From: Macrostomum lignano
Taxonomy: Eukaryota
NCBI GenBank assembly: GCA_002269645.1
Contig: NIVC01002274.1
Coordinates: forward strand, 62,001 to 126,000
Direction: 5' to 3'
Length of the DNA stretch: 64,000 bases
Part shown: one piece after another, positions 1 through 64,000 of the stretch
Layout of the letters: the number at the start of each line of letters is the position of its first letter
Position numbering within the stretch: the first letter of the stretch is position 1
Program-made: the position numbers and the translations under genes
Notes under the pieces: generated by a model
What the model saw: the letters and a program-made list of their open reading frames with translations, nothing else
The model's database searches: none
Told to the model about the DNA's origin: nothing

Positions 1-1920
1 ATTCTGAGAGACAAAGAATTTATATTTAATAAATGTGCTTCAGACATTCATATCAGCTAGTCTATTAGAAAACAAGTATGTGGTTCTGAATTAAAAAAAT
101 GATTATATACATGATAATAATTTCCACTAATCTTACATTCTATACTATAAAATTTTTAACTTTTATAATTTTTAAATTTTTTTATAGTGGCTATTTTTTA
201 GTGTGAAGAATAGAAAATTTGAAGCAAATAAAGTTTAATTTTAAAAGCTAAAAATATTGTGTAAATTTTTGGCAAATCTGTAAAAAAAACTGTTAGTAAA
301 TAGATGTCATATGGAAATACACTGAAACCCAAAGTCATTGCAAAGAGGTTTCCAAAGAAATAGTAAATAGATGATTAAATGTTGACAGAAAACAAAATCG
401 ATTTGATATAGTTTTCAACCGTTTTATCACAGGAAATAATGTGCAGAGAATACATAGCCTTCCTTGCTTAATAAGATACAAATTTATAATACGAACCGTA
501 AACAAAAATGAGACAGTAAAAAATTGCAGACTCCAATTTAAAAACTATTTGTGTCTCAGTGTTTTTAAATTAAATTTTATGTAACACTTATATGTAGCAC
601 TGGCAGCATATAGTGTTTTAGTTGACTATTGATATAAAAAACAAAGGTAGTTACAATTGCAAAAACTTAATAAAAAATAAAGTCAAAAGTGCAGGTTTAC
701 AATAATTATTTCAGATTTTTAGAAAAAATAAAGTCATTCTTTCAACTTGTGGTTTATATAGTTTTATATGTCACAGTTTCATAGATACATAGCACAGTGA
801 GAGTACGAAAATTTATGTTACAATTACAACGCTAATGAGCTAGTTATTGTTATTGCCAATTTATTGTAGAATGTAGTCTTTAATAATTTGAGGTTGATTA
901 CTGAAAATGATCGAGCGCAAGTGGCTACACTTAAATACCAACGTTTTAAAGAAAATGTACGTAATGAAAAATTCGTCATGGCAACAAGCTCTCTTTAAAC
1001 AAAAGGGAAATTATTGCATAATTATTTTAATAAAACCTAAAATATTATAAATAGCACATGCAGGAATATTTTATTAAATTTTTCGAAACTTGAATTTGAA
1101 AATTTTTCAGAGTTCAGAGTTAAACGCCAGTCCGATGAAGAAATATCGCGATTTGACGATTGATGAATTCCTGGTTAAAGAAGTGTCCCTAGCTGCTGGA
1201 ACTGGTCGCAACGTTCTGGTTATCATGTGCCATGTACTGTACATGTACATTTATAACTGGGGTACCTACATACATGTAAGCAGTTATCAATCATGCAGAA
1301 GCAGCTAGACTTTTGGTCTGGGCAAAATATACAGTAAACCCCCCCCCCCCAATGTTGGGGGGGGGGTAGTCCTTCTTGGGCTTTTGACGTCGAATTTTCG
1401 ATTTTTTTTGGCGTCGATCGCTTTTCGATCGTGTTTGACGTCATTAATTCGACTTCGAGGTCTCGACAATTCTTTCGTCGTCGCGACTTGTAAAACTTAT
1501 TTGACGTCATTCGAGGCCCAGCTGCATCAATGTTCTCAACATTGTTCTCAATGTTCTCAACAATGTTCTCAAATAGAAGGTAATCAAGACAACGTAAAAA
1601 ATACCAGTATTGTTACGCATATATTCATATAGTGATTATGCCTTTTAATACTAAATAGCAACATAAACTTTGTTATGTTTTCTAACCGAAAATTAGTTTG
1701 AGCCTTCTAAAGTTAAAAAATTTAACGTTGAAGTTGATTCTTATAATAAGTTAAGTTTAGCTAATTGACTAGCAATCTTCGCCCCCCGATGGGGGACATC
1801 TGGATAGAATCTCTGTTCTCTACAAGTAACAAAAAGACAGCCAAAAAATCCTTCACAAAGACAACAGACAAACTGCTCAAATGAAGTGCATTGCAAAAAG
1901 AAATCATCCCAAGACCGCAA

Positions 1921-2130
1921 GCATCCCCCAGATAGCAAGCATCCCCAAGATAGCAAGCATCCCCTAGATAGCAAGCATCCCCCAGATAGCAAGCATCCCC
2001 CAGATAGCAAGCATCCCCAGATAGCAAGCATCCCCCAGATAGCAAGCATCCCCCAGATAGCAAGCATCCCCCAGATAGCAAGCATCCCCCAGATAGCAAG
2101 CATCCCCCAGATAGATAGCATCCCCAAATA
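1921..2130. repeat. 18-bp tandem minisatellite (GCAAGCATCCCCCAGATA), ~11 units
   Basis: Unit read directly; it accounts for the QIASIP/GGCLLS/MLAIWG repeat ORFs. Confidence 0.95.
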
Positions 2131-2289
2131 GCAAGCATCCACGAGACTATAAGTAGCTAGTGCGACAATTTCCTTAGCATTATAGCGGCTCCTTTAAAAT
2201 TCGCTTACTTTTACGTTTGAAATTGTGTATCTTTTATGTTTAACAGGGTGGCTCTTTTTTGTTCTACGCTCGTACATGGAAACTCTTTT

Positions 2290-4945
2290 ATGTTTGATAC
2301 GGTGGCTTTTCAATGTCTGACATGGTGGCTCTTCTATGTTTGACATGGTGGCTCTTTAATGTTCTTAATGGTGTCTGTTTTATGTTTGACATGGTGGCTC
2401 TTTAATGTTCTTAATGGTGTCTGTATTATGTTTGACATGGTGGCTCTTTAATGTTTTACATGGAGTCACGTATATGTTTGACATGGTGGCTCTTTAATGT
2501 TTTACATGGTAGCACTTTCATGTTTGACCTGGTGGCTCTTTAATGTTTGACATGGTGGCTCTTTAATATTTGACATGGTGGCTCTTTTATGTTTGACATG
2601 GTGGCTCTTTTATCTTTGACATGGTGGCTCTTTAATGTTCGACATGGAGTCATGTTTTGACATGGTAGCTCTTGAATGTTCAACATGGAGTCATGTATAT
2701 GTTTGACATGGTGGCTCTTTAATGTTTGACATGGTGGCTCTTTATGTTTGACATGGTGGCTCTTTAATGTTTTACATGGTGGCACTTTCATGTTTGACCT
2801 GGTGGCTCTTTAATGTTCGACATGGAGTCATGTATATGTTTGACATGGTAGCTCTTGAATGTTCAACATGGAGTCATGTATATGTTCGACATGGTGGCTC
2901 TTAAATGTTTGACATGGTGTCTCTTTAATGTTTGACATGGAGTCATGTATATGTTTGACATGGTGGCTCTTGAATGTTCGACATAGAGTCATGTATATGT
3001 TTGCCATGGTGGCTCTTTAATGTTAGACATGGTGGCTCTTTTATGTTTTGCATGGTGGCTCTTTAATGTCTAACATGGAGTCACGTATATGTTTGACATG
3101 GAGTCATGTATATGTTTGACATGGTGGCTCTTGTATTTTTAACATGTTGGCTCTTTAATGTTCGACATGGTGGCTCTTTAATGTCTAACATGGAGTCACG
3201 TATATGTTTGACATGGAGTCATGTATATGTCTGATATGGTAGCTCTTTAATGTTTTACATGGAGTCACGTATATGTTTCACATGGTGGCTATTTTATGTT
3301 TGACATGGTGGTTCTTTAATGTTTGACATGGTGGCTCTTTAATGTTTGATATGGTGGCTCTTTAATGTTCTTAATGGTGTCTGTTTTATGTTTGACATGG
3401 TGGCTCTTTAATGTTCGACATGGTGGTTCTTTAATGTTTGACATGGTGGCTCTTTAATGTTTGATATGGTGGCTCTTTAATGTTCTTAATGGTGTCTGTT
3501 TTATGTTTGACATGGTGGCTCTTTAATGTTCGACATGGTGGCTCTTTAATGTTCTTAATGGTGGCTCTTTAATGTTCGACATGGTGGTTCTTTTAGGCTT
3601 GAAATGGTGGCTCTTTAATGTTTGACATTGTGGCTCTTTAATGTTTGAAATGGTGGCTCTTTAATGTTTGACATGGTGGCTTTTGAATGTTCGACATGGT
3701 GGCTCTTTAATGTTCTTAATGGTGTCTGTTTTATGTTTGAATTGGTGGCTCTTTAATGTTCGATATGGTGGCTCTTTAATGTTTGACATGGGGGCTCTTT
3801 AATGTTTGACATGGAGTCATGTATATGTTTGCCATGGTGGCTCTTTAATGTTAGACATGGTGGCTCTTTTATGTTTTGCATGGTGGCTCTTTAATGTTTA
3901 ACATGGAGTCACGTATATGTTTGACATGGAGTCATGTATATGTTTGACATGGTGGCTCTTGTATTTTTAACATGTTGGCTCTTTAATGTTCGACATGGTG
4001 GCTCTTTAATGTCTAACATGGAGTCACGTATATGTTTGACATGGAGTCATGTATATGTCTGATATGGTAGCTCTTTAATGTTTTACATGGAGTCACGTAT
4101 ATGTTTCACATGGTGGCTATTTTATGTTTGACATGGTGGCTCTTTAATGTTCGACATAGTGGCTCTTTAATGTTCTTAATGGTGGCTCTTTAATGTTCGA
4201 CATGGTGGTTCTTTTAGGTTTGAAATGGTGGCTCTTTAATGTTTGACATTGTGGCTCTTTAATGTTTGACATGGTGGCTTTTTAATGTTCGACATGGTGG
4301 CTCTTTTAGGTTTTGAAATGGTGGCTCTTTAATGTTTGACTTGGTAGCTCTTTAATGTTCGACATGGTGGCTCTTTAATGTTCTTAATGGTGTCTGTTTT
4401 ATGTTTGACATGGTGGCTCTTTAATGTTTTACATGGAGTCATGTATATGTTTTACATGGTGGCTCTTTTATGTTCGACATGGTGGCTCTTTAATGTTCTT
4501 AATGGTGTCTGTTTTATGTTTGACATGGTGGCTCTTTAATGTTCGACATGGTGGCTCTTTAATGTTTGACATGGTGACTCTTTTATGTTTGATATGGTGG
4601 CTCTTTAATGTTCGACATGGTGGCTGTTTTATGTTTGACATGGTAGCTCTTTAATGTTCGACATGGTGGCTCTTTAATGTTCTTAATGGTGTCTGTTTTA
4701 TGTTTGACATGGTGGCTCTTTAATGTTTGACATGGTGACTATTTTATGTTTGATATGGTGGCTTTTGAATGTTCGACATGGTGGTTCTGTAATGTTTTTA
4801 ATGGTGGCTGGTTTATGTTTGACATGGTGGCTCTTTAATGTTTCGACATGGTGACTCTTTAATGTTCTTAATGGTAACTCTTTTATGTTCGAAATGGTGG
4901 CTCTTTTATGTTTGACATGGTGGCTCTTGTATGTTTGACATTGCG
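2290..4945. repeat. 23-bp satellite array (ATGTTTGACATGGTGGCTCTTTA and variants), roughly 115 units
   Basis: Period 23 read directly. Variant units (ATGTTCTTAATGGTGTCTGTTTT, ATGTTTGACATGGAGTCATGTAT) recur in blocks. Confidence 0.95.
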
Positions 4946-5001
4946 CTTTTTTATGTTTAGCAGTTTTTTTGTTTTTAAGGTGTTTTAATAAAAAAATCAT
5001 T

Positions 5002-5068
5002 TGGCGCTACCAAGATTCGAACCCAGGTCGCTACATTAGCAGTCCAGTCTGTTTGCATCTAGGCTATC
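5002..5068 (-). pseudogene. Degenerate tRNA-like sequence (tRNA-Ser(GCT)-like pseudogene or SINE head)
   Basis: Minus strand: A-box-like TAGCCTAGATGC, anticodon region GGACTGCTAAT, B box GGTTCGAATC, downstream T7 run. The stems are mismatched. Confidence 0.45.
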
Positions 5069-5219
5069 TTTTTTCAATTGGAGCACATGAATTGTGGCCC
5101 TTATAATTCAATACTTATAGCAAGTCGGTTAGAGTAAAAATTTATGGCATAATCAATTTCTCAGTCTGCCAGAATCAGTCTCAATTCAAGTTAGCAATAT
5201 GGTTACGCAATTTCAATCA

Positions 5220-5552
5220 AGTCTTGTGTGCGTTTCTGTCGCACTGTTTTCACCTTGTTGTGATGCAATCTTTATCAGAATTGAAATTCAGCCAGTCAGT
5301 TTTTTCTCTAGCATTCTTACAATGCATTTCAAGTCGAAAGAGCTGCTTGACCTTTGCAAAAAAGCATGTTTTTCGAATATTTAATCCCTCTAGCATCGAG
5401 CAATTTCTTAGCCACGATGCATGTACCGTCACGGAAAAAATTCTGATCGAATGGTGCAAGTTCGAAGAAAATCGGTTGAGCCGTTTTTGCTAAAATCGAT
5501 CACACACACACACACACATACCGACAGACCATTTTTAGTATATGGACTAGCC
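5220..5552. mobile_element. Remnant of an interspersed repeat family, Helitron-like
   Basis: Diverged similarity to 15530-15870 (GAATTGAAATTCAG, GTTTTTCGAATATTTAA, AAGTT.GAA.AAAATCGGTT). Ends in (CA)n plus TTTAGTATAT. Family assignment is inference. Confidence 0.4.
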
Positions 5553-5839
5553 ATTTAGCCCCCCTCCGGGTGGCTTCTTAGCAGTTTAGCGCTTGTCTAT
5601 AAGCAGTTTTGCACAGTCGCTGAGCAAATCTCACTAATCTCCGAGAAGTTCTGCAGTAGCAAATCTCTAAGCAGTTGTACACCAATTTTACTGAGACTAA
5701 AAAGTTCTAAAAAGTTACATTTCTTAATGTTTGAAACTTTGCAATGTCAATTCATTTATAGTTCTTTTATGATTATTCGTTATTTTCAAATCCTCACCAG
5801 ATTAGCACTATTCTCCCACATTAGCCCTACACCCCCAGA

Positions 5840-6330
5840 TTAGCCCCACTTCCCCCAGATTAGCACTACGCCCAGATTAGCACTCAGCCCAGATTAGCAC
5901 TCAGCCCATATTAGCACTCAGCCCAGATTAGCACTCAGCCTAGATTAGCACTCAGCCCAGATTAGCACTCAGCCTAGATTAGCACTCAGCCCAGATTAGC
6001 ACTCAGCCCAGATTAGCACTCAGCCTAGATTAGCACTCAGCCCAGATTAGCACTCAGCCCAGATTAGCACTCAGCCTAGATTAGCACTCAGCCCAGATTA
6101 GCACTCAGCCCAGATTAGCACTCAGCCTAGATTAGCACTCAGCCCAGATTAGCACTCAGCCCAGATTAGCACTCAGCCTAGATTAGCACTCAGTCCAGAT
6201 AAGCACTCAGCCTAGATAAGCACTCAGCCTAGATTAGCACTCAGCCCAGATTAGCACTCAGCCCAGATTAGCACTCAGCCTAGATTAGCACTCAGCCTAG
6301 ATTAGCACCGCTCCACAGATTACCGCCGCT
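5840..6330. repeat. 17-bp minisatellite (AGATTAGCACTCAGCCC) with a mostly 3-unit CCC/CCC/CCT higher-order period
   Basis: Read directly; degenerate copies on both flanks. Confidence 0.95.
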
Positions 6331-7588
6331 TCCCAGATAGTTTCACCTTCCCAGATTAGCACTACTTCTCCAGATTCGCACCACTCCGCAAAAATTCGCA
6401 CCGCTACTTCCTCCAGATTAGCCCCAATCTCCCAGATTAGCCCCCACTCCTTTATATTAGCCCCGCTCCCTTAGATTAGCACCACTCCCAAACTGCTAAA
6501 AGGTGACTACTATTATCGCCTCAGAAGTTTAAAGTTAAACCCTCCCCAGAAATTGGCAGTTATCCCCACAACAACCTGAAATTATCCCTTCTAATTCCGC
6601 AAAACAGACTGCAGTCATACAACTCATTTGCACTCTACAAATTTTATTATTATTATTCATTTATCCCTCAGGGACCCAGAATTGTCCCTTCTGCAAGCCA
6701 CAATTATTCACAGTTAGATATCCTCCTCAGAAGTCTGCCATTATTATCCTAGCAGTCTGCAGCTATCCCCTCGGCAGTTTGCAGCTTATACGCTCATAAG
6801 TCTCGAGAAACTAACCAACGTCAGCAGTTTGCAGTTTGTCCCCACTACGTATCGCGCCAATTCTGCAGGGTTTTTAGGCAGATTTGACGCAAAAAACGCA
6901 AATTATACTACTATCTGAAAATGAAGTAAGTAGTATACAAAAACGCTATCCTAAGCGTGATATGGCAATATGTAGTCGTAATAACCATGTGCTCATATTA
7001 ATTCCATGTACATTAATCCCTATCTATCTCAAATTGGATATGTACATTAATCCATATCCCAAATTGTCTATCCCCCAATTCTACATGTACACTCACATTA
7101 ATCTACAGTGTCATCCCCAGCGCGCGCGCACCAAAAATACACGTACAATACTACATGTACACAGAGGTGAGAATTACTAATCTCATCTACTACCAAATGA
7201 GTCAACTAACCGTGTAGCGCACATCATGTATAAGTATTTACAATGAAGATATATTTACATTTAATCAGTAGCATATTACAGGAATCGAGACATGTACACC
7301 ATCACCAGCAAATAGAATATACAGAAAATTTTACATTGTTTTTCAATAATTTTCTCTTCATAAATGATTTTAAACAGGTTTGACATGCAAAATATGTACA
7401 ATAGATTTTTACATTGGCAATTTCGCCACACACAATACAAAAATGCTCTATGTACATGAATTATATATACAGCAAATAGATTCTGATAAATACAGCAGTA
7501 TTACAATGCAAATTATGTACAATAAATAGATTTTACTAATTTAATATTGCAAAATGTACATTGAATTGTCAGTCACAACTAGAATACA

Positions 7589-8329
7589 TTATTTATAGCC
7601 ATAAGGCCGGCTGCAGGCCCCGTACACGCGCTTCGTCAGGACGCGCTGAAACGTCTTGTCCATGGTGATCGTGTGTATGGTACAAGACGCCTTGTCGCGC
7701 CTGAACTGAAGCTGCGGCAGCTGCAGGGAGCCGCCGTGTAGTAGGGCGCTGCGCAGGTCGTCGCTGCGCTCCCGAATCTCCGGAGTCAGCCGGATGCCCT
7801 TGCATTTCAGGACCTGACTCCGGACACCGGCCGCATCCTCGACAATGTAAGTGTAGAGCTTGGGCCCTCCACTTACAAAGTCGGTCATCCGGCTGCCTGC
7901 GGGCACCTCGTCGGTCCACATTCCGAGGCTCGTGCCATGGGGCGGCTCCCATTGGCCCTCGGAATGCCGGTAAACGACCCTGGGTGTGGGGGGAGAGAGA
8001 TAATTACTTCCACATGCCAACTATTCAATTCTAAAAGAATTTTTCCAATGCAATACTTACGAGTCAGTGTCGCAGTAAATGGCCCGTTCGCCGAGCCCCT
8101 CCAAGGCCTCGTACAGGCGCAGCCGGGCCTGCGTGGTTGTAAAGACTCCGATTGGCACATTGGAGTACCTGAATGGCCGCTGATTAAAGTAACGGTGCCG
8201 GTACTCTAGCAGCATAAACTCGCTGCCAATCGGCTCGCAGGCCTTGACTTTGAGGTTGGGGTCGGTCAGCCGGGCGAGCCAGTCCTCGTAGCTGGATACA
8301 ATTTCGGTCGATGTCAGGTCGTCACGCAT
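7589..8329 (-). CDS. Protein-primed family B DNA polymerase (Polinton/adintovirus type), C-terminal 219 aa; exons 8329-8061 and 7979-7589
   Basis: Motifs GVFTTTQARLRLYEAL, YCDTDS|VVY, LGMWTDE, DFVSGGPKLY, KCKG. Mirror image of the right-arm copy. Confidence 0.85.
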
Positions 8330-8954
8330 ATCCTCACCCCTCGAAGCCCCTATACTGAATGTTGAATCACCCTTTAACTCGGACCATAGTCAAATTCAAC
8401 CCTGTTCGAAAACAGCCACCCCTCCGATGTTTACCAGACACAGCGCAGACCCCATAACAAATTGAGCTAAATTTTAACACTCGCCCCTGTTTTCTCTGTC
8501 CCCCCTTCTAAATGCCAAGGAATTTCGACCCTCTCTCCATTTTCAGTGTACAGACAGATCTTTCCACAGCACAGACCATATATTAAACTTCAAAACCCCT
8601 CTCTTCTCCGATTACGTCATCCATGCCGCCCCAGTTAGCAAGAAACCAACTTTTAATGCACACATCAACCCCGCGAGCAAATCCGAGTCCGCCAACCTCT
8701 ACCTGCATTGACAAACCCCAGCTGCATTTGTAAATGTACACAGCCTATGAATCAGTGTCTCCACCGCATGCAATTCTGATTTACTTGATTCTAAACTTTG
8801 TAAGTTGTATAAGTCACCCTTGCGTTATACTAGAAGTAGTGAAGTCCACATATTTAAATACGTGAGGCTATTCAATTCTGCCTCTCCGCCTCCCCTACCT
8901 TCTCACTTCAAGCTTTCAGACTTGGTCTTTGAGACGGTCGGTTTAATCTGTTAG

Positions 8955-9960
8955 AAGCAGGAATGAATCATGCACTGACCTCTCCATACAAAGTAAAGTT
9001 GGAATTTCAGACAAGAAATTTGGTTATTTTAAAAGCTAAATGACTAGAAATGCACATTTTTTTCATTAAAATGCAGCTTTCTACAGTTTTTTTACGATTT
9101 TAACCTTAAAATGCAGACTTTGTTGATCAAAATCAGTAGTTTCATCACTAGAAACCATACTTTCAACAACTAATTTGTCCAAATATCGCTTTCAACTTGA
9201 CCTTAGACAGCGTTTAAGCAGGAATGAACCCCCCACGAACATACACAAGCTAGCCCAAAATCAGCCAAAGACATGGCTATTGAAGCCTAAATTGCTAGAA
9301 ATGAGCATTTTTTCCTAAGAAATACAATTTTTCACAGTTTTTACGCATTTTTTACGTTAAAATGCAGCCTTTATTGATCAAAATCAGTAGTTTCATCACT
9401 AAAAACCGCAATTTTAACACAAAATTATCACAAATGCTACTTCTGGAACTCTGAGACAGCTTTGAGCAGGAATTATAATCGCACACGGATTACCCGAGCC
9501 AGTCCAATATTCCACTGAAGCCAGGGTTTTTTTTAAAGCTGAATTGTTAGAATTGCTCATTCTTTCGTTTAATAAATGACAATTTTCACAGTTTTATTAT
9601 TTTCTAACGTTAAAATGCGAAATGTATTGGTCAAACTTAGTAGTTTCATCCCAAAAGCCATAATTTCAACCGCTAATTTGTCCAAATGCTGATTTCAAAG
9701 TTGGCAAGAGACAGCTTTCGAGCAGGAATGAGTCACACACTGATCTCCATATGCACACCCCGGCCCAAGTTGGAATTCCACCCAAGACATTTTCATTGAA
9801 AGCTAAATTACTAGAAATTGCACATTTTCGTTTTAAAAAGGTCAATTTTCACAGTTTTTACTCTTTTTAACGTTAAAATGCTGACTTTATTGAACAAAAT
9901 TAATCACTTCATCAGCAGAAACCATAATTTTTACAACTTAATGCTGTTTCATCATTCAAA
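8955..9960. repeat. Four diverged ~255-bp direct repeats inside the inverted arm (mirrored at ~11055-12060)
   Basis: GCAGGAAT at ~8958, 9218, 9467 and 9723, each followed by AAAGCT.AAT..CTAGAA, TTTT.ACAGTTTT and AGTAGTTTCATC-type motifs. Confidence 0.8.
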
Positions 9961-12686
9961 TGTATGTATTTGGTACGTGTAATACCCCTCAAGAAGTCAG
10001 GGAAGGGATTATTCTTGAATATAGGGTTAAAACGTAAAGTTTGCTATAAACCTAGCTATAATAATTTTAACATATACAGTCTGCGAAGCGGCCCGTTGAT
10101 TTCGATTGACATTTAAACTGTCCCTCCCAGACCTCTCTCTCTCCTTCTGCACCCACCGAGAAAAGTGACTCATGCGGCAATCAGCTGGACAGGTTTTATT
10201 ACTGAATTGGCAAAACAGCCAACACCCAATGGTCATATTAGACTCGTCTTCACAGCACAGACCCATGTAGAACAGAACCACTCGTCCCTGTCTCTCTGAC
10301 CTTACCATTTCTAACTGTCAAGGAATTCCGACCCTCCCTCTCCAATTTCAGTGTACAAACAGATATTTTCACAGCACAGACTCATATATTGAGCCTCCTC
10401 CAACCAAAACCCTATCTTGATTACGTCATCCACCTCCCCCATAGAAGCAGTTAGCAAGAAACAAAATTTTTCGATGCACATATGAACACTGTGAACCATG
10501 CAAAATAGCACATCTACGGGTCGATTTTGATTGACAATTTAATACCTTTTGTTGATGCTGCTGTGTACAGTAGTCTTATTTCCGAAGCTCCTAGCAGTCA
10601 TCTTTTAGATGTGGTGAATCAGTGTTGTTTTTGCCAACTTTACATCTTGATTCATCCTCCAAATTCTTCAACTCTGACCATATTCAATAATTTAACCCAT
10701 GCAAGTAGATTTGCCAATTCGCCAAATTAGCCAATACGAATGGGGCCAGAGGACCCACCCAAATCGAGCCCTTGTCTCTCTCAGGCCTCTCTCTCCTACA
10801 CATACCCCAGAAAAGTGACTCATGAGGCAATCAGTTTAACAGGTTCAGTATACTGAATTGGCAAAACAGCAAACACCCAATGGTCAATGGACTCGTCTTC
10901 GCAGCACAGACCATTTTGAATAAAGCCAAAACACACATATACCCCTATTCTCTGACCTGTGTTACGCATGTGTTACGCATGTCCTGTGTGCTGTATTCAA
11001 GAATAATCCCTTCCCTGACTTCTTGAGGGGTATTACACGTACCAAATACATACATTTGAATGATGAAACAGCATTAAGTTGTAAAAATTATGGTTTCTGC
11101 TGATGAAGTGATTAATTTTGTTCAATAAAGTCAGCATTTTAACGTTAAAAAGAGTAAAAACTGTGAAAATTGACCTTTTTAAAACGAAAATGTGCAATTT
11201 CTAGTAATTTAGCTTTCAATGAAAATGTCTTGGGTGGAATTCCAACTTGGGCCGGGGTGTGCATATGGAGATCAGTGTGTGACTCATTCCTGCTCGAAAG
11301 CTGTCTCTTGCCAACTTTGAAATCAGCATTTGGACAAATTAGCGGTTGAAATTATGGCTTTTGGGATGAAACTACTAAGTTTGACCAATACATTTCGCAT
11401 TTTAACGTTAGAAAATAATAAAACTGTGAAAATTGTCATTTATTAAACGAAAGAATGAGCAATTCTAACAATTCAGCTTTAAAAAAAACCCTGGCTTCAG
11501 TGGAATATTGGACTGGCTCGGGTAATCCGTGTGCGATTATAATTCCTGCTCAAAGCTGTCTCAGAGTTCCAGAAGTAGCATTTGTGATAATTTTGTGTTA
11601 AAATTGCGGTTTTTAGTGATGAAACTACTGATTTTGATCAATAAAGGCTGCATTTTAACGTAAAAAATGCGTAAAAACTGTGAAAAATTGTATTTCTTAG
11701 GAAAAAATGCTCATTTCTAGCAATTTAGGCTTCAATAGCCATGTCTTTGGCTGATTTTGGGCTAGCTTGTGTATGTTCGTGGGGGGTTCATTCCTGCTTA
11801 AACGCTGTCTAAGGTCAAGTTGAAAGCGATATTTGGACAAATTAGTTGTTGAAAGTATGGTTTCTAGTGATGAAACTACTGATTTTGATCAACAAAGTCT
11901 GCATTTTAAGGTTAAAATCGTAAAAAAACTGTAGAAAGCTGCATTTTAATGAAAAAAATGTGCATTTCTAGTCATTTAGCTTTTAAAATAACCAAATTTC
12001 TTGTCTGAAATTCCAACTTTACTTTGTATGGAGAGGTCAGTGCATGATTCATTCCTGCTTCTAACAGATTAAACCGACCGTCTCAAAGACCAAGTCTGAA
12101 AGCTTGAAGTGAGAAGGTAGGGGAGGCGGAGAGGCAGAATTGAATAGCCTCACGTATTTAAATATGTGGACTTCACTACTTCTAGTATAACGCAAGGGTG
12201 ACTTATACAATTTACAAAGTTTAGAATCAAGTAAATCAGAATTGCATGCGGTGGAGACACTGATTCATAGGCTGTGTACATTTACAAATGCAGCTGGGGT
12301 TTGTCAATGCAGGTAGAGGTTGGCGGACTCGGATTTGCTCGCGGGGGTTGATGTGTGCATTAAAAGTTGGTTTCTTGCTAACTGGGGCGGCATGGATGAC
12401 GTAATCGGAGAAGAGAGGGGTTTTGAAGTTTAATATATGGTCTGTGCTGTGGAAAGATCTGTCTGTACACTGAAAATGGAGAGAGGGTCGAAATTCCTTG
12501 GCATTTAGAAGGGGGGACAGAGAAAACAGGGGCGAGTGTTAAAATTTAGCTCAATTTGTTATGGGGTCTGCGCTGTGTCTGGTAAACATCGGAGGGGTGG
12601 CTGTTTTCGAACAGGGTTGAATTTGACTATGGTCCGAGTTAAAGGGTGATTCAACATTCAGTATAGGGGCTTCGAGGGGTGAGGAT

Positions 12687-13427
12687 ATGCGTGACGACCT
12701 GACATCGACCGAAATTGTATCCAGCTACGAGGACTGGCTCGCCCGGCTGACCGACCCCAACCTCAAAGTCAAGGCCTGCGAGCCGATTGGCAGCGAGTTT
12801 ATGCTGCTAGAGTACCGGCACCGTTACTTTAATCAGCGGCCATTCAGGTACTCCAATGTGCCAATCGGAGTCTTTACAACCACGCAGGCCCGGCTGCGCC
12901 TGTACGAGGCCTTGGAGGGGCTCGGCGAACGGGCCATTTACTGCGACACTGACTCGTAAGTATTGCATTGGAAAAATTCTTTTAGAATTGAATAGTTGGC
13001 ATGTGGAAGTAATTATCTCTCTCCCCCCACACCCAGGGTCGTTTACCGGCATTCCGAGGGCCAATGGGAGCCGCCCCATGGCACGAGCCTCGGAATGTGG
13101 ACCGACGAGGTGCCCGCAGGCAGCCGGATGACCGACTTTGTAAGTGGAGGGCCCAAGCTCTACACTTACATTGTCGAGGATGCGGCCGGTGTCCGGAGTC
13201 AGGTCCTGAAATGCAAGGGCATCCGGCTGACTCCGGAGATTCGGGAGCGCAGCGACGACCTGCGCAGCGCCCTACTACACGGCGGCTCCCTGCAGCTGCC
13301 GCAGCTTCAGTTCAGGCGCGACAAGGCGTCTTGTACCATACACACGATCACCATGGACAAGACGTTTCAGCGCGTCCTGACGAAACGTGTGTACGGGGCC
13401 TGCAGCAGGCCTTATGGCTATAAATAA
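12687..13427 (+). CDS. Protein-primed family B DNA polymerase C-terminal 219 aa; exons 12687-12955 and 13037-13427, 81-nt intron
   Basis: Donor TC|GTAAGT and acceptor CTCTCTCCCCCCACACCCAG|G rejoin the frame as YCDTDS-VVYRH. 269+391=660 nt, open to TAA. Lacks the exonuclease and motifs A/B. Confidence 0.85.
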
Positions 13428-15529
13428 TGTAATCCAATTATAACTGACAATTCAATGTACATTTTGCAATATTAAAATCTATTTATTATACATAATTTGC
13501 ATTGTAATACTGCTGTATTTATCAGAATCTATTTGCTGTATATAATTCAATGTACATAGAGCATTTTTGTATTGTGTGTGGCGAAATTGCCAATGTAAAA
13601 ATCTATTGTACATATTTTGCATGTCAAACCTGTTTAAAATCATTTATGAAGAGAAAATTATTGAAAAACAATGTAAAATTTTCTGTATATTCTATTTGCT
13701 GGTGATGGTGTACATGTCTCGATTCCTGTAATATGCTACTGATTAAATGTAAATATATCTTCATTGTAAATACTTATACATGATGTGCGCTACACGGTTA
13801 GTTGACTCATTTGGTAGTAGATGAGATTAGTAATTCTCCCCTCTGTGTACATGTAGTATTGTACATGTAATTTTGGTGCGCGCGCGCTGGGGATGACACT
13901 GTAGATTAATGTAAGTGTACATATAGAATTGGGGATAGACATGGACATTTGAGATAGGGATTAATGTACATGGAATTAATGTACATATCCATTTTGAGAT
14001 AGATAGGGATTATTGAACATGGAATTAATGTACAATTTGAGATAGATAGGGATTAATGTACATGGAATTAATATGAGCACATGGTTATTACGACTACATA
14101 TTGCCATATCATCTGATTAAATGTAAATATATCTTCATTGTAAATACTTATACATGATGTACGCTACACGGTTAGTTGACTCATTTGGTAGTAGATGAGA
14201 TTAGTAATTCTCACCTCTGTGTACATGTAGTATTGTACGTGTATTTTTGGTGCGCGCGCGCTGGGGATGACACTGTAGATTAATGTGAGTGTACATGTAG
14301 AATTGGGGGATAGACAATTTGGGATATGGATTAATGTACATATCCAATTTGAGATAGATGGGGATTAATGTACATGGAATTAATGTACATATATGAACAC
14401 ATGGATTATTACAACTACATATTGCCATATCACGCTTAGGATAGCGTTTTTGTATACTACTTACTTCATTTTCAGATAGTAGTATAATTTGCGTTTTTTG
14501 CGTCAAATCTGCCTAAAAACCCTGCAGAATTGGCGCGATACGTAGTGTCCCCTTTTCAGTCTGCAATGATCCCTTCAACAGTCTGCAGTTCCCCTCAGTA
14601 GTCTGCAGTCAATTCATTTGCAGTCAGCAAGTGTTTCCTTAATAATTCTCATTTATCCCCTCAGCAGTCTGCAGTTCTCTCAGCTGGCCCCTCAGTATTC
14701 TCAGCAAACTGCAATGATCTTTTCAATGATTTAAAATTTTGCTCAGCATTTACGACGGCGCACTAATCAATTTTCGATACATATTGGCAGTCTTGCGCAA
14801 CTCAGCATTTAGCAATACCTCAGCAGTTTAGCAGCATCGTCTACTGCAGTGATCCTTTCAACAATGTAGAAATTAGCTCAGCATTTTATGGCTCACTAAT
14901 CGATTTTCGATACATATCGGCAATCTTTTGCACCATTCATCATTTAGCAATACCTCAGCAGTTTAGCAGCATCATCTGCAGTTTAGTAATTTAATCCCCT
15001 GCAGTTTAGTAAAATCTACTTCTATATACCTAGATAATAACAATTAATGGGATCTTAGGATTTTACAAATCAAATCAAATTTGCTTAGTGGCTTGTGCGA
15101 GTAGCAAAAGTAAATTATTGTAATTAATAAAAAAATTTCAATTAGAATTAATCAAAAAATGTTCAAAATAGTCGAGGCAGAAGCTACTAATGAAAGAATT
15201 TATTTAATTTTAATTATCCGCTGGGGAGGCGGACTCGAACCTTGGACCTTATGCCTAGCCTAAACCTAGTCCTAGTGCCTACACTGCGGCTATTCCGCCT
15301 ACTAATCGGAGGGTGCAAAAATCAGCCATATATGCTTCGGCACTGCAGTCAAATACACAGCAGTGATAGGCTACTCAGTGTGCACAGGTTGTATGCAGGC
15401 AGAGCCAATGCACAGTTGAGTGAAATCTATAAATAGCAATTGTCTATGCAGTCAGCCAGGGTCAGAATGTACACACGCAGCCACTGAGCATTATTTTACT
15501 CTCCCTTATTGCAGCCAGTATTGAGGCGT

Positions 15530-15870
15530 ACACAGTGAACAGAGAAAAGTTGTGGCGCAATCTTAATTGGAATTGAAATTCAGTTAGTGAGATTTTGACC
15601 TTTTCTAGCTTTCCATTGAAAGCATTGGGAAAACTCGTTTTTCGAATATTTAACCAACTTCCCATTCGAATTTTTCAATGCAATTACACCCACACAATCT
15701 CACAAGAATTTTGAGTTGAATAAAGCAAGTTTGAAAAAAATCGGTTCAGGCATTCAGGCTGTAGACTGAAATACCGGTCAAACAAACCTTAGAGATTTAG
15801 TATATTGTGATTGTGATGATGATGAAAATACCGGTCAAACAAACCTTAGAGATTTAGTATATTGTGATTG
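15530..15870. mobile_element. Remnant of the same Helitron-like family, with its terminal ~60 bp duplicated in tandem
   Basis: Similar to 5220-5552. AAATACCGGTCAAACAAACCTTAGAGATTTAGTATATTG occurs twice; the core CAAACCTTAGAGATTTAGTATATT recurs at ~54817. Confidence 0.45.
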
Positions 15871-16149
15871 TGATGATGATTGGCTTTGGCTATATAGCTT
15901 AAGAATTATTCGGAATCGTCAAACAAAAAGTAACTATTCGAACCAATTACTTTAAGTACTGCTTAACTCGTTGCTTCATATATAAAAACCTCCAAGGGGT
16001 CGAGGAACCTTTTTTCTAAGCAAATCTTTGGAGAGCCTAAGGCTCTATGAAAAAATACACTACGAAGATAAAAAAGTGCATTTATTAGTCTTCTTCACAT
16101 TTAAAGCAAAAAAATGTTCCACTTTAGTATTATTATTATGCTTGCTTAG

Positions 16150-16256
16150 GTTACTGGTCAAGTCGGTGACAAGACATTTCGGTGACAAGTTTGGAAACTT
16201 AGGTGACAAGTTTGGATACTTCGGTGACAAGTCTTGTCACTGACTTGACCAGTAAC
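16150..16256. mobile_element. ~107-bp MITE-like element with 26-bp TIRs and internal GGTGACAAG repeats
   Basis: GTTACTGGTCAAGTCGGTGACAAGAC ... GTCTTGTCACTGACTTGACCAGTAAC; no clear TSD. Confidence 0.6.
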
Positions 16257-17126
16257 TGTTGTTTACAGTTAACACTAGGGCCTATCTATAATATCAAAAA
16301 ATGCTATAGGCATAGCTTTTTTATTGATTTCTGCTAAGCTTTAGTTGTCAAACCAAGGTTCAACTAATTACTGATTCATTTAATTTATGCTTATTTGTAT
16401 AGGCAAGTTTAAATGTCCTTACAAACACAATGTTGCATTTTTTCCAATGTTTGGCACCATTGTCATTAATAAAAATCTTAACTTCCATTAATGACAAAGG
16501 TGTTAGAATTAAAACAAAAAATCCTAACTTATTAGGCCTAACTCTTGATTTTGTTAATAAGTGCTAATATTAACATAGAACATGCAGGAATTTTGCACTT
16601 TTTTCAAACAAAATTCATAATGTATTCTCTGCTTTTCTATCTTTTAGTTAAGCTAGCTAACACAGAGACTACACAGAGGTTAGGCTTATCAAAGCAATAG
16701 GAAAAAATTATCATTTTAGTGTCGCAGGCACTCATTTGAGTGCCATAAGCACTCATTTTAATGCCATAGACACTCATTTTAGGCATTTTGACCTAGGATC
16801 CATGCATTTTAGTGCTGCAAGCACTCATTTTAGTGCCCCACACTCTTGAATCTGTTATATGGTATGCCGGAAAAAATGACCCCTTATGCCATAAATTTAA
16901 GTTTATGCCAGAAAAAAATTTTGTATATGATATATACGCCGGAACAAAATTGCCATGTTATGCCAAATTGAAACTCAAATTTTAGGTCCCTTTTCTTTTT
17001 GAGTAAAATGACCTTTTACTTTAATAAACACAAAAATCTAGGAATAAATAAATAGTAACTGTTATATAGTGTTTTTTGTTTTGTATTTTGTTTTAAAATT
17101 TTGTTTGTAAAAACATTTTTAAACAT

Positions 17127-17351
17127 TTTTTACTTGCACTAATATGCACTATGCTTTCTATAGTCAGCACTAATAAATTTTTTACATCCACTGACTAGGC
17201 CCACAAGGGGGGATAATATCTTCACTTACTCTATGCTACTACCTATGGTGCTAAAATGAGTATCTGTACTAATAGTGCCATAGGCAGTGGGTGTAAAAAA
17301 TTAATTAGTGCTGACTATAGAAAGCATAGTGCATATTAGTGCAAGTCAAAA
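17127..17351. mobile_element. Foldback/MITE-like element with ~65-bp inverted repeats
   Basis: ACTTGCACTAATATGCACTATGCTTTCTATAGTCAGCACTAAT at ~17132 is the reverse complement of ATTAGTGCTGACTATAGAAAGCATAGTGCATATTAGTGCAAGT ending at ~17346. Confidence 0.65.
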
Positions 17352-18119
17352 ATTAACTAATAGACTTGCATTTCAAAAAAATTTTCATATAGTATAACAA
17401 TCAATAAAAAGAAGTTTTTTTTCTAATATTTACTATTTTCTGAATTTGAGTGTTTGGTATTTTCATAGAATTGGAAACTTGACTGGCCATTTAAAGCTAC
17501 CAAGCACCTATATATTTGATTTATGGTGCTTCATTTTCCTGTGAACTGCCCATTGGGCTAGAAAGTACAAATAGCAGCAGCCTAGGTTTATTTTTTGTGT
17601 AAAGTGTGCGTATCCAGCGTATGCACCTTAAATTTTAAAATTGCACCCTGAAATTAAAACAGGTGCAGTTTAGATGTGGTCTCATAATCTATTTTTCTAT
17701 TAAAGTCTCATTTGCACTGCCTTTAAATAAGAAAAAAGAGAAATTGCACTTTGAGCCTTAAAATTATACCATGAAAGTATAGGGTGCAATTTTGCACCTT
17801 GTCTCGGGTGAAAAAGAAAACCCTGGCAGCAGCACCAGACTTGATTTAAATTGCGTAACCATATTGTTAACTGATACTGACTGACTGAGAAATTGATTAT
17901 CATAACTGCTTCGTGTGATTTACTCTATGCTTGGATTTTAAAGTGTTGAATTATATAAGTGCAAAATTTAATGTTGTCGAAACGATGAAAGGTAGCCTAG
18001 AGAGGTGAACAAACTGAACTGCTAAATGCAGCAACAATGGTTCAAATTTTCATAGAGTATAATTTTTTTAATTAAAGCTTTTCAACGTCAGGAAAACTAA
18101 GACTTTTTAAAAAGAAGTG

Positions 18120-18530
18120 TCATGTAAAAAATCATAGAAACAACATTTAAAAAATCATAGAAGTGTCATGTAAAAATCATAAAGTGTCATGTAAAAAATC
18201 ATAGAAGCGTCATATAAACAATCATAGAAGCATCATGTAAACAATCATAAAAGCGTCATGTAAACAATCATAGAAGCATCATGTAAACAGTCATAGAAGC
18301 TTTATGTAAAAAATCATCGAAGCGTCATCTAAATAGTCATAGAAGCGTCATGAAAAAATCATAGGAGTGTCATGAAAAAATCATAGAAGCGTCATGAAAA
18401 AATCATAAAAGTGTCATAAAAAATCATAGAAGCCTCATTTAAAAACTAATGAAAGTGTCATTTAAAAAATTAAAAAGCATCATGGTAGAATAAAAGAAGC
18501 GTCGTGTCAGACATGAAGGGTGTCATGTAA
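18120..18530. repeat. Degenerate ~23-bp AT-rich tandem repeat (AAAATCATAGAAGCGTCATGTAA)
   Basis: Read directly. Confidence 0.85.
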
Positions 18531-19335
18531 AAATTAAATAAAGCTATAATGCTATGCTGGGGTGAAAAACTGAGACGTAAAGGCTCTCAGAGAATAACTG
18601 AGATTATGGGGGGTTTCTGAGATGTCAAAGCAAAAGTCAGAAGCTACTTCAAACTTCACGTACTTTACTCAATTTTTTATTGCATTCTTTGTTGGCTTGC
18701 CACAAGGGGTGCTGATAGAAGAAGAGTCATGTAAAAAAAAAGTAGCACTATGTATACATAAAAGAAAAGTCATGTCGAAGTTAAAAGATTCATTTGGGAA
18801 TTGCTACGATGTCAAAGCTTGGTGGAAATCGTTATAGTGCTATGATTTTTAAAGAAGGAATCAATAAAATGTCAAGGCTTAGGGGAGAAGAATTGCTGAG
18901 ATTTCAAGGCTTTAGGTTGGGTTAAAGTTAGGTTTAGGTCAGGTGTGGGTTGAGGGTTGTATTCTATCAGGTTTCAAGGTTAACAGGGGATTTTTTAGAT
19001 TTCAAGGTTTATGGGGGGCATCGCTGACCTGTCAAGGCTTACGGGGGGAATAGCTGAGATGTCAAGGCTCACGGGGGTATAAATGAGATTTCAAGGCTGA
19101 AGTCAAAAGCTATATGTAGTTTATTGAAAACTTTTTATTACATTATTTGATGACTCCTCAGGGAAGGGATCGCTGATAAAAAAGCATAATGTAAAAAAAT
19201 AAAAGAAGCTTCATGTTGAAGTTAAGAGATTCATTTGGGAATCCCTACGATGTCAAGGCTTGCAGGGAATCAATATAAATACTGCAGTAGTGCTATAATG
19301 ACTCTTAGAGAGAATTACTGAAATGTCAATGCTTT

Positions 19336-19400
19336 AGGGTTAGGCTAGGGTTAGGGTTAGGGTTAGGGTTAAGCTAGGGTTAGGCTAGGGTTAGGGTTAG
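19336..19400 (+). repeat. Short interstitial (TTAGGG)n-like tract
   Basis: About 10 TTAGGG/CTAGGG/TTAGGC hexamers inside a degenerate GAGATGTCAAGGCTT repeat region. Confidence 0.75.
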
Positions 19401-20552
19401 AAGGTTGACAGATATTTTTAGATTTCCCAGGCTTATTGGGGGCATTGCTGAGATGTCAAGGGGGGAAGTTGATATGTTAAAGCTTGTGGGGGGGGAATTA
19501 CTGACATGTCAAGGCTTACAAGGTTTGACAAGAGATTTTTTAAGATTTCAAGGATACATGTAGCTTATTAAAAAAAATGTGTGTTGCATTTCTTTGGCTC
19601 CCCAATGGGAATATAAATTTCTATTTTTCTTTTTATAAAAAGTTGTTTTTTACAAAAATCCTTAACTTGGCATTTTTTTGCTTAAACCTTTAAAGTATAG
19701 AAACCTATGAAAATATATAAAAATGTACTAAGCATTTAGGTAAACTTTGATCTTATTCCTAGATGTATTATAATATAAAGAATCTATAGCAAATTTAACT
19801 ATTCAATTGCTTACTTTCAAGCCTTAATGTAATAAAAAGCAAGCTTTTAGGCTTTATACAATTTATTGAGTTAATTATATTGTAGAAGATATATTATAGA
19901 AATGAAAATTATGAAAATGGCTTACTTAATATAAGGCATATTTAGCTATGTCAAGACAATTTATAGTTTAAAGTACCCAATTCAAAAGTTTTTGTACTAT
20001 TATTATTATATTATATGGTAAAAATCAATGTTTGTTTTTTATTATTAATGTGGCAATATGTATTTTTGAGTAAAAAATAGTCAAGCCTAGACCTAAACCC
20101 TAGTTTTTCACGTATTAAATTTGCAACTGAAGATAACAAATTAAAAGCCACGATGCCAGTAGGCATTAATAAAATGATTTAAAATTTGAAACAAAAGCAA
20201 TTTACTAGAATCAAAGAGGACCAAAAACTTATACAAGTGACCAAAAAACAAGCAACTGTCAAAAAAGAGCATCAATAAATTCAAACCAAAGAGAGAGCAA
20301 ATGCTTAACTATGTTTCCAAAGGCTTCTATGATGCTCGTACAATAGAATTTAGGAGGTTGTGTATAGCTTGTATGTGTCTCTGATCTACAAAAATTGTAG
20401 AAACTCCATATCTACATACAGATAAATAGATTTTGATAGCAGATACAATGCTTGAAACTATGAGATTGCAGGATCTATTTTTAATATAGTACTGTTGAGC
20501 CTAATATAATATTGCAGAGGAAACTGTAAATGTGACCTCGTTCGTTTTAGTC

Positions 20553-23500
20553 ATGTCAAAAGCAAATATGAAGCAATCGGTTTGGGAGCGGATCAAGGAT
20601 CAAAAGTGCCCGTCAGAGCAGGACACTAAGCTAGAGCGCGAGCGCCAGCGAAAGGAGGAGCGCGAGCGTCAGCACCAGCTGCAGCTGCAGGGGCAGCGCG
20701 ATGCCGAACGCTCGGCGAAGCAGGCGGAGGCCGTCGAGTCGATTGTCGAGCTGGTGCGCGTGGCCGCCGAGCGCCTGTCGATGCCGCTGCGTCCAGCCCA
20801 CTTGGCCCAATCCTTCGAGATCTTCTACAAGCAGCCGTTTCCGCTGGACCTGTTCGACCGCAGCTCGGCCGAGGAGGTGGCCGTCAACCTGGCGCTGTCC
20901 GGTCGGCTCGTCTTGGACTCGAAGCGGTGCCTGCGGGTCGCCAGCAACGCCATGGTCGAGTCGGCAAAGTGCAGCGCATCGGCGTCAAAGCGGCAGCTGA
21001 GTCTGCCTGCTGAGGTGAAAAAGCGGCTGCTGTGCATCGCCTACGTTTATCCCGGCCTGCCAGTTCTCCTGCTGCCCGAGAAGTACCGGGAGGAGTGAGT
21101 GCGACTAGCCTTGCCTAGTGGCATAAACTTTGCCTTGATATTTTTCTGAATTATTTTCCTCTTTTAATATTCTTTGCGCATATTTAGTATTGACGCCGCT
21201 TTCATTCGGCATTAATCTCACGCTTTCCACTCTGATTTGTAACTATCTGCGGACGCCACAGTGAAACTGCTGCTGCCTTTATCCCGCAGTTTCAACTGCC
21301 AGCTGCCCAGCTTCTCCAGCATGGGCTGCAACAATCTGTTGGATCTGCTGCGCCAAATCCCGGGCATAGTGCTGATGAAAAATCCCATTGACCCGGATCT
21401 CCGCATCGCCGTGTACGGCACGCGGCTGCCCAACCTGCCGAAGGCGCCGCCGTTTCCCGAGAACTGCGTGCCTCCCGGCTACCGGCTGCCCGTCGAGCGC
21501 ATGCGGCGGCCGCGGCAGCCCGCTGTTGGCACCGAAGTGAGCGCGCACTACCTGCTGCAGCAGCAGTACAACGTGCTGGTGCCGCTGGCCTCAAACTCGG
21601 GCCCGGGCCGCTTCTTCGTGATTCCACACGGCGAGGTGTCGAACCGCCTTGACAAGCTGATGGAGCAGCTGGACTCGGCTGAGCACCCGCCAATGCCGGA
21701 GGTGTACACCAGGCCTGATCAGCTGTGCGTGGCCATCACCAAGCAGGGCTGTCGGCGGGTGAGAATCGTCAGTCATGCTGCCGACGGCTCCGCTGACCGA
21801 CGGCTGGTGGAGGATGTCGACTACGGAGAGCTGCTGACTGTTGGCGTGTCCGACCTGCGCTGCATGCACCGGAGGTTCGCGGAGGGAGTCCCCGCCCACG
21901 CAATTCTGTGCCGACTGGCCTTTCTGATTCCGAATGGCGGAGCCGCCCAGTTTGATGAGGCCGCCGTGAAAGAGTTCCACCGAATCACTCAGGACGTGCT
22001 GCTCAAGCTGACTGTGGATCTTGAGCCCCCAGCTGATCAGGTTGGTTCCTTTGCTGTCATATTTAATCTGCAAGTTATTACATTGATTGATGGGTCTGCA
22101 ACTTTGCTCTTCAGCCGCACGCGCCCTACTCTGTGTATCTGGATGGAGAGATGGGCTCTTTCTTGGAATTTTTCAGCAGACAGTCGCTCGGACTGCTGCC
22201 GATTCAGGTGAGTGATTTATTACTGTTGTACAGGTGATTGCTGGTAGTTAAAAGCGCTTGACAATGTATAATACCGCTTCGTGCTGAAACTTCAGATTGA
22301 CTTCAAGCAGAAGGCTTTCGCACCGCTGGGCAAGGTGGACAGGCTCTGCAAGCCAGACGGCAAGAACGGTAAATAATGAGTTTTGTATTGGGCCTGTAGG
22401 CCTCAGTGGGGATTTATATTGAAACTCTGCCTACTTTTGCAAAGTCGGACAATGTTTGTCATTCCCCGGTCCCGTAGCCGCTCAATGCGAGCCCGAGGCC
22501 AGCGTGCGCACCGGCGGCCACTCCGACATCGAAGAGGTCGGCACCGATGCGGAAGCGGGCAGCAGCCGCGCCATGACGCCCGGCAGCGAAGCTGGCGATG
22601 ACCTCGACGAGAACCTGCAGGAATATAATCATAACCAAGATTATGAGCAGCAGCACTATGAACGTCAAGATTATGAGCAGCAGAACTATGAGCGTCAAGA
22701 TTATGAGCAGCAGAACTATGAGCGTCAAGATTATGAGCAGCAGGACTATGAGCGTCAAGATTATGAGCAGCAGAACTATGAGCGTCAAGATTATGAGCAG
22801 CAGGAGGACTATGAGCGTCAATATTATGAGCAGCAGGGCTATGAGCATCAGGCTGATAATGAGTGGCAGGATTATGAGCCGCAGGCCGATGATGAGCAGC
22901 ATCAGGATTATGAGCAGCAGCAGGATTTTGAGCGGCAGTGTTGTGAGCAGCCGTGTTCCGAACCAATAAGATTCCCGTCTGAAGTCGGCGATAAACTAAC
23001 CTTCAACATGAATGAAGCCCCAGGCGAAAAAAGATCATTTGCGGTCGCAAACCGGTGTAGTGATCTGACTAGACGGGTTAAAGCCACGGATTTACAGAGT
23101 AAGTATTGTGCCTGTAAAGTGGAATAATTTAAGCTTTACACTTTCTAGGATGCATAATTGCATTGCATCTTTGTCTTGTTGTTTGTGTTGTGTTTGTTTT
23201 TAATTGGAATTCGTGAGTTCCAAGTTCCCAAACGGGAAGGGGAGTTTTTGTTCCTAATACGTAGTTAAGCTTTAAGCAGTATGGTACTGCTCACGTTCGG
23301 ATTGCTTATGACTAAATCTAATTGACTATGCTTTGGACTTCAACCAGTCTCATGAAATATATGTTATTACTAGTGGAAATGAATACGAACAGGGCAACTT
23401 AGTTTAGGTTAGGACAGGAGATGTCAGATGGGCACAATGCCGAAAGTACAGGTAGTTTATGATAAAAATCTGATTATCAATCGAAATGAGAGTCGCAAAG

Positions 23501-25494
23501 ATAGGGAGGATAAGTTGAGCTAGGCAAATCCAGTGGATGGAACGATAAAGAAGGCTGAACCAGTGTGGTTGGATTGACTTTTTGGGGCGATCGATAAAAA
23601 ATGTACAGGAGGTTTGAACTGAGAGCCGATCGATAATAAATGTTCAGGAGGGGTTGAACTGAGGGCCGATCGATAATAAATATACAAGAGGGGTTGAACT
23701 GAGGGCCGATCGATAATAAACTTACAAGAGGGGTTGAACTGAGGCCCGATCGATAATAAACTTACAAGAGGGGTTGAACTGAGGGCCGATCGATAATAAA
23801 CTTACAAGAGGGGTTGAACTGAGGGCCGATCGATAATAAACTTACAAGAGGGGTTGAACTGAGGCCCGATCGATAATAAACTTACAAGAGGGGTTGAACT
23901 GAGGGCCGATCGATAATAAACTTACAAGAGGGGTTGAACTGAGGGCCGATCGATAATAAACTTACAAAAGGGGTTGAACTGAGGGCCGATCGATAATAAA
24001 CTTACAAGAGGGTTGAACTGAGGGCCGATCGATAATAAATTTACAAGAGGGGCTGAACTGAGGGCCGATCGATAATAAATTTACAAGAGGGTTGAACTGA
24101 GGGCCGATCGATAATAAACTTACAAGAGGGGCAGAGTCAGAGATTAAGAGTCTGAAATGCGCTCTTGCGGTGGGTCGGCTTAGTTCTAAGAAAAACAGCT
24201 AGCAATGTATTTTATTTATCTGTATATTCAGTTTGTTTTTCATCCTAGATTGGCGTTATTTTTCTGTGACATAACATTCCCAAATCCCTTCGCTTTTTAT
24301 TCAAATCCCCTGGCTATGGCGGCAGGTACAACAAAAGAGTCGGAGAAAAAAAGGTAATCTGAAATCATATTTAGTAAAATCTGCAAAAATGCTTGCAGCG
24401 GCAAATTGCGATTCCATGAGACGGAGCGACGCTCAGATGAAGAAGTCCAGACTCAGCATCCGCCAGAGGGTCTCCCTCGCGGCCGGCGCCCTGGCCGGCA
24501 TCCGAGCCGATTTGGCCTCGGTGCGACAGCCGGCCTGCAGCGGGCTGCTCAGCTCAGCCAGGGCCAGGCTGACTCGCTGCTCAGTTCAGCTGCAGCTGTT
24601 CTGCTTGGAAGAACCTGAGCAGGGCTCCGATGCCAGCAGCAGCAGCAGCGAGTCTGACTTGCCCTGTCAGACTCAGCAGAGTGAGTTCCAATGCCTCGCC
24701 CCAACGTCTACTCCTAGTTTAGCAGCTTCTCACTCGCTTGCGCACATACTCACACCCTTTTCTTTCTGTTTTCTGCTTTTTGTTGGTCTATGTAGTTTGT
24801 TTTTGTTCCTATTATTTACATGTATACATTAATAAATATATGAAGGATAAATAATATTAGTCAAACTTCGATGCCGTTTCAACCCATCATTAACTTTGCA
24901 GAGCAATCTGTCTCCGCTGCGCTGGATCCAAACGCTGTGTCATTCTTTGCTCCCACTGTGCCTCCTCGATTCGCGGCGAAACAGATTAATGAGCAGCGGC
25001 AGCGTGATGAAGAGCAGCGGCAGCTGGATGAGCAACAGCAAATCGTTGCTTTACCTTCGCCTCGTCCACTGCGTCCCTTGCTGCCAATGCAATCGGATTC
25101 GCAGTCCGCAGAAAGTTCCGCCGCGTCCTCTGCCGGCCCCCCAATGGGCCCGCCGCCATCACTGATGAATTGGCCATCAAACACGCCAGGCTTCATGCCG
25201 CAGTCGCCGTTTCCTCCGCAGTCGCCGTTTCCACCGCAGCCGCCGTTTCCGCCGCATTTGTTTATGCACCAGCAGCCACAGCCGCTCCATTCTAGGGGCG
25301 CAATGGGCATCTCGACGGCGTTCGTCCGGCCGCTTATGCCGGCCGCGCCTCAGCCGCCGCCAGTCTGGCCGGCCAACTGGTCTACTAGCGCCTTACAACC
25401 GCAGCAGCAGCAGCAACAGCAATTACAGCAGCAACATGCTTATAACTTTCAAGGCGCTTCTATCTATCAGATGGATTATTGGTGGCAGCAATAA
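20553..25494 (+). CDS. LOTUS-Tudor protein, paralog A (2 LOTUS, extended Tudor, QDYE repeat, PAM2-like motif, P/Q-rich tail), ~984 aa. Exons 20553-21094, 21290-22040, 22115-22207, 22296-22368, 22478-23098, 24399-24680, 24902-25494
   Basis: All introns are GT-AG and phase-compatible (2955 nt). Splicing rebuilds a LOTUS signature EVKKRLLCIAYVYPGLPVLLLPEKYRE-D-FNCQLPSFSSMGCNNLLDLLRQIPGIV. Tudor: LCVAITKQGCRRVRI...VEDVDYG...LRCMHRRFAEGVPAHAILCRLA. The start codon is uncertain. Confidence 0.75.
23590..24131. repeat. 40-bp tandem minisatellite (GGGTTGAACTGAGGGCCGATCGATAATAAACTTACAAGAG), ~13 units, in an intron of paralog A
   Basis: Period 40 read directly; no spacers. Confidence 0.95.
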
Positions 25495-25974
25495 GATCGC
25501 ACGTCCTAGGCGAGATCTGTTTACTTTCTAATAACTAATCAGTGCAACTTTGTGCCGCGCCTACACCGGTTAATAATAGTACTTTGTCTTCTTTAAACAG
25601 ATATTATGCATTTGCTATTTTAGTGTAAGCCTATGCGCTCTTAGTACTATCGGCTAGTCTGGCATTTTCATATCCCTGTAAAAAGAAACCTTCAGTCCAT
25701 TTGAGCTTTTACCGATGGATCTCTAGAATAACAGTTTTGTAAAATCTGGCTTCCTCAGGGCGCAAAAGCATTACAGTATCGGTGTGTTAATACATCTTCA
25801 AGTTCAATTTCGAACCTAATAGTAATTGTGCTTGTATCATTAAACATTACTGTTGACTTGCTGGTCATCTTTTTATAATATATTCAATTCCTGATGCTGC
25901 AGTTTTAGCAGCCGTGCACTTTGTCTTTATGTTTTATACATTTTGTGGTTATGTTTACAGTTTCCTGCTAAGAG

Positions 25975-27260
25975 TCCTGTGTATGTATGCTGTATCTCCG
26001 GCCTCTGGGTATGTATGCTGTGTCTCCGGCCTCTGGGTATGTATGCTGTGTCTCCGGTCTCTGTGTATGTATGCTGTATCTCCGGCCTCTGCGTATGTAT
26101 GCTGTGTCTCCGGCCTCTGGGCATGTATGCTGTGTCTCCGGTCTCTGTGTATGTATGCTGTGTCTCCGGTCTCTGTGTATGTATGCTGTGTCTCCGGTCT
26201 CTGTGTATGTATGCTGTGTCTCCGGTCTCTGTGTATGTATGCTGTGTCTCCGGTCTCTGTGTATGTATGCTGTGTCTCCGGTCTCTGTGTATGTATGCTG
26301 TGTCTCCGGTCTCTGTGTATGTATGCTGTGTCTCCGGTCTCTGTGTATGTATGCTGTGTCTCCGGTCTCTGGGCATGTATGCTGTGTCTCCGGTCTCTGG
26401 GCATGTATGCTGTGTCTCCGGTCTCTGGGCATGTATGCTGTGTCTCCGGTCTCTGTGTATGTATGCTGTGTCTCCGGTCTCTGTGTATGTATGCTGTGTC
26501 TCCGGTCTCTGTGTATGTATGCTGTGTCTCCGGTCTCTGTGTATGTATGCTGTGTCTCCGGTCTCTGTGTATGTATGCTGTGTCTCCGGTCTCTGGGCAT
26601 GTATGCTGTGTCTCCGGTCTCTGTGTATGTATGCTGTATCTCCGGCCTCTGGGTATGTATGCTGTGTCTCCGGCCTCTGGGTATGTATGCTGTGTCTCCG
26701 GTCTCTGTGTATGTATGCTGTGTCTCCGGTCTCTGTGTATGTATGCTGTGTCTCCGGTCTCTGTGTATGTATGCTGTGTCTCCGGTCTCTGTGTATGTAT
26801 GCTGTGTCTCCGGTCTCTGTGTATGTATGCTGTGTCTCCGGTCTCTGTGTATGTATGCTGTGTCTCCGGTCTCTGTGTATGTATGCTGTGTCTCCGGTCT
26901 CTGTGTATGTATGCTGTGTCTCCGGTCTCTGTGTATGTATGCTGTGTCTCCGGTCTCTGGGCATGTATGCTGTGTCTCCGGTCTCTGTGTATGTATGCTG
27001 TGTCTCCGGTCTCTGGTATGTATGCTGTGTCTCCGGTCTCTGTGTATGTATGCTGTGTCTCCGGTCTCTGTGTATGTATGCTGTGTCTCCGGTCTCTGTG
27101 TATGTATGCTGTGTCTCCGGTCTCTGTGTATGTATGCTGTGTCTCCGGTCTCTGTGTATGTATGCTGTGTCTCCGGTCTCTGTGTATGTATGCTGTGTCT
27201 CCGGTCTCTGTGTATGTATGCTGTGTCTCCGGCCTCTGTTTATGTATACTGCTGTGTCCC
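25975..27260. repeat. 28-bp tandem minisatellite (GTATGTATGCTGTGTCTCCGGTCTCTGT), ~45 units
   Basis: Stop-free in several frames, giving the spurious 450-aa ORFs with a 28-aa period. Confidence 0.97.
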
Positions 27261-27435
27261 TAAATATGTTTCGTCTCGGAGTATGTATGCACTGTCTTTG
27301 CCTCATTGTGGTATACTTACGAGCTCATATGTAGGTACACCTCTAGCCACGCTGCTAGCAACATTCAATAGGTTTGCTAAGTCAGTGGGCTAGCTTAGTT
27401 TAGAGTAGAAATTGGTTCAATGACCTGCTGCCTTC

Positions 27436-29844
27436 ATGCTGTCCCTGCCGAATCCCAGCTCCAGCGCGGGCCAGTCGGCTCGATCTCAGCTGTGGCGGAC
27501 TCAGCCATTGTCTGAGCAGCAGAGGAACAAGAAAAAGCAGCAGCAAGGTCTGTCCGGCTTCAATCGCGTCCAAGCCGTCTCGGCCGACTTTGTCGCCGAT
27601 GTCGGGGATCTGCCGCCTCTGCTTAACGACATCCTGTTGCGCGCCGTTTTCGGCGAACCCGCAACTGGCCTGCGCGTCCCCTTGTGGCTGTTGCGCCAGG
27701 CCGGGCCGCACCTGCCCGAATACCGGCAGCTGCTGGCGCACCACGGTCACGCCGAGCTGTGCCGAAATCCTGAGCTGGCCAGCGAGCTGACTGTTCTACC
27801 CTTGACTCGTTGCGAACTTGACGCGGCGCCAATCTTTACAGACATCATACTGGTACCAATAGCTTTGGGATTAGTTGCTAAGCAAAGCGTCGGCGGTGTC
27901 AATCAACGCGCCGGTCTGATTGTGTCGGAGCCGCTGACCGGCCCGGCAGACAGAGCGGCATTGGCGCTGGAATTCGGGGCCGCTCGTGGCCGGCTGCACT
28001 GCGTACTGGAGGCGCTTAATCTGGCCAGGCGTAGGTTAATGGGCCGCGCCGTCCTGCTGGGCCTGGCTGGAGCGCCATGGACGCTGCTGGCTCGCATGGC
28101 TGGCGACCCCGGGCTGGCCGTCGGGTGGCTCTACAGTCAGCCAGAAGCGTGCGAGAGGCTCTTAGACAAGCTGACTGGCCTGCTGGTTGACTTTCTAGTT
28201 GATCAGGTGGCTGCCGGAGCTCAGGTAAAGCGGCTGGAAGCTAAATGGATAATGGTGAATTACATATAAAATGAATGGGTTACTGTGGATTCTCACCGAT
28301 TGTGGAGGACTGGGTAACTCAGGCTATTCATCATACATGCGCAACTTTGGAAATCACTCGGCCGTTTCTATTGGCAACACACACATGTAAGTCACCATTG
28401 ACTGAGAGTCACGTGACTACTATTCCGTCCAATAGCGACTTACATGAGTGTGTTGCCAATAGAAACGGCCGGGTGAATCCCTAGGTTGCGCCCAAGCATG
28501 CTATTCATATTTTACACTGGATGAATTCAATGAATGGTGCAGTCGTGCAGATGGGACTTAGCAGATAGGACTGAGTACATGTAGATGGGATTAGGCAGAT
28601 AGGACTGAGTAGATGGGATTAGGGCAGATGGAACTGAGCAGATGAAACTGAGCAGATGGGATTAGGCAGGTGGAACTGAGCAGATGGGATTAGGGCAGAT
28701 GGAACTGAGCAGATGGGATTAGGCAGATGGAACTGAGCAGATGGGATTAGGCAGATGGAACTGAGCAGATGGAACTGAGCAGATGGGATTAGGCAGATGG
28801 AACTGAGCAGATGGAAATGAGCAGATGGGATTAGGCAGGTGGAACTGAGCAGATGGGATTAGGGCAGATGGAACTGAGCAGATGGGATTAGGCAGATGGA
28901 ACTGAGCAGATGGAACTGAGCAGATGGGATTAGGCAGATGGAACTGAGCAGATGGAACTGAGCAGATGGGATTAGGCAGATGGAACTGAGCAGATGGAAC
29001 TGAGCAGATGGGATTAGGCAGATGGAACTGAGCAGATGGAACTGAGCAGGTGGGATTAGGCAGGTGGAACTGAGCAGATGGGATTAGGCAGATGGGACTG
29101 AGTAGATGGGATTGGGCAGATGGAACTGAGCAGATGGGATTAGGCAGATGGGACTGAGTAGATGGGATTAGGCAGATGGAACTGAGCAGATGGGATTAGG
29201 CAGATGGGACTGAGCAGATGGGATTAGGCAGATGGGACTGAGCTAATGTGATTAGGTAGATGGGACTGAGCAGATGGGATTAGGCAGATGGAACTGAGCA
29301 GATGGGATTAGGCAGATGGAACTGGGCGGACGCGCAATCGTGCTTCATGCCAATGTCGCGCTATCCCATGCCGCAGGCTCTGCAGGTGGTTGAGCCGTTG
29401 GCGGGCCGCCTGTCGCCAAACCTGTTCTGCCAGTTCGCGTTGCCCAGACTGCGCCGGCTGGCGTCGGAGGTTCGCGCCCGGATTGGACCAGGCGTGCCGC
29501 TGATTTTGTTTGCTCCCTCCTGCCACAGCGTTCTGGAGGAGCTCGCGTGTAGCGGCTTCGACGTGCTGGGCGTTGACCACACGATGCGGCCGGAGCACTG
29601 CCGTCGGGTGGCCGCCGCGGCAGGGGTTGCCGTCCAGGGCAACCTCGACCCGGCCCTGCTGGCCTATGCGCCCAGCGAGGTGCTGCGCGATCACGTCAGA
29701 CGGATGCTGCGCGCTTTCGGCGCCAAGCGCTACGTGTGCAACGTTGGCGCCGGCCTGCTGCCGGAGACTCCGCCTGAGCGGCTGGCCGAGCTGACACGGC
29801 TGGTGCGCCTTCTGGTTGAGGATTTGAGCTCGAAGAACGAGTAG
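27436..29844 (+). CDS. UROD: Uroporphyrinogen decarboxylase-like protein, divergent, 418 aa; exons 27436-28224 and 29377-29844
   Basis: NDILLRAVFGE, PLWLLRQAG, DAAPIFTDI, LAGAPWTL, QVAAGAQ|ALQVVE, GFDVLGVD, AVQGNLDP, YVCNVGAG follow the UROD/HemE motif order. Phase-0 intron CAG|GTAAAG ... CCGCAG|GCT. Confidence 0.9.
28349..28480. repeat. ~132-bp foldback (~50-bp arms, central AGTCACGTGACT palindrome) in the UROD intron
   Basis: CGGCCGTTTCTATTGGCAACACACACATGTAAGTC pairs with GACTTACATGAGTGTGTTGCCAATAGAAACGGCCG. Confidence 0.75.
28545..29325. repeat. 14-bp two-variant minisatellite (GCAGATGGGATTAG / GCAGATGGAACTGA) in the UROD intron
   Basis: Read directly. Confidence 0.95.
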
Positions 29845-30149
29845 TGTTAGATAATCAACGAAACTATCTGTTATTCACATTAACTACGAGCATAAATTCA
29901 GTTTCATTTCTAGCGGTTATTGAGCAACAGAATTGTTGTTGAGTTGAAAAAAAATTACTGAAGGCTTTCAATATGGACTGTAGATAAATACGAGTACTAG
30001 ATAGTATACGATTTTCTGTATTCGAACATTTGAGTTTTCAAAAGTAAGATTGCAGGCGCAAACAAGTTGCTATCAGATAATTGGTGCAGCCGTAATGTTC
30101 ATTAGCCAGTGCCATCTGAAATGTACATGGCAGACTTAGGCTTGGAACA

Positions 30150-30355
30150 GTCTAGGAGGCAGGCCCAATCTAGCTCAGCCAATGAGAGAGCAGTAAGGAG
30201 AGAGGGCAAAATCAAACGGACGAAACTCAGTCTAGGGGGCAGGCCCAATCTAGCTCAACCAATGAGAGAGCAGTAAGGAGAGAGGGCAAAATCAGACAGA
30301 CGAAACTGAGTCTAGGGGGCAGGCCCAATCTAGCTCAGCCAATCAGAGCAGTAAG
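30150..30355. repeat. ~80-bp tandem repeat, 2.5 copies
   Basis: TCTAGG.GGCAGGCCCAATCTAGCTCA at ~30150, 30231 and 30311. Confidence 0.85.
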
Positions 30356-31212
30356 GAAATAAGATCAAAGTCCGTCACACTCACAAGCCGACAAGAGGGA
30401 AGCCCAACTGTTTATCTTTTTTGCTCGCGGGTTTTCAAGTTTTCTTGCAATCCGGTTTTGAAATAATTCCTTTTCAAATACGAGTAATTTCGAGTTTGAA
30501 TTAGTCTGACTCTGAAGTCTCTAAAACAGGATGAAGAAGCTAATTTATTGCGTCTGCTTGTAGAAAGCCAAACGCGATTGTTGCAGTTTCAAAAACAGAA
30601 AATAATAGTAAAATATTGAGAATAATATTTACTTTTACTTCTTATTAAAAGGCAAAAACCCTAAGCTGCTACTGAAAAGAGTAGATAAGCGCATTTTTGC
30701 GAGTGGACACACACGTTCAGAGTTCTTTGCCACTCTTCAGTAGGCGATCTTTTATACTCGCGAGATGCATCCACTTAAACTCCGCTGTGTCTTGATCCGT
30801 TATCTTTAAACGGACTTGGTTTTTAGATATTGTGCCTATTCGCCTTAGTAAAATGTAATTTACTCCGTTGCGCATCACGTGACTGCATCACCTTCCAAGT
30901 CTGCAGTGCTTCTCCACCTTCTAAACGACTGTGATATTTATATATAAATATTCTTTTATAGCAGAGCAGTAGTCTTTTGAAACATTTGTTCAATTTGAAA
31001 TATACGCAGATTAGTAAGCACTGTCTGTTTTAATAGTTCAAAACCACCCACTTTAAAATTTATTAAATTTTATTTTTTAATAAAAGATACGAGTACTCAA
31101 GTAAATTTAGCACTGGCTGGGTTCGATAGACAAAATTTGTCTAAGATTGCTCATAGTTCGAAATCACGTAGAAACAGTAAAATGATCTGCTTTTTTCAGC
31201 AGAGCCGCTAAG

Positions 31213-34200
31213 ATGGAGCAGGTGGCCGTCAATCTGCGCCTATGCATGCGCGTTCCAAATTTAAAACGTCAGCAAAATGTCACTTGCGCGGCCCTTGCCA
31301 GCGAGTACGCTCGCTGCGTTGGTCCGTTGCGATGGCAACAGTTTAATTTTAAATCATTGGAAGACTTGCTAGACTCCATTGACGGCATGCAGGTGTACGA
31401 ATGGCAAGGAGAGTCCTGCGTCCGACTGGTCCTCACTAACCGTAAGCGGCGTATTGTACTGTGAAGCAGTTAGTTGCTGCATCTGGTGACGATTCGGTTA
31501 AGTGACTAATCTAGTGACTTCGAGTGACGCATCTAGTGGCACATTCAGTGACTAATCTGGTGACTTCGAGTGACGCATCTAGTGGCACATTCAGTGACTA
31601 ATCTGGTGACTTCTAGTGATGCATCTAGTGGCACATTCAGTGACTAAACTAGAGACTTTCAGTGACGCATCTAGTGGCACATTCAGTGACTAATCTGGTG
31701 ACTTCCAGTGATGCATCTAGTGGCAAATTCAGTGACTAATCTGGTGACTTCCAGTGACGCTTCTAGAGGCACATTCAGTGACTAATCTGGTGACTTCCAG
31801 TGATGCATCTAGTGGCAAATTCAGTGACTAATCTGGTGACTTCCAGTGACGCTTCTAGAGGCACATTCAGTGACTAATCTGGTGACTTCAAGTGATGCAT
31901 CTAGTGGCACATTCAGTGACTAATCTGGTGACTTCCAGTGACGCTTCTAGTGGCACATTCAGTGACTAATCTGGTGACTTCCAGTGACGCATCTAGTGGC
32001 ACATTCAGTGACTAATCTGGTGACTTCCAGTGACGCTTCTAGTGGCACATTCAGTGACTAATCTGGTGACTTCCAGTGACGCATCTAGTGGCACATTCAG
32101 TTCAGTGACTAATCTGGTGATTTCAGTGACGCATCTAGTGACACTCAGTGACTAATCTGGTGACTTCTAGTGACGCATCTAGTGGCACATTCAGTTCAGT
32201 GACTAATCTGGTGACTTCAGTGACGCATCTAGTGACACTCAGTGACTAATCTGGTGACTTCAAGTGATGCATATACATGTAGTGACACTCCGGACTAATC
32301 TGGTGACGATTCGGTTGAGTGACTAATCTGGTGACTTTAGTGACGCATCTAGTGACACTCAGTGACTAATCTAGTGACTTCTAGTGATGCATCTAGTGGC
32401 ACATTCAGTGACTAATCTGGTGACTTCAGTGGCGCATCTAGTGGCACATTCAGTGACTAAACTAGTGACTTCCAGTGACGCTTCTAGTGGCACATTCAGT
32501 GACTAATCTGGTGACTTCCAGTGACGCATCTAGTGGCACATCAGTTCAGTGACTAATCTGGTGATTTCAGTGACGCATCTAGCGACACTCAGTGACTAAT
32601 CTGGTGACTTCCAGTGATGCATATACATGTAGTGACACTCCGGACTAATCTGGTGACGATTCGGTTGAGTGACTAATCTGGTGACTTCAGTGACGCATCT
32701 AGTGACACTCAGTGACTAATCTGGTGACTTCCAGTGATGCATATACATGTAGTGACACTCCGGACTAATCTGGTGACGATTCGGTTGAGTGACTAATCTG
32801 GTGACTTCAGTGACGCATCTAGTGACAGTCAGTGACTAATCTAGTGACTTCCAGTGACGCATCTATTGACACATTCGGTGACTAATCTGGTGACTTCCAG
32901 TGATGCATCTAGTGACACTCAGTGACTAATCTAGTGATTCAGTAACGCATCTAGTGACACATTTAGTGACTCCCAAACTTGTACTTGCTAAGTGTCTTCA
33001 GCAGCACTTTATAATTAATGCGTACGTCGTATTTATGCTGTGGCTATAAGCCAAGCTAAGCATCACTCCCATAGAATGCCTCCCAGCAAACCGTACGTTT
33101 TTGCGGTCTAAAGGGAGCAAGCAATGCATGATAATAGAATAATAAAGATTAGAAATTGTTAAGATATTTGTCTGCATAAAATTGTTAGAATATTACTTAC
33201 GAGAGTATCTATTTGTAATAACCAACTATTTGTATTAATTTATTATTATTTAATTATTAGCTCTAGCATTGCAATTTTTTGTCCCATGCAGCAAACGAAA
33301 TAATCATAAGCGAGAAGGAACGCCAGATGAAGCGCGAGGAGCTCGAGGAGGAGCTCGAGCGTCAGCTGCAGCGCGAGCGCAAGCGCTACGAGGAGCGCGA
33401 ACGTCAACGAAGACAGAAGCGCGAGGAGGAGCGCGAGCGTCAGCGCCAGCTGCAGCTGCAAGGGCAGCGCGATGCCGAACGCTCGGCGAAGCAGGCGGAG
33501 GCCGTCGAGTCGATTGTCGAGCTGGTGCGCGTGGCCGCCGAGCGCCTGTCGATGCCGCTGCGTCCAGCCCACTTGGCCCAATCCTTCGAGATCTTCTACA
33601 AGCAGCCGTTTCCGCTGGACCTGTTCGACCGCAGCTCGGCCGAGGAGGTGGCCGTCAACCTGGCGCTGTCCGGTCGGCTCGTCTTGGACTCGAAGCGGTG
33701 CCTGCGGGTCGCCAGCAACGCCATGGTCGAGTCGGCAAAGTGCAGCGCATCGGCGTCAAAGCGGCAGCTGAGTTTGCCTGCTGAGGTGAAAAAGCGGCTG
33801 CTGTGCATCGCCTACGTTTATCCCGGCCTGCCAGTTCTCCTGCTGCCCGAGAAGTACCGGGAGGAGTGAGTGCAGATTTCTATTGCAACTCTCTGCTTTG
33901 CTATTTTTGCCGTAAGTCAAGGCGATAGTCGGCTCGCAGCCCAGTCCGCTGACCCCTGAGCACGCACATATACATACAGGCACGCACTCACACAGGGTGT
34001 TCAACTTTTTGACGCGAGATCCTTACCTTTAGTAAAATACATGCCTGTAACTGATGTCTTCAATTGCTGTTCCCGGGAAGGCATAATCTGCACCTGGGAA
34101 AGTGGTACATTTTCCTTCACAATCCATATTAAAAAGTATTGTACTGCGTCCAGCGACTTCTCCGCCACGCAGGCCCGTCAACGACTTCGTGAGCAGGTCG

Positions 34201-37200
34201 TCTTCAGTGAATGTGCTGAACTGTCTTGTTGGGTGGTAGGTCCTTTGGCTACGGACACGAAGGCCTGACTGGCGATTTATGAAATCCAATTGTTTCTGTA
34301 ACTAAGGAATGAGTAAAGTCGATTAAAACGGCACGTAGGCCTGGAAGCGTCCCTGAGTCACTTGCGTCGCCCCAGAGTCATTTCAGAGAGATGACGTAGG
34401 TAAAATAGGAAAGGAGTGTAAATTAGCGAAATGACGCAACATTTGATAAGAAGAAACGTATCGAAAAGTTCATAGATTGGCTGCAGTCATCGTAAGTCTA
34501 CCATTTATTGTCGAATAGAAACCATTCTCATCGCTGCAACATCCGTTGTTGCTCCGAATGTAGTAAGGATGTGAAGAAACATTTTTACAAATTTACTTTT
34601 ACTAATTCAAAATTATTCGACAACGTAAAATTTGAGGATAGGCCAGAGATCAGGTCCCACAGGGTATTAAATTGATTGCTCGTAGTATCAAATGGCTTGC
34701 GGAGAGAATGGTCCGCATTGTCCTGGCGAGTCGGTCTGCCGTTACTTGACTGGCTGCCAAGTCTGTTTCAAGCTGACTCGGAGACCTTAAGACATTTTCT
34801 CCCTGGCCTTGGCTTCCCGTTTGTTGGCTGGATCCCAGAATAGAATTGCGGGATCGCGACAACTGTTTGCGGATGGCCTCATTGACCAGAAAACGGACAC
34901 TTCCTCCCACCTCCCACCAGCGTTTGCTATGCGGTTTCTTCCAGGTGCCCATCCGCTTCTTACTGACGAACGAGTTTGCCCAAACTGTTTCGGGTGATTA
35001 AATCATCCTGGTGATTGCGTCCCGGATAATTTGGTTTTTTATGTTGTAGTCCTCGGATTCTTTGACCGGTTTGTAGATGGCAATAAGTTCGAAATTGCCT
35101 ATCTCGATCGCGATCGTTCGCTCCGCTGTATGTAATCTTGCGACCGGACATTCTCCATAGGGATAAGCTTTCCTCGTCTAGCAAGATTCCTACTTTGTTG
35201 GTGTACGAGTATGCTACTGTTGCTTCTTTGTTTCCGTGCTGGAAGGTTCGAATCCCTTGGCTGTCTTTATTCAGTTCTGTTAGCAGCGTGACCTTTCATT
35301 TTTAAACATGTCTTTGTGCTTTTTGTGCTTTTTTGTTCTTTTCGAAGTTTTTCATCTCCCTCCTCCTTACTCTCCTCCAACGTCGCCTCCCTTCTCTTGC
35401 CTTCTTTATGTGTTCTGTTCTCGGTCCATCTCGGCTCTGGCTTTTCTCGGATGGTCCTCAGTTTCCACTGGGTCCTGGCTCGCACTCTCCTCTCGTCTCT
35501 GTCTCTCATGTTATCTTGCAATACACTGATCCTTGCCCCTATCAGGCCTGCCGCGCGCATTCCAATGCTCCAGCTGTGTGCTGCTAGTTGGATTTTGTTC
35601 TTTGTCTTCCTGGCGTCCTTGGCCATGAGCCCAGCATTCTTATTTTCCCTCCTGTCGTCCCCATCACCATCTCCTCTTGCTTGTCGTCATAGGTGTTTTC
35701 TTCAAATTCGCTCATCCATTTTTAGTTATTTCAAGACCTTGTTCCAATTCGTTCCGTTTACCCATGATGGTTGTGTCATCTGCGAAGAGGGATGTCCGAA
35801 ACTGATGTCCTCTCATTTCGGAGTTAAATTGGTTGATCCTCTGAGGTGGCACTGAGGGACCCGGGAGCCATTGCCATTCGATACCGCGTGGTGTGGCATT
35901 CCTTTCGGCTGCTCTGGTTCTTTCTTCTAATAGTCTAATGCATGCTTGGTGGAATATATTGAACAGGACCGGAGACGTGGGGCATCCCTCACGTAAGCCC
36001 CGTTCTGGTAGCCATTCTCTTCACTATGATTTTTCTTTCCCTGAACTTTGTAGCTGGTGTACTCATGCAGATCTCTTACTCATGCTGCTCCTCCGCCGCT
36101 TCTGAAGCCGTCCTCGACCGAACCGTCGGTCCAGATGACGTGGTCCGTGAGACGGGACACGGTTGGTTCAGCGTGGGCTGCGCGGAGTTCTGCTGACATT
36201 TGACGTGATGTTTCTTTGGCGGCCGACGTGTCGAAGCGGACTTCAAGGCTGTTGTCGATGGTCCACGGTGCTGGGCCGATTGCCGCTGGTGCTCTTGGGT
36301 GGGCCTTAAGCGTGGCGTTGCAGTCCAGTTCTTGTGCGATGCGCCGCCAGCAGGCGTGGAACGGGTGGTTGGCGTCCGAGAGCGCGTCCGGGATGCGTTC
36401 TTGGCGCCGGCCACCGTCGGTCGGGGTGTTCCGTGCGGCTTCATAGGTCCGGTTTTTGAGTCTTGGTCGCTGGGTTGCGGTTGCTGCTTGGTGCACTGGA
36501 ATATCGGCCGGTAGTCTGGCCATCCTCTCGCGGAGGTTGACAGCCCTTTCCGCGGCGACGTGATGGAGGAGCGGCAGGTTGGCGACGGCCAGCAGTTTGT
36601 CCGTCCGGGAGGGCATTACGCAGCCAGTGATTAAGCGTGCGCACGCGTTCTGTTGGCGCTCAACGAGGGCCCGGTTGCTTGGGGCTGCGCTCGTTAGCCA
36701 GATGGCACTGCCGTAGTCCGCAATGGAGCGGCAGGTTGCGATGTAGGCTGCGCGCAGTGTTCTTTGGTCGGCGCCCGTTTGTCTGTCTGCGATCATCTGG
36801 ATCGGTCGGCGTCTAGCTGCCATTCTGCGTCTGATGTCCTTGGCGTGCTCTCCGAAGCCGAGGTGGTCATCGAATTTGACGCCTAGGAAGGTCGGGGTCG
36901 CCTCGAACCGCAGTGGGGCTTCGTCGATGTTGAGGTCGAGTCGTGTTTTGCCTCTGTTCTCGGCCGGGGTTAGCGTGAAGGTGCTGTAGCTGCACTTCTC
37001 GGGGCTGAGCTCGACCTTCCATCTCTTGCACCACCCGACGATGACGTCCAGAGCCGGTTGCAGCCTGTTCTTGCATTCGTGCAGACTTTTCTTGGTGGCG
37101 AGTATCGCGCTGTCGTCGGCGTACAGGCTCACACTCGTGTCCGGTGAAGCGGCTTGGATGGTGTCCGGGAGGGTGTTGATGTAGACCAGCCATAAGAGCG

Positions 37201-39084
37201 GGGCCAGGACGCTGCCTTGTGGGAGCCCCTCGCGGAAGGTGCGTTCCTTGCTGTTGATGGTGCCTACCCGGACCTTGGCTCTTCTGTACGCCAGAAAGCT
37301 GTTGATCCATCTTAGGACACAGGGTGGGGTGCTGACCTCTTTAATTTTCAGAAGGAGGGCTCTCTTCCAGACCCTGTCGTAGGCGCAGGAGAAGTCCAGG
37401 TGTCCGAGGATGGAGCGCAGTGCTGGGGATCTTTCGAAGCCGTCGAAGATTCGTTGGGAGATGCGGGCGATTTGCTCCTCGCATGATCTGCCCTTTCGGA
37501 ACCCGGCTTGCACTCCGCTGCTCTTACCGGTGGACTCAAGGAAGTGGCTGAGCCGGTGGTAGACCAGTCGTTCTGCGACCTTTGCGATACAACTAGTGAG
37601 GGCGACCGGTCTGTAACTGCCGAGTTCCTCCGCCGTTTGCTGCGTTTTTTATGGAAATGATAGTGGCGCATCGCCATTGGTGCGGGCATTTCCCGGTCAG
37701 CCACGATTTATTCACCAAGTCGAGCAGCCTTTTTCCGTGGGGCTCCCAAGGTACTTCAGCATCTCGTTCGTGACCTGATCGTCGCTGGGGCTCTTGCCCT
37801 TCAGTACGTTTTTAAGCTCCGCTGCGGAGAAGGCTGAGCAGAGCCCCTTTCGGTCGTTCCTGTTACAGCAGGTGGCTTGCATAGCTCTGTAGGCCTGGTA
37901 GTTGATGGTGCGGTCGTCGCGGTCACGTGGGTTCCGTGAGATGCTGGCGTAGAAACCGCAGAATGCTTTCGCTTTTTCTCTATCGTTAATGGCGGTTCTG
38001 GAGGGGCTGTCTCGGGTCGGGTCGGCCGGAATCTTGCGCGCCGCGTTTGGGGGCGGTGGGGCCGGGTCGCCTCGGAGAGACCGTATGATTGCGAAAAAGT
38101 CGGAATTCATGTTCAGCGTCGCAGTCTTTTCTCTTCTCACAACTGCCGCTGCTGCTGCTGCTGCCTGGGTGGCGTAGATCATGTGACTGCAGTAATTGCT
38201 GCTGCTTTGACGACATAAAGGCACAGAGCAGGGCTCGTAATACTATCCGAACACTTGTGTAATCTGGAATATAATTAAATGGCCGGAATACGGTAGAAGC
38301 TCTGCATTATCAGACCGCTTTCATATTAAAAATCTTAACTAATATGTACGTTCAGTTAGGCCAAAGCTTAGAGGCACCAGGCTACCTGATGTGCTTAAAT
38401 CTCCGACAGAAAGAGACGTGGGATCGACAGAAACCGCCGCAGGATTGGCACGAATGGTTGCATGATCAGCAGAGCCAGCTGGAGCACAGACACTTGACTT
38501 ACTTTGACTTAGCTGCAGGGGGCTCCGTGCGTCCGGAGACAGCGAGGAGGCGTTGCCGCCCATTTCGCTAGCCCCTGGCGACCACGGGCAGCTAGTGCTG
38601 CGGTGTCGCGCAGGGAGTTCCGGTAGCGCCGGTGTCCGCAGCGCGGTCCCCCTCCAGAGAGTCCAGGAGGTGGATTGTCGCTCGGCCGGTAGCCCTTAGG
38701 TAGCGGACGAGCTGGTAGAGATCCTCGGGCCTGAAAACGTCGGAGAGGTCCGGGTTTGGGCCGAGGTAGGTGAGCCTGTCCTGAGTAAAGACGGGGCATT
38801 CACAGATGAAGTGCTCCGCATTCTCGACACCGGAGAGGCAGAAAGGGCATTCCTCACTGCGGATTTTCCCCTGGAGGTGACGATGCCAGCAGAGACACTC
38901 AGTATTTCCTGCAGTAGCGACGTAGCCATCAGCTGTTTTGGTCGGCGGGAATGCAACTTGGAGCAAAGTAGGTGGTGGCAACTGCCTAGACACATCCAGC
39001 TGCCAGTTAGGTTTCGTGGTTGTCCGAATTCAACGCAGAGGCACGCCACTACTTTGGCTGCTACTACTGCTGTTGTTGTTGTTG

Positions 39085-39133
<49 letters not shown>

Positions 39134-42100
39134 CGCCTAGCACCGAGCCGCCACTAGTGACTTCCTTCCAGGCAAATCTTCCTCCAGAATTCGACCGCGT
39201 TCCATGGTCTCCTATTCAAGTCTCGCATCTCGTGCAGGTCCAGACCAGCTCCTCTCTAAGGCTGCGCGTGACGGGGCACTCCATGACGTGCTCCAGCGTC
39301 TCGGCCTCCAAACCGCACCTCGTACACCAGCCCTCCTCTTTTCTACCCATACGCTTCCTGTACTCCGCCAGGTCCATAGAGTGGCCACTCCTGAATCGTC
39401 TGAAGTCAACCGCTTCCTGCCTGCTTAGGCCCTTCGGCTGGGGCGCCGCTCCCTGCTCTCCATACGTTTCCCTGCTTCTCCTGTGGCTTCTGCCGTCATC
39501 TCTGCCCAGCTTGTTCTGGATGTACTTCCAGTTGCTGCTGGCCGGCACCCCGATGCCCTCCTGGGCCCGTGTTGCTGGCCGCTTTGTCCGCTAACTCGTT
39601 TCCGGTCAAGCCGCAGTGCGCGGGCACCCAGATCAGCTTCCTCTAGCTTCCTCTAGCTTCCTCAAACCACCTTCTCTTCCTCCTCCAGCTTCCTCAGCAT
39701 TTTCCTGGCTCTGAGGGCCAATGGTTTTCTGCTCAGGCCTTTAATAGCCTGCAGGCAGCTCTGACTGTCGCTAATGATCGCGGTGCTTTCACCTTTGCTG
39801 GTGCACCCTTCGAGCCAATTTAGGCCAGCTATGACCGCATAGAGCTCCGCTTGCTTTGAGCAGGGCACTCCCGGGGCTTGATGGATGGTCGCTTCCACTT
39901 TACAAATACCCTCCGGGTCGCTCACCGTTGGCTGGCACACCACTCCACTACCTCCTCTGCCGATGCGGGCGTCGCGGAGGGCCGGGCAGCTGATCCAGTG
40001 CTTCAGGTCCTCCGGACCTTCGCCCCAATAAATGCAGTTGGTGTCAGCTGCCGGGTTGACCGTCCATCAGGCCGTAGGCCCTGAGAAGGCTGCAATGACC
40101 AGATCGCAGTCTGGCCAGAAGGACCGCCTCCTGGCAATTTTTCAGCTCGGCGCGCTTTTTTTGGCGGTTCAGCGCACTGTAGCCGAGCGCAGTCCGTGCG
40201 TGGTGAAGGGGCGGGTTGCCGAGGCACCGTTTATTCGCAGCGACCGCGCTAGCCAGAGAGAGGAGCCTGGGGCGGCGGCCAGAGTGCCGTGGCCGCTTTA
40301 TCAGCGATTTCGTTGCCGGCCAGGCCGCAGTGAACTGGGACCCATTGCAAAATGATGGTAGCGGCGTATGTGTCCGGATGCAGCAGGGTGTGGTCGAGGG
40401 TGAAGTTCGACAGCGCCGAGAGCAGCGCCCTGCTGTTGCTGCAGATCAGGGCTCGGCCTGCGAAGGGATGTAGACAGAGCCAGTCGAGGGCGAGAATGAG
40501 AGCCCGCCTTTCCTCATCGAAGCTGCAGGTCAAGGCAGCACCGCGCGCGGTGATCGTATCGATGACGGTCGGTTTGGCGGGGTCGCCGCTGGTGATCAGA
40601 CAGACCGCTCCTCCAGATTGGCAGCCCTTAGAGACGGAGCCGTCCATATACAGGACCAGGTCAGCCGCCGCTTGTCTAATGGTATTCTCCGCGTGCCACC
40701 TGGCTCGCATCGCGGCGTCAGCCTGAGAATCCGCGTCGGTAGGGGCAGCGTGAAGCGGGTGGAGGGCTGTAGACGCGCTGAGAGCAGCGGTGGAGCGCCT
40801 CCACGGGCACGGTGGAACGGCCGACAGCGGCTCGCGGGGGAAAAGTCTCCCGGCATATTTGTCAGGAGCAGCTCGGCGCGGTGACGCCAGCTACTTCTGG
40901 CCGTGCGGTGCGGGACCTGACCCTTTGCGGTGCAGCGGCAAGGGTGCGCGGCAGGCAAGCAGAGCGCCTTCTCGTACGCGGTGAGACAGAGCTGCTTGCG
41001 CATCGTGTCCGCCGTGCAGTTACCGGCTTCCAGATGCAGGGCTTCCACCGGCGTAGTGCGCAATTGACGTAACAATGCGCAGGACCTGGTTTTGAGCACG
41101 CTGGAGTCAGAAAGCTAGGGTTGCCACGATGAGGCCGTGTAGTACCTGACGTTGAAAATTAGGGCTTTGAGGGTGCACATGACGCTCTCCTTAGGCCAGC
41201 CCCATGACCTGGCCGACAGGCAGGCCAGGGTGCGGGACCGGCTGTTTACAACTCTTCACACTTCGGCGACCTGCTTGGTGCCAAAGTTGGCGGGTCACAC
41301 AGCCAGTAAATAACTTAAGTTTTATAGTTTTAAAAAACTTGTCACATAAAAATTGGCCCAGTAGTTTCAGAGATGTTATGAAACACACATAACACACACA
41401 AACAACGCGTCACTTTTATTATATTGCGATAATTTGTTACTACTAACCTGCCTACGATATGAAATTTGTTACTACTAACACATTACTACGATATGAAAAA
41501 GCGCTACGAAGTACGTAGCTCGTAACTTCCAACATAACACGTTTGTATCTGAAATTGCGCAAGCTTGACCGTTATTCACAGCCCGTTATTCACAGCCCGT
41601 TATTCACAGCCCGTTATTCACAGCCAACGCTGCATTATTTAGCTTAAATTGGACGGAGCCCCGATTGGATAATCATTTTCTGACCTCATTCCGACAGATT
41701 TAATTGCGACCTGCCCAGCTTCTCCAGCATGGGCTGCAACAATCTGTTGGATCTGCTGCGCCAAATCCCGGGCATAGTGCTGATGAAAAATCCCATTGAC
41801 CCGGATCTCCGCATCGCCGTGTACGGCACGCGGCTGCCCAACCTGCCGAAGGCGCCGCCGTTTCCCGAGAACTGCGTGCCTCCCGGCTACCGGCTGCCCG
41901 TCGAGCGCATGCGGCGGCCGCGGCAGCCCGCTGTTGGCACCGAAGTGAGCGCGCACTACCTGCTGCAGCAGCAGTACAACGTGCTGGTGCCGCTGGCCTC
42001 AAACTCGGGCCCGGGCCGCTTCTTCGTGATTCCACACGGCGAGGTGTCGAACCGTCTGGACAAGCTGATGGAGCAGCTGGACTCGGCTGAGCACCCGCCA

Positions 42101-45100
42101 ATGCCGGAGGTGTACACCAGGCCTGATCAGCTGTGCGTGGCCGTCACCAAGCAGGGCTGTCGGCGGGTGAGAATCGTCAGTCATGCTGCCGACGGCTCCG
42201 CTGACCGACGGCTGGTGGAGGATGTCGACTACGGAGAGCTGCTGACTGTTGGCGCGTCCGACCTGCGCTGCATGCACCGGAGGTTCGCGGAGGGAGTCCC
42301 CGCCCACGCAATTCTGTGCCGACTGGCCTTTCTGATTCCGAATGGCGGAGCCGCCCAGTTTGATGAGGCCGCCGTGAAAGAGTTCCACCGAATCACTCAG
42401 GACGTGCTGCTCAAGCTGACTGTGGATCTTGAGCCCCCAGCTGATCAGGTTGGTTCCTTTGTTGTCATATTTAATCTGCAAGTTATTAAATTGATTGGTG
42501 GGTCTGCAACTTTGCTCTTCAGCCGCACGCGCCCTACTCTGTGTATCTGGATGGAGAGATGGGCTCTTTCTTGGAATTTTTCAGCAGACAGTCGCTCGGA
42601 CTGCTGCCGATTCAGGTGAGTGATTTATTACTGTTGTACAGGTGATTTCTGGTAGTTAAAAGCGCTTGACAATGTATAATACCGCTTCGTGCTGAAACTT
42701 CAGATTGACTTCAAGCAGAAGGCTTTCGCACCGCTGGGCAAGGTGGACAGGCTCTGCAAGCCAGACGGCAAGAAGGGTAAATAATGAGTTTTGTATTGGG
42801 CCTGGAGGCCTCAGTGGGGATTTATATTGAAACTCTGCCTACCTTTGCAAAGTCGGACAATGTTTTTCATTCCACGGTCCCGTAGCCGCTCAATGCGAGC
42901 CCGAGGCCAGCGTGCGCACCGGCGGCCACTCCGACATCGAAGAGGTCGGCACCGATGCGGAAGCGGGCAGCAGCCGCGCCATGACGCCCGGCAGCGAAGC
43001 TGGCGATGGCCTCGACCAGAACCTGCAGGAATATGATCATAACCAAGATTATGAGCAGCAGGACTTTGAGCGTCAAGATTATGAGCAGCAGGACTATGAG
43101 CGTCAAGATTATGAGCAGCAGGACTATGAGCGTCAAGATTATGAGCAGCAGGACTATGAGCGTCAAGATTATGAGCAGCAGGAGGACTATGAGCGTCAAT
43201 ATTATGAGCAGCAGGACTATGAGCGTCAAGATTATGAGCAGCAGGACTATGAGCGTCAGGCTGATGATGAGCCGCAGGCTGATGATAGGCAGCAAGCTGA
43301 TGATGAGCAGCGGCAGAATTATGAGTGGCAGGATTATGAGCGTCAAGATTATGAGCGGCAGGACTATAAGCGTCAAGATTATGAGCAGCAGGCTGGTGAT
43401 GAGCATCAAGATTGTGAGCAGCCGGATGATTATGAGCAGCAGGATGATGAGCAGCAGGCCGATGAGGAGCAGCAGGATGATGAGCAGCAAGCCGATGAGG
43501 AGCAGCAGGCCAATAATGAGCAGCAGGCCGATGAGGAGCAGCAGGCCGATGATGAGCAGCAGGCCGATGAGGAGCAGCAGGCCGATGAGGAGCAGCAGGC
43601 CGATGAGGAGCAGCAGGCCGATGATGAGCAGCAAGCTTATGAGCAGCAGGCCGATGATGAGCAGCAGGCCGATGATGAGCAGCAGGCCGATGATGAGCAG
43701 CAGGCCGATGATGAGCAGCAGGCCGATGATGAGCAGCAAGCTTATGAGCAGCAGGCCGATGATGAGCATCAACAAGACTATGAGCAGCATGGTTATGAGC
43801 AGCAGGTTGACAAATTTCTTGAAGCGAAGCAGTCAGTCTTTAAGTTTGCTGTGAAACCAACTGAGCAAAAGGAATCGCATGCTGGGATCCCTGCCGCAAG
43901 ACAAGCTGGTGATCAGGCCCGCGTTCAGGGCGCAACGGGTTCGCATGGTGAATATAATCAGCTTTGATTTTCCTTTTTATGTCAATTTCTCACTGCATTG
44001 TGTAGAGTGCCATGATTTATTGAAACTCCTCTCCCAACTCTGCAGAGAGCGGCCGAGTTGCCGACCAGCAGCCTAAGCAGACAGACGGTGCAGCCGTTTG
44101 CCAAATTGTTGGCTCTGGCGGTAAGTTGGGCCTGTTTAAGTTCACGACACGTTACTTTCCTGTTACGAAGCGCTATCGTTTAATCCCGTTAATTTTGTTT
44201 GTTTATTTACCGAGGCTGTGATGACTCGTGCGAGGTAATTGCAGACGAGGCAATGGTCAGAGACCAGATGCACCGGAGTCACAGGTTGCACAGGCCGTAC
44301 CGGCACAAAGAAGCGAGGGAATTCGAAGGGAACCCGATCGGCACGACAAAGCCATCACCATTAACCAGCTTTTAGTAACTCACCTGTGCTGTATACCATT
44401 TCAATCTCGACTTTGGCAAAAGTGACTTTGATTTTGGCGACACATTGTTGAAATTTTTGTCTAAGGCGCGTGGATCTCTGCAGAATGGAGAACGACTGGT
44501 GCGCAGCTTCCAAGAAGGAGGAGTTAATCATCCATAATTTAACGATGAAGATCATATTGATTTGAGGCAACGGGGAGGAGTCGTGAGGACAAAAGTCATT
44601 GAGGACAATTGTGACACATTGATCACTAATGGTTTTTAGTGAGATTTGTTCTCAGTTTCTTGAAACCTTTTCCCCAGTTTCTAATCGTTGTTGTTGCAAT
44701 TTAAAAAAGGATTTTTCTCCGCACGAGTCATCGCAATCTCGTAAGCGTTGAAAATTCTGTTTACAGTTTTTTATTATTTTGACCGTGCAACTGTTTCAGT
44801 TTCACCATTTCTGTTCTTTGTTGATTGATTGACAATGGGCAGGTTTGAGCGGGCGTGTCTCCCGCTGCGCTGTTCCGTTGACGAAGTCCAGACTCAGCAT
44901 CCGCCAGAGGGTCTCCCTCGCGGCCGGCGCCCTGGCTGGCATCCGAGCCGATTTGGCCTCGGTGCGACAGCCGGCCTGCAGCGGGCTGCTCAGCTCAGCC
45001 AGGGCCAGGCTGACTCGCTGCTCAGTGCAGCTGCAGCTGTTCTGCTTGGAAGAAGAACCTGAGCAGGGCTCCGATGCCAGCAGCAGCAGCGAGTCTGACT

Positions 45101-45552
45101 TGCCCTGTCAGACTCAGCAGAGTGAGTTCCAATGCCTCCTCCCGCCACCTCGCCCCCTCTCAGTTCCAACGCTTTGTGTGAGCCCAATATGGGCAGCCTT
45201 AATTGAGTGAACCATTCGCTATGGATTCGTTGTGTTGCTCCATTTCAGACTCGACTGTGCTCAGCCCAGAGGCGGTGCCGTTTTTCTCGCCTCTGCGGCG
45301 GCCTCTTGCTCCGCCTCGCTTTCGTGCGCTGGTCGCAGGGCAGCAACAGTCTGCCATGACGGTAAGATCTCCGCTGTCTTATCAAAATGGTTGGCCATGT
45401 GATAGGCGCTGGTCGAAAGACACTGCTTATCTTTCGCTCACTTGCAGCCGCAGCAGCAGCCTCCACTATCATCTGGTGCAGTATCAACACTGCCACAGCT
45501 GCCTACTTTGCCGCCAGGCCAATTGATGGGCGGCTGGGGCCGGTTCAAGTGA
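31213..45552 (+). CDS. LOTUS-Tudor protein, paralog B (3 LOTUS + 1 Tudor = TDRD5/Tejas-like, long acidic repeat, PAM2-like motif), ~1117 aa. Exons 31213-31441, 33292-33865, 41698-42448, 42523-42615, 42704-42776, 42886-43947, 44046-44120, 44843-45121, 45249-45361, 45448-45552
   Basis: Exon 1 is a LOTUS domain (VTCAALASEYARCVGPLRWQQFNFKSLEDLLDSIDGM) ending C|GTAAGC in phase 1, matching the phase-1 acceptor ATGCAG|CA at 33292. All ten exons are phase-compatible (3354 nt). The last four exons are less certain. Confidence 0.72.
31505..32975. repeat. 46-bp minisatellite built from ~15-bp subunits (GTGACTAATCTGGTGACTTCCAGTGACGCATCTAGTGGCACATTCA) in intron 1 of paralog B
   Basis: Period 46 read directly. 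Confidence 0.95.
36075..38130 (-). mobile_element. Non-LTR retrotransposon ORF2 fragment A: reverse transcriptase to the start of RNase H (I/Ingi-like), truncated at both ends and disrupted
   Basis: QAGFRKGRSCEEQI, LDFSCAYDRVW, GLPQGSVLAPLLW, YADD, FLGVKFD, VIWTDGSV. The upstream frame 37712-38130 carries the pre-RT linker. Confidence 0.9.
38575..38925 (-). mobile_element. Non-LTR fragment B: C-terminal zinc-binding region of ORF2
   Basis: ECPFCLSGVENAEHFICECP followed by LVRYLRATGR. Confidence 0.7.
39140..39960 (-). mobile_element. Non-LTR fragment C: RNase H and C-terminal CCHC region, followed by a (CA)n/(CAA)n tail at ~39060-39135
   Basis: KQAELYAVIAGL, IISDSQS, CGLTGNELAD, FRRFRSGH, CTRCGLEAETLEHVMECP. 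Confidence 0.8.
39960..41290 (-). mobile_element. Non-LTR fragment D: RT C-terminus, RNase H and C-terminal region, frameshifted
   Basis: LRTTPVEALHLEAG, LVLYMDGSV, EERRALILALDWL, LQWVPVHCGLAGNEIADKAA, LLARLRSGH. Confidence 0.8.
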
Positions 45553-46666
45553 ACAGACGATGCTGAATGAATGATGTTGATTTTATTTTGGTTTGGTTTG
45601 TGTTGGTGATGACATTAGTAATGTTTGCATTTAATTATCTTTCATGTCTTCTGAAGCTTCCTTGCTTCTTGCTGTTGCAGTTCGCGTGTTTTGCATTTTC
45701 GTTCTTAATTTTTTAGTCTTCTTATGAGTTATATTACAAAGTTTTATACGGGCCTTGTTATGTCTGTTATCTGTAGCATTGGCAAGCTCAACACTAATAA
45801 AAACATCTTTAAAAAACTGAAAGCAAGTTTTGTTTTTTGTTCTGTTAAAAAAACTAGACAGTCACACTGTTAATCCTTACAAACTTGTAGTTTTACAGTG
45901 ATAATCCTGTGACTCAGTAAGGGTAGTAGTCAGTAGTATGTATCAGTAGTAATATGATAAATAAATGATGCCAGTATATTTTCACACCTTGCGGCGGTGT
46001 AGATTGCATACGCAGAACTTTACTTACAAAATCTGCATTGAATTAGCGGGAGTTTAAAAGTGCAATTGGGGGGTATTGACTATCAGTGGGCCACAGAATA
46101 TATGTACACACATTGCCGGAAATCGTCAAAAAAACGGCCGTTGATCCACGGGTTGATTAGCTAGAGACAGACCTCATCTCGGCTACTTTGCATAAAGCAT
46201 ATATAACTATAAATATAAACATTAAATACTCGAATAAGCATATAGAAAGAACAGAACGGCAGGGCATATTCAGCGCTAATTGAATTCGAACACAAACTAG
46301 GATTATTATTAAGATCATGCAAACCGAGTATTTATGTGAAAAGCAGAACTGTAAACAATAACAAGACGCCATTTGAGATTTAATTTACACTGCTGCAGTA
46401 CGCTGCCGAGTCATGACTGTACAGATTGAAATGGCCGGCTTGCTGCAAAGCTCGAACAAGGAAACACTTCGGGTACCAGGGAGAGTCGAACTGCACAGAC
46501 TGCACCGTGTACGGAGTTGGCAGCTAATTATGTGATGAATACTATTTTACCGGCGGACAGATCACCTGGAATTTAGTTACCGACTGACAATAAACTAACA
46601 ACTTGACTAGGATTCGAGGAGTTAACTTCGCTTCGATCTGCATGTATTGTCATATTTATCAAGAGG

Positions 46667-49600
46667 TTAATTGCCGCAGGTGGCTCCCCGGCCAGCTGGT
46701 GGCGGCAGGCGAACCACCAGCAGGTTCGGGTCTACGGAAGCGGCCGTAGAAACGGCAGCAGCAGCCGTCGGGGTCCCCACAGAGGCGGCCAGCGCCCGAC
46801 CTCGACCGTTGCTGCCACCGACAGGCCGATTGGCGCAGTTGCTACCGCCATTGCTACTGTGAGTAGCATTTGGAGCGCTGCCGGCTGGCCGATGGCCACA
46901 GAGCGACTCCCGCGACGATGTGTTGGACTCGCTGCTGCCTTCGGGCGAGGCCGCGCCGCCCCGGGACCCGGACGGGCCGATGGGAGCCCGCCTGGGGGGC
47001 TGAGGCGCCGATGACGAGGAGGAAGAGGAGGCGGTGCCCAGCCTCGGCTTCGAGCGTCCGGACGGTGGCGGCAGCGGCGAGGAGGCAGGCGGCGGAGCTG
47101 CGGGATGGACGTGTGGGTTTTTTAACTCAGACTGAGGCTTGCCAGACTTCAAACAATTCAATAGGCGAGCTGCTACGCACTGGCAAGGATGCCTGACGGG
47201 TGCCGCAATTGAAGTTGCTGCTGAGGCTGCTGCACCGGAGGCGGCGGCGGAGGAAAGAACTCGCAGTCAACGGAGCTGGCAGCGCCAAGCACTCCACCAC
47301 CGTTAGCGTGCACTACCTGCACCTGCGACTGCTGCTGGTACTGCTGCTGTCTGACAGCGGAATCGTCCGGTTCTGGGTGGAGTGAAAGGCAAAATAACCA
47401 TGGACATACTTGTTGGTGTTTATTATATATTTATACCCAGTCCCTGGTGGGGAGGGGCATGAGGACCGGAGCCCTAAGACACAGAAAGTGTGCATGCCTG
47501 ACGATTTGAGTCATGAGTGGTGCCTGCGTACAGTATTGACGCGCTTGGGAATCGCCCCAGAGCTGAATGCGACACTATGTCGCAGAAGTATTATTATTAT
47601 ACCTGCTCCAGACACTGTCCATAACCCTAACCCCAGCCGCAGCCTTACCAGCTCCAGCGCTGTCGCAGATGGCCTTCAGCCGGGTGTGCAGCTCAGCAAA
47701 CGCTGGCCGCTGCTCCGGCTGCCACTGCCAGCAGGCCAGCATCAACTGGTAGACGCTGTCTGGACAGTCAGCGGGCCGCTGCATCCGGTGTCCACTCTCC
47801 AGCAGCCGGTAGACGTCAGTGAGCTCAACTCTGGGATAAGGAGAGCAACCGAAAGTGGCAATCTCCCACAGTAGCACGCCAAACGACCAGACATCCGACC
47901 GGCTGGTGAACTGATTATAAGCCAGGCCCTCCGGCGCTGTCCATTTAATGGGAAACTTTGCGCCCCGCTTGGCCACGTACGGACTGGCACCCTGCAGCCG
48001 GCGAGTCAGGCCGAAGTCCGCCACCTTCACAATGCAGTCCTGGCCAACTAGGCAGTTCCTGGCGGCCAGGTCTCTGTGCACGTAGGACTCGGACTCCATG
48101 TAGGACATGCCGCCGGCGATCTGGGTGGCCATGTACAGCAGGGCGTATGGGGCCAGCTGGCTGCGTTGGCTGCGCAGAAAGTCTAGCAGGCTGCCGTGCG
48201 GCATGAACTCGGCGATGATGTAGCATGGCGGCTCGCGGCTGCACACGCCTGTGGATTGCACGGGAACGGAGCTCTGCCATTGGCTAGGCGAAACTGCCAC
48301 CACAGACAGTCAGCTGGACTGAACTGCTACCATAGATGGGCTGAACTGCTACCATAGACAGTCAGTCAGCTGGGCTGAACTGCCACCATAGACAGTCAGC
48401 TGGGCTGAGCTGCCACCACAGAGAGTCAGCTGGACTGAACTGCTACCATAGACAGTCAGCTGGGCTGAACTGCCACCATAGACAGTCAGCTGGGTTTAAC
48501 TGCTACCATAGACAGTCAGCTGGACTGAACTGCTACCATAGACAGTCAGCTGGGTTTAACTGCTACCATAGACAGTCAGCTGGGTTTAACTGCTACCATA
48601 GACAGTCAGCTGGACTGAACTGCTACCATAGACAGTCAGCTGGGCTGAACTGCTACCATAGACAGTCAGCTGGGTTTAACTGCTACCATAGACAGTCAGC
48701 TGGGTTTAACTGCTACCATAGACAGTCAGCTGGGTTTAACTGCTACCATAGACAGTCAGCTGGGTTTAACTGCTACCATAGACAGACAGCTGGGCATCTA
48801 AAGCTAACTTACCCAATATTTGCAGCAGATTAGGATGCCTCAGATGCTTCATAATGTGAGCTTCGGCTAGAAAATCATTCACTTTAGTTGACATGTCCTC
48901 CTGAAATTTGATGGAGTGAAAACATAGATGTTAATAAATATTCTAACTTGTACGAGGTTTTTGAATAACATTGCAGTAGACAGTTCTAGTAAAAAAGTCC
49001 AGTTTAACAATAATATATCGCTTCTTGCAGTCAATTTTAAACTTTGGGCTTTCAAAAGTTGACACGGAGACCATGTGGCTTCGCCTAGTCAAAGTAGTCT
49101 ATGGCCCAAACCAAAATGGCTAGAAAGCGCAATCAGTTTTCCACACCCTGTAAGCAGAGGACTTCATGAAAAAATGAGCGGAATTTTGTCTATGGCCAAG
49201 CTATACTGGGACCATTCAATGCAGAAGCTTTTCTGAGAGGCTTTGATCAGTTTACAGACAATAAGCTGTAAACTTAAGTAAGACCACAAAGACTTGATTG
49301 ACTGACACGTTGTCTGCTCTCCGATGGCAGAGGTTCAACCTAAACAAAGCCAAAATGCCAAGATTAGCGATGAAACGCGGTAACTCATCATTCATTTACA
49401 CAAACGGGGAGACACAGTACACTTTAGGACTTGCCAAGATCTTCTGGTTTTATATACGAGTGGAAAATTGATTGCAAAAAGCGATGTTAGCTCGTAATTA
49501 GAATTCACAGGCCTAACGCGGCATATCAAGTTTCTGTACAAAGCAGCTGAAATTCAATGCACAATTTGACCAGAACTGGGCTGGGTCCATTTTGCCTCAC

Positions 49601-51498
49601 GATATTGTGGCGGCGAACTTAGATCCATTATTATAAGCACATTTTCATACTTCTGTACGAGACTAAAAGAAAAACAGCACAGAACAGAAAATCTTCTTTA
49701 GCAGCAATAGCTCTTCAACTTGTTGAATTGCACCAAAGCCTGTTTTGTTAGCCCTTGAAAAGCATAAAACACCTGAAGTGACGCAAACTTGACTGCCTAG
49801 TCAGTCGGCTTACCTTGACCGTCTTCACCGCCACAGTGAGGTTGCCGCACCGTTTCCACACGGCCTGATAGACGTCGCCGTATTGGCCAGCGCCCAGCTT
49901 CTGCTGCATCACCAGCTCCGTGCGCTCCACCTCCCAGGTGTCTTCGCTGCCAGGCTGGCAAAGCAGAGGGTTGGGGGGGGGGGTCTGGTTTATTGAGCGT
50001 GAACTCCCTCCCTGTGATTGGGAAATTTTCCCCCAAAAATACCTAGGCAAACTCTGGCTTCGTCTTTTCTAATAGGTTTTAGCTAGCAGATGTGGGCCCT
50101 GACGTTTGAGGTTATTGCTTTACTGCCATCCAGAGGAGGTCAAGGGGTCACCTGCCCCCCCCCATCTAGCGATAATGAATGGGGAAGTCTTGTTCCCTGA
50201 GGAAAAAATCTGGACTACCAGAGGACAAAGACCAATAGAAGACCATGGCTAAACACGGGATAGCTGAGATGCCATTATTGATCAGTGTGAAATGCTGAGA
50301 TATCAAGGATCAAGGGGGAGTCGCTAAGATTGAGGGGGAGGGGGGGGGGCAAAGGGGAATTCTAGAGATTCCAATGCTCAAAGGACGATGCTGATATCAT
50401 AGGCTTGAGAGCTCGATATCAGAGGGTCTGAGGATCTGAGGGCCCAGGATTCGGGCTTGCATCATGATAGATGGACAATTTAATTCTACCTGCAAAGCAT
50501 TGGCTCGCCATCGCTTCGGCGCCGGGTACAGCAGCAGGCAGACGATGCCGTCGGCTTGTACAGCGTGGTGCTGCACCAACTGGCACAGGCTGGGGAACGC
50601 GTGCTCGGCCGTAACAAAATAGCCGCCCTCAGAGTTGCGGTTGATCCGATAGTGAAATACGCGCCCGTTGCAGCGGACGCTGACGCTCAGCTGGCCGGGC
50701 TGGGACTCGCTGTCGCGCACCAGGAAGCTGCCGTTGATGCCAGAGCTGAGCAGGTACTCTGCAGTGCGCCTGCTCACCTGGGGGGAGGGGAGGGTAACAT
50801 TTCCAGATACTGCGGCTAGAAGTTAGAAGTTCACTGAGTTCACTGAATGTACTTTATTACTGTTGGTGAATTGGCTTTGACATTATCGATATTGTTGGTG
50901 AATGGGCTTCCGTATCGATACTGTTGGTGAATGGGCTTCCGTATCGATACTGTTGGTGAATGGGCTTCTGTACCGATACTGTTGGTGAATGGGCTTCCGT
51001 ATCGATACTGTTGGTGAATGGACTTTCATATCGATACTGTTGGTGAACGACAATTCTGCATAAATATTGTTGGTGAATGGGCCCTTCTACTGCTACGTGC
51101 TATAACGGTGACGATTATTCTGATTTTATTAACTAACTAATAACATACCTGTCCATGGTACCAGGTGAACAGGTGCAGATTACTCAGCTGCACTACATAA
51201 TTAGTTGGCACCCAGCCTCGCCTACGGCTAACTGGACTTTCAACTTCTGACCAATCGCCGGGCCCGCCCAGCGCAGTCAGCCGGAGCTGCTGGCCCCGAC
51301 GGATTGACAGCTGGCCCTCGTGAGTGGCCACAAAGTCTAAGACGGCTACTACCAGAGACTGCTGCTGTTGCTGTTGTTGTAGCTGTTGCTGCTGTTGTTG
51401 TTGTTGCTGTTGCTGTAGAGGCAGATTGCGACCAGTTGGTTGTGGCTCCGAGCCAAGAAACGACTGCCAGGTTGGTGGACGCTGACCAGATGAGCCGT
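46667..51498 (-). CDS. ABL: Abl-family non-receptor tyrosine kinase (SH3-SH2-kinase, Pro-rich tail). Exons 51498-51149, 50777-50490, 49954-49814, 48900-48813, 48248-47649, then less certain exons ~47372-47183 and 47097-46667
   Basis: SH3 [16 protein letters not shown]...GWVPTNY; SH2 WYHG|[25 protein letters not shown]; kinase [41 protein letters not shown]. The 88-nt exon ([29 protein letters not shown]) is absent from the ORF track but completes the N-lobe in phase. Confidence 0.92.
48300..48790. repeat. 30-bp minisatellite (TAGACAGTCAGCTGGGCTGAACTGCTACCA) in an Abl intron
   Basis: Period 30 read directly. Confidence 0.95.
50860..51080. repeat. 29-bp minisatellite (GATACTGTTGGTGAATGGGCTTCCGTATC) in an Abl intron
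   Basis: Period 29 read directly. Confidence 0.9.
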
Positions 51499-52143
51499 CT
51501 GTACAGTGAAAATAAAAAACAGACTATTAATAGCAGTGATTGGCCGAAATCAATGGTATTAATTATTATTGAGGAAATTATACTAATTCTATTTTTCTGC
51601 ATTAAGGTTCTGAAAATTCTATACTTTATCAGAGATTTCCGGTTCCTATATATCACAGGGAGCACTATAAAGTTCCAACTACACTTAAACAGGAACTGAA
51701 CTTCACTTTCTACCTCACATGGCAATTTAGGCAAGTATTATTAACAATCTAGTGCCCCCTTTGGGGTGGCCAATTCACAAGGGACAAAAAATATGTAGAT
51801 GATTTATGTATCTAGATGAGGGATGCCATAATATACACAAGAAGGGCACCAGCCACCATAATATACATCAGCCTAGTGTTCCACTGTAGCTATGGCTACA
51901 GGATCTTATGGCAAATACATGTATGGTAAAACAGGTGCCTACAGCAACTACGCTTGTATGGATACGTCTATGGTAAATAGCTGCTCTCACAGCTATGACT
52001 ATGGGAATATGGTAGTTGTTGTCACATTCGGTAGATTCCTGTAGACATAGTTACGAGTATTAATTAAAAAAATATTAGAAACAGGTACAGTAAAACAAAG
52101 ATACTTTGGTAAACTGTATTATAGACTTAGAAACTTACTAGAG

Positions 52144-54783
52144 CATGGGTCCCCAACCTGCGGCCCGCGGGCCGCATGCGGCCCGCGAGCCCTTTTTGTG
52201 CGGCCCGCGGCACCTTCCAGTAGTTTGCATTACATGCGGCCCGCCGAGTCTATCACTGGATTTCACTGCGGCCCCCGAAAATGTTAAAGTTTTCCTAGCT
52301 GTATTGAAAATATGCCCAGAAATCTCTTACCCCCCAACCGCTAGAAGCGACGCTTCAATTCATTTGGATTGCTATTTTAGCCACTCCTAGCGCACAAATG
52401 TACATGCAGTCAAGAGTTGAAGTGAAAAGTAGGAAGGAATGCTAGCTAATATCAATAAGGTTCAAGGCAAAGGAGGTGGGGGTTGGGGTAAGGGCTCTAC
52501 TGCCTCTCTCTCTCTCATGAAAGCTAGTTTAGTTCAGTCGATATTTTCTCTCCCCCACAGTGCGCTGATTCAACCTCCGCTGATTCAACCCCTCACCGCT
52601 TCAAACCTCTCTCTCCATATCTGGCTACGCATGCGTGGGGAAGGGGAGTGACGCACAACACAACCCCCCACTTTCCCTCCCCCCGCACTAGTATATTCTC
52701 GCTAGCAGTTTATTGGCTGCTTCTTTCTCACTGTACAATGAAACGGCCTGACGGGTCTGCGGCCCAAAGCCTCGCTGGGGTGGCATTTCGTCTCTAGTCC
52801 AGCCCATAGTTCTTGTAACCAATAGAAACTTATCGATTTTTCTTCTACACCCTTTTTCATGGGTGTACATTGTTTATTGGCCCTTAAATGCCAGTAGAGT
52901 TCCTTAAAATGGTGGACCAGTAGCAAGGAGTAACTCTATAACTCAGTAACTCTATAGTTCCAGATGGCACACGCTGCAAAAAAGAGGAAGATCGCGGAGG
53001 AGAAGCGCTCCTTTAATGCCGACTGGTGTCAGTTCTTTTTCGTGGAGCGCAAGGGGAAGCCGCTGTGTGTCATCTGCCAGGAGACGATCGCCGTATGCAA
53101 GGAGTTCAATGTGAAGCGGCACTTCACCACGAACCATGCCAAGTTTGTGGACATGCCGGAGGACAAGCGCAAGACTGAGTTCACTCGCTTGGCAGCCAAC
53201 TTGGACCGGCAGAATGCCCTCTTTAAAAAGCCTGTGAATCTGGCTCAATCTGCCGCAATCCGCAACACGCGCGCCAGCTACCGAGTTGCCCACCTGGTAG
53301 CGACCCAGCTAAAGCCCTTCACCGACGGGGCATTTGTAAAGGAGTGCATGATGGCCGCTGTAGAGGAAGTCTGCCCAGAAAAAAAGGATCTCTTCACCAA
53401 CATCAGCCTCTCTGCTTCCACCATCACTCGCCGCATTGAAGAGATGGCAATCGACATTCGTTCAACGCTTAAGCAGCGCTGCCACAGTGCACGTTTCTTC
53501 TCCATTGCCCTCGACGAGTCTACCGACGTCAAGGACACAGCTCAGCTCGCCATCTTCTTTCGTGGCGTCACGGACACCTTTGACGTAGTGGAAGAATTCG
53601 TCCGGCTGATGCCGATGCAAGGAACCACCACTGGTGCCGACATCCTGCAGTGCGTGCTAAAGTTGGTGCAGGAATTCGAGCTGGATCTATCACGCCTGTG
53701 TGCCATTACCACTGACGGTGCACCTGCCATGGTTGGGCCAACCAAGGGCTTTGCTTCCCTCCTGGTAAAGCACTGCCGGGACCAGGGACATATGCAGGAC
53801 ATCATGCGCATCCACTGCATCGTACACCAAGAAGTCCTCTGTGCAAAGTCGACCACCATAACGTCCGTTATGGGCGTCGTGGTGAAGGCGGTGAATTTTG
53901 TGCTAGCTCGGGCCCTGAATCACCGCCAGTTCCGGGACTTGCTGTCAGAGGCCAAAGCACAGTATGGGGACCTTCTCTATTACTGTGAGGTGCGCTGGCT
54001 CAGCCGCGGGAAGATGCTGCAAAGAGTCTTCGATCTGAGGGAGGAGCTAGCCGACTTCTTGGATTCAAAGGGAGCTGCTGTCCAGGAGTTCACTGACCCA
54101 GCGTGGGTGCAAGACCTCGCCTTCCTTGTTGACCTGACTGGGCACCTCAACACCCTGAACACCCAGCTGCAAGGCCGTGGCGTCCTTGTGCCAGACATGA
54201 TAAACAAGATCAAGGCATTCGAGACCAAGCTCAGGCTGTGGGAAGCACAGATAAAGAATCGAGAGCTCACACACTTTCCCAACCTTGCAACTTTCGAGCT
54301 GACTAATTCAGCTGCCCAGAAGTACGCTGACGCCCTTTCGGACCTGAGGGACGAGTTCGCCAACCGCTTCTCGGAGTTGCGAGCGAATTCAATGGAGCTG
54401 AAGCTATTCAGCAGCCCTTTCGACCTGGATGCTGATGAAGTGCCTGCCAATCTGCAGATGGAGCTCATTGAGCTTCATTGTTCTGACGAGCTCAAAGCAA
54501 AGTTCGGCTGCACCTCCCCAATGGGATTTTGGAGCCAGGGCATCAAGCCTGCTGACTTTCCAGGCCTCGTCCTACACGCCACGAAGATTGCTGCCATGTT
54601 TGGTTCTACATACGCATGTGAACAGCTCTTCAGCCGAATGAAGCTGACCAAGAGCAAAACTAGAGCGCAGTTGACTGACGGCCACCTCGAAGATGCACTG
54701 CTGCTCGCTGTTTCGTCGATCAAGCCAAATGTTGAACTGCTGTCGAAGGATAAGGAGCACCAGCCATCTCATTGATTTTGTAA
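52144..54783 (+). mobile_element. hAT DNA transposon of Buster/SPIN type; left end present, right end not found
   Basis: Left TIR CATGGGTCCCCAACCTGCGGCCC with GCGGCCC subterminal repeats, preceded by TACTAGAG (Buster-type nnnTAnnn site). No matching right TIR in the window. Confidence 0.8.
52964..54775 (+). CDS. Intact 603-aa hAT transposase (SPIN / GTF2IRD2-like)
   Basis: N-terminal zinc finger CVIC...KRHFTTNH; catalytic ALDESTD, TTDGAPAM, CEQLFS; HCIVH; EVRWLS; C-terminal dimerisation region. Confidence 0.92.
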   Translation: MAHAAKKRKIAEEKRSFNADWCQFFFVERKGKPLCVICQETIAVCKEFNVKRHFTTNHAKFVDMPEDKRKTEFTRLAANLDRQNALFKKPVNLAQSAAIRNTRASYRVAHLVATQLKPFTDGAFVKECMMAAVEEVCPEKKDLFTNISLSASTITRRIEEMAIDIRSTLKQRCHSARFFSIALDESTDVKDTAQLAIFFRGVTDTFDVVEEFVRLMPMQGTTTGADILQCVLKLVQEFELDLSRLCAITTDGAPAMVGPTKGFASLLVKHCRDQGHMQDIMRIHCIVHQEVLCAKSTTITSVMGVVVKAVNFVLARALNHRQFRDLLSEAKAQYGDLLYYCEVRWLSRGKMLQRVFDLREELADFLDSKGAAVQEFTDPAWVQDLAFLVDLTGHLNTLNTQLQGRGVLVPDMINKIKAFETKLRLWEAQIKNRELTHFPNLATFELTNSAAQKYADALSDLRDEFANRFSELRANSMELKLFSSPFDLDADEVPANLQMELIELHCSDELKAKFGCTSPMGFWSQGIKPADFPGLVLHATKIAAMFGSTYACEQLFSRMKLTKSKTRAQLTDGHLEDALLLAVSSIKPNVELLSKDKEHQPSH

Positions 54784-54844
54784 CTAGAGCGTTATGGACA
54801 AGCATTCAAGCATATACAAACCTTAGAGATTTAGTATATTTAGA
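54784..54844 (-). mobile_element. 61-bp Helitron-like mini-element (A|TC...CTAG|T)
   Basis: Minus strand reads A|TCTAAATATACTAAATCTCTAAGGTTTG...AACGCTCTAG|T and shares a 24-bp core with 15783/15841. No 3' hairpin seen. Confidence 0.4.
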
Positions 54845-55095
54845 TAGGTTATACCTAATAAGTACAATAAAACACTAGCAAACTCTAACTTTTATCAATG
54901 TAAAAAAGTTTAGCATTAGTATTAGTAATTTCAGTAGTGATTAAGTATTGTTACTCTTTGTAAAAAGGATTAAATATAATCTTACAAAAGCAATCGAGCG
55001 TTTGTTTTATTTTATTTTTTTATTTGCAGTTGTTTAAGCACTAGGTTATCTTCTTGATTCAAAATATTTTGTTTCCTAGACTTTTTGTTAAAACT

Positions 55096-57963
55096 ATGGC
55101 TATGGCTACGACATCCCCGACTGGCAGTCCAACGTCACCTGTGCCCGCAAGGCCGATGGGAAGCTGCGCCTCTGCGTTGATCTGCAAAGCGTCAACAAGG
55201 CGATCATCCCGGACTCGATGTCACTGCCTACCTTTGCCGACCTGGTGACCGAATTCAACAATTCAAAGTTTTTCTCAAGGATCAACCTCAACCAGTCGTA
55301 TCTACAGCTGCCTCTGCATGATGACGCCAAGAACCTGACCTGCTTCCACACCGAATCCGGCCTCTACCAATTCAGACGGATGCCGTTCGGCATCAGCTCG
55401 GCTCCGGCGGCCTTCCAGAAGGTCGTCGGCAAGATCCTCCAAGGCATCAGAGGCGTCGTTCACTAACTATCAAGACGACATCGCCATTCACGCCGCTACG
55501 GAAGCCGAGCACGAAATTCGCGTACTTCAGGTACTGGACAAGCTGCTGCAGCATCGAGTAACCGTCAACCTCAAGAAGTGCACCTTCAAGGCGTCGGAGA
55601 TTGAGTTCGTCGGACACCGCGTCAGCGCAGCGGGAATTCAACCTCTCCAGTCGCACACCGAGTCCGTATCGAAACTCAAGGCACCCACAAATACGGCAGA
55701 GTTGGCTTCATTCCTCGGCTTTGCAAAGTTCTTCCAGTTCTACATCAAGAACCTGTCTCACGTCGCCGAGCCGCTGACAGCGCTCCTGCGAAGGACGCGC
55801 CATGGAACTGGGACTTGAAATGCGACGCAGCCTTCAGCGAGGTGAAGCGGCTCATCTCATCAGCACCGTGCCTGAAGTTCTTCGACCAAGATCACGAAAC
55901 CGTCGTCTCCTGCGACAGCAGCGACGTCGGCCTGGGCGCGACCCTGAGCCAAGTCGACGAGCACGGACAGCTGCGGCCAGTCGCCTTCGCCTCGCGAGCC
56001 CTATCCGACACTGACCGCCGCTACTCTGCGTCAGAGAAGGAGGCCTTGGCCTGCGTCTGGAGCTGCGAGCATTGGCACCTGCTGCTGTACGGTCGCAAGT
56101 TCAAGCTTCTCACCGACCATCAAGCGCTGATGACACTGCTGTCACCTCGAGGAGTCGGCCAACGACCTCTTCGACTTCAGCGCTGGTGCGAGCGACTCTT
56201 CGTCTACGACTTCGACATCGAGTACGTCCCCGGCAAGCTCAACGTCCAGCCCGACTTTCTGTCTCGCTACGGCTACGACGGCAAGAGCGCAGCCAACGAG
56301 TCCAATGAGCAGCACCAGAGCGAGTCCGACATCAACCTGGTGCTGGCCAGAAGCGCCGAGCCGATCTCAGTCACTCAACTGGCCGATGCAACCAAGAGCG
56401 ACAACCAACTGCAGCGAGTCATCGGGTTCCTCATCAACCGATGGCCAGCCGAGGTTCCAGCCGACCTGAAGGGCTTCCACCAGGTGCAACACGAACTCTA
56501 CCTGTGGAACGATGGTTGCTGCCTGGCGAGAGGCAGCCGAGCCGTCATCTCGACTGACCTCTGCGACCTTGTGCTGGCAGAGGCGCATCAAGGACATCTC
56601 GGCGTCGCCAAGGTCAAGGCGCGGTGCCGCGATACGGTTTGGTGGCCGCGCATCGACAGCAACGTGGAGGCCTTCGTGCGGAACTGCAGTGCCTGCGTCC
56701 TGTCCGAGAAAGCGTTCAAGCCGATCAAGGTCCCATGGTCAACGACGGAGCTACCAGCGGGTCCATGGCGACAGCTTCAAGTCGATATCGTTGGAGAGCT
56801 GCCGGAAGCCAATGTGCCTCAGTCCCATCGATTTTTCATCGTCATCCACGATCTCTACTCCAAGTGGCCTGAGATCATCGCATCCTCATCCGTGACTTCC
56901 GCTGCGTGTATCGAAGCCCTTCGCAGCCTGTTCGTCCGCTGGGCTTCCAGACGAAATTACCACGGACAATGGACCTCAGTTTGTGTCAACCGAGTTCACG
57001 GACTTCCTCAGCTCACTCGGCATCAAGCACCGTCGCACTCTGTTCTACTGTCCACAACAGAATGGCGGAGTCGAGAGGTTCAACGGCTTCATCAAGACGT
57101 CACTGCGCGCACTACTCGCCGACGGTGTGCCAGTGAAGCAGGCGGTTCAGGAGCTCCTGCTAGCGTATCGATTATCTGAGCACGCGCTGACCAAGAAGTC
57201 GCCGGCTGAACTGAGCTGGGACGGAAGCTCCGCCTGCCTCTCTATCGTCTTCAACCAGCACCGAGTCAACGACGGACCAGGAGCTGCAGTGCAGCGTCAC
57301 GGAGTGACAGCAGCAGGCCAAGAGCCGCCGCCGGATGCGCAAGCAGAACCAGCCGCTGAAGGACGCAGTGCTGACTGTCGGGAGCCGCGTCCACATCTGT
57401 CAGCCGAGTCGCGGAAAGCTCAGCAGCAGCGTCTCCGAGCCACAGACAGTCATCAGTCGCGAGGGCAACACAATCACCCTGACCAATGGCAGCCGCTGGC
57501 ACATCAGCCACTGCATCCTTGATGACCACCACGGCTGGGGTGATGGGGCCAATGACACAGAGGCTCTGCAACAGCCGGACGGTGGGCAACCAGAGGCACC
57601 ACTGCCAACGCCACTGCTGCGCTGCTCTGAGAGACTTTGTGAACCCCCTCAATGGTTCGGCAACATTGTGACTCACAATTGACTGACTTGACTAACTCAC
57701 TGCTCATGCACCAAAAACTGTTTCTTTGAAATTGCTTGCTTTAATGCATCTGCTTATTCCACCCATAATCTGTCACCTCTTTGCATGGGGGGATGATGTT
57801 GTGAATGTGCATGCTCAATGCTATTATGTAATGTACACGCAACAATGTACATCTACGCACTCCTATCATCATAATATATATTGGCTAGCTCACTATAGCT
57901 GAGAGCCACTTCTCCTTTGCCTTAAGTGAATTGATTTTATTCATTTGGCCAGCGGCCACAACA
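55096..57963 (+). mobile_element. Ty3/Gypsy LTR retrotransposon remnant: disrupted pol (RT, RNase H, integrase), PPT and 3' LTR; 5' part missing
   Basis: KADGKLRLCVD, RMPFGISSAP, disrupted YQDD, CDSSDVGLGA, YSASEKEALA, LLTDH, H-H-C-C zinc finger, QQNGGVERFN; several frameshifts. Confidence 0.9.
57797..57963 (+). repeat. 167-bp 3' LTR
   Basis: Begins TGTTGTG, ends CACAACA (7-bp inverted termini), immediately after the polypurine tract GGGGGGATGA (57787-57796). Confidence 0.8.
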
Positions 57964-59565
57964 GATGCCATAATTGCTAGCTACAAGGGAGACATTTGAA
58001 TTTGCCTCTAATCTTGAGCAATAATATATTAATAAATGGTCATTATATAGTAACAACAATTAATAGAATACAAAAGATTTTTCATTTTTAATGACTAATA
58101 CTACAACCATAATATAAATAAAATATTAACTTGAATAAATTATATAGGCTAATACTATATTATAATTAATGTTTTAATTAAAAAACATTTAAAAATATTA
58201 TTAAAAATAAAAAACTATTTGAAATTTTATTTGGTTTTAATTATATTTATATAATAATATAACCTAAGTTAAGTTGCTAAGATATTTTCCTCTATATTTT
58301 TATTTGCAATTGCATATCCCAATGATATCTATTAAGCTTAAAGGTATCATGACATGAGATCTATACTTTTTTCTCATACTAAGATTAAGAAATTTCAAAC
58401 TTTTTGAAGATTTTTAACCCTTGTCTTTGAGTCAAAACAAGCCCTATTGGAATAAGTTTTCAGACACTGTGGACAGTGCATCTAGTGCGCCATGGCAATC
58501 ATAAAGTGGCCTGGACGGTGCGTCATGACAATCTTCAAATCCTAAGGTGGTATGGACGATGTGTCATTCAAATCTTCAAATCCTAGGGTGCCATAGCACT
58601 CTAGGTTTAGGTGATATTGTGCATGACTCCAGTCTCTATCATGTTCATTCTGATGATGTATCACTCGTTTTTGAGAGATTTAAAGAGATTGAGAGAAAGT
58701 TGTGTGTTTTACCGCACTTGTGTTTTACTGCACTCTGTTCTGTACTGTACTTCTGCCCCTTCTGTTGTAGTTGTATCTATTTCTTAATTCTTAGTCTACT
58801 CGTCTTTTGACTTACAAAGTTACATTGTTGGTCTATTCAAAGAAAAATAAATAATGTAAATAGTGTGGCAATTGCATCAGTGAGTACTTAAAATAATTAC
58901 GAACACTGAAACCCTTTACTTCAATTTGGCTAATCGGTTAATACAAAATGAAGAAACTCCGTGATGAACAACACAGAGTTCACGAACAAACAAAATTGTC
59001 TTTGCCTTATCCACACACTTTTTCAGTAGTAGTTGTAGCACTTTGGCTCGGGTCGGGTTATCAAATCTGATAACTATTTAGCATGGTGTTTCGAAGAATA
59101 TTTTCACATTTAAATGTCAGCATAAATAAATGTACGCGCAACCAATCAAAAAGATAATTAAACAAAGCAGAAAATTTGTTGAGACTTTTAATAGAATTTA
59201 GTTTACTTTTTTATTTCTTGCAACTGCGTTATAAGAGAACATTAAGAGCAATTAGCATTTGGCACTATGTTATAATGTTTATGAGGCAATAAAGAACATT
59301 TCTGCTGCGATCTTTCAACTACAATTTCCAATTTTACGATTAACTTGCATGCATATTCTAGATGACACAGCAATCAATACATATGATAGGAGATATGCTA
59401 TACTATAGCCCATAGCAATATTATCAAAGTTATAGAAATTAGAAAAACAAGTTTTACTTACAGTTTGCTGAATTTCCACCGTGCTGCTGACTTTCTCCTG
59501 TGCATGCTTCTCATCCTTGTTCAGCAGCGCTGTATGTAGCGCGTGATGTCCTCCTTGCATCTTAC

Positions 59566-59593
59566 CTGTGAGCTGCTGTGCGTCATGGCGCAT
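59566..59593 (-). CDS. Candidate first coding exon of the Abl gene (MRHDAQQLT-)
   Basis: ATG...ACA G|GTAAGA is a phase-1 donor compatible with the phase-1 acceptor at 51498. A strong acceptor TTTTTCTTTTTCCTCATAG lies just upstream. Confidence 0.4.
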
Positions 59594-61591
59594 GGCGCGC
59601 GTAGCGCGCCATGCGCCATGACTATGAGGAAAAAGAAAAAGTGCGCCGGACGCCGTCCGCGAAAATACCACTTATTCCAATAGGGAAAACAAGATTTAAT
59701 ATTTTTTCTAATACTTTATTTAAAAACTTTAGGGATAAGAAATAAAAGGCAAGCAGATTTTAACTGGGTTTTTTGTGCAAATGGGTGAGAATAGTATCCT
59801 GGTCTTAAAAATTGCACCCTGAAATTTGACTCGGGATGTGAAAAGTGCACCAGAATTTTTTGCAAGGATATGATGCGGATTTTACAATTTAGTGTTATGG
59901 ATGTCTTAAGTCTGTAACTTTGTATTCTTAGAATTAGCCAGTCATTTTTTGAATCCTTAATTAATGCAATTTAAGGAATTGTTAACTGTTGATTAAATTT
60001 TGGTAAGCAGAACCTGATAAATTGAATACTGAATAATGGACAGCCTAGACTTTTTGTGCAAATGGGTGCAATGCGAATAGTATATTGGTCTTGAAAATTG
60101 CACCCTGAAATCTAGCACAGGGTGTAAAATTGCACCTAAGTTAGGCCTATAGACAAAAAAACCCAGGATTTTCAAATTGAAAATTTGTCATAATTTTATC
60201 ATATAGTACACTCAATAACAAAAGGAAAATTTCAAAAAATTATATTAAAATATAATTATTCAGAATATTAATTTTAAATTTTTTTTTCAAGATAACAATA
60301 GGTTAGGCCTATATTGACAAATCAAGAAATTATCATCTTACCTTCATTAATGCTATTGCTTCGTAAAAAACTACTGCCTTGACTTATATCAGAAAAGCTT
60401 TGTCCTGATGCATAATTTGTGAATGCATTTTGTGCTGCATTTTTTCTGTCAAGTTTTTCTGGTTTTGTGCTTTGGGCCCCCATAGCCTCAATGTTCAGAA
60501 AAAGATAGCTGCAGGGAGCATATTTATTAAAAATGTGCACACATAGCAGCTTATTTAGTTGTGAAACCTTGCTTAGGCTACATCATTATTTATATATTAT
60601 AATATCTATAGGCCTACTATCTTGAAAACATTAAACTAAAATTTCTATTTAGGTTTCTGTGAAAACTTCTGTAAAATCTATCCAGGCCTGCAGGCCTAGT
60701 CTTGGTGTCTAGTCTAGGCTAGGTCAGGGCAGGCAGTTCTAACAACAGTCAAACTCCATTTGTTTGTCAGGTCAGGTACAGATACAGCAGTGAAGCGAAT
60801 GAAACATTTAGAGCTTCTTTTTTAATGAATATAGACGTATAACAATTTTCTATCAAATAAAAAATAAGACCTACATGCAGAAGTTAGCAAAGACATACAC
60901 AAACAGAATGAATTAAGACTACGAATGACCTAGTTGATAAACTACTACACACACTATTGTCTGGCTCAACGTTTCATGGAAATGTTTGTCACACCGGAAA
61001 AAAAGTAGTCTATGGAAAACTATTTTTTGCTATAAACCTTTAAGCCCTCCAAATAAGCTGCTCCAAATAAGCACTCCAAATTATGTATCAAATATAATTT
61101 TCTCAATTAAAACTCGTGTTAAAATGAATAGCTTTGTTTTTATGTACAACTGACAATCAACGATGTGCACGCATTGGTTCATTGGCTGATAATTAAGCAG
61201 AACGCGTTACTTTGCTGACAACACTGTTTGGAGCTGTCTACTAAATGAAAACCAATGAAGTACTGATTTAAGTACTTTAATTCCTAAAAAAATGTGTCGG
61301 TTGGAAGATAGAATTTTTTACATCAAGGACTATTAGCTCCAGCATTGAAAATGAAATGAGTACGGGTGTGCCCATCAATTGAAATTTCAATATCTTAATT
61401 CCCCCAATTGACAGTGCGTGTGGAAAAACTGCATTTCGCCACATTGATATTTCATAAAATTATCACTATTTATGTTGTTCATTTATAGACAGGCACAACC
61501 ATAAATTTGGTGGGCCGCGCCCCGGACTTCGTGTAGGTAAATTTTTAAATAAATATACCGGGTCTTGCCTTTTTTCAAGTCTCCTGGGTCC

Positions 61592-61861
61592 TGGGGCCTT
61601 TTCATTTTACCAATTCCAGAACCAGAATCGGTTCGGAATTCCAAGAAAAACAGCAGTATAACTATTAAACTCTGTTAATATTTGACTGCGTCTGCCTTAA
61701 CAACCTAACTTAGCACAATTTTTCACTTTCTTCTTGGCGATTGTCATTCAATAATAAAAACTTTATAGCACGTATCTCCCTCTAGTTATGGAGACAAAAA
61801 GTTATACTTCACAAATTGGTTCTGGTTCTGGAACCAGAACAAGCAATATGAAAAGGCCCCT
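61592..61861. mobile_element. ~270-bp MITE-like element
   Basis: GGGGCCTTTTCAT ... ATGAAAAGGCCCC inverted ends, subterminal TTCCAGAACCAGAA inverted motif, possible GGTCC duplication. Confidence 0.5.
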
Positions 61862-62020
61862 GGTCCGCTTAAAATCATGTCTCGAGTGGCTTAAAATAAC
61901 TAAAAATGACTTTACAGAGGGCACCTTTAATGCGCCCATTTATAAATAGATGCGTAAATTTCTAGATGTAGATTGTAGTTTTAATTAAATAATTTTGGCT
62001 TATTTTCTGTAAGCTGTAAC

Positions 62021-62210
62021 CAGGGCCGTAGGGAGGGGGGATAGGGGGGATGTATCCCCCCGAAGAGCCTGACCAAAACTTTTTTGTTGCCCTTTGTTGC
62101 TATACATGCTACCATGTGACTCCGTCATAGCACTTTTACCTTAGTGTATCCCCCATAGAAAATTCACCTTGGTGTATCCCCCCTGTAGGAAATTCCTGGC
62201 TACACACCTG
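62021..62210. mobile_element. 190-bp hAT-type MITE with 8-bp TSD GCTGTAAC
   Basis: GCTGTAAC|CAGGGCCGTAGGGAG ... CCTGGCTACACACCTG|GCTGTAAC. Confidence 0.8.
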
Positions 62211-63057
62211 GCTGTAACACCGAAAATTGGGACATTACTCCCTGCCTTATCTCCTATATGCTAAGTTTCGTACTTAAATACTCATTAACAAACTTCAAAC
62301 AAGCTCATTCATTAGCACAATAGCAGCTCCGTTTTGTTAATTTACACTTTTATTAATAAGTAACAACCAATCTATTTTCACTTACATTGAAGTAAACAGA
62401 TTGTTATTGCTAATAACATTAAAATCAAGAATATTAGCTGTGAACAGCACAATAAACAGAACATCGAAAAGGGTCACACATGAACTATACTGATAATTCT
62501 AGAACAACAAAGATTTAAGTTGATTTAATGGCAGAAATAGAAGACAAGGTGACAGTCAATTATTATAACATTCTTCATACATAGCTTGCATAATTGGGAC
62601 TCAACGTCATACTTGTACAAATTGAGTAGACTGACTTTTCTATTATTAGCCTCATTTAATTTTATTTAAATTAAAAAATTAGGCTGTAAAATTACTATGA
62701 TTTGGTGGTAAAAATGAGAATAAGCGCAGACAGACTACAAGCTGGTGTTAATAAAATAATGATTGTGATAACTTTATCATATATTGATTCAGTCTTGATC
62801 TATCCAACCCTATTAATGTTGTAATCTAAAACATTTCAATTTCTATCCTTATTTAAACCTCCAGGCTTCTTAAAGTAGTCAAATAGTTCCGACCTTGATT
62901 GCTAAATCATACGAGTCAGGAGCAGGCTTTCAAAAAAGAAGTATTAAATGTGATTAGAAGCGACCAGTGAATATACTATATGATTGAGTTACTAATCTTA
63001 GTTATGCATACTACAATAAGTTTAAGTTTAATCAATCGAAAATGCAAGCAGCGCGAA

Positions 63058-63264
63058 TTAGGATCCAACGATGATGTTGTTGATCGGGATGTGGATCAAC
63101 TTTACAAAGAAGCCGATAAATCCCATGATGGCGAAGCCGATGGCAGTGGCAGCGGCGATCTTCTGAAACTCCCGTCGGTCAGGCTTAGTGCACCTGTTCA
63201 CCAGTCGGATAGAGTCCTTCACAAACTGCCGAGCAGGCGAGATGAAATCGGTAATTTGGTCCAT
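63058..63264 (-). CDS. SEC61G: Protein transport protein Sec61 subunit gamma, single coding exon, 68 aa
   Basis: [54 protein letters not shown] is the canonical Sec61gamma/SecE sequence. Confidence 0.98.
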
Positions 63265-64000
63265 GCTAAGGCGTGTAGCTCAAACAGGTTGCTTCACAAA
63301 ATCTTGCCCAGTTGGATTAAATGCGAGGAAAGCTAATCAATTAAATACACGAGCAGCAGCTATATTTCTGAGGTTCGCAAGCAAAGCGCCGTTCTTACTC
63401 AGCATAATTTAAGGGTTCACGTATCTCCCTCAAACCCTTCCCTTTCGTCTCTCTTTCTCTGTGTACATTCAATTCCCGCCCCAGGCAGATACGCTACCCC
63501 CGACCAACCCCCCCCCCAGTTGAATGTACACTGGAGTGACTTGGAAAGAAAACTGAATGAAGGCTTTGGGGCTTACCCCAGTTGTGAATTCATGTCTGTG
63601 GTCTACTAGTCGTTTGCCTCTTGTTAAATAACTCAGATGATTATTCGAATATTCTTCGTGTGTACGCGCCCCGTAAAATAATTAAGTAGCACGGACGAGC
63701 AGGAGTACAATGCAGATTGTCTGAGGTTTGAAGGGAAGAGTGGAGTATAACTACTTACGAGTATAATGTATTTCCAAATTTTTCTCATTTTTATAGTATG
63801 TTCATACTTTTCAACCTCTTATTAACTTATAAGAGTGCGATGCATCACTACTCACTAGTATCAGTATTGTAATCAGCATTAGTGTTGTAAAGATCTTAGA
63901 CATTTAGGAATATGCGGATTGACAGGTTTATTAAGATGATTCATAAAATTGCAAATTGCAGTATGACACACAAACCACAAATAAAAGTCCAAACTGTCAG

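What the first reader, a model, noticed from the sequence alone, without database searches (positions are those of the whole stretch)
6843..14547. Giant palindromic CAC...GTG transposon whose 3.2-kb inverted arms carry a viral-type DNA polymerase
Seen: exact CACTAC/GTAGTG termini, a 4-bp TCCC duplication, insertion into a split repeat, and ~3.2-kb inverted arms around a ~970-bp spacer, each arm with an outward-pointing pPolB gene. Known: CAC...GTG ends with a 4-bp TSD are typical of Chapaev (CMC/CACTA superfamily) cut-and-paste transposons. Polintons carry pPolB but have AG...CT-type ends, ~6-bp TSDs and a retroviral-like integrase. Inference: this is either a non-autonomous snap-back derivative of a self-synthesising element that pairs pPolB with a CMC transposase, or a CMC element that captured a Polinton gene and copied one end onto the other. 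I am not aware of a described CMC-pPolB combination.
Basis: partly seen in the sequence, partly recalled or inferred. Interest (0 to 1): 0.9.

Follow-up and report, generated by a model that had tools for sequence, protein, structure and literature searches.

The report
Fold-back transposon carrying dead polymerase fragments
A 7.7-kb palindromic mobile element in a flatworm genome (most likely Macrostomum lignano) has the end sequences and 4-bp insertion footprint of a CACTA/Chapaev-type cut-and-paste transposon, and carries in each arm only the dead last fifth of a Maverick/Polinton virus-like DNA polymerase gene, so it is a curiosity and not a new kind of self-replicating element.

Summary
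The structure is real. It is a 7,705-bp insertion (6843-14547) with exact CACTAC...GTAGTG ends and a direct TCCC duplication. It splits a local minisatellite. Its inverted arms are 3,182 and 3,557 nt (about 99.5% identical) around an asymmetric 966-nt spacer.

The "pPolB gene" in each arm is a fragment. It holds about 220 of about 1,160 codons, from just after motif B to the natural stop, and is interrupted by one GT-AG intron. All upstream coding sequence is missing from the window. No transposase, integrase, capsid or ATPase is encoded.

The closest proteins are Macrostomum lignano polymerase models (92-100% identical; one 183-aa model is identical). More distant relatives sit in ordinary Polintons with an rve integrase, an A32-like ATPase or a capsid gene. 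One of these has AG...CT ends.

Best reading (about 0.55): a non-autonomous CMC (Chapaev/CACTA-like) fold-back transposon that holds the remnant of a Maverick end, with one end copied in inverted orientation onto the other.

Not excluded, because no other M. lignano copies could be reached: a defective Maverick with unusual ends, or a Teratorn-like CMC-Maverick composite.

Interest is modest: a new member of a known kind.

The parts
6740..6838 (.). Left part of the interrupted host minisatellite (units of about 20 nt containing CAGTYTGCAG)
   Evidence: three of the five exact motif copies in the window lie here
6839..6842 (.). Left copy of the 4-bp target-site duplication, TCCC
6843..14547 (.). 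Whole element, 7,705 bp, with CACTAC...GTAGTG ends
6843..6870 (+). Left terminal 28-mer, exactly complementary to the right one
6843..10024 (.). Left inverted arm, 3,182 nt
6997..7560 (.). Left subterminal domain, AT-rich. ATGTACA occurs 9 times, and ATTAATGTACAT (one mismatch allowed) 10 times in the element against 0.38 expected for the whole window. It runs from about 155 nt inside the end up to the pPolB stop.
7589..8326 (-). Left copy of the 5'-truncated pPolB fragment, pointing outward. It retains motif C (YCDTDS), KLY and the natural C-terminus and stop, with one GT-AG intron-like interruption.
8478..8669 (.). Non-coding module, about 75% similar to spacer 10279-10487 (mirror copy at 12347-12538)
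8956..10024 (.). Left array of about four diverged tandem units of 251-263 nt (66-76% identity), reaching the inner end of the arm
   Evidence: (D2, D5, D17)
10025..10990 (.). Unique, asymmetric spacer, 966 nt. It contains an internal direct repeat (10119-10263 and 10773-10912, 82%) and no recognisable coding domain.
10991..14547 (.). Right inverted arm, 3,557 nt
10991..12059 (.). Right array of tandem units of about 251-263 nt (mirror of the left array)
   Evidence: D3, D4, D18
12690..13427 (+). Right copy of the 5'-truncated pPolB fragment, pointing outward. It differs from the left copy at 3 positions, all synonymous. GC is 57.7% against 32-34% on either side.
13449..14390 (.). Right subterminal ATGTACA-repeat domain
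13739..14486 (.). Tandem duplication present only in the right arm (two copies of about 374 nt). It accounts for the difference in arm length.
   Evidence: (D6)
14520..14547 (-). Right terminal 28-mer
14548..14551 (.). Right copy of the 4-bp target-site duplication, TCCC
14552..14680 (.). Right part of the interrupted host minisatellite

Best explanation
This is a non-autonomous cut-and-paste DNA transposon of the CMC (CACTA-Mirage-Chapaev) kind, Chapaev-like by its 4-bp footprint. It sits in a Macrostomum lignano-type flatworm genome.

It encodes no enzyme of its own. A CMC DDE transposase made elsewhere in the genome would recognise the CACTAC ends and subterminal repeats, cut the element out and insert it with a 4-bp staggered cut. 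That cut would have produced the TCCC duplication in a host minisatellite (inferred).

Its backbone is AT-rich and non-coding. It consists of subterminal repeats, a 250-nt tandem array and a unique core. Embedded in it is a GC-rich remnant of a Maverick/Polinton end: the last fifth of the pPolB gene, possibly with some downstream sequence. The remnant was probably left by a nested Maverick insertion followed by deletion, or acquired by template switching during repair (inferred).

Later, about 3.2 kb of one end was copied in inverted orientation in place of the other end. Both ends are now the same end, and the element is a fold-back (inferred).

The polymerase fragment cannot work as a polymerase. 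Any function it has would be as the double-stranded stem of a hairpin transcript.
For: Shown:
- Exact CACTAC...GTAGTG ends with a direct, non-palindromic 4-bp TSD. The host repeat is reconstituted across the empty site.
- These match the published Chapaev hallmarks of a 3-4 bp TSD and invariable CAC/GTG ends (PMC4079192). Repbase classifies non-autonomous DNA transposons by exactly these features (PMC4455052).
- A subterminal short-repeat domain is present.
- No Pfam domain appears in any other ORF of the arms or spacer, and there is no RNA family match.
- Polymerase homology is confined to 12690-13427 and its mirror. M. lignano models match at 100% from that point on, and their upstream 120-930 residues match nothing in the window. 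The long M. lignano model P0181 shows that the fragment starts at residue 934 and that the Pfam domain lies almost wholly upstream.
- The fragment is a sharp GC island, 57.7% against 32-34% on both sides.
- Relatives of the polymerase sit in ordinary Polintons: rve in Mytilus; rve plus chromodomain and an A32-like ATPase in an ENA contig; a capsid gene in L008; AG...CT ends in L003.
- 4 bp and 7.7 kb lie outside the published Polinton ranges (PMC10748475).
Against: - Only one copy could be examined. No CMC transposase was shown in this genome, and no second copy confirms the TSD length.
- The geometry, with an outward-pointing pPolB stop 746 nt (left) or 1,120 nt (right) from the end, is the same as at a genuine Polinton end. 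In Mytilus L003 the distance is about 1.0 kb. The ends could therefore belong to the same parent as the polymerase.
- Mu killer, the best-known inverted duplication of a transposon end plus a partial terminal gene, derives wholly from one parent element (PMC3440606).
- Where the Maverick-derived piece stops between the polymerase stop and the end cannot be told from one copy.
Confidence: 0.55

Rival explanations
1. Defective palindromic (snap-back-type) derivative of a Macrostomum Maverick. The Maverick's own ends are CAC...GTG, and its rve integrase makes a 4-bp duplication. On this reading the arms are a true Maverick end with an internal deletion, duplicated in inverted orientation during protein-primed replication or repair.
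For: - The arm geometry matches a real Polinton end. In the Mytilus relative L003, pPolB is the terminal gene, points outward, and stops about 1.0 kb from the end.
- The short-repeat domain begins right after the stop codon.
- The mismatch cluster around the stop suggests exchange with paralogous polymerase copies that share at least about 15 nt downstream of the stop.
- Mu killer is a precedent for an end plus a partial gene from a single parent (PMC3440606).
Against: - A 4-bp TSD is outside the 5-8 bp reported for Polintons.
- The CAC...GTG ends differ from the AG...CT of the related Mytilus element and of Polintons generally (own knowledge).
- Inward of the fragment, the arm does not continue into the polymerase gene as a simple snap-back would. 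It continues into 1.7 kb of non-coding modules and tandem repeats.
- The 966-nt spacer is non-coding and asymmetric.
Confidence: 0.12
2. Deletion derivative of a composite family in which CMC-type transposon ends enclose and move a whole Maverick, as piggyBac ends do for the herpesvirus in Teratorn; or a Maverick lineage that replaced its integrase with a CMC transposase.
For: - A CMC-type end lies directly outside what looks like a Maverick end.
- There is a precedent for a transposon-virus fusion (PMC5601938).
- Nothing in the window contradicts it.
Against: - There is no positive evidence. The element holds no transposase and no further Maverick gene.
- The polymerase is broken in mid-gene and joined to non-coding repeats.
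- Relatives of the polymerase use rve integrases.
- Nested insertion or capture is a far commoner way to get such a mosaic (own knowledge of CACTA, MULE and Helitron captures).
Confidence: 0.08
3. A cut-and-paste element of another or undescribed superfamily that also makes 4-bp duplications (for example Sola, Ginger or Academ-like), with CAC ends by coincidence.
For: Classification rests on only 3-5 terminal bases and one TSD. Several superfamilies are listed with short TSDs (own knowledge).
Against: The ends are not just CAC but the full CACTA pentamer. The literature found describes the combination of invariable CAC/GTG ends and a 3-4 bp TSD only for Chapaev/CMC.
Confidence: 0.1
4. Not a mobile element as it stands: either an assembly or read fold-back artefact, or a local inverted duplication whose boundaries imitate ends plus a TSD.
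For: - Long perfect palindromes are a known artefact of missed hairpin adapters in long-read libraries (own knowledge).
- The inner 2.2 kb of the arms is almost identical, and most indels lie in AT-rich stretches that are hard to polish.
Against: - A fold-back artefact would carry the inverted repeat on into the flanks and would have no large unique centre. Here the repeat stops exactly at CAC/GTG.
- The flanks are direct continuations of one host minisatellite with a direct TCCC on each side, and the centre is a 966-nt asymmetric spacer.
- An annotated M. lignano protein model (A0A1I8JDY2) starts at the Met created by the truncation junction and is 100% identical. The truncated copy therefore exists in the annotated assembly.
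Confidence: 0.05

Closest known systems
Non-autonomous Chapaev / CACTA (CMC superfamily) DNA transposons
   Same: 5'-CAC(TA)...(TA)GTG-3' ends, a 3-4 bp target-site duplication, subterminal short repeats, no coding capacity of its own, and a non-coding interior that can hold foreign fragments.
   Different: The inverted arms are very long (3.2-3.6 kb, against tens of bp for typical terminal repeats). Both ends are the same end. The cargo is a piece of a virus-like element. No autonomous partner or second copy was seen.
Polinton / Maverick virus-like self-synthesising transposons
   Same: The polymerase fragment belongs to their protein-primed family B polymerases. It points outward and stops about 0.75-1.1 kb from the end, as in a related Mytilus Polinton.
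   Different: Only about 19% of the polymerase remains, and there is no integrase, capsid, ATPase or protease. The element is 7.7 kb, not 13-25 kb. Its TSD is 4 bp, not 5-8 bp, and its ends are CAC...GTG, not AG...CT.
Mu killer of maize (inverted duplication of a MuDR end plus a partial mudrA gene)
   Same: Two copies of one transposon end plus a partial terminal gene, arranged as a long inverted repeat that could give a hairpin transcript several kb long.
   Different: Mu killer derives from one parent element, and its silencing role is shown genetically. Here the end and the gene fragment probably come from different elements, and no transcript or small RNA has been examined.
Fold-back and long-inverted-repeat transposons (Drosophila FB, Galileo)
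   Same: Kilobase-scale inverted arms that contain internal tandem repeats around a central region.
   Different: Those belong to other superfamilies (MULE-like and P) with 7-9 bp duplications (own knowledge). Here the ends and footprint are CMC-like.
Teratorn (piggyBac-herpesvirus fusion in medaka)
   Same: Cut-and-paste transposon ends lie next to sequence derived from a DNA virus-like element.
   Different: Teratorn holds a complete virus genome and an active transposase inside its ends. This element holds one dead gene fragment.

Membership tests
CMC (CACTA-Mirage-Chapaev) transposons, non-autonomous member | Ends 5'-CAC...GTG-3' (CACTA...TAGTG) | tested here: met
   CACTACG.../...CGTAGTG, with an exact 28-nt inverted repeat at the ends. 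Hallmark as stated in PMC4079192.
CMC (CACTA-Mirage-Chapaev) transposons, non-autonomous member | Target-site duplication of 2-4 bp (Chapaev 3-4 bp) | tested here: met
   Direct TCCC on both sides. A single TCCC restores the host repeat. This rests on one copy only.
CMC (CACTA-Mirage-Chapaev) transposons, non-autonomous member | Subterminal short repeats near the ends | tested here: met
   The ATTAATGTACAT / ATGTACA motifs are enriched in the roughly 560-940 nt next to each end. Such repeats are not exclusive to CMC.
CMC (CACTA-Mirage-Chapaev) transposons, non-autonomous member | An autonomous partner with the same ends that encodes a DDE transposase with the CMC signature | not testable with these tools
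   The element has no transposase ORF. The host genome beyond the window could not be reached.
CMC (CACTA-Mirage-Chapaev) transposons, non-autonomous member | Repeated family: further copies with the same ends and the same TSD length | not testable with these tools
   This is the only copy in the window. The ends are absent from the viral and metagenome collections.
Polinton / Maverick | Complete protein-primed family B DNA polymerase | tested here: not met
   Only residues from about 934 onward of a parent of roughly 1,160 aa are present. There is one 5' truncation, and the upstream residues are absent from the window.
Polinton / Maverick | Retroviral-like (rve) integrase | tested here: not met
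   No rve or other domain in any ORF of the element.
Polinton / Maverick | Virion module (major and minor capsid proteins, packaging ATPase, protease) | tested here: not met
   No such domain. Relatives do have them.
Polinton / Maverick | 5-8 bp (usually 6 bp) TSD, 13-25 kb length, 100-1,500 bp terminal repeats | tested here: not met
   4-bp TSD, 7.7 kb, arms of 3.2-3.6 kb. Ranges from PMC10748475.
Polinton / Maverick | AG...CT ends | tested here: not met
   The ends here are CAC...GTG. The related Mytilus element L003 ends AGTAGTC...GACTACT.
Transposon-virus fusion (Teratorn-like) | A transposase gene and a complete viral gene set inside one pair of transposon ends | tested here: not met
   Not met in this copy. 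Whether longer family members exist could not be tested.
Fold-back assembly or read artefact | The inverted repeat continues into the flanks, with no unique centre and no direct duplication at its limits | tested here: not met
   The repeat stops at the ends. The flanks are direct continuations of one host repeat with a direct TCCC, and there is a 966-nt asymmetric centre.

The most novel reading that the evidence does not exclude
The element is a stripped-down member of a family in which CMC-type (CACTAC) ends enclose and move a complete Maverick/Polinton. That would mean either a Teratorn-like fusion or a Maverick lineage that swapped its retroviral-type integrase for a CMC transposase. A lesser form of novelty is that the 3-kb inverted polymerase-bearing arms act as a Mu killer-like hairpin source of small RNAs against Mavericks in a flatworm.
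Probability: 0.07. Interest if true: 0.8.

Novelty: new member of a known kind. Interest (0 to 1): 0.3.

Why it matters
As read here, it documents three things. First, virus-like Maverick/Polinton polymerases are present and young in Macrostomum lignano (several models are 92-100% identical to the window copy); I found no paper in the held library describing this. Second, a CACTA/Chapaev-like element inserted with a clean, undecayed 4-bp footprint. Third, a cut-and-paste transposon can carry a piece of a virus-like element as a long inverted repeat.

That arrangement is the raw material for hairpin RNA against the virus-like element, as Mu killer is for MuDR. This makes a host-defence role testable by simple read mapping.

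If the minority reading were right, it would be the first Polinton moved by a DDE transposase, a second independent transposon-virus fusion after Teratorn.

Tried and rejected
- **Reaching other host-genome copies.** Exact-protein look-ups for an M. lignano polymerase model and for the window ORF were not on record. The terminal 23-mer and 20-mer gave no match in viral or metagenome contigs. The subterminal 98-aa ORF found no homologue. The full-length M. lignano polymerase model found only distant relatives.
- **Looking for Maverick-type integrases in M. lignano.** I searched with the Mytilus integrase. The 120 rows listed were filled mainly by bivalve and unnamed metagenome sequences, none of them named as M. 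lignano, so nothing was learned about the flatworm.
- **Pfam on the two coding blocks of the fragment.** There was no hit. Against PDB there was only a weak match of motif C to phi29 polymerase (E = 0.12). The identification therefore rests on homologues that carry PF03175.
- **Terminal repeats in loci L001 and L002.** None were found.
- **Similarity between this element's terminal 250 nt and the Mytilus Polinton terminal repeats.** It was weak, and the best scores (in the wrong orientation) were at the upper limit of the shuffle controls. Rejected.
- **A second CAC...GTG pair at 49420-58549 with a 3-bp duplication.** The right end lies inside a tandem repeat. Rejected as chance.
- **A weak motif-B-like stretch upstream of the fragment in the arm.** E is about 0.05 and it carries one in-frame stop. 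It is too weak to move the boundary of the fragment.
- **A short reverse-strand match to an upstream polymerase segment.** Judged chance.
- **Rfam.** No match.
- **More relatives' contexts (L004-L007).** The gene calls were too fragmented to be informative.


Full report
**Observation**

The repeat finder returns five collinear inverted blocks. Together they pair 6843-10024 with 10991-14547 at 99-100% complementarity around a 966-nt centre.

The sequence at the limits reads ...GTTTG TCCC | CACTACGTATCGCGCC... on the left and ...GGCGCGATACGTAGTG | TCCC CTTTTCAG... on the right. The 28-nt terminal sequence is exact at both ends and occurs nowhere else in the window, with none expected by chance. 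No other part of the element recurs in the window.

I scanned for CAC...GTG pairs flanked by identical 4-mers. The outer pair has TCCC. Seven pairs lie inside the palindrome, and their "duplications" are the palindromic tetramers CGCG, TTAA, TGCA and CATG, which any palindrome gives trivially. Twenty shuffled windows gave 0 or 1 hit.

The flanks belong to one host minisatellite. All five exact CAGTYTGCAG motifs of the 64-kb window lie within 90 nt to the left or 130 nt to the right of the element. A single TCCC restores the period. The insertion, its ends and its 4-bp footprint are therefore real.

An assembly fold-back would carry the inverted repeat into the flanks and would lack a large asymmetric centre. 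It does not fit.

**Anatomy**

- The arms are 3,182 and 3,557 nt. The excess is a tandem duplication of about 374 nt present only in the right arm.
- The arms differ by 14 mismatches and 7 indel events. Eight of the mismatches sit in 58 nt around the polymerase stop codon, and the three inside the reading frame are all synonymous. This looks like exchange with, or polishing against, a paralogous polymerase copy.
- From each end inward the order is:
  1. about 155 nt of terminal sequence;
  2. an AT-rich domain studded with ATGTACA / ATTAATGTACAT motifs;
  3. a 738-nt GC-rich block, 57.7% GC against 32-34% on both sides;
  4. about 630 nt of non-coding sequence, including a module that recurs at 75% identity in the spacer;
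  5. about four diverged tandem units of 251-263 nt that reach the inner end of the arm.
- The spacer is asymmetric, has its own 82% direct repeat and has no coding signal.
- No ORF outside the GC-rich block matches any Pfam family. There is no Rfam match.

**The polymerase**

The GC-rich block translates in one frame into two coding blocks separated by about 80 nt with GT...AG boundaries. The first block ends in ...AIYCDTDS. The second begins VVYRH..., contains GGPKLYTY and ends ...SRPYGYK followed by a stop.

Against a Culicoides polymerase, the first block ends at residue 315 and the second starts at residue 316. The interruption is therefore an intron, not damage.

A database search gave eleven Macrostomum lignano proteins as best hits, most of them carrying PF03175. 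After them came insect, mussel and metagenomic polymerases at 25-40% identity. The only PDB match is motif C of phi29 polymerase, and it is weak.

tblastn of all hits against the window shows homology only at 12690-13424 and its mirror. M. lignano models match at 100% from the residues RDDL... onward. Their upstream 120-930 residues, including motifs A and B and the exonuclease domain, match nothing in the window.

In the longest M. lignano model (P0181, 1,078 aa) the fragment starts at residue 934. The Pfam domain (residues 570-947) lies almost wholly upstream.

Each arm therefore holds one 5'-truncated copy, about 19% of the gene. The retained blocks have no frameshift or premature stop. A short motif-B-like stretch further upstream is too weak to count (E about 0.05, one in-frame stop).

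One UniProt model, A0A1I8JDY2 (183 aa), begins with the Met created at the truncation junction and is identical to the window copy. This fixes the host as M. lignano or something extremely close (taxonomy). It also shows that the truncated copy exists in the annotated assembly.

**What the polymerase normally belongs to**

- In Mytilus galloprovincialis the related polymerase lies beside an rve integrase.
- In an ENA contig it lies with an A32-like ATPase and an rve-chromodomain integrase.
- In a GenBank metagenome contig it lies with a double-jelly-roll capsid gene.
- In Mytilus edulis locus L003 I could delimit a 9.9-kb element with terminal repeats of about 205 bp and ends AGTAGTC...GACTACT. 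It holds an ATPase and an integrase. Its polymerase points outward, and its C-terminal ORF (30% identical to the window's second block, E = 2e-12) stops about 1.0 kb from the end.

These are ordinary Polintons/Mavericks.

**Interpretation**

The published hallmarks of Chapaev elements are a 3-4 bp duplication and invariable CAC/GTG ends (PMC4079192). Non-autonomous DNA transposons are classified by exactly such features (PMC4455052). Polintons are given as 13-25 kb with 100-1,500 bp terminal repeats and 5-8 bp duplications (PMC10748475).

The element meets the first set of criteria and fails the second. It also fails every Polinton gene criterion.

I therefore read it as a non-autonomous CMC-type transposon, moved in trans, that contains the remnant of a Maverick end. 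At some point about 3.2 kb of one end replaced the other end in inverted orientation. Inverted duplications made by aberrant transposition or repair are known for cut-and-paste elements (maize Ac/Ds, bioRxiv 10.1101/2020.01.07.897926, abstract seen).

The steps "moved by a CMC transposase", "nested insertion or capture" and "end replacement" are inferences. The structure, the truncation and the footprint are shown.

**What keeps the rivals alive**

The distance and orientation of the polymerase stop relative to the end (746 and 1,120 nt, outward) are just those of a true Polinton end (about 1.0 kb in L003). The short-repeat domain begins right after the stop. The terminal region could therefore come from the same parent as the polymerase, as in Mu killer (PMC3440606).

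That would mean either a Maverick with unusual ends and footprint, or a Teratorn-like composite (PMC5601938).

Against a simple snap-back, the arm does not continue from the fragment into the rest of the polymerase gene. It continues into non-coding repeats.

I could not reach any other copy in the host genome, so these rivals are down-weighted, not refuted.

**Novelty and verdict**

Fold-back derivatives, cargo-carrying CACTA-type elements and dead Polinton fragments are all known. The particular combination, and Mavericks in Macrostomum, appear undescribed in the library I could search.

It is a new member of a known kind and of modest interest (0.3). There is a small chance (about 0.07) of something much more interesting. 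The decisive evidence is a plain census of copies, ends, duplications and contents in the M. lignano assemblies, together with long-read and small-RNA mapping.

Noticed in passing
window 19334-19400: Interstitial telomere-like (TTAGGG)n tract of about 12 units, next to other short tandem arrays.
   Followed up: no
window 2283-4941; 5854-6308; 1917-2140; 25974-27259: Large satellite and minisatellite arrays: 23-bp unit x116, 17-bp x27, 18-bp x13, and an array of about 28-nt period that creates long spurious ORFs in several frames. The element sits in a very repeat-rich region.
   Followed up: partly
window 21281-22934 and 41688-43342; 20647-21102 and 33418-33873: Segmental duplications (96.6% and 98.9% identical). 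The first pair each carries a Tudor-domain ORF.
   Followed up: partly
window 27436-28269: ORF with a strong uroporphyrinogen decarboxylase (URO-D) match, presumably a host gene exon.
   Followed up: no
window 36080-37513 (-), 55815-57179 (+), 52964-54775 (+): Other mobile-element ORFs: a reverse transcriptase; an LTR-retrotransposon RNase H plus integrase zinc-finger block; and a zinc-finger/DUF4371 ORF, possibly hAT-related (own guess).
   Followed up: no
window 7574-7631 and mirror 13385-13442: Eight of the 14 arm-to-arm mismatches cluster in 58 nt around the polymerase stop codon. The three inside the frame are all synonymous. This suggests a short conversion tract from a paralogous polymerase copy, or mis-polishing with one.
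   Followed up: partly
window 12687-13427 (and mirror 7589-8329): UniProt A0A1I8JDY2 (M. lignano, 183 aa, carrying an unrelated automatic name) is 100% identical to the truncated polymerase copy here. It starts at the Met created at the truncation junction. An annotated 'gene' therefore sits on this element or an identical copy.
   Followed up: yes
locus L003 2733-12598 (Mytilus edulis CAJPWZ010002753.1): A compact 9.9-kb Polinton with terminal repeats of about 205 bp, ends AGTAGTC...GACTACT, flanks matching at 4 of 6 bases, an outward-pointing split polymerase, an A32-like ATPase and an rve integrase.
   Followed up: partly
window 49420-58549: A CAC...GTG pair with a 3-bp GTA repeat and 12 of 14 matching terminal bases. 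The right end lies inside a tandem repeat, so it was judged chance.
   Followed up: yes

Follow-up and report, generated by a model that had tools for sequence, protein, structure and literature searches.

The analysed window, a stretch of 64,000 nucleotides of Macrostomum lignano DNA, carries a palindromic element of 7.7 kb with Polinton-type ends, each arm of which contains the 3' part of a pPolB polymerase gene interrupted at catalytic motif C by a predicted spliceosomal intron. This arrangement is very probably explained by an intron that is spliced in the family to which this copy belongs and by a likely non-functional pPolB remnant that was duplicated in a palindrome, probably through template switching, the element being inserted presumably by a borrowed integrase. 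What makes the locus interesting is the parent lineage together with its palindromic derivatives; little importance probably attaches to the truncated frame.

The features of the element are the following (window positions, strand, description):

6838..6843, plus strand: left copy of the 6-bp target-site duplication, GTCCCC
6844..14546, no strand: palindromic Polinton-derived element of 7,703 bp with ends ACTACG...CGTAGT (self-BLAST, ends and flanks)
6844..10024, minus strand: left arm, inverted copy of the right arm (self-BLAST)
7589..8329, minus strand: second truncated pPolB copy with its intron at 7980-8060, protein identical, 3 synonymous differences
8328..10956, no strand: left-subterminal family DNA, high copy, no coding match found, including the unpaired spacer 10025-10990
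10957..10993, no strand: fold-back junction, short filler with an 11-bp tandem duplication, contig loose ends at 10957 and 10994
10991..14546, plus strand: right arm (self-BLAST)
10991..12688, plus strand: inverted second copy of 8328-10024, joined at 12688/12689 to the 3' part of pPolB
12687..12955, plus strand: surviving part of the pPolB exon that links motifs B and C, its first 2 bases coming from the fused non-coding DNA and creating the ATG
12956..13036, plus strand: predicted spliceosomal intron of 81 nt, GT-AG, phase 2, in the Ser codon of motif C, skipped in X1 and X3
13037..13427, plus strand: last pPolB exon (palm end, thumb), up to the native stop
13428..14546, plus strand: AT-rich 3' region and terminal inverted repeat (about 14113-14546), from the right end of the parent
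14547..14552, plus strand: right copy of the 6-bp target-site duplication, GTCCCC

The intron at 12956-13036 (GTAAGT...CAG) splits the Ser codon of YCDTDS after its second base and has a GC content of 38%, as against 58-61% in the adjoining exons. Left unspliced, the frame meets a stop right at DTDS and another one within the intron; once spliced, exons of 269 and 391 nt give 219 codons plus a stop, with a GC3 of 0.75-0.76. The original prediction of an 81-nt GT-AG intron in this codon is borne out by the coordinates, the phase and the exact skip in RNA-type contigs, and the continuous, GC-rich frame of 219 amino acids expected after intron removal is recovered (GC3 about 0.75). The intron appears to be of the U2 type, its dependence on the spliceosome being suggested by its signals (GT-AG ends, pyrimidine-rich 3' end) and its size. 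A Pfam search with both window exons alone gave zero family matches; the full-length sister gene matches PF03175 (E 1e-27).

Sequencing runs were labelled RNA-type or DNA-type by guess, none of the listed runs being recorded as RNA. The exact skip from 12955 to 13037 (GT..AG) is present in the RNA-type contigs X1 and X3 and was not seen in the DNA-type runs X12 and X15. Furthermore, on a full-length copy, intron joints of 81, 77, 81 and 78 nt occur in contigs of the runs guessed to be RNA: (i) intron C is joined in X1, X2 and X5, from two studies, (ii) intron B in X2 and X5, (iii) intron A in X1, X2 and X5, and (iv) a 78-nt N-terminal intron in X1. None of these introns is joined in the DNA-type run X12. 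The long, best spliced X3 contig mismatches the window copy at no fewer than 9 places, and its loose end at 12689 agrees with the upstream sequence of a parent element; because of these differences, splicing is assigned to the family and not to the window copy. The RNA check across the junction that had been proposed with the original prediction thus yields spliced contigs for the family, whose assignment to the window copy is not possible. Spliced junctions and intron-bearing sister copies, on the lack of which that prediction was to fall, both exist.

A search of the genome DNA gave 43 matches (40 scored of 199 candidates), the full-length ones starting at about window position 12689. The fusion junction is present only in both arms of the window element among the 40 scored candidates. 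In all 8 of the non-window loci read, the sequence extends further upstream and includes motif B, motif A and a Vsr-like region. The proposed search for copies with N-terminal exons therefore succeeds, since 8/8 of these loci extend into motif B. The truncation is a rearrangement, in which the ATG of the frame results from fusion of non-coding left-subterminal DNA to the pPolB gene, and no clear microhomology was found at the fusion junction. Of the claim that a 5'-truncated pPolB shows homology from its ATG onwards, the truncation stands; the ATG is not a native start, as it marks the fusion point and the sister loci extend upstream to motif B. The original prediction overlooks the second, minus-strand copy (7589-8329) and the palindrome of 7.7 kb, flanked by a target duplication, in which both copies lie.

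The truncated product is most likely inert. Among the three fates considered in the original prediction, an inert fragment fits best: the ATG is a one-off fusion, and recent descent from a full-length gene under constraint accounts for the open, GC-rich frame, so that the open frame of the remnant requires no function of its own. One piece of a split polymerase is disfavoured by the sister copies, which hold the whole gene in a single locus, and a dominant-negative by an ATG that is a one-off fusion with non-coding subterminal DNA. Expression from the fused ATG as a repressor or dominant-negative fragment would accord with the open frame, the intact splice sites and the absence of any amino-acid difference between the arms. 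It is nevertheless very improbable: the fusion is unique to a single insertion, the near-identity of the arms extends to non-coding DNA, motifs A and B, the exonuclease and the N-terminal region are missing from the fragment, and no junction-spanning contig is among the matches listed.

The two arms differ in 3 columns between 10991 and 13384, with more differences and changes in repeat number toward the tips. A fold-back of the assembly is unlikely because the flanks differ and a direct 6-bp duplication borders the element. Inverted flanks do occur at some palindromes of the same assembly (3/34 outer-end pairs), but given the non-identical flanks of the window element, its direct duplication, the differing repeat numbers of its arms and the substitutions close to their tips, an artefact of this kind is extremely improbable. 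RNA-type contigs (label guessed) cover arm and spacer sequence of the palindrome; among the matches listed, none bridges the two junctions of the window element. This coverage, together with long, near-perfect arms bearing pPolB sequence, would suit a palindrome that acts as RNA, a read-through hairpin of about 3 kb feeding small RNAs that silence the family. However, the contigs may stem from many other copies or from DNA in the runs, and such a role is quite unlikely. Elsewhere in the window, a uroporphyrinogen decarboxylase gene lies in two parts around a 28/42/84-bp tandem array (27424-29841), duplicated segments (20505-22951, 33267-33873 and 41680-43359; 96-99%) carry a Tudor-domain ORF and a variable repeat ORF, an open 605-codon frame has weak matches to hAT/Spin-type transposase domains (52958-54772), and a short degenerate TTAGGG run is located at 19334-19400.

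The window element has numerous palindromic relatives. Its left-subterminal DNA is also the body of palindromes without pPolB, and at least 40 full-length matches to its spacer exist, at 98-100% and frequently as inverted pairs. Among 13 spacer-matching regions fetched, 10 have long inverted arms and none matches the gene panel (0/13); elements of 3.8-14.4 kb within these regions have the same ends as the family and perfect duplications. Similar palindromic derivatives exist in the second family described below. The best reading of the window element is that of one such palindromic derivative, the tips of which were replaced by the right end of a parent. An independent fold-back of the pPolB tail, of 5.96 kb, with its own duplication and with arms 99.9% identical, is found on C3085 and C4430, which probably represent a single locus assembled twice. 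At three other palindromes (C1190, C356 and C1580) the flanks are also inverted, one flank being common to C1190 and C1580; palindromes of this type may be nested or artefacts. Finally, an inverted duplication of a Polinton integrase-capsid-protease-ATPase module with 6-kb arms (98.9%) reaches the contig end at C3189:41702-55822 and is either a fold-back or an artefact.

The parents are elements of 9-10 kb in the same genome, Macrostomum lignano by protein labels. The four parents first mapped measure 9.5-13.8 kb and show 6-bp duplications as well as inverted repeats; the longest includes an unrelated 1,558-codon insertion. Among proteins, the nearest bear the label Macrostomum lignano and the next ones are at 30-38% identity. 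Terminal repeats are up to 100% identical and a perfect 6-bp duplication flanks 30 of the 34 outer-end pairs (17 further pairings are internal matches), which points to recent insertions. A profile (A1, P0001 included) compared with E. coli Vsr (E 5e-4) identifies a Vsr-like nuclease domain in the polymerase family, and the GCFYHGC motif of this region is present in sister copies. PC4-like and dUTPase genes occur in some parent copies; a left-region subtype with both genes is found on C1263, C157 and C694, and the window subtype has neither. Copies of this first family also form a nested and rearranged cluster, in both orientations, at C157:53900-90900. A second family, of 8.8-10.5 kb, has longer repeats, the ends ACTACT..AGTAGT and the same layout. 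Terminal repeats of the second family contain another ACTAC motif resembling an end, which follows GTGAAA and lies about 420-500 bp inward (C173, C41, C491, C558, C24, C1158 and C2358).

No integrase, capsid, ATPase or protease was found inside any ACT-ended element searched (14-protein panel, two resident integrases; ORF lists), whereas the same query panel finds all four in AGT-ended Polintons of the same genome. The latter measure 13-17.5 kb and have the ends AGTAG..CTACT and long, open, intronless pPolB frames. One AGT-ended Polinton (C114:460183-476982) carries TBP-like and PC4-like genes as well as a pPolB with an internal endonuclease VII (HNH) domain, and another (C393:106807-123169) has similar ORFs. 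Genome searches with PF04665 and PF00770 gave no match and are uninformative, such genes having been found in canonical Polintons by ORF scans.

For polymerases of this class, which copy from inverted ends by protein-primed strand displacement, it is established that the displaced single strand can fold back or switch template. Copying and insertion in trans are open to any product that has two correct ends. In the preferred explanation, the parents would express a predicted active pPolB from a spliced mRNA and would be copied by protein-primed strand displacement starting at the terminal repeats, and a displaced strand that folded back or switched template would yield a molecule with two correct ends. 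A single template switch could have joined left-subterminal DNA to the pPolB tail, the arm then being copied onto the other end, and an rve integrase supplied in trans would insert the palindromic molecule. The introns would have been gained once in the lineage and kept since precise loss or sliding at an invariant motif would rarely be tolerated; their placement may, as a guess, reflect gain at cut sites of homing-type nucleases.

The length of the target duplication, 6 bp, is indicative of a Polinton rve integrase. Polinton-type integrases have at least 115 matches in the genome, and those examined belong to AGT-ended or unassigned elements. A canonical Polinton integrase may not fit the ends ACTAC..GTAGT because canonical ends are AGTAG..CTACT. 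No ACT-ended donor of integrase or capsid was found in 20 stretches chosen for end similarity or in the surroundings of 21 of the 73 capsid-domain hits. A two-part Polinton, with the parents as one component and integrase and capsid coming from a second element that bears the same ends, would account for insertions that are recent and clean although the ends are unlike those of canonical Polintons. As the partner did not appear in the 20 end-chosen stretches or around the 21/73 capsid hits, this arrangement is possible at somewhat less than even chances. It alters the source of the integrase and not the interpretation of the window copy as a pPolB remnant in a palindromic derivative.

Three introns lie in polymerase motifs, each at a codon common to both families: (i) the motif A intron, DV|VSLYP, in phase 0, (ii) the motif B intron, in the Ser of KxxLNS, in phase 2, and (iii) the motif C intron, in the Ser of DTDS, in phase 2. 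Both families have at least 2 further introns near the N-terminus, giving a total of five or more, 4 of which are joined in RNA-type contigs. In 28 parsed rows, intron C measures 69-95 nt and intron B 67-82 nt; the exon between them is of 285 nt in 16/16 parsed rows of the first family. The intron ends, compared by eye, have nothing in common beyond the splice signals. Between the window and 12 unshifted rows of the first family, dS is 0.10-0.22 and dN 0.010-0.024, a range that leaves out 5 frameshifted or degraded rows (C4430+, C3085+, C157-, C1486 and C89). Between the two families, dS exceeds 1.5, i.e. synonymous sites are saturated, and dN is about 0.25. The full pPolB is under purifying selection, and the introns are old because they are common to two families with a dS above 1.5, which fits the long residence under host splicing that had been proposed for the window intron.

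Among 67 homologues, sites A, B and C rank within the top 1.7%, 4.2% and 10.4% of windows for conservation, and the two N-terminal intron sites lie outside the top windows. If five sites are drawn at random, the three best reach this conservation with a probability of 0.006; the probability of one intron in each motif is about 1e-5, for motifs chosen after the data were seen; mean conservation across all five sites is not significant (P 0.11). This non-random placement and the Vsr-like nuclease domain of the polymerase family could suggest that the motif introns divide a short DNA word and thereby keep a site-specific nuclease from attacking the gene, or that they serve as a regulated splicing switch. 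Such a protective or regulatory role is unlikely: in 4 elements, no 4-6-mer is common to the three junctions or consistently depleted across them, and GGNCC is frequent (24-32 sites per element).

With the exon from motif A to motif B as query, 52 proteins were retrieved. Two of them (P0121 and P0122, 58-68% identical) begin at SLYP and end at KIFLNS, the exact exon limits; P0125, P0126 and P0152 have intron-like leaders directly before SLYP, and the motif B Ser is where P0125, P0126 and P0136 break. A quick tree joins P0121 and P0122 to both families (SH-aLRT 95) and places the closest uninterrupted relative, P0027, as sister of the intron clade (SH-aLRT 99); the other fragment proteins fall elsewhere on poorly resolved branches. 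These fragments hint at repeated intron gain at the motifs, as read from proteins among which the length filter favours fragments and contig ends can mimic exon limits. With P0027 as query, metagenomes yielded a single locus, a Vsr gene that is unrelated and lies in a giant-virus-like contig. A scan of viral contigs gave 23 loci; no motif intron was found in the 6 inspected, L210, L214, L216, L226 and L232 being uninterrupted across the motifs seen, and the exact pattern of the motif C donor had 0 matches in viral contigs. Three large contigs filed as viral (L211-L213) encode a Polinton-type pPolB, that of L211, which was inspected, breaking off shortly after motif B.

In a broader reading, the parents would form an animal Polinton lineage that has dispensed with integrase and capsid, whose polymerase depends on host splicing at precisely the three catalytic motifs and whose snap-back palindromes are reinserted. 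Introns at these motifs would have been gained repeatedly in distant lineages by a targeted route, for instance repair of homing-nuclease cuts. This reading is rather doubtful; if true, it would make site-directed gain of spliceosomal introns tractable for study and would explain where giant foldback elements come from.

Compared with known systems, the parents share with Polintons/Mavericks the pPolB (PF03175), the terminal inverted repeats, the 6-bp duplication and, in some copies, PC4-like and dUTPase genes. Animal Polintons/Mavericks are described, in the available portions of PMC8097293, PMC5718144 and 10.1101/2022.07.12.499685, as elements of 15-20 kb with integrase, capsid, ATPase and protease; in excerpts of the same sources, the ORFs of intact Mavericks from vertebrates lack introns and the ends are (AG)n or (AGT)n (PMC8097293), and nematode Mavericks have intronless core genes, with introns in cargo genes (10.1101/2022.07.12.499685). 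Unlike the elements so described, the parents are of 9-10 kb, centred on an intron-split pPolB and bordered by ACTAC..GTAGT, and the window copy is a 7.7-kb palindrome. The parent lineage thus does not consist of autonomous Polintons: integrase, capsid, ATPase and protease were not found in it, its pPolB is not intronless and its ends are not (AG)n or (AGT)n.

The Vsr-like nuclease region inside the polymerase recalls the VSR-type pPolB2 of marine nematode and mollusc Polintons, as the accessible sections of PMC10748475 present it, a likeness of domain and motif. That survey, in the same sections, covers only integrase-linked pPolBs, and the two places where it mentions 'intron' deal with something other than spliceosomal introns in pPolB. 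Spliceosomal introns within Polinton-like elements are also found in dinoflagellate Polinton-like viruses, where, in the portion available of PMC12166617, introners are copies of active intron-making transposons; the introns of the window family differ from these in being old, conserved in position and located at three polymerase motifs. Protist Polinton-like elements are reported to have group I introns, in part of PMC12220804. Insertion at the most conserved parts of an essential enzyme is a trait of inteins and group I introns, whereas spliceosomal introns have no preference for conserved sites, according to excerpts of PMC2814812. The present introns are, unlike inteins and group I introns, GT-AG introns of 67-144 nt, too short to encode an endonuclease. 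Three introns in three catalytic motifs, together with the hints of a similar placement in distant relatives, constitute a testable case of targeted gain because spliceosomal introns are reported without preference for conserved sites.

No report was found in the literature of motif-placed spliceosomal introns in pPolB, nor of integrase-less pPolB elements in Macrostomum lignano or of palindromic Polinton derivatives, although Repbase and supplements could hold these families. The RNA-type splice junctions and the tie between giant palindromes and the ends ACTAC..GTAGT are new. Polinton core genes are treated as intronless, and spliced, integrase-less lineages are overlooked because surveys demand intact ORFs or a linked integrase.

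Foldback transposons and the snap-back defective genomes of linear DNA viruses have long inverted arms, are non-autonomous and depend on a helper. The window element differs from both in that its arms derive from Polinton-type ends and carry a polymerase remnant, with a 6-bp duplication. Palindromic derivatives of this kind connect the large non-coding foldback insertions of the genome to Polinton-type ends.

What the first reader, a model, noticed from the sequence alone, without database searches (positions are those of the whole stretch)
20553..45552. Tandem pair of hidden LOTUS-Tudor (TDRD5/Tejas-like) germ-granule genes
The ORF track shows only fragments. Splicing them gives LOTUSx3-Tudor (B) and LOTUSx2-Tudor (A), with one LOTUS domain split by a phase-2 intron. 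Known: LOTUS+Tudor proteins (TDRD5, TDRD7, Tejas, Tapas, LOTR-1) stimulate Vasa-type helicases and organise nuage for piRNA biogenesis. The Tudor here lacks the usual cage aromatics (ITKQGCRR instead of a WYR-type motif, VEDVDYG instead of VxFVDYG), so methyl-arginine binding may be lost. A lineage-specific duplicated pair could be part of stem-cell/germline chromatoid-body machinery (inference).
Basis: partly seen in the sequence, partly recalled or inferred. Interest (0 to 1): 0.72.

Follow-up and report, generated by a model that had tools for sequence, protein, structure and literature searches.

The report
Flatworm LOTUS-Tudor gene pair, already annotated
The window is Macrostomum lignano (flatworm) DNA and does hold two spliced neighbouring genes for proteins that combine LOTUS and Tudor domains, like the germ-granule proteins TDRD5/Tejas; both genes are already in the public annotation, one claimed LOTUS domain per gene could not be confirmed, and nothing here shows what they do.

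Summary
The window is Macrostomum lignano contig NIVC01002274.1 (100% match). Two + strand genes flank a uroporphyrinogen decarboxylase gene. Gene A (20553-24832/25494) equals NCBI PAA59344.1 residue for residue. Gene B (31213-45552) fits the NCBI 1116-aa partial product. The phase-2 intron inside a LOTUS domain is real: 195 nt in A, 7832 nt in B.

Domains confirmed:
- An extended Tudor domain: Pfam 35-41 bits; AlphaFold pLDDT 85.7; Foldseek E 3e-12 to TDRD1, TDRD2 and Papi eTudors.
- The split LOTUS domain: 36.5 bits, 0 of 3000 shuffles.
- B's N-terminal LOTUS: Pfam 19.5 bits; 10.4 bits, 0 of 3000 shuffles.

The middle "LOTUS" has no support (-1.5 bits; 1552 of 3000 shuffles as good). That leaves two supported LOTUS domains in B and one in A.

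The aromatic cage is degenerate. Thr, Arg and Asp replace three aromatic residues and Glu replaces Asn.

No ortholog outside M. lignano was found, so TDRD5/Tejas membership rests on architecture only. Expression and function are untested. The genes are not "hidden": they are annotated as "hypothetical" or "Tudor domain-containing" proteins, without LOTUS. I call this a new, divergent member of a known kind, of moderate-to-low interest.

The parts
20553..21094 (+). Gene A exon 1: start codon, Glu/Arg-rich helical stretch (20634-20702), unverified 'middle LOTUS' segment (20724-20948), N-terminal half of the split LOTUS domain (from 21003)
   Evidence: Splice model equals PAA59344.1; donor GGA|GTGAGT, phase 2
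21095..21289 (+). Gene A intron 1, phase 2, 195 nt, interrupts the LOTUS domain
   Evidence: no DNA similarity to the B intron
21290..22040 (+). Gene A exon 2: C-terminal half of the LOTUS domain (to 21422), linker, Tudor core (Pfam stretch about 21606-21938)
22115..22207 (+). Gene A exon 3: last strand and helix of the SN-like part of the extended Tudor domain (eTudor spans 21567-22207)
   Evidence: AlphaFold pLDDT 89-94 over these residues; Foldseek about 200 aligned columns to eTudors
22296..22368 (+). Gene A exon 4 (24 codons plus 1 nt, low-confidence linker)
22478..23098 (+). Gene A exon 5: acidic 10-residue DYEQQxYERQ repeats (30-nt unit, 7 copies, 22636-22850)
24399..24680 (+). Gene A exon 6 (conserved block KSRLSIRQ...CQTQQ, 24443-24679). 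The NCBI model reads through the donor to a stop at 24832
   Evidence: 96.6% identical to B 44879-45138
24902..25494 (+). Proposed last exon of gene A (not in the NCBI model): PAM2-like motif at 24925-24972, then a Pro/Gln-rich tail. Gives a 984-aa product
   Evidence: Open frame in phase with donor 24680; homologous motif in B exon 9. Inferred, with no transcript evidence seen here
31213..31441 (+). Gene B exon 1: N-terminal LOTUS domain (31216-31440), absent from gene A
   Evidence: Pfam OST-HTH 19.5 bits, E 9e-4; custom LOTUS profile 10.4 bits, 0 of 3000 shuffles; in frame with the NCBI gene starts at all three loci; no second copy in the window
33292..33865 (+). Gene B exon 2: Glu/Arg-rich helical stretch, unverified middle segment (33495-33719), N-terminal half of the split LOTUS (from 33774)
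33866..41697 (+). Gene B intron 2, phase 2, 7832 nt, interrupts the LOTUS domain; filled with antisense degraded non-LTR retrotransposon pieces
   Evidence: RVT_1 36080-37513(-), RNase H 40249-40710(-); its first part is also present at the allelic locus L001
41698..42448 (+). Gene B exon 3: C-terminal half of the LOTUS domain (to 41830), linker, Tudor core (about 42014-42346)
42523..42615 (+). Gene B exon 4: end of the extended Tudor domain (eTudor spans 41975-42615)
42704..42776 (+). Gene B exon 5
42886..43947 (+). Gene B exon 6: long acidic repeat region (DYEQQ 30-nt units, then DDEQQA 18-nt units; 43020-43817). Donor 43948 chosen to fit the annotated length; UniProt models use a donor inside the repeats
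44046..44120 (+). Gene B exon 7
44843..45121 (+). Gene B exon 8 (conserved block shared with A exon 6)
45249..45361 (+). Gene B exon 9 (PAM2-like motif 45263-45322)
45448..45552 (+). Gene B exon 10, with stop codon 45550-45552
   Evidence: Matches the C-terminus of UniProt A0A1I8GFU3

Best explanation
These are two intact, multi-exon protein-coding genes of the flatworm Macrostomum lignano. They sit on either side of a uroporphyrinogen decarboxylase gene.

Architecture (shown):
- Gene B encodes about 1117 aa: an N-terminal LOTUS domain, a Glu/Arg-rich helical stretch, a 75-residue segment of unknown fold, a second LOTUS domain split by a phase-2 intron, one extended Tudor domain, a long acidic repeat region, and a short conserved C-terminal block.
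- Gene A encodes 837 aa as annotated, or 984 aa with the proposed last exon. It is the same protein without the N-terminal LOTUS domain and with a different tail.

Likely mechanism (inferred from the LOTUS and Tudor families, not tested):
- They act as scaffold proteins of germ-cell or stem-cell RNA granules, in the manner of TDRD5/Tejas.
- B's N-terminal LOTUS domain would dock a Vasa-type DEAD-box helicase.
- The eTudor domain has lost three of its four cage aromatics and the Asn. It would bind a partner without needing methyl-arginine, as TDRD2, Krimper eTud1 and TOFU-6 eTudors are reported to do (from memory).
- The acidic repeats would promote condensation.
- A lacks the N-terminal LOTUS, so it would share B's Tudor-side partners but not its helicase contact.

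The two genes appear to be old duplicates whose domain-coding blocks are kept 97-99% identical by gene conversion (inferred).
For: - Organism and gene identity.
- Splice structure: canonical junctions and an exact match of A to PAA59344.1.
- Tudor domain: Pfam 35-41 bits; PDB TDRKH at E 3e-6; AlphaFold model at pLDDT 85.7; Foldseek E 3e-12 and TM 0.78 to TDRD1 TD3, then TDRD2, Papi, SND1 and Tudor eTudors.
- LOTUS domains: Pfam; library-wide match of the split LOTUS to a multi-LOTUS protein, P0056, at E 7e-4; custom profiles scoring 36.5 and 10.4 bits with 0 of 3000 shuffles reaching them; the three best PDB matches of the profile are LOTUS-type chains, two of them TDRD7.
- Cage: columns that hold F/Y, Y, F/Y, Y and N in 30 related eTudors hold T, R, D, Y and E here.
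- Intactness and constraint: the A-UROD-B arrangement with open frames at all three copies of the locus; pN/pS 0.38 between A and B.
- Mosaic identity between A and B.
Against: - There are no expression, localisation or interaction data for these genes. The gene identifier gave no hit in full-text or supplement searches.
- No homolog with the same architecture was found outside M. lignano. The closest Tudor relatives are multi-Tudor proteins without LOTUS.
- Whether B's first LOTUS is the extended, Vasa-binding subtype was not tested.
- The pN/pS estimate rests on only 15 substitutions.
- Structure prediction of the LOTUS region failed (pLDDT 38.7).
- The NCBI models for A retain an intron at the 3' end, so the true C-terminus is uncertain.
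Confidence: 0.6

Rival explanations
1. They are members of the large, fast-evolving M. lignano expansion of germline-type Tudor genes. Their role is unrelated to TDRD5/Tejas, for example a reproductive-tissue or somatic RNA-granule adaptor. On this reading the LOTUS domains act as RNA-binding or other modules, as minimal LOTUS domains may, and not as Vasa activators.
For: [quoted passage not shown]
- The split LOTUS is most like the repeats of a multi-LOTUS protein with no Tudor domain, P0056.
- PMC12147562 counts 63 extended-Tudor genes in M. lignano, 36 of them in orthogroups without annotation. It lists none under TDRD5 or TDRD7.
- The cage is degenerate.
Against: - According to PMC9200344, LOTUS together with Tudor in one protein is known only from the TDRD5/7 group.
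- B's first LOTUS sits at the extreme N-terminus and is followed by a helix-prone stretch, as in the extended LOTUS of TDRD5/7. This is inference only.
- The best PDB matches of the LOTUS profile include two TDRD7 chains.
Confidence: 0.28
2. One or both copies are decaying duplicates. A would be a 5'-truncated partial copy. B would be disrupted by 7.8 kb of retrotransposon debris in the intron that splits its LOTUS domain. Either would then make no functional protein.
For: - A lacks exon b1, and its 5' end is unrelated to B upstream of 20647.
- The NCBI models of A retain an intron and end in a hydrophobic read-through.
- B carries a very large intron full of transposon fragments.
- No outside homologs were found to show long-term constraint.
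Against: - All exons are open, and all junctions are canonical in both genes.
- Both genes are intact at all three copies of the locus.
- Coding blocks show fewer non-synonymous than synonymous changes (pN 0.007 against pS 0.019).
- The insertion is intronic and antisense, and its start is shared with the allelic locus.
Confidence: 0.1

Closest known systems
TDRD5 / Drosophila Tejas
   Same: A LOTUS domain at the extreme N-terminus (gene B), further LOTUS-type domain(s), a single extended Tudor domain and a long disordered region. The family recruits Vasa through its extended LOTUS and drives granule formation through its eTudor and disordered region (PMC5458760, PMC10412688).
   Different: - No detectable sequence orthology.
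- The Tudor cage has lost three of four aromatics and the Asn.
- Acidic DYEQQ and DDEQQA repeats and a Glu/Arg-rich helical insert sit between the LOTUS domains.
- Gene A has no N-terminal LOTUS.
- The Spindle-E recruiting site of Tejas was not looked for.
TDRD7 / Drosophila Tapas
   Same: LOTUS domains combined with extended Tudor domains. The best solved-structure matches of the split-LOTUS profile include the TDRD7 LOTUS chains 2LH9 and 2LY1.
   Different: According to PMC12147562, TDRD7 has several Tudor domains, whereas there is only one here. The PDB E-values are weak (0.2-0.3).
C. elegans LOTR-1 (TDRD5/7-like)
   Same: A very divergent LOTUS + LOTUS + single Tudor protein that ordinary BLAST does not recognise. 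Its aromatic cage is partly degenerate (two of four replaced), while the Arg/Asp pair that stabilises the pocket is retained (PMC9200344). R85 and D106 are likewise invariant and retained here.
   Different: LOTR-1 keeps two cage aromatics, whereas only one remains here. No sequence link was shown. LOTR-1 works with ZNFX-1 in Z granules, which was not testable here.
Extended Tudor domains with incomplete cages (TDRD2/TDRKH, Krimper eTud1, TOFU-6)
   Same: The same eTudor fold: Foldseek E 3e-12 to 1e-11 for TDRD2 and 4e-8 for TOFU-6; Krimper eTud1 is weaker at 6e-6 to 5e-5 with TM 0.42-0.60. From memory, these domains are reported to bind unmethylated partner peptides.
   Different: The accessory domains differ (KH, none, others). 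The substitutions here are polar or charged (Thr, Arg, Asp, Glu) rather than hydrophobic.

Membership tests
Extended Tudor (eTudor, germline 'T3' type) domain proteins | Tudor core recognised by Pfam PF00567 above its gathering score | tested here: met
   40.9 bits (B) and 35.4 bits (A) against a cut-off of 23; TDRKH in the PDB at E 3e-6
Extended Tudor (eTudor, germline 'T3' type) domain proteins | Tudor barrel embedded in an SN-like fold of about 180-200 residues | tested here: met
   AlphaFold model with pLDDT 85.7 and pTM 0.76. Foldseek aligns about 200 columns to TDRD1 TD3, TDRD2, Papi and SND1 eTudors, with E down to 3e-12 and TM up to 0.79
Extended Tudor (eTudor, germline 'T3' type) domain proteins | Four-residue aromatic cage plus Asn for symmetric dimethyl-arginine | tested here: not met
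   The cage columns hold T, R, D, Y and E, where 30 related eTudors have F/Y, Y, F/Y, Y and N. The same residues occur in A, B and the six other M. lignano paralog proteins retrieved
LOTUS / OST-HTH domain proteins | Pfam PF12872 at or above its gathering score for the protein | tested here: met
   Met for B: 28.4 bits against 23.8, from two stretches. Not met for A: no hit was listed for the whole protein, and its one LOTUS fragment scores 16.9 bits alone
LOTUS / OST-HTH domain proteins | Each claimed domain resembles known LOTUS domains more than chance allows | tested here: inconclusive
   Tested with a profile built from P0056 repeats and fragments of TDRD7 (2LH9) and 8WXS. Split LOTUS: 36.5 bits, 0 of 3000 shuffles. 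B's N-terminal LOTUS: 10.4 bits, 0 of 3000. Middle segment: -1.5 bits, with 1552 of 3000 shuffles as good. So two of the three claimed domains pass and one fails
LOTUS / OST-HTH domain proteins | Winged-helix LOTUS fold | tested here: inconclusive
   The single-sequence AlphaFold model had pLDDT 38.7, and its Foldseek matches were meaningless. No alignment could be built because no homologs were found
TDRD5 / Tejas (and TDRD7 / Tapas) family | LOTUS domain(s) and extended Tudor domain(s) in one polypeptide | tested here: met
   B has two supported LOTUS domains and one eTudor; A has one of each
TDRD5 / Tejas (and TDRD7 / Tapas) family | N-terminal LOTUS of the extended subtype, with the C-terminal alpha-5 helix needed for Vasa binding (PMC5458760) | not tested
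   B's first LOTUS is followed by NPNEIIISEKERQ..., which looks helix-prone. No structure or alignment to extended LOTUS domains was obtained. A has no N-terminal LOTUS at all
TDRD5 / Tejas (and TDRD7 / Tapas) family | Orthology: closest relatives are TDRD5/7 proteins | tested here: not met
   In HMMER against 1.84 billion representatives, the only match below 1e-30 is a M. lignano paralog of gene A (P0003). The other matches hit Tudor domains of multi-Tudor proteins. None of the 16 matches scanned by Pfam carries both LOTUS and Tudor; the only one with LOTUS, P0056, has no Tudor. No phylogeny could be made
TDRD5 / Tejas (and TDRD7 / Tapas) family | Germline or nuage localisation, and binding and stimulation of Vasa | not testable with these tools
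   No expression or interaction data were found for Mlig020006

The most novel reading that the evidence does not exclude
These genes would be the flatworm's functional counterpart of TDRD5/Tejas, diverged beyond the reach of orthology pipelines. A recent survey (PMC12147562) lists no TDRD5/7 group for M. lignano. Their eTudor domain would have switched to methyl-arginine-independent partner binding. Paralog A has lost the N-terminal LOTUS, so it would act as a Vasa-uncoupled competitor or modulator of B in chromatoid bodies or nuage. Gene conversion would keep the shared domains of the pair matched.
Probability: 0.15. Interest if true: 0.55.

Novelty: new member of a known kind. Interest (0 to 1): 0.35.

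Why it matters
M. lignano is a laboratory model for stem cells, regeneration and the germline. According to PMC12147562 it has the largest known set of germline-type Tudor genes, and most of them are unclassified.

Recognising LOTUS domains in a gene pair so far labelled only "hypothetical" or "Tudor domain-containing" gives a concrete candidate for the missing TDRD5/7-type Vasa adaptor in this animal. The pair is also a natural experiment. One paralog has the N-terminal LOTUS and the other does not, and both have a Tudor domain without a methyl-arginine cage.

The gain is an improved annotation and a testable hypothesis, not a new kind of system.

Tried and rejected
1. A spliced B protein could not be handed to the representative search, so a substring of P0003 was used instead.
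2. The search for homologous proteins with exon b1 found no protein sharing words with it. With the clean core it returned nothing, not even the query's own protein. No alignment of orthologs could therefore be built.
3. Single-sequence AlphaFold of the middle and split LOTUS region failed (pLDDT 38.7). Foldseek on that model gave only noise.
4. PDB sequence searches with each LOTUS segment alone gave nothing significant.
5. MAFFT alignment of the three putative LOTUS segments was misled by an out-of-register match. Pairwise Smith-Waterman with shuffles showed no in-register similarity among them.
6. A second copy of exon b1 upstream of gene A was sought by tblastn and not found.
7. A PAM2 reading of the conserved C-terminal motif has no Pfam support.
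8. Literature and supplement searches for the gene identifiers and for flatworm TDRD5/7 found nothing specific.
9. Rfam and tRNA scans of the window were empty.
10. The idea of a very recent duplication was set aside. A-B divergence in the core (1.3%) is close to that between locus copies (1.0%), all locus copies carry both genes, and DNA outside three islands is unalignable.
Full report
**Where the window comes from**

A spliced translation of the region matched three Macrostomum lignano protein clusters at 99-100% identity. They are named "Tudor domain-containing protein" in UniProt and "hypothetical protein BOX15_Mlig020006g1" in NCBI. Cluster look-up added PAA59344.1 (Mlig020006g2), PAA74183.1 (Mlig026543g1) and four UniProt entries. 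The contig carrying PAA59344.1 is NIVC01002274.1 of assembly GCA_002269645.1. It is 100% identical to window 10553-34832 over 24,280 bases. The window is therefore flatworm nuclear DNA, and the bacterial-style ORF list naturally shows only exon fragments.

**Gene structures**

Gene A uses canonical GT-AG junctions. Its exons are 20553-21094, 21290-22040, 22115-22207, 22296-22368, 22478-23098 and 24399 onward.

- If the last exon is read through to the stop at 24832, the translation equals PAA59344.1 exactly (837 aa).
- An alternative is to splice from the good donor at 24680 to 24902-25494. This gives 984 aa. Its first residues are homologous to exon 9 of gene B. It is my proposal and is not annotated.

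Gene B has exons 31213-31441, 33292-33865, 41698-42448, 42523-42615, 42704-42776, 42886-43947, 44046-44120, 44843-45121, 45249-45361 and 45448-45552.

- This model gives 1117 aa. NCBI annotates a 1116-residue product whose gene range starts at window 31216, one codon after the ATG. That product itself could not be retrieved, so the agreement is in length and frame only.
- At the two other copies of the locus, the B gene ranges start 9 nt before and 96 nt after the same ATG. Both offsets are in frame with it.
- Exon b1 is therefore consistent with being coding in the public models, although the UniProt models lack it.
- UniProt models also use a donor inside the acidic repeats. The repeat region may be alternatively spliced.

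In both genes the intron after exon a1/b2 is phase 2 and falls inside a LOTUS domain. It is 195 nt in A and 7832 nt in B. In B it is packed with antisense fragments of non-LTR retrotransposons.

**Relation between the two genes**

DNA identity is confined to three islands:

- 20647-21102 against 33418-33873, 98.9%
- 21281-22934 against 41688-43342, 96.6%
- 24438-24697 against 44879-45138, 96.6%

Over the shared core the proteins are 470/475 identical. The remaining DNA is unalignable even with short words. That includes intron 1, 1.5 kb in the middle, the 5' ends and the last exons. Within the core, pS is 0.019, pN is 0.007 and small-intron divergence is 0.030.

All three copies of the locus in the assembly have the order A, UROD, B. 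A differs from its counterpart at L003 by 1.0% and from B by 1.3%. I read this as an older duplication whose domain-coding blocks are homogenised by gene conversion. That is an inference. A is effectively B without exon b1 and with a new 5' end and a different tail.

**Tudor domain**

- Pfam TUDOR scores 35.4 bits (A) and 40.9 bits (B) against a cut-off of 23.
- The best PDB sequence match is the TDRKH/TDRD2 eTudor at E 3e-6.
- An AlphaFold model was built from a 31-sequence alignment of related Tudor domains. It reached pLDDT 85.7 and pTM 0.76.
- The model is confident through the residues encoded by exon a3, which fits the splice model.
- Foldseek against the PDB returned only extended Tudor domains at the top: TDRD1 TD3 (E 3e-12, TM 0.78), then TDRD2, Papi, SND1, Tudor, Spindle-E, Krimper, Qin and TOFU-6.

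The methyl-arginine cage was checked on the alignment columns:

| Cage column | 30 related eTudors | This protein |
|---|---|---|
| 1 | F/Y in 24 | Thr |
| 2 | Y in 27 | Arg |
| 3 | F/Y in 24 | Asp |
| 4 | Y/F in 27 | Tyr (retained) |
| Asn | N in 23 | Glu |

The invariant Arg, Asp and Gly are kept. Loss of methyl-arginine binding is a reasonable inference, but it was not measured.

**LOTUS domains**

| Segment | Pfam OST-HTH | Custom LOTUS profile | Other evidence |
|---|---|---|---|
| B exon b1 (N-terminal LOTUS) | 19.5 bits alone | 10.4 bits, 0 of 3000 shuffles | none |
| Split LOTUS (A and B) | 16.9 bits alone | 36.5 bits, 0 of 3000 shuffles | matches P0056 (below) |
| Middle segment (A 20724-20948, B 33495-33719) | no hit | -1.5 bits, 1552 of 3000 shuffles as good | no PDB hit |

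- For whole-protein B, the two Pfam stretches together give 28.4 bits, above the 23.8 cut-off. For whole-protein A, no OST-HTH hit was listed.
- In the search of 1.84 billion representatives, the split LOTUS matched P0056 at E 7e-4. P0056 is a 1531-aa protein with an OST-HTH domain (96.5 bits) and DUF7515 repeats. Locally the split LOTUS scores 49 bits over four of those repeats.
- A profile of those repeats plus the split LOTUS has as its three best PDB matches an 80-residue Drosophila chain (8WXS) and two TDRD7 LOTUS entries (2LY1, 2LH9). The last aligns over nearly its whole length, but the E-values are only 0.2-0.3.
- The custom profile in the table was built from the P0056 repeats and the PDB fragments. 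An earlier, smaller profile gave the same picture for the middle segment.
- Single-sequence structure prediction of the LOTUS region failed.

The supported architecture is therefore LOTUS, helical stretch, unknown segment, LOTUS, eTudor for B. A has the same architecture without the first LOTUS. LOTUS domains are known to be hard to see by sequence (PMC9200344), so the middle segment is unverified, not excluded.

**Family placement**

Outside M. lignano nothing matched beyond single domains. The other 59 listed matches were all above E 1e-30. Of the 16 scanned with Pfam, 15 are Tudor-domain proteins without LOTUS, carrying MYND, RING, B-box or SNase accessories. The sixteenth is P0056, which has LOTUS but no Tudor domain. 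Orthology to TDRD5/Tejas or TDRD7/Tapas is therefore not shown. The resemblance is in architecture only.

That architecture is nevertheless reported as specific to the TDRD5/7 group (PMC9200344). TDRD5/Tejas has a single eTudor, as here (PMC12147562). A 2025 survey counts 63 extended-Tudor genes in M. lignano, 36 of them in unannotated orthogroups, and lists none under TDRD5 or TDRD7. These genes plausibly sit among the unannotated ones.

**Function**

Function is inferred from published work, not tested here. In flies, the extended LOTUS of Tejas, Tapas and Oskar binds and stimulates Vasa. The Tejas eTudor and disordered region drive granule formation (PMC5458760, PMC10412688).

By analogy, B would be a granule scaffold that docks a Vasa-type helicase at its N-terminus and a partner on its cage-less eTudor. 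A would lack the helicase contact. I could not test whether B's first LOTUS has the alpha-5 extension that Vasa binding requires. No paper or supplement mentions the gene identifiers.

**Verdict**

- The LOTUS count is overstated by one per gene.
- "Hidden" is an artefact of the ORF track, since both genes are already annotated.
- "TDRD5/Tejas-like" is fair as a description of architecture but unproven as family membership.
- The biological role is untested.
- The added value is the recognition of LOTUS domains in genes annotated without them, and the contrast between the two paralogs.
- I rate it a new, divergent member of a known kind, with interest 0.35.

Noticed in passing
window 27436-29844 (+): A uroporphyrinogen decarboxylase gene (Pfam URO-D, two coding blocks) lies between genes A and B. 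Its intron carries a 28-nt minisatellite at 28595-29324. The order A-UROD-B is conserved at all three copies of the locus.
   Followed up: partly
window 33866-41697, mainly 36080-40710 (-): The large intron of gene B holds several degraded non-LTR retrotransposon fragments, antisense to the gene: RVT_1 at 36080-37513, an RNase H-like piece at 40249-40710, an RVT_3-like piece at 39662-39943, and zinc-knuckle ORF ends at 38592-38993 and 39216-39548.
   Followed up: partly
window 20647-21102 / 33418-33873; 21281-22934 / 41688-43342; 24438-24697 / 44879-45138: A and B are 97-99% identical only in three islands, which include small introns. The DNA between the islands is unalignable, including the intron that splits the LOTUS domain. 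This looks like gene conversion between old duplicates and not like a recent duplication.
   Followed up: partly
window 24925-24972 (A) and 45263-45322 (B): A short motif, LxPxAVxFFxP...PPRF, is the only conserved piece of the otherwise diverged exon a7/b9. It resembles a PAM2 (PABP-binding) motif, but with a one-residue spacing difference and no Pfam hit.
   Followed up: partly
window 31216-31260 vs 33642-33761 (and 20871-20990): The start of B's first LOTUS (EQVAVNLRL..CMRV) resembles the end of the unverified middle segment (EEVAVNLAL..CLRV) out of register (z = 5.9, 0 of 1000 shuffles). It may be chance or a trace of an internal rearrangement.
   Followed up: no
window 22636-22850, 43044-43258, 43377-43768: The coding tandem repeats are a 30-nt unit (DYEQQxYERQ, 7 copies) in both genes and an extra 18-nt unit (DDEQQA, about 22 copies) in B only. 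Repeat number differs between locus copies, whose B products are 1051, 1082 and 1116 aa. UniProt models splice from inside the repeats.
   Followed up: partly
window 6997-10024 and 10991-14029: A large inverted duplication with 3-kb arms, 98.3% identical. Each arm carries a 143-aa ORF with no Pfam match.
   Followed up: no
window 47575-48303 and 50397-50777 (-): Exons of a non-receptor tyrosine kinase gene (SH2 domain and Tyr kinase domain) lie on the minus strand downstream of gene B.
   Followed up: no
window 52964-54775 (+): An intact 603-aa ORF has weak Spin-doc zinc-finger and DUF4371 matches. It looks like a hAT-type transposase or a gene derived from one.
   Followed up: no
window 55815-57522 (+): A fragment of an LTR-retrotransposon pol gene (RT-RNase H, integrase zinc-binding domain and integrase core), broken by a frame change.
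   Followed up: no
window 2208-4958, 5793-6308, 18113-18484, 23584-24131, 25977-27259, 31501-32862: There are many minisatellites, with measured units of 23, 40, 28 and 46 nt for the last four arrays (the first two arrays were seen only by self-BLAST and were not sized). Several sit in introns of A and B. The 28-nt array at 25977-27259 creates long spurious ORFs in five of the six reading frames.
   Followed up: no
tool behaviour: The word-indexed protein search found no protein containing exon b1, although the NCBI gene range for B starts within it and in frame. A second search with the clean core returned nothing at all, not even the gene's own protein. 'No homolog' from that tool is therefore weak evidence here. 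The full HMMER scan is the basis for that statement.
   Followed up: partly
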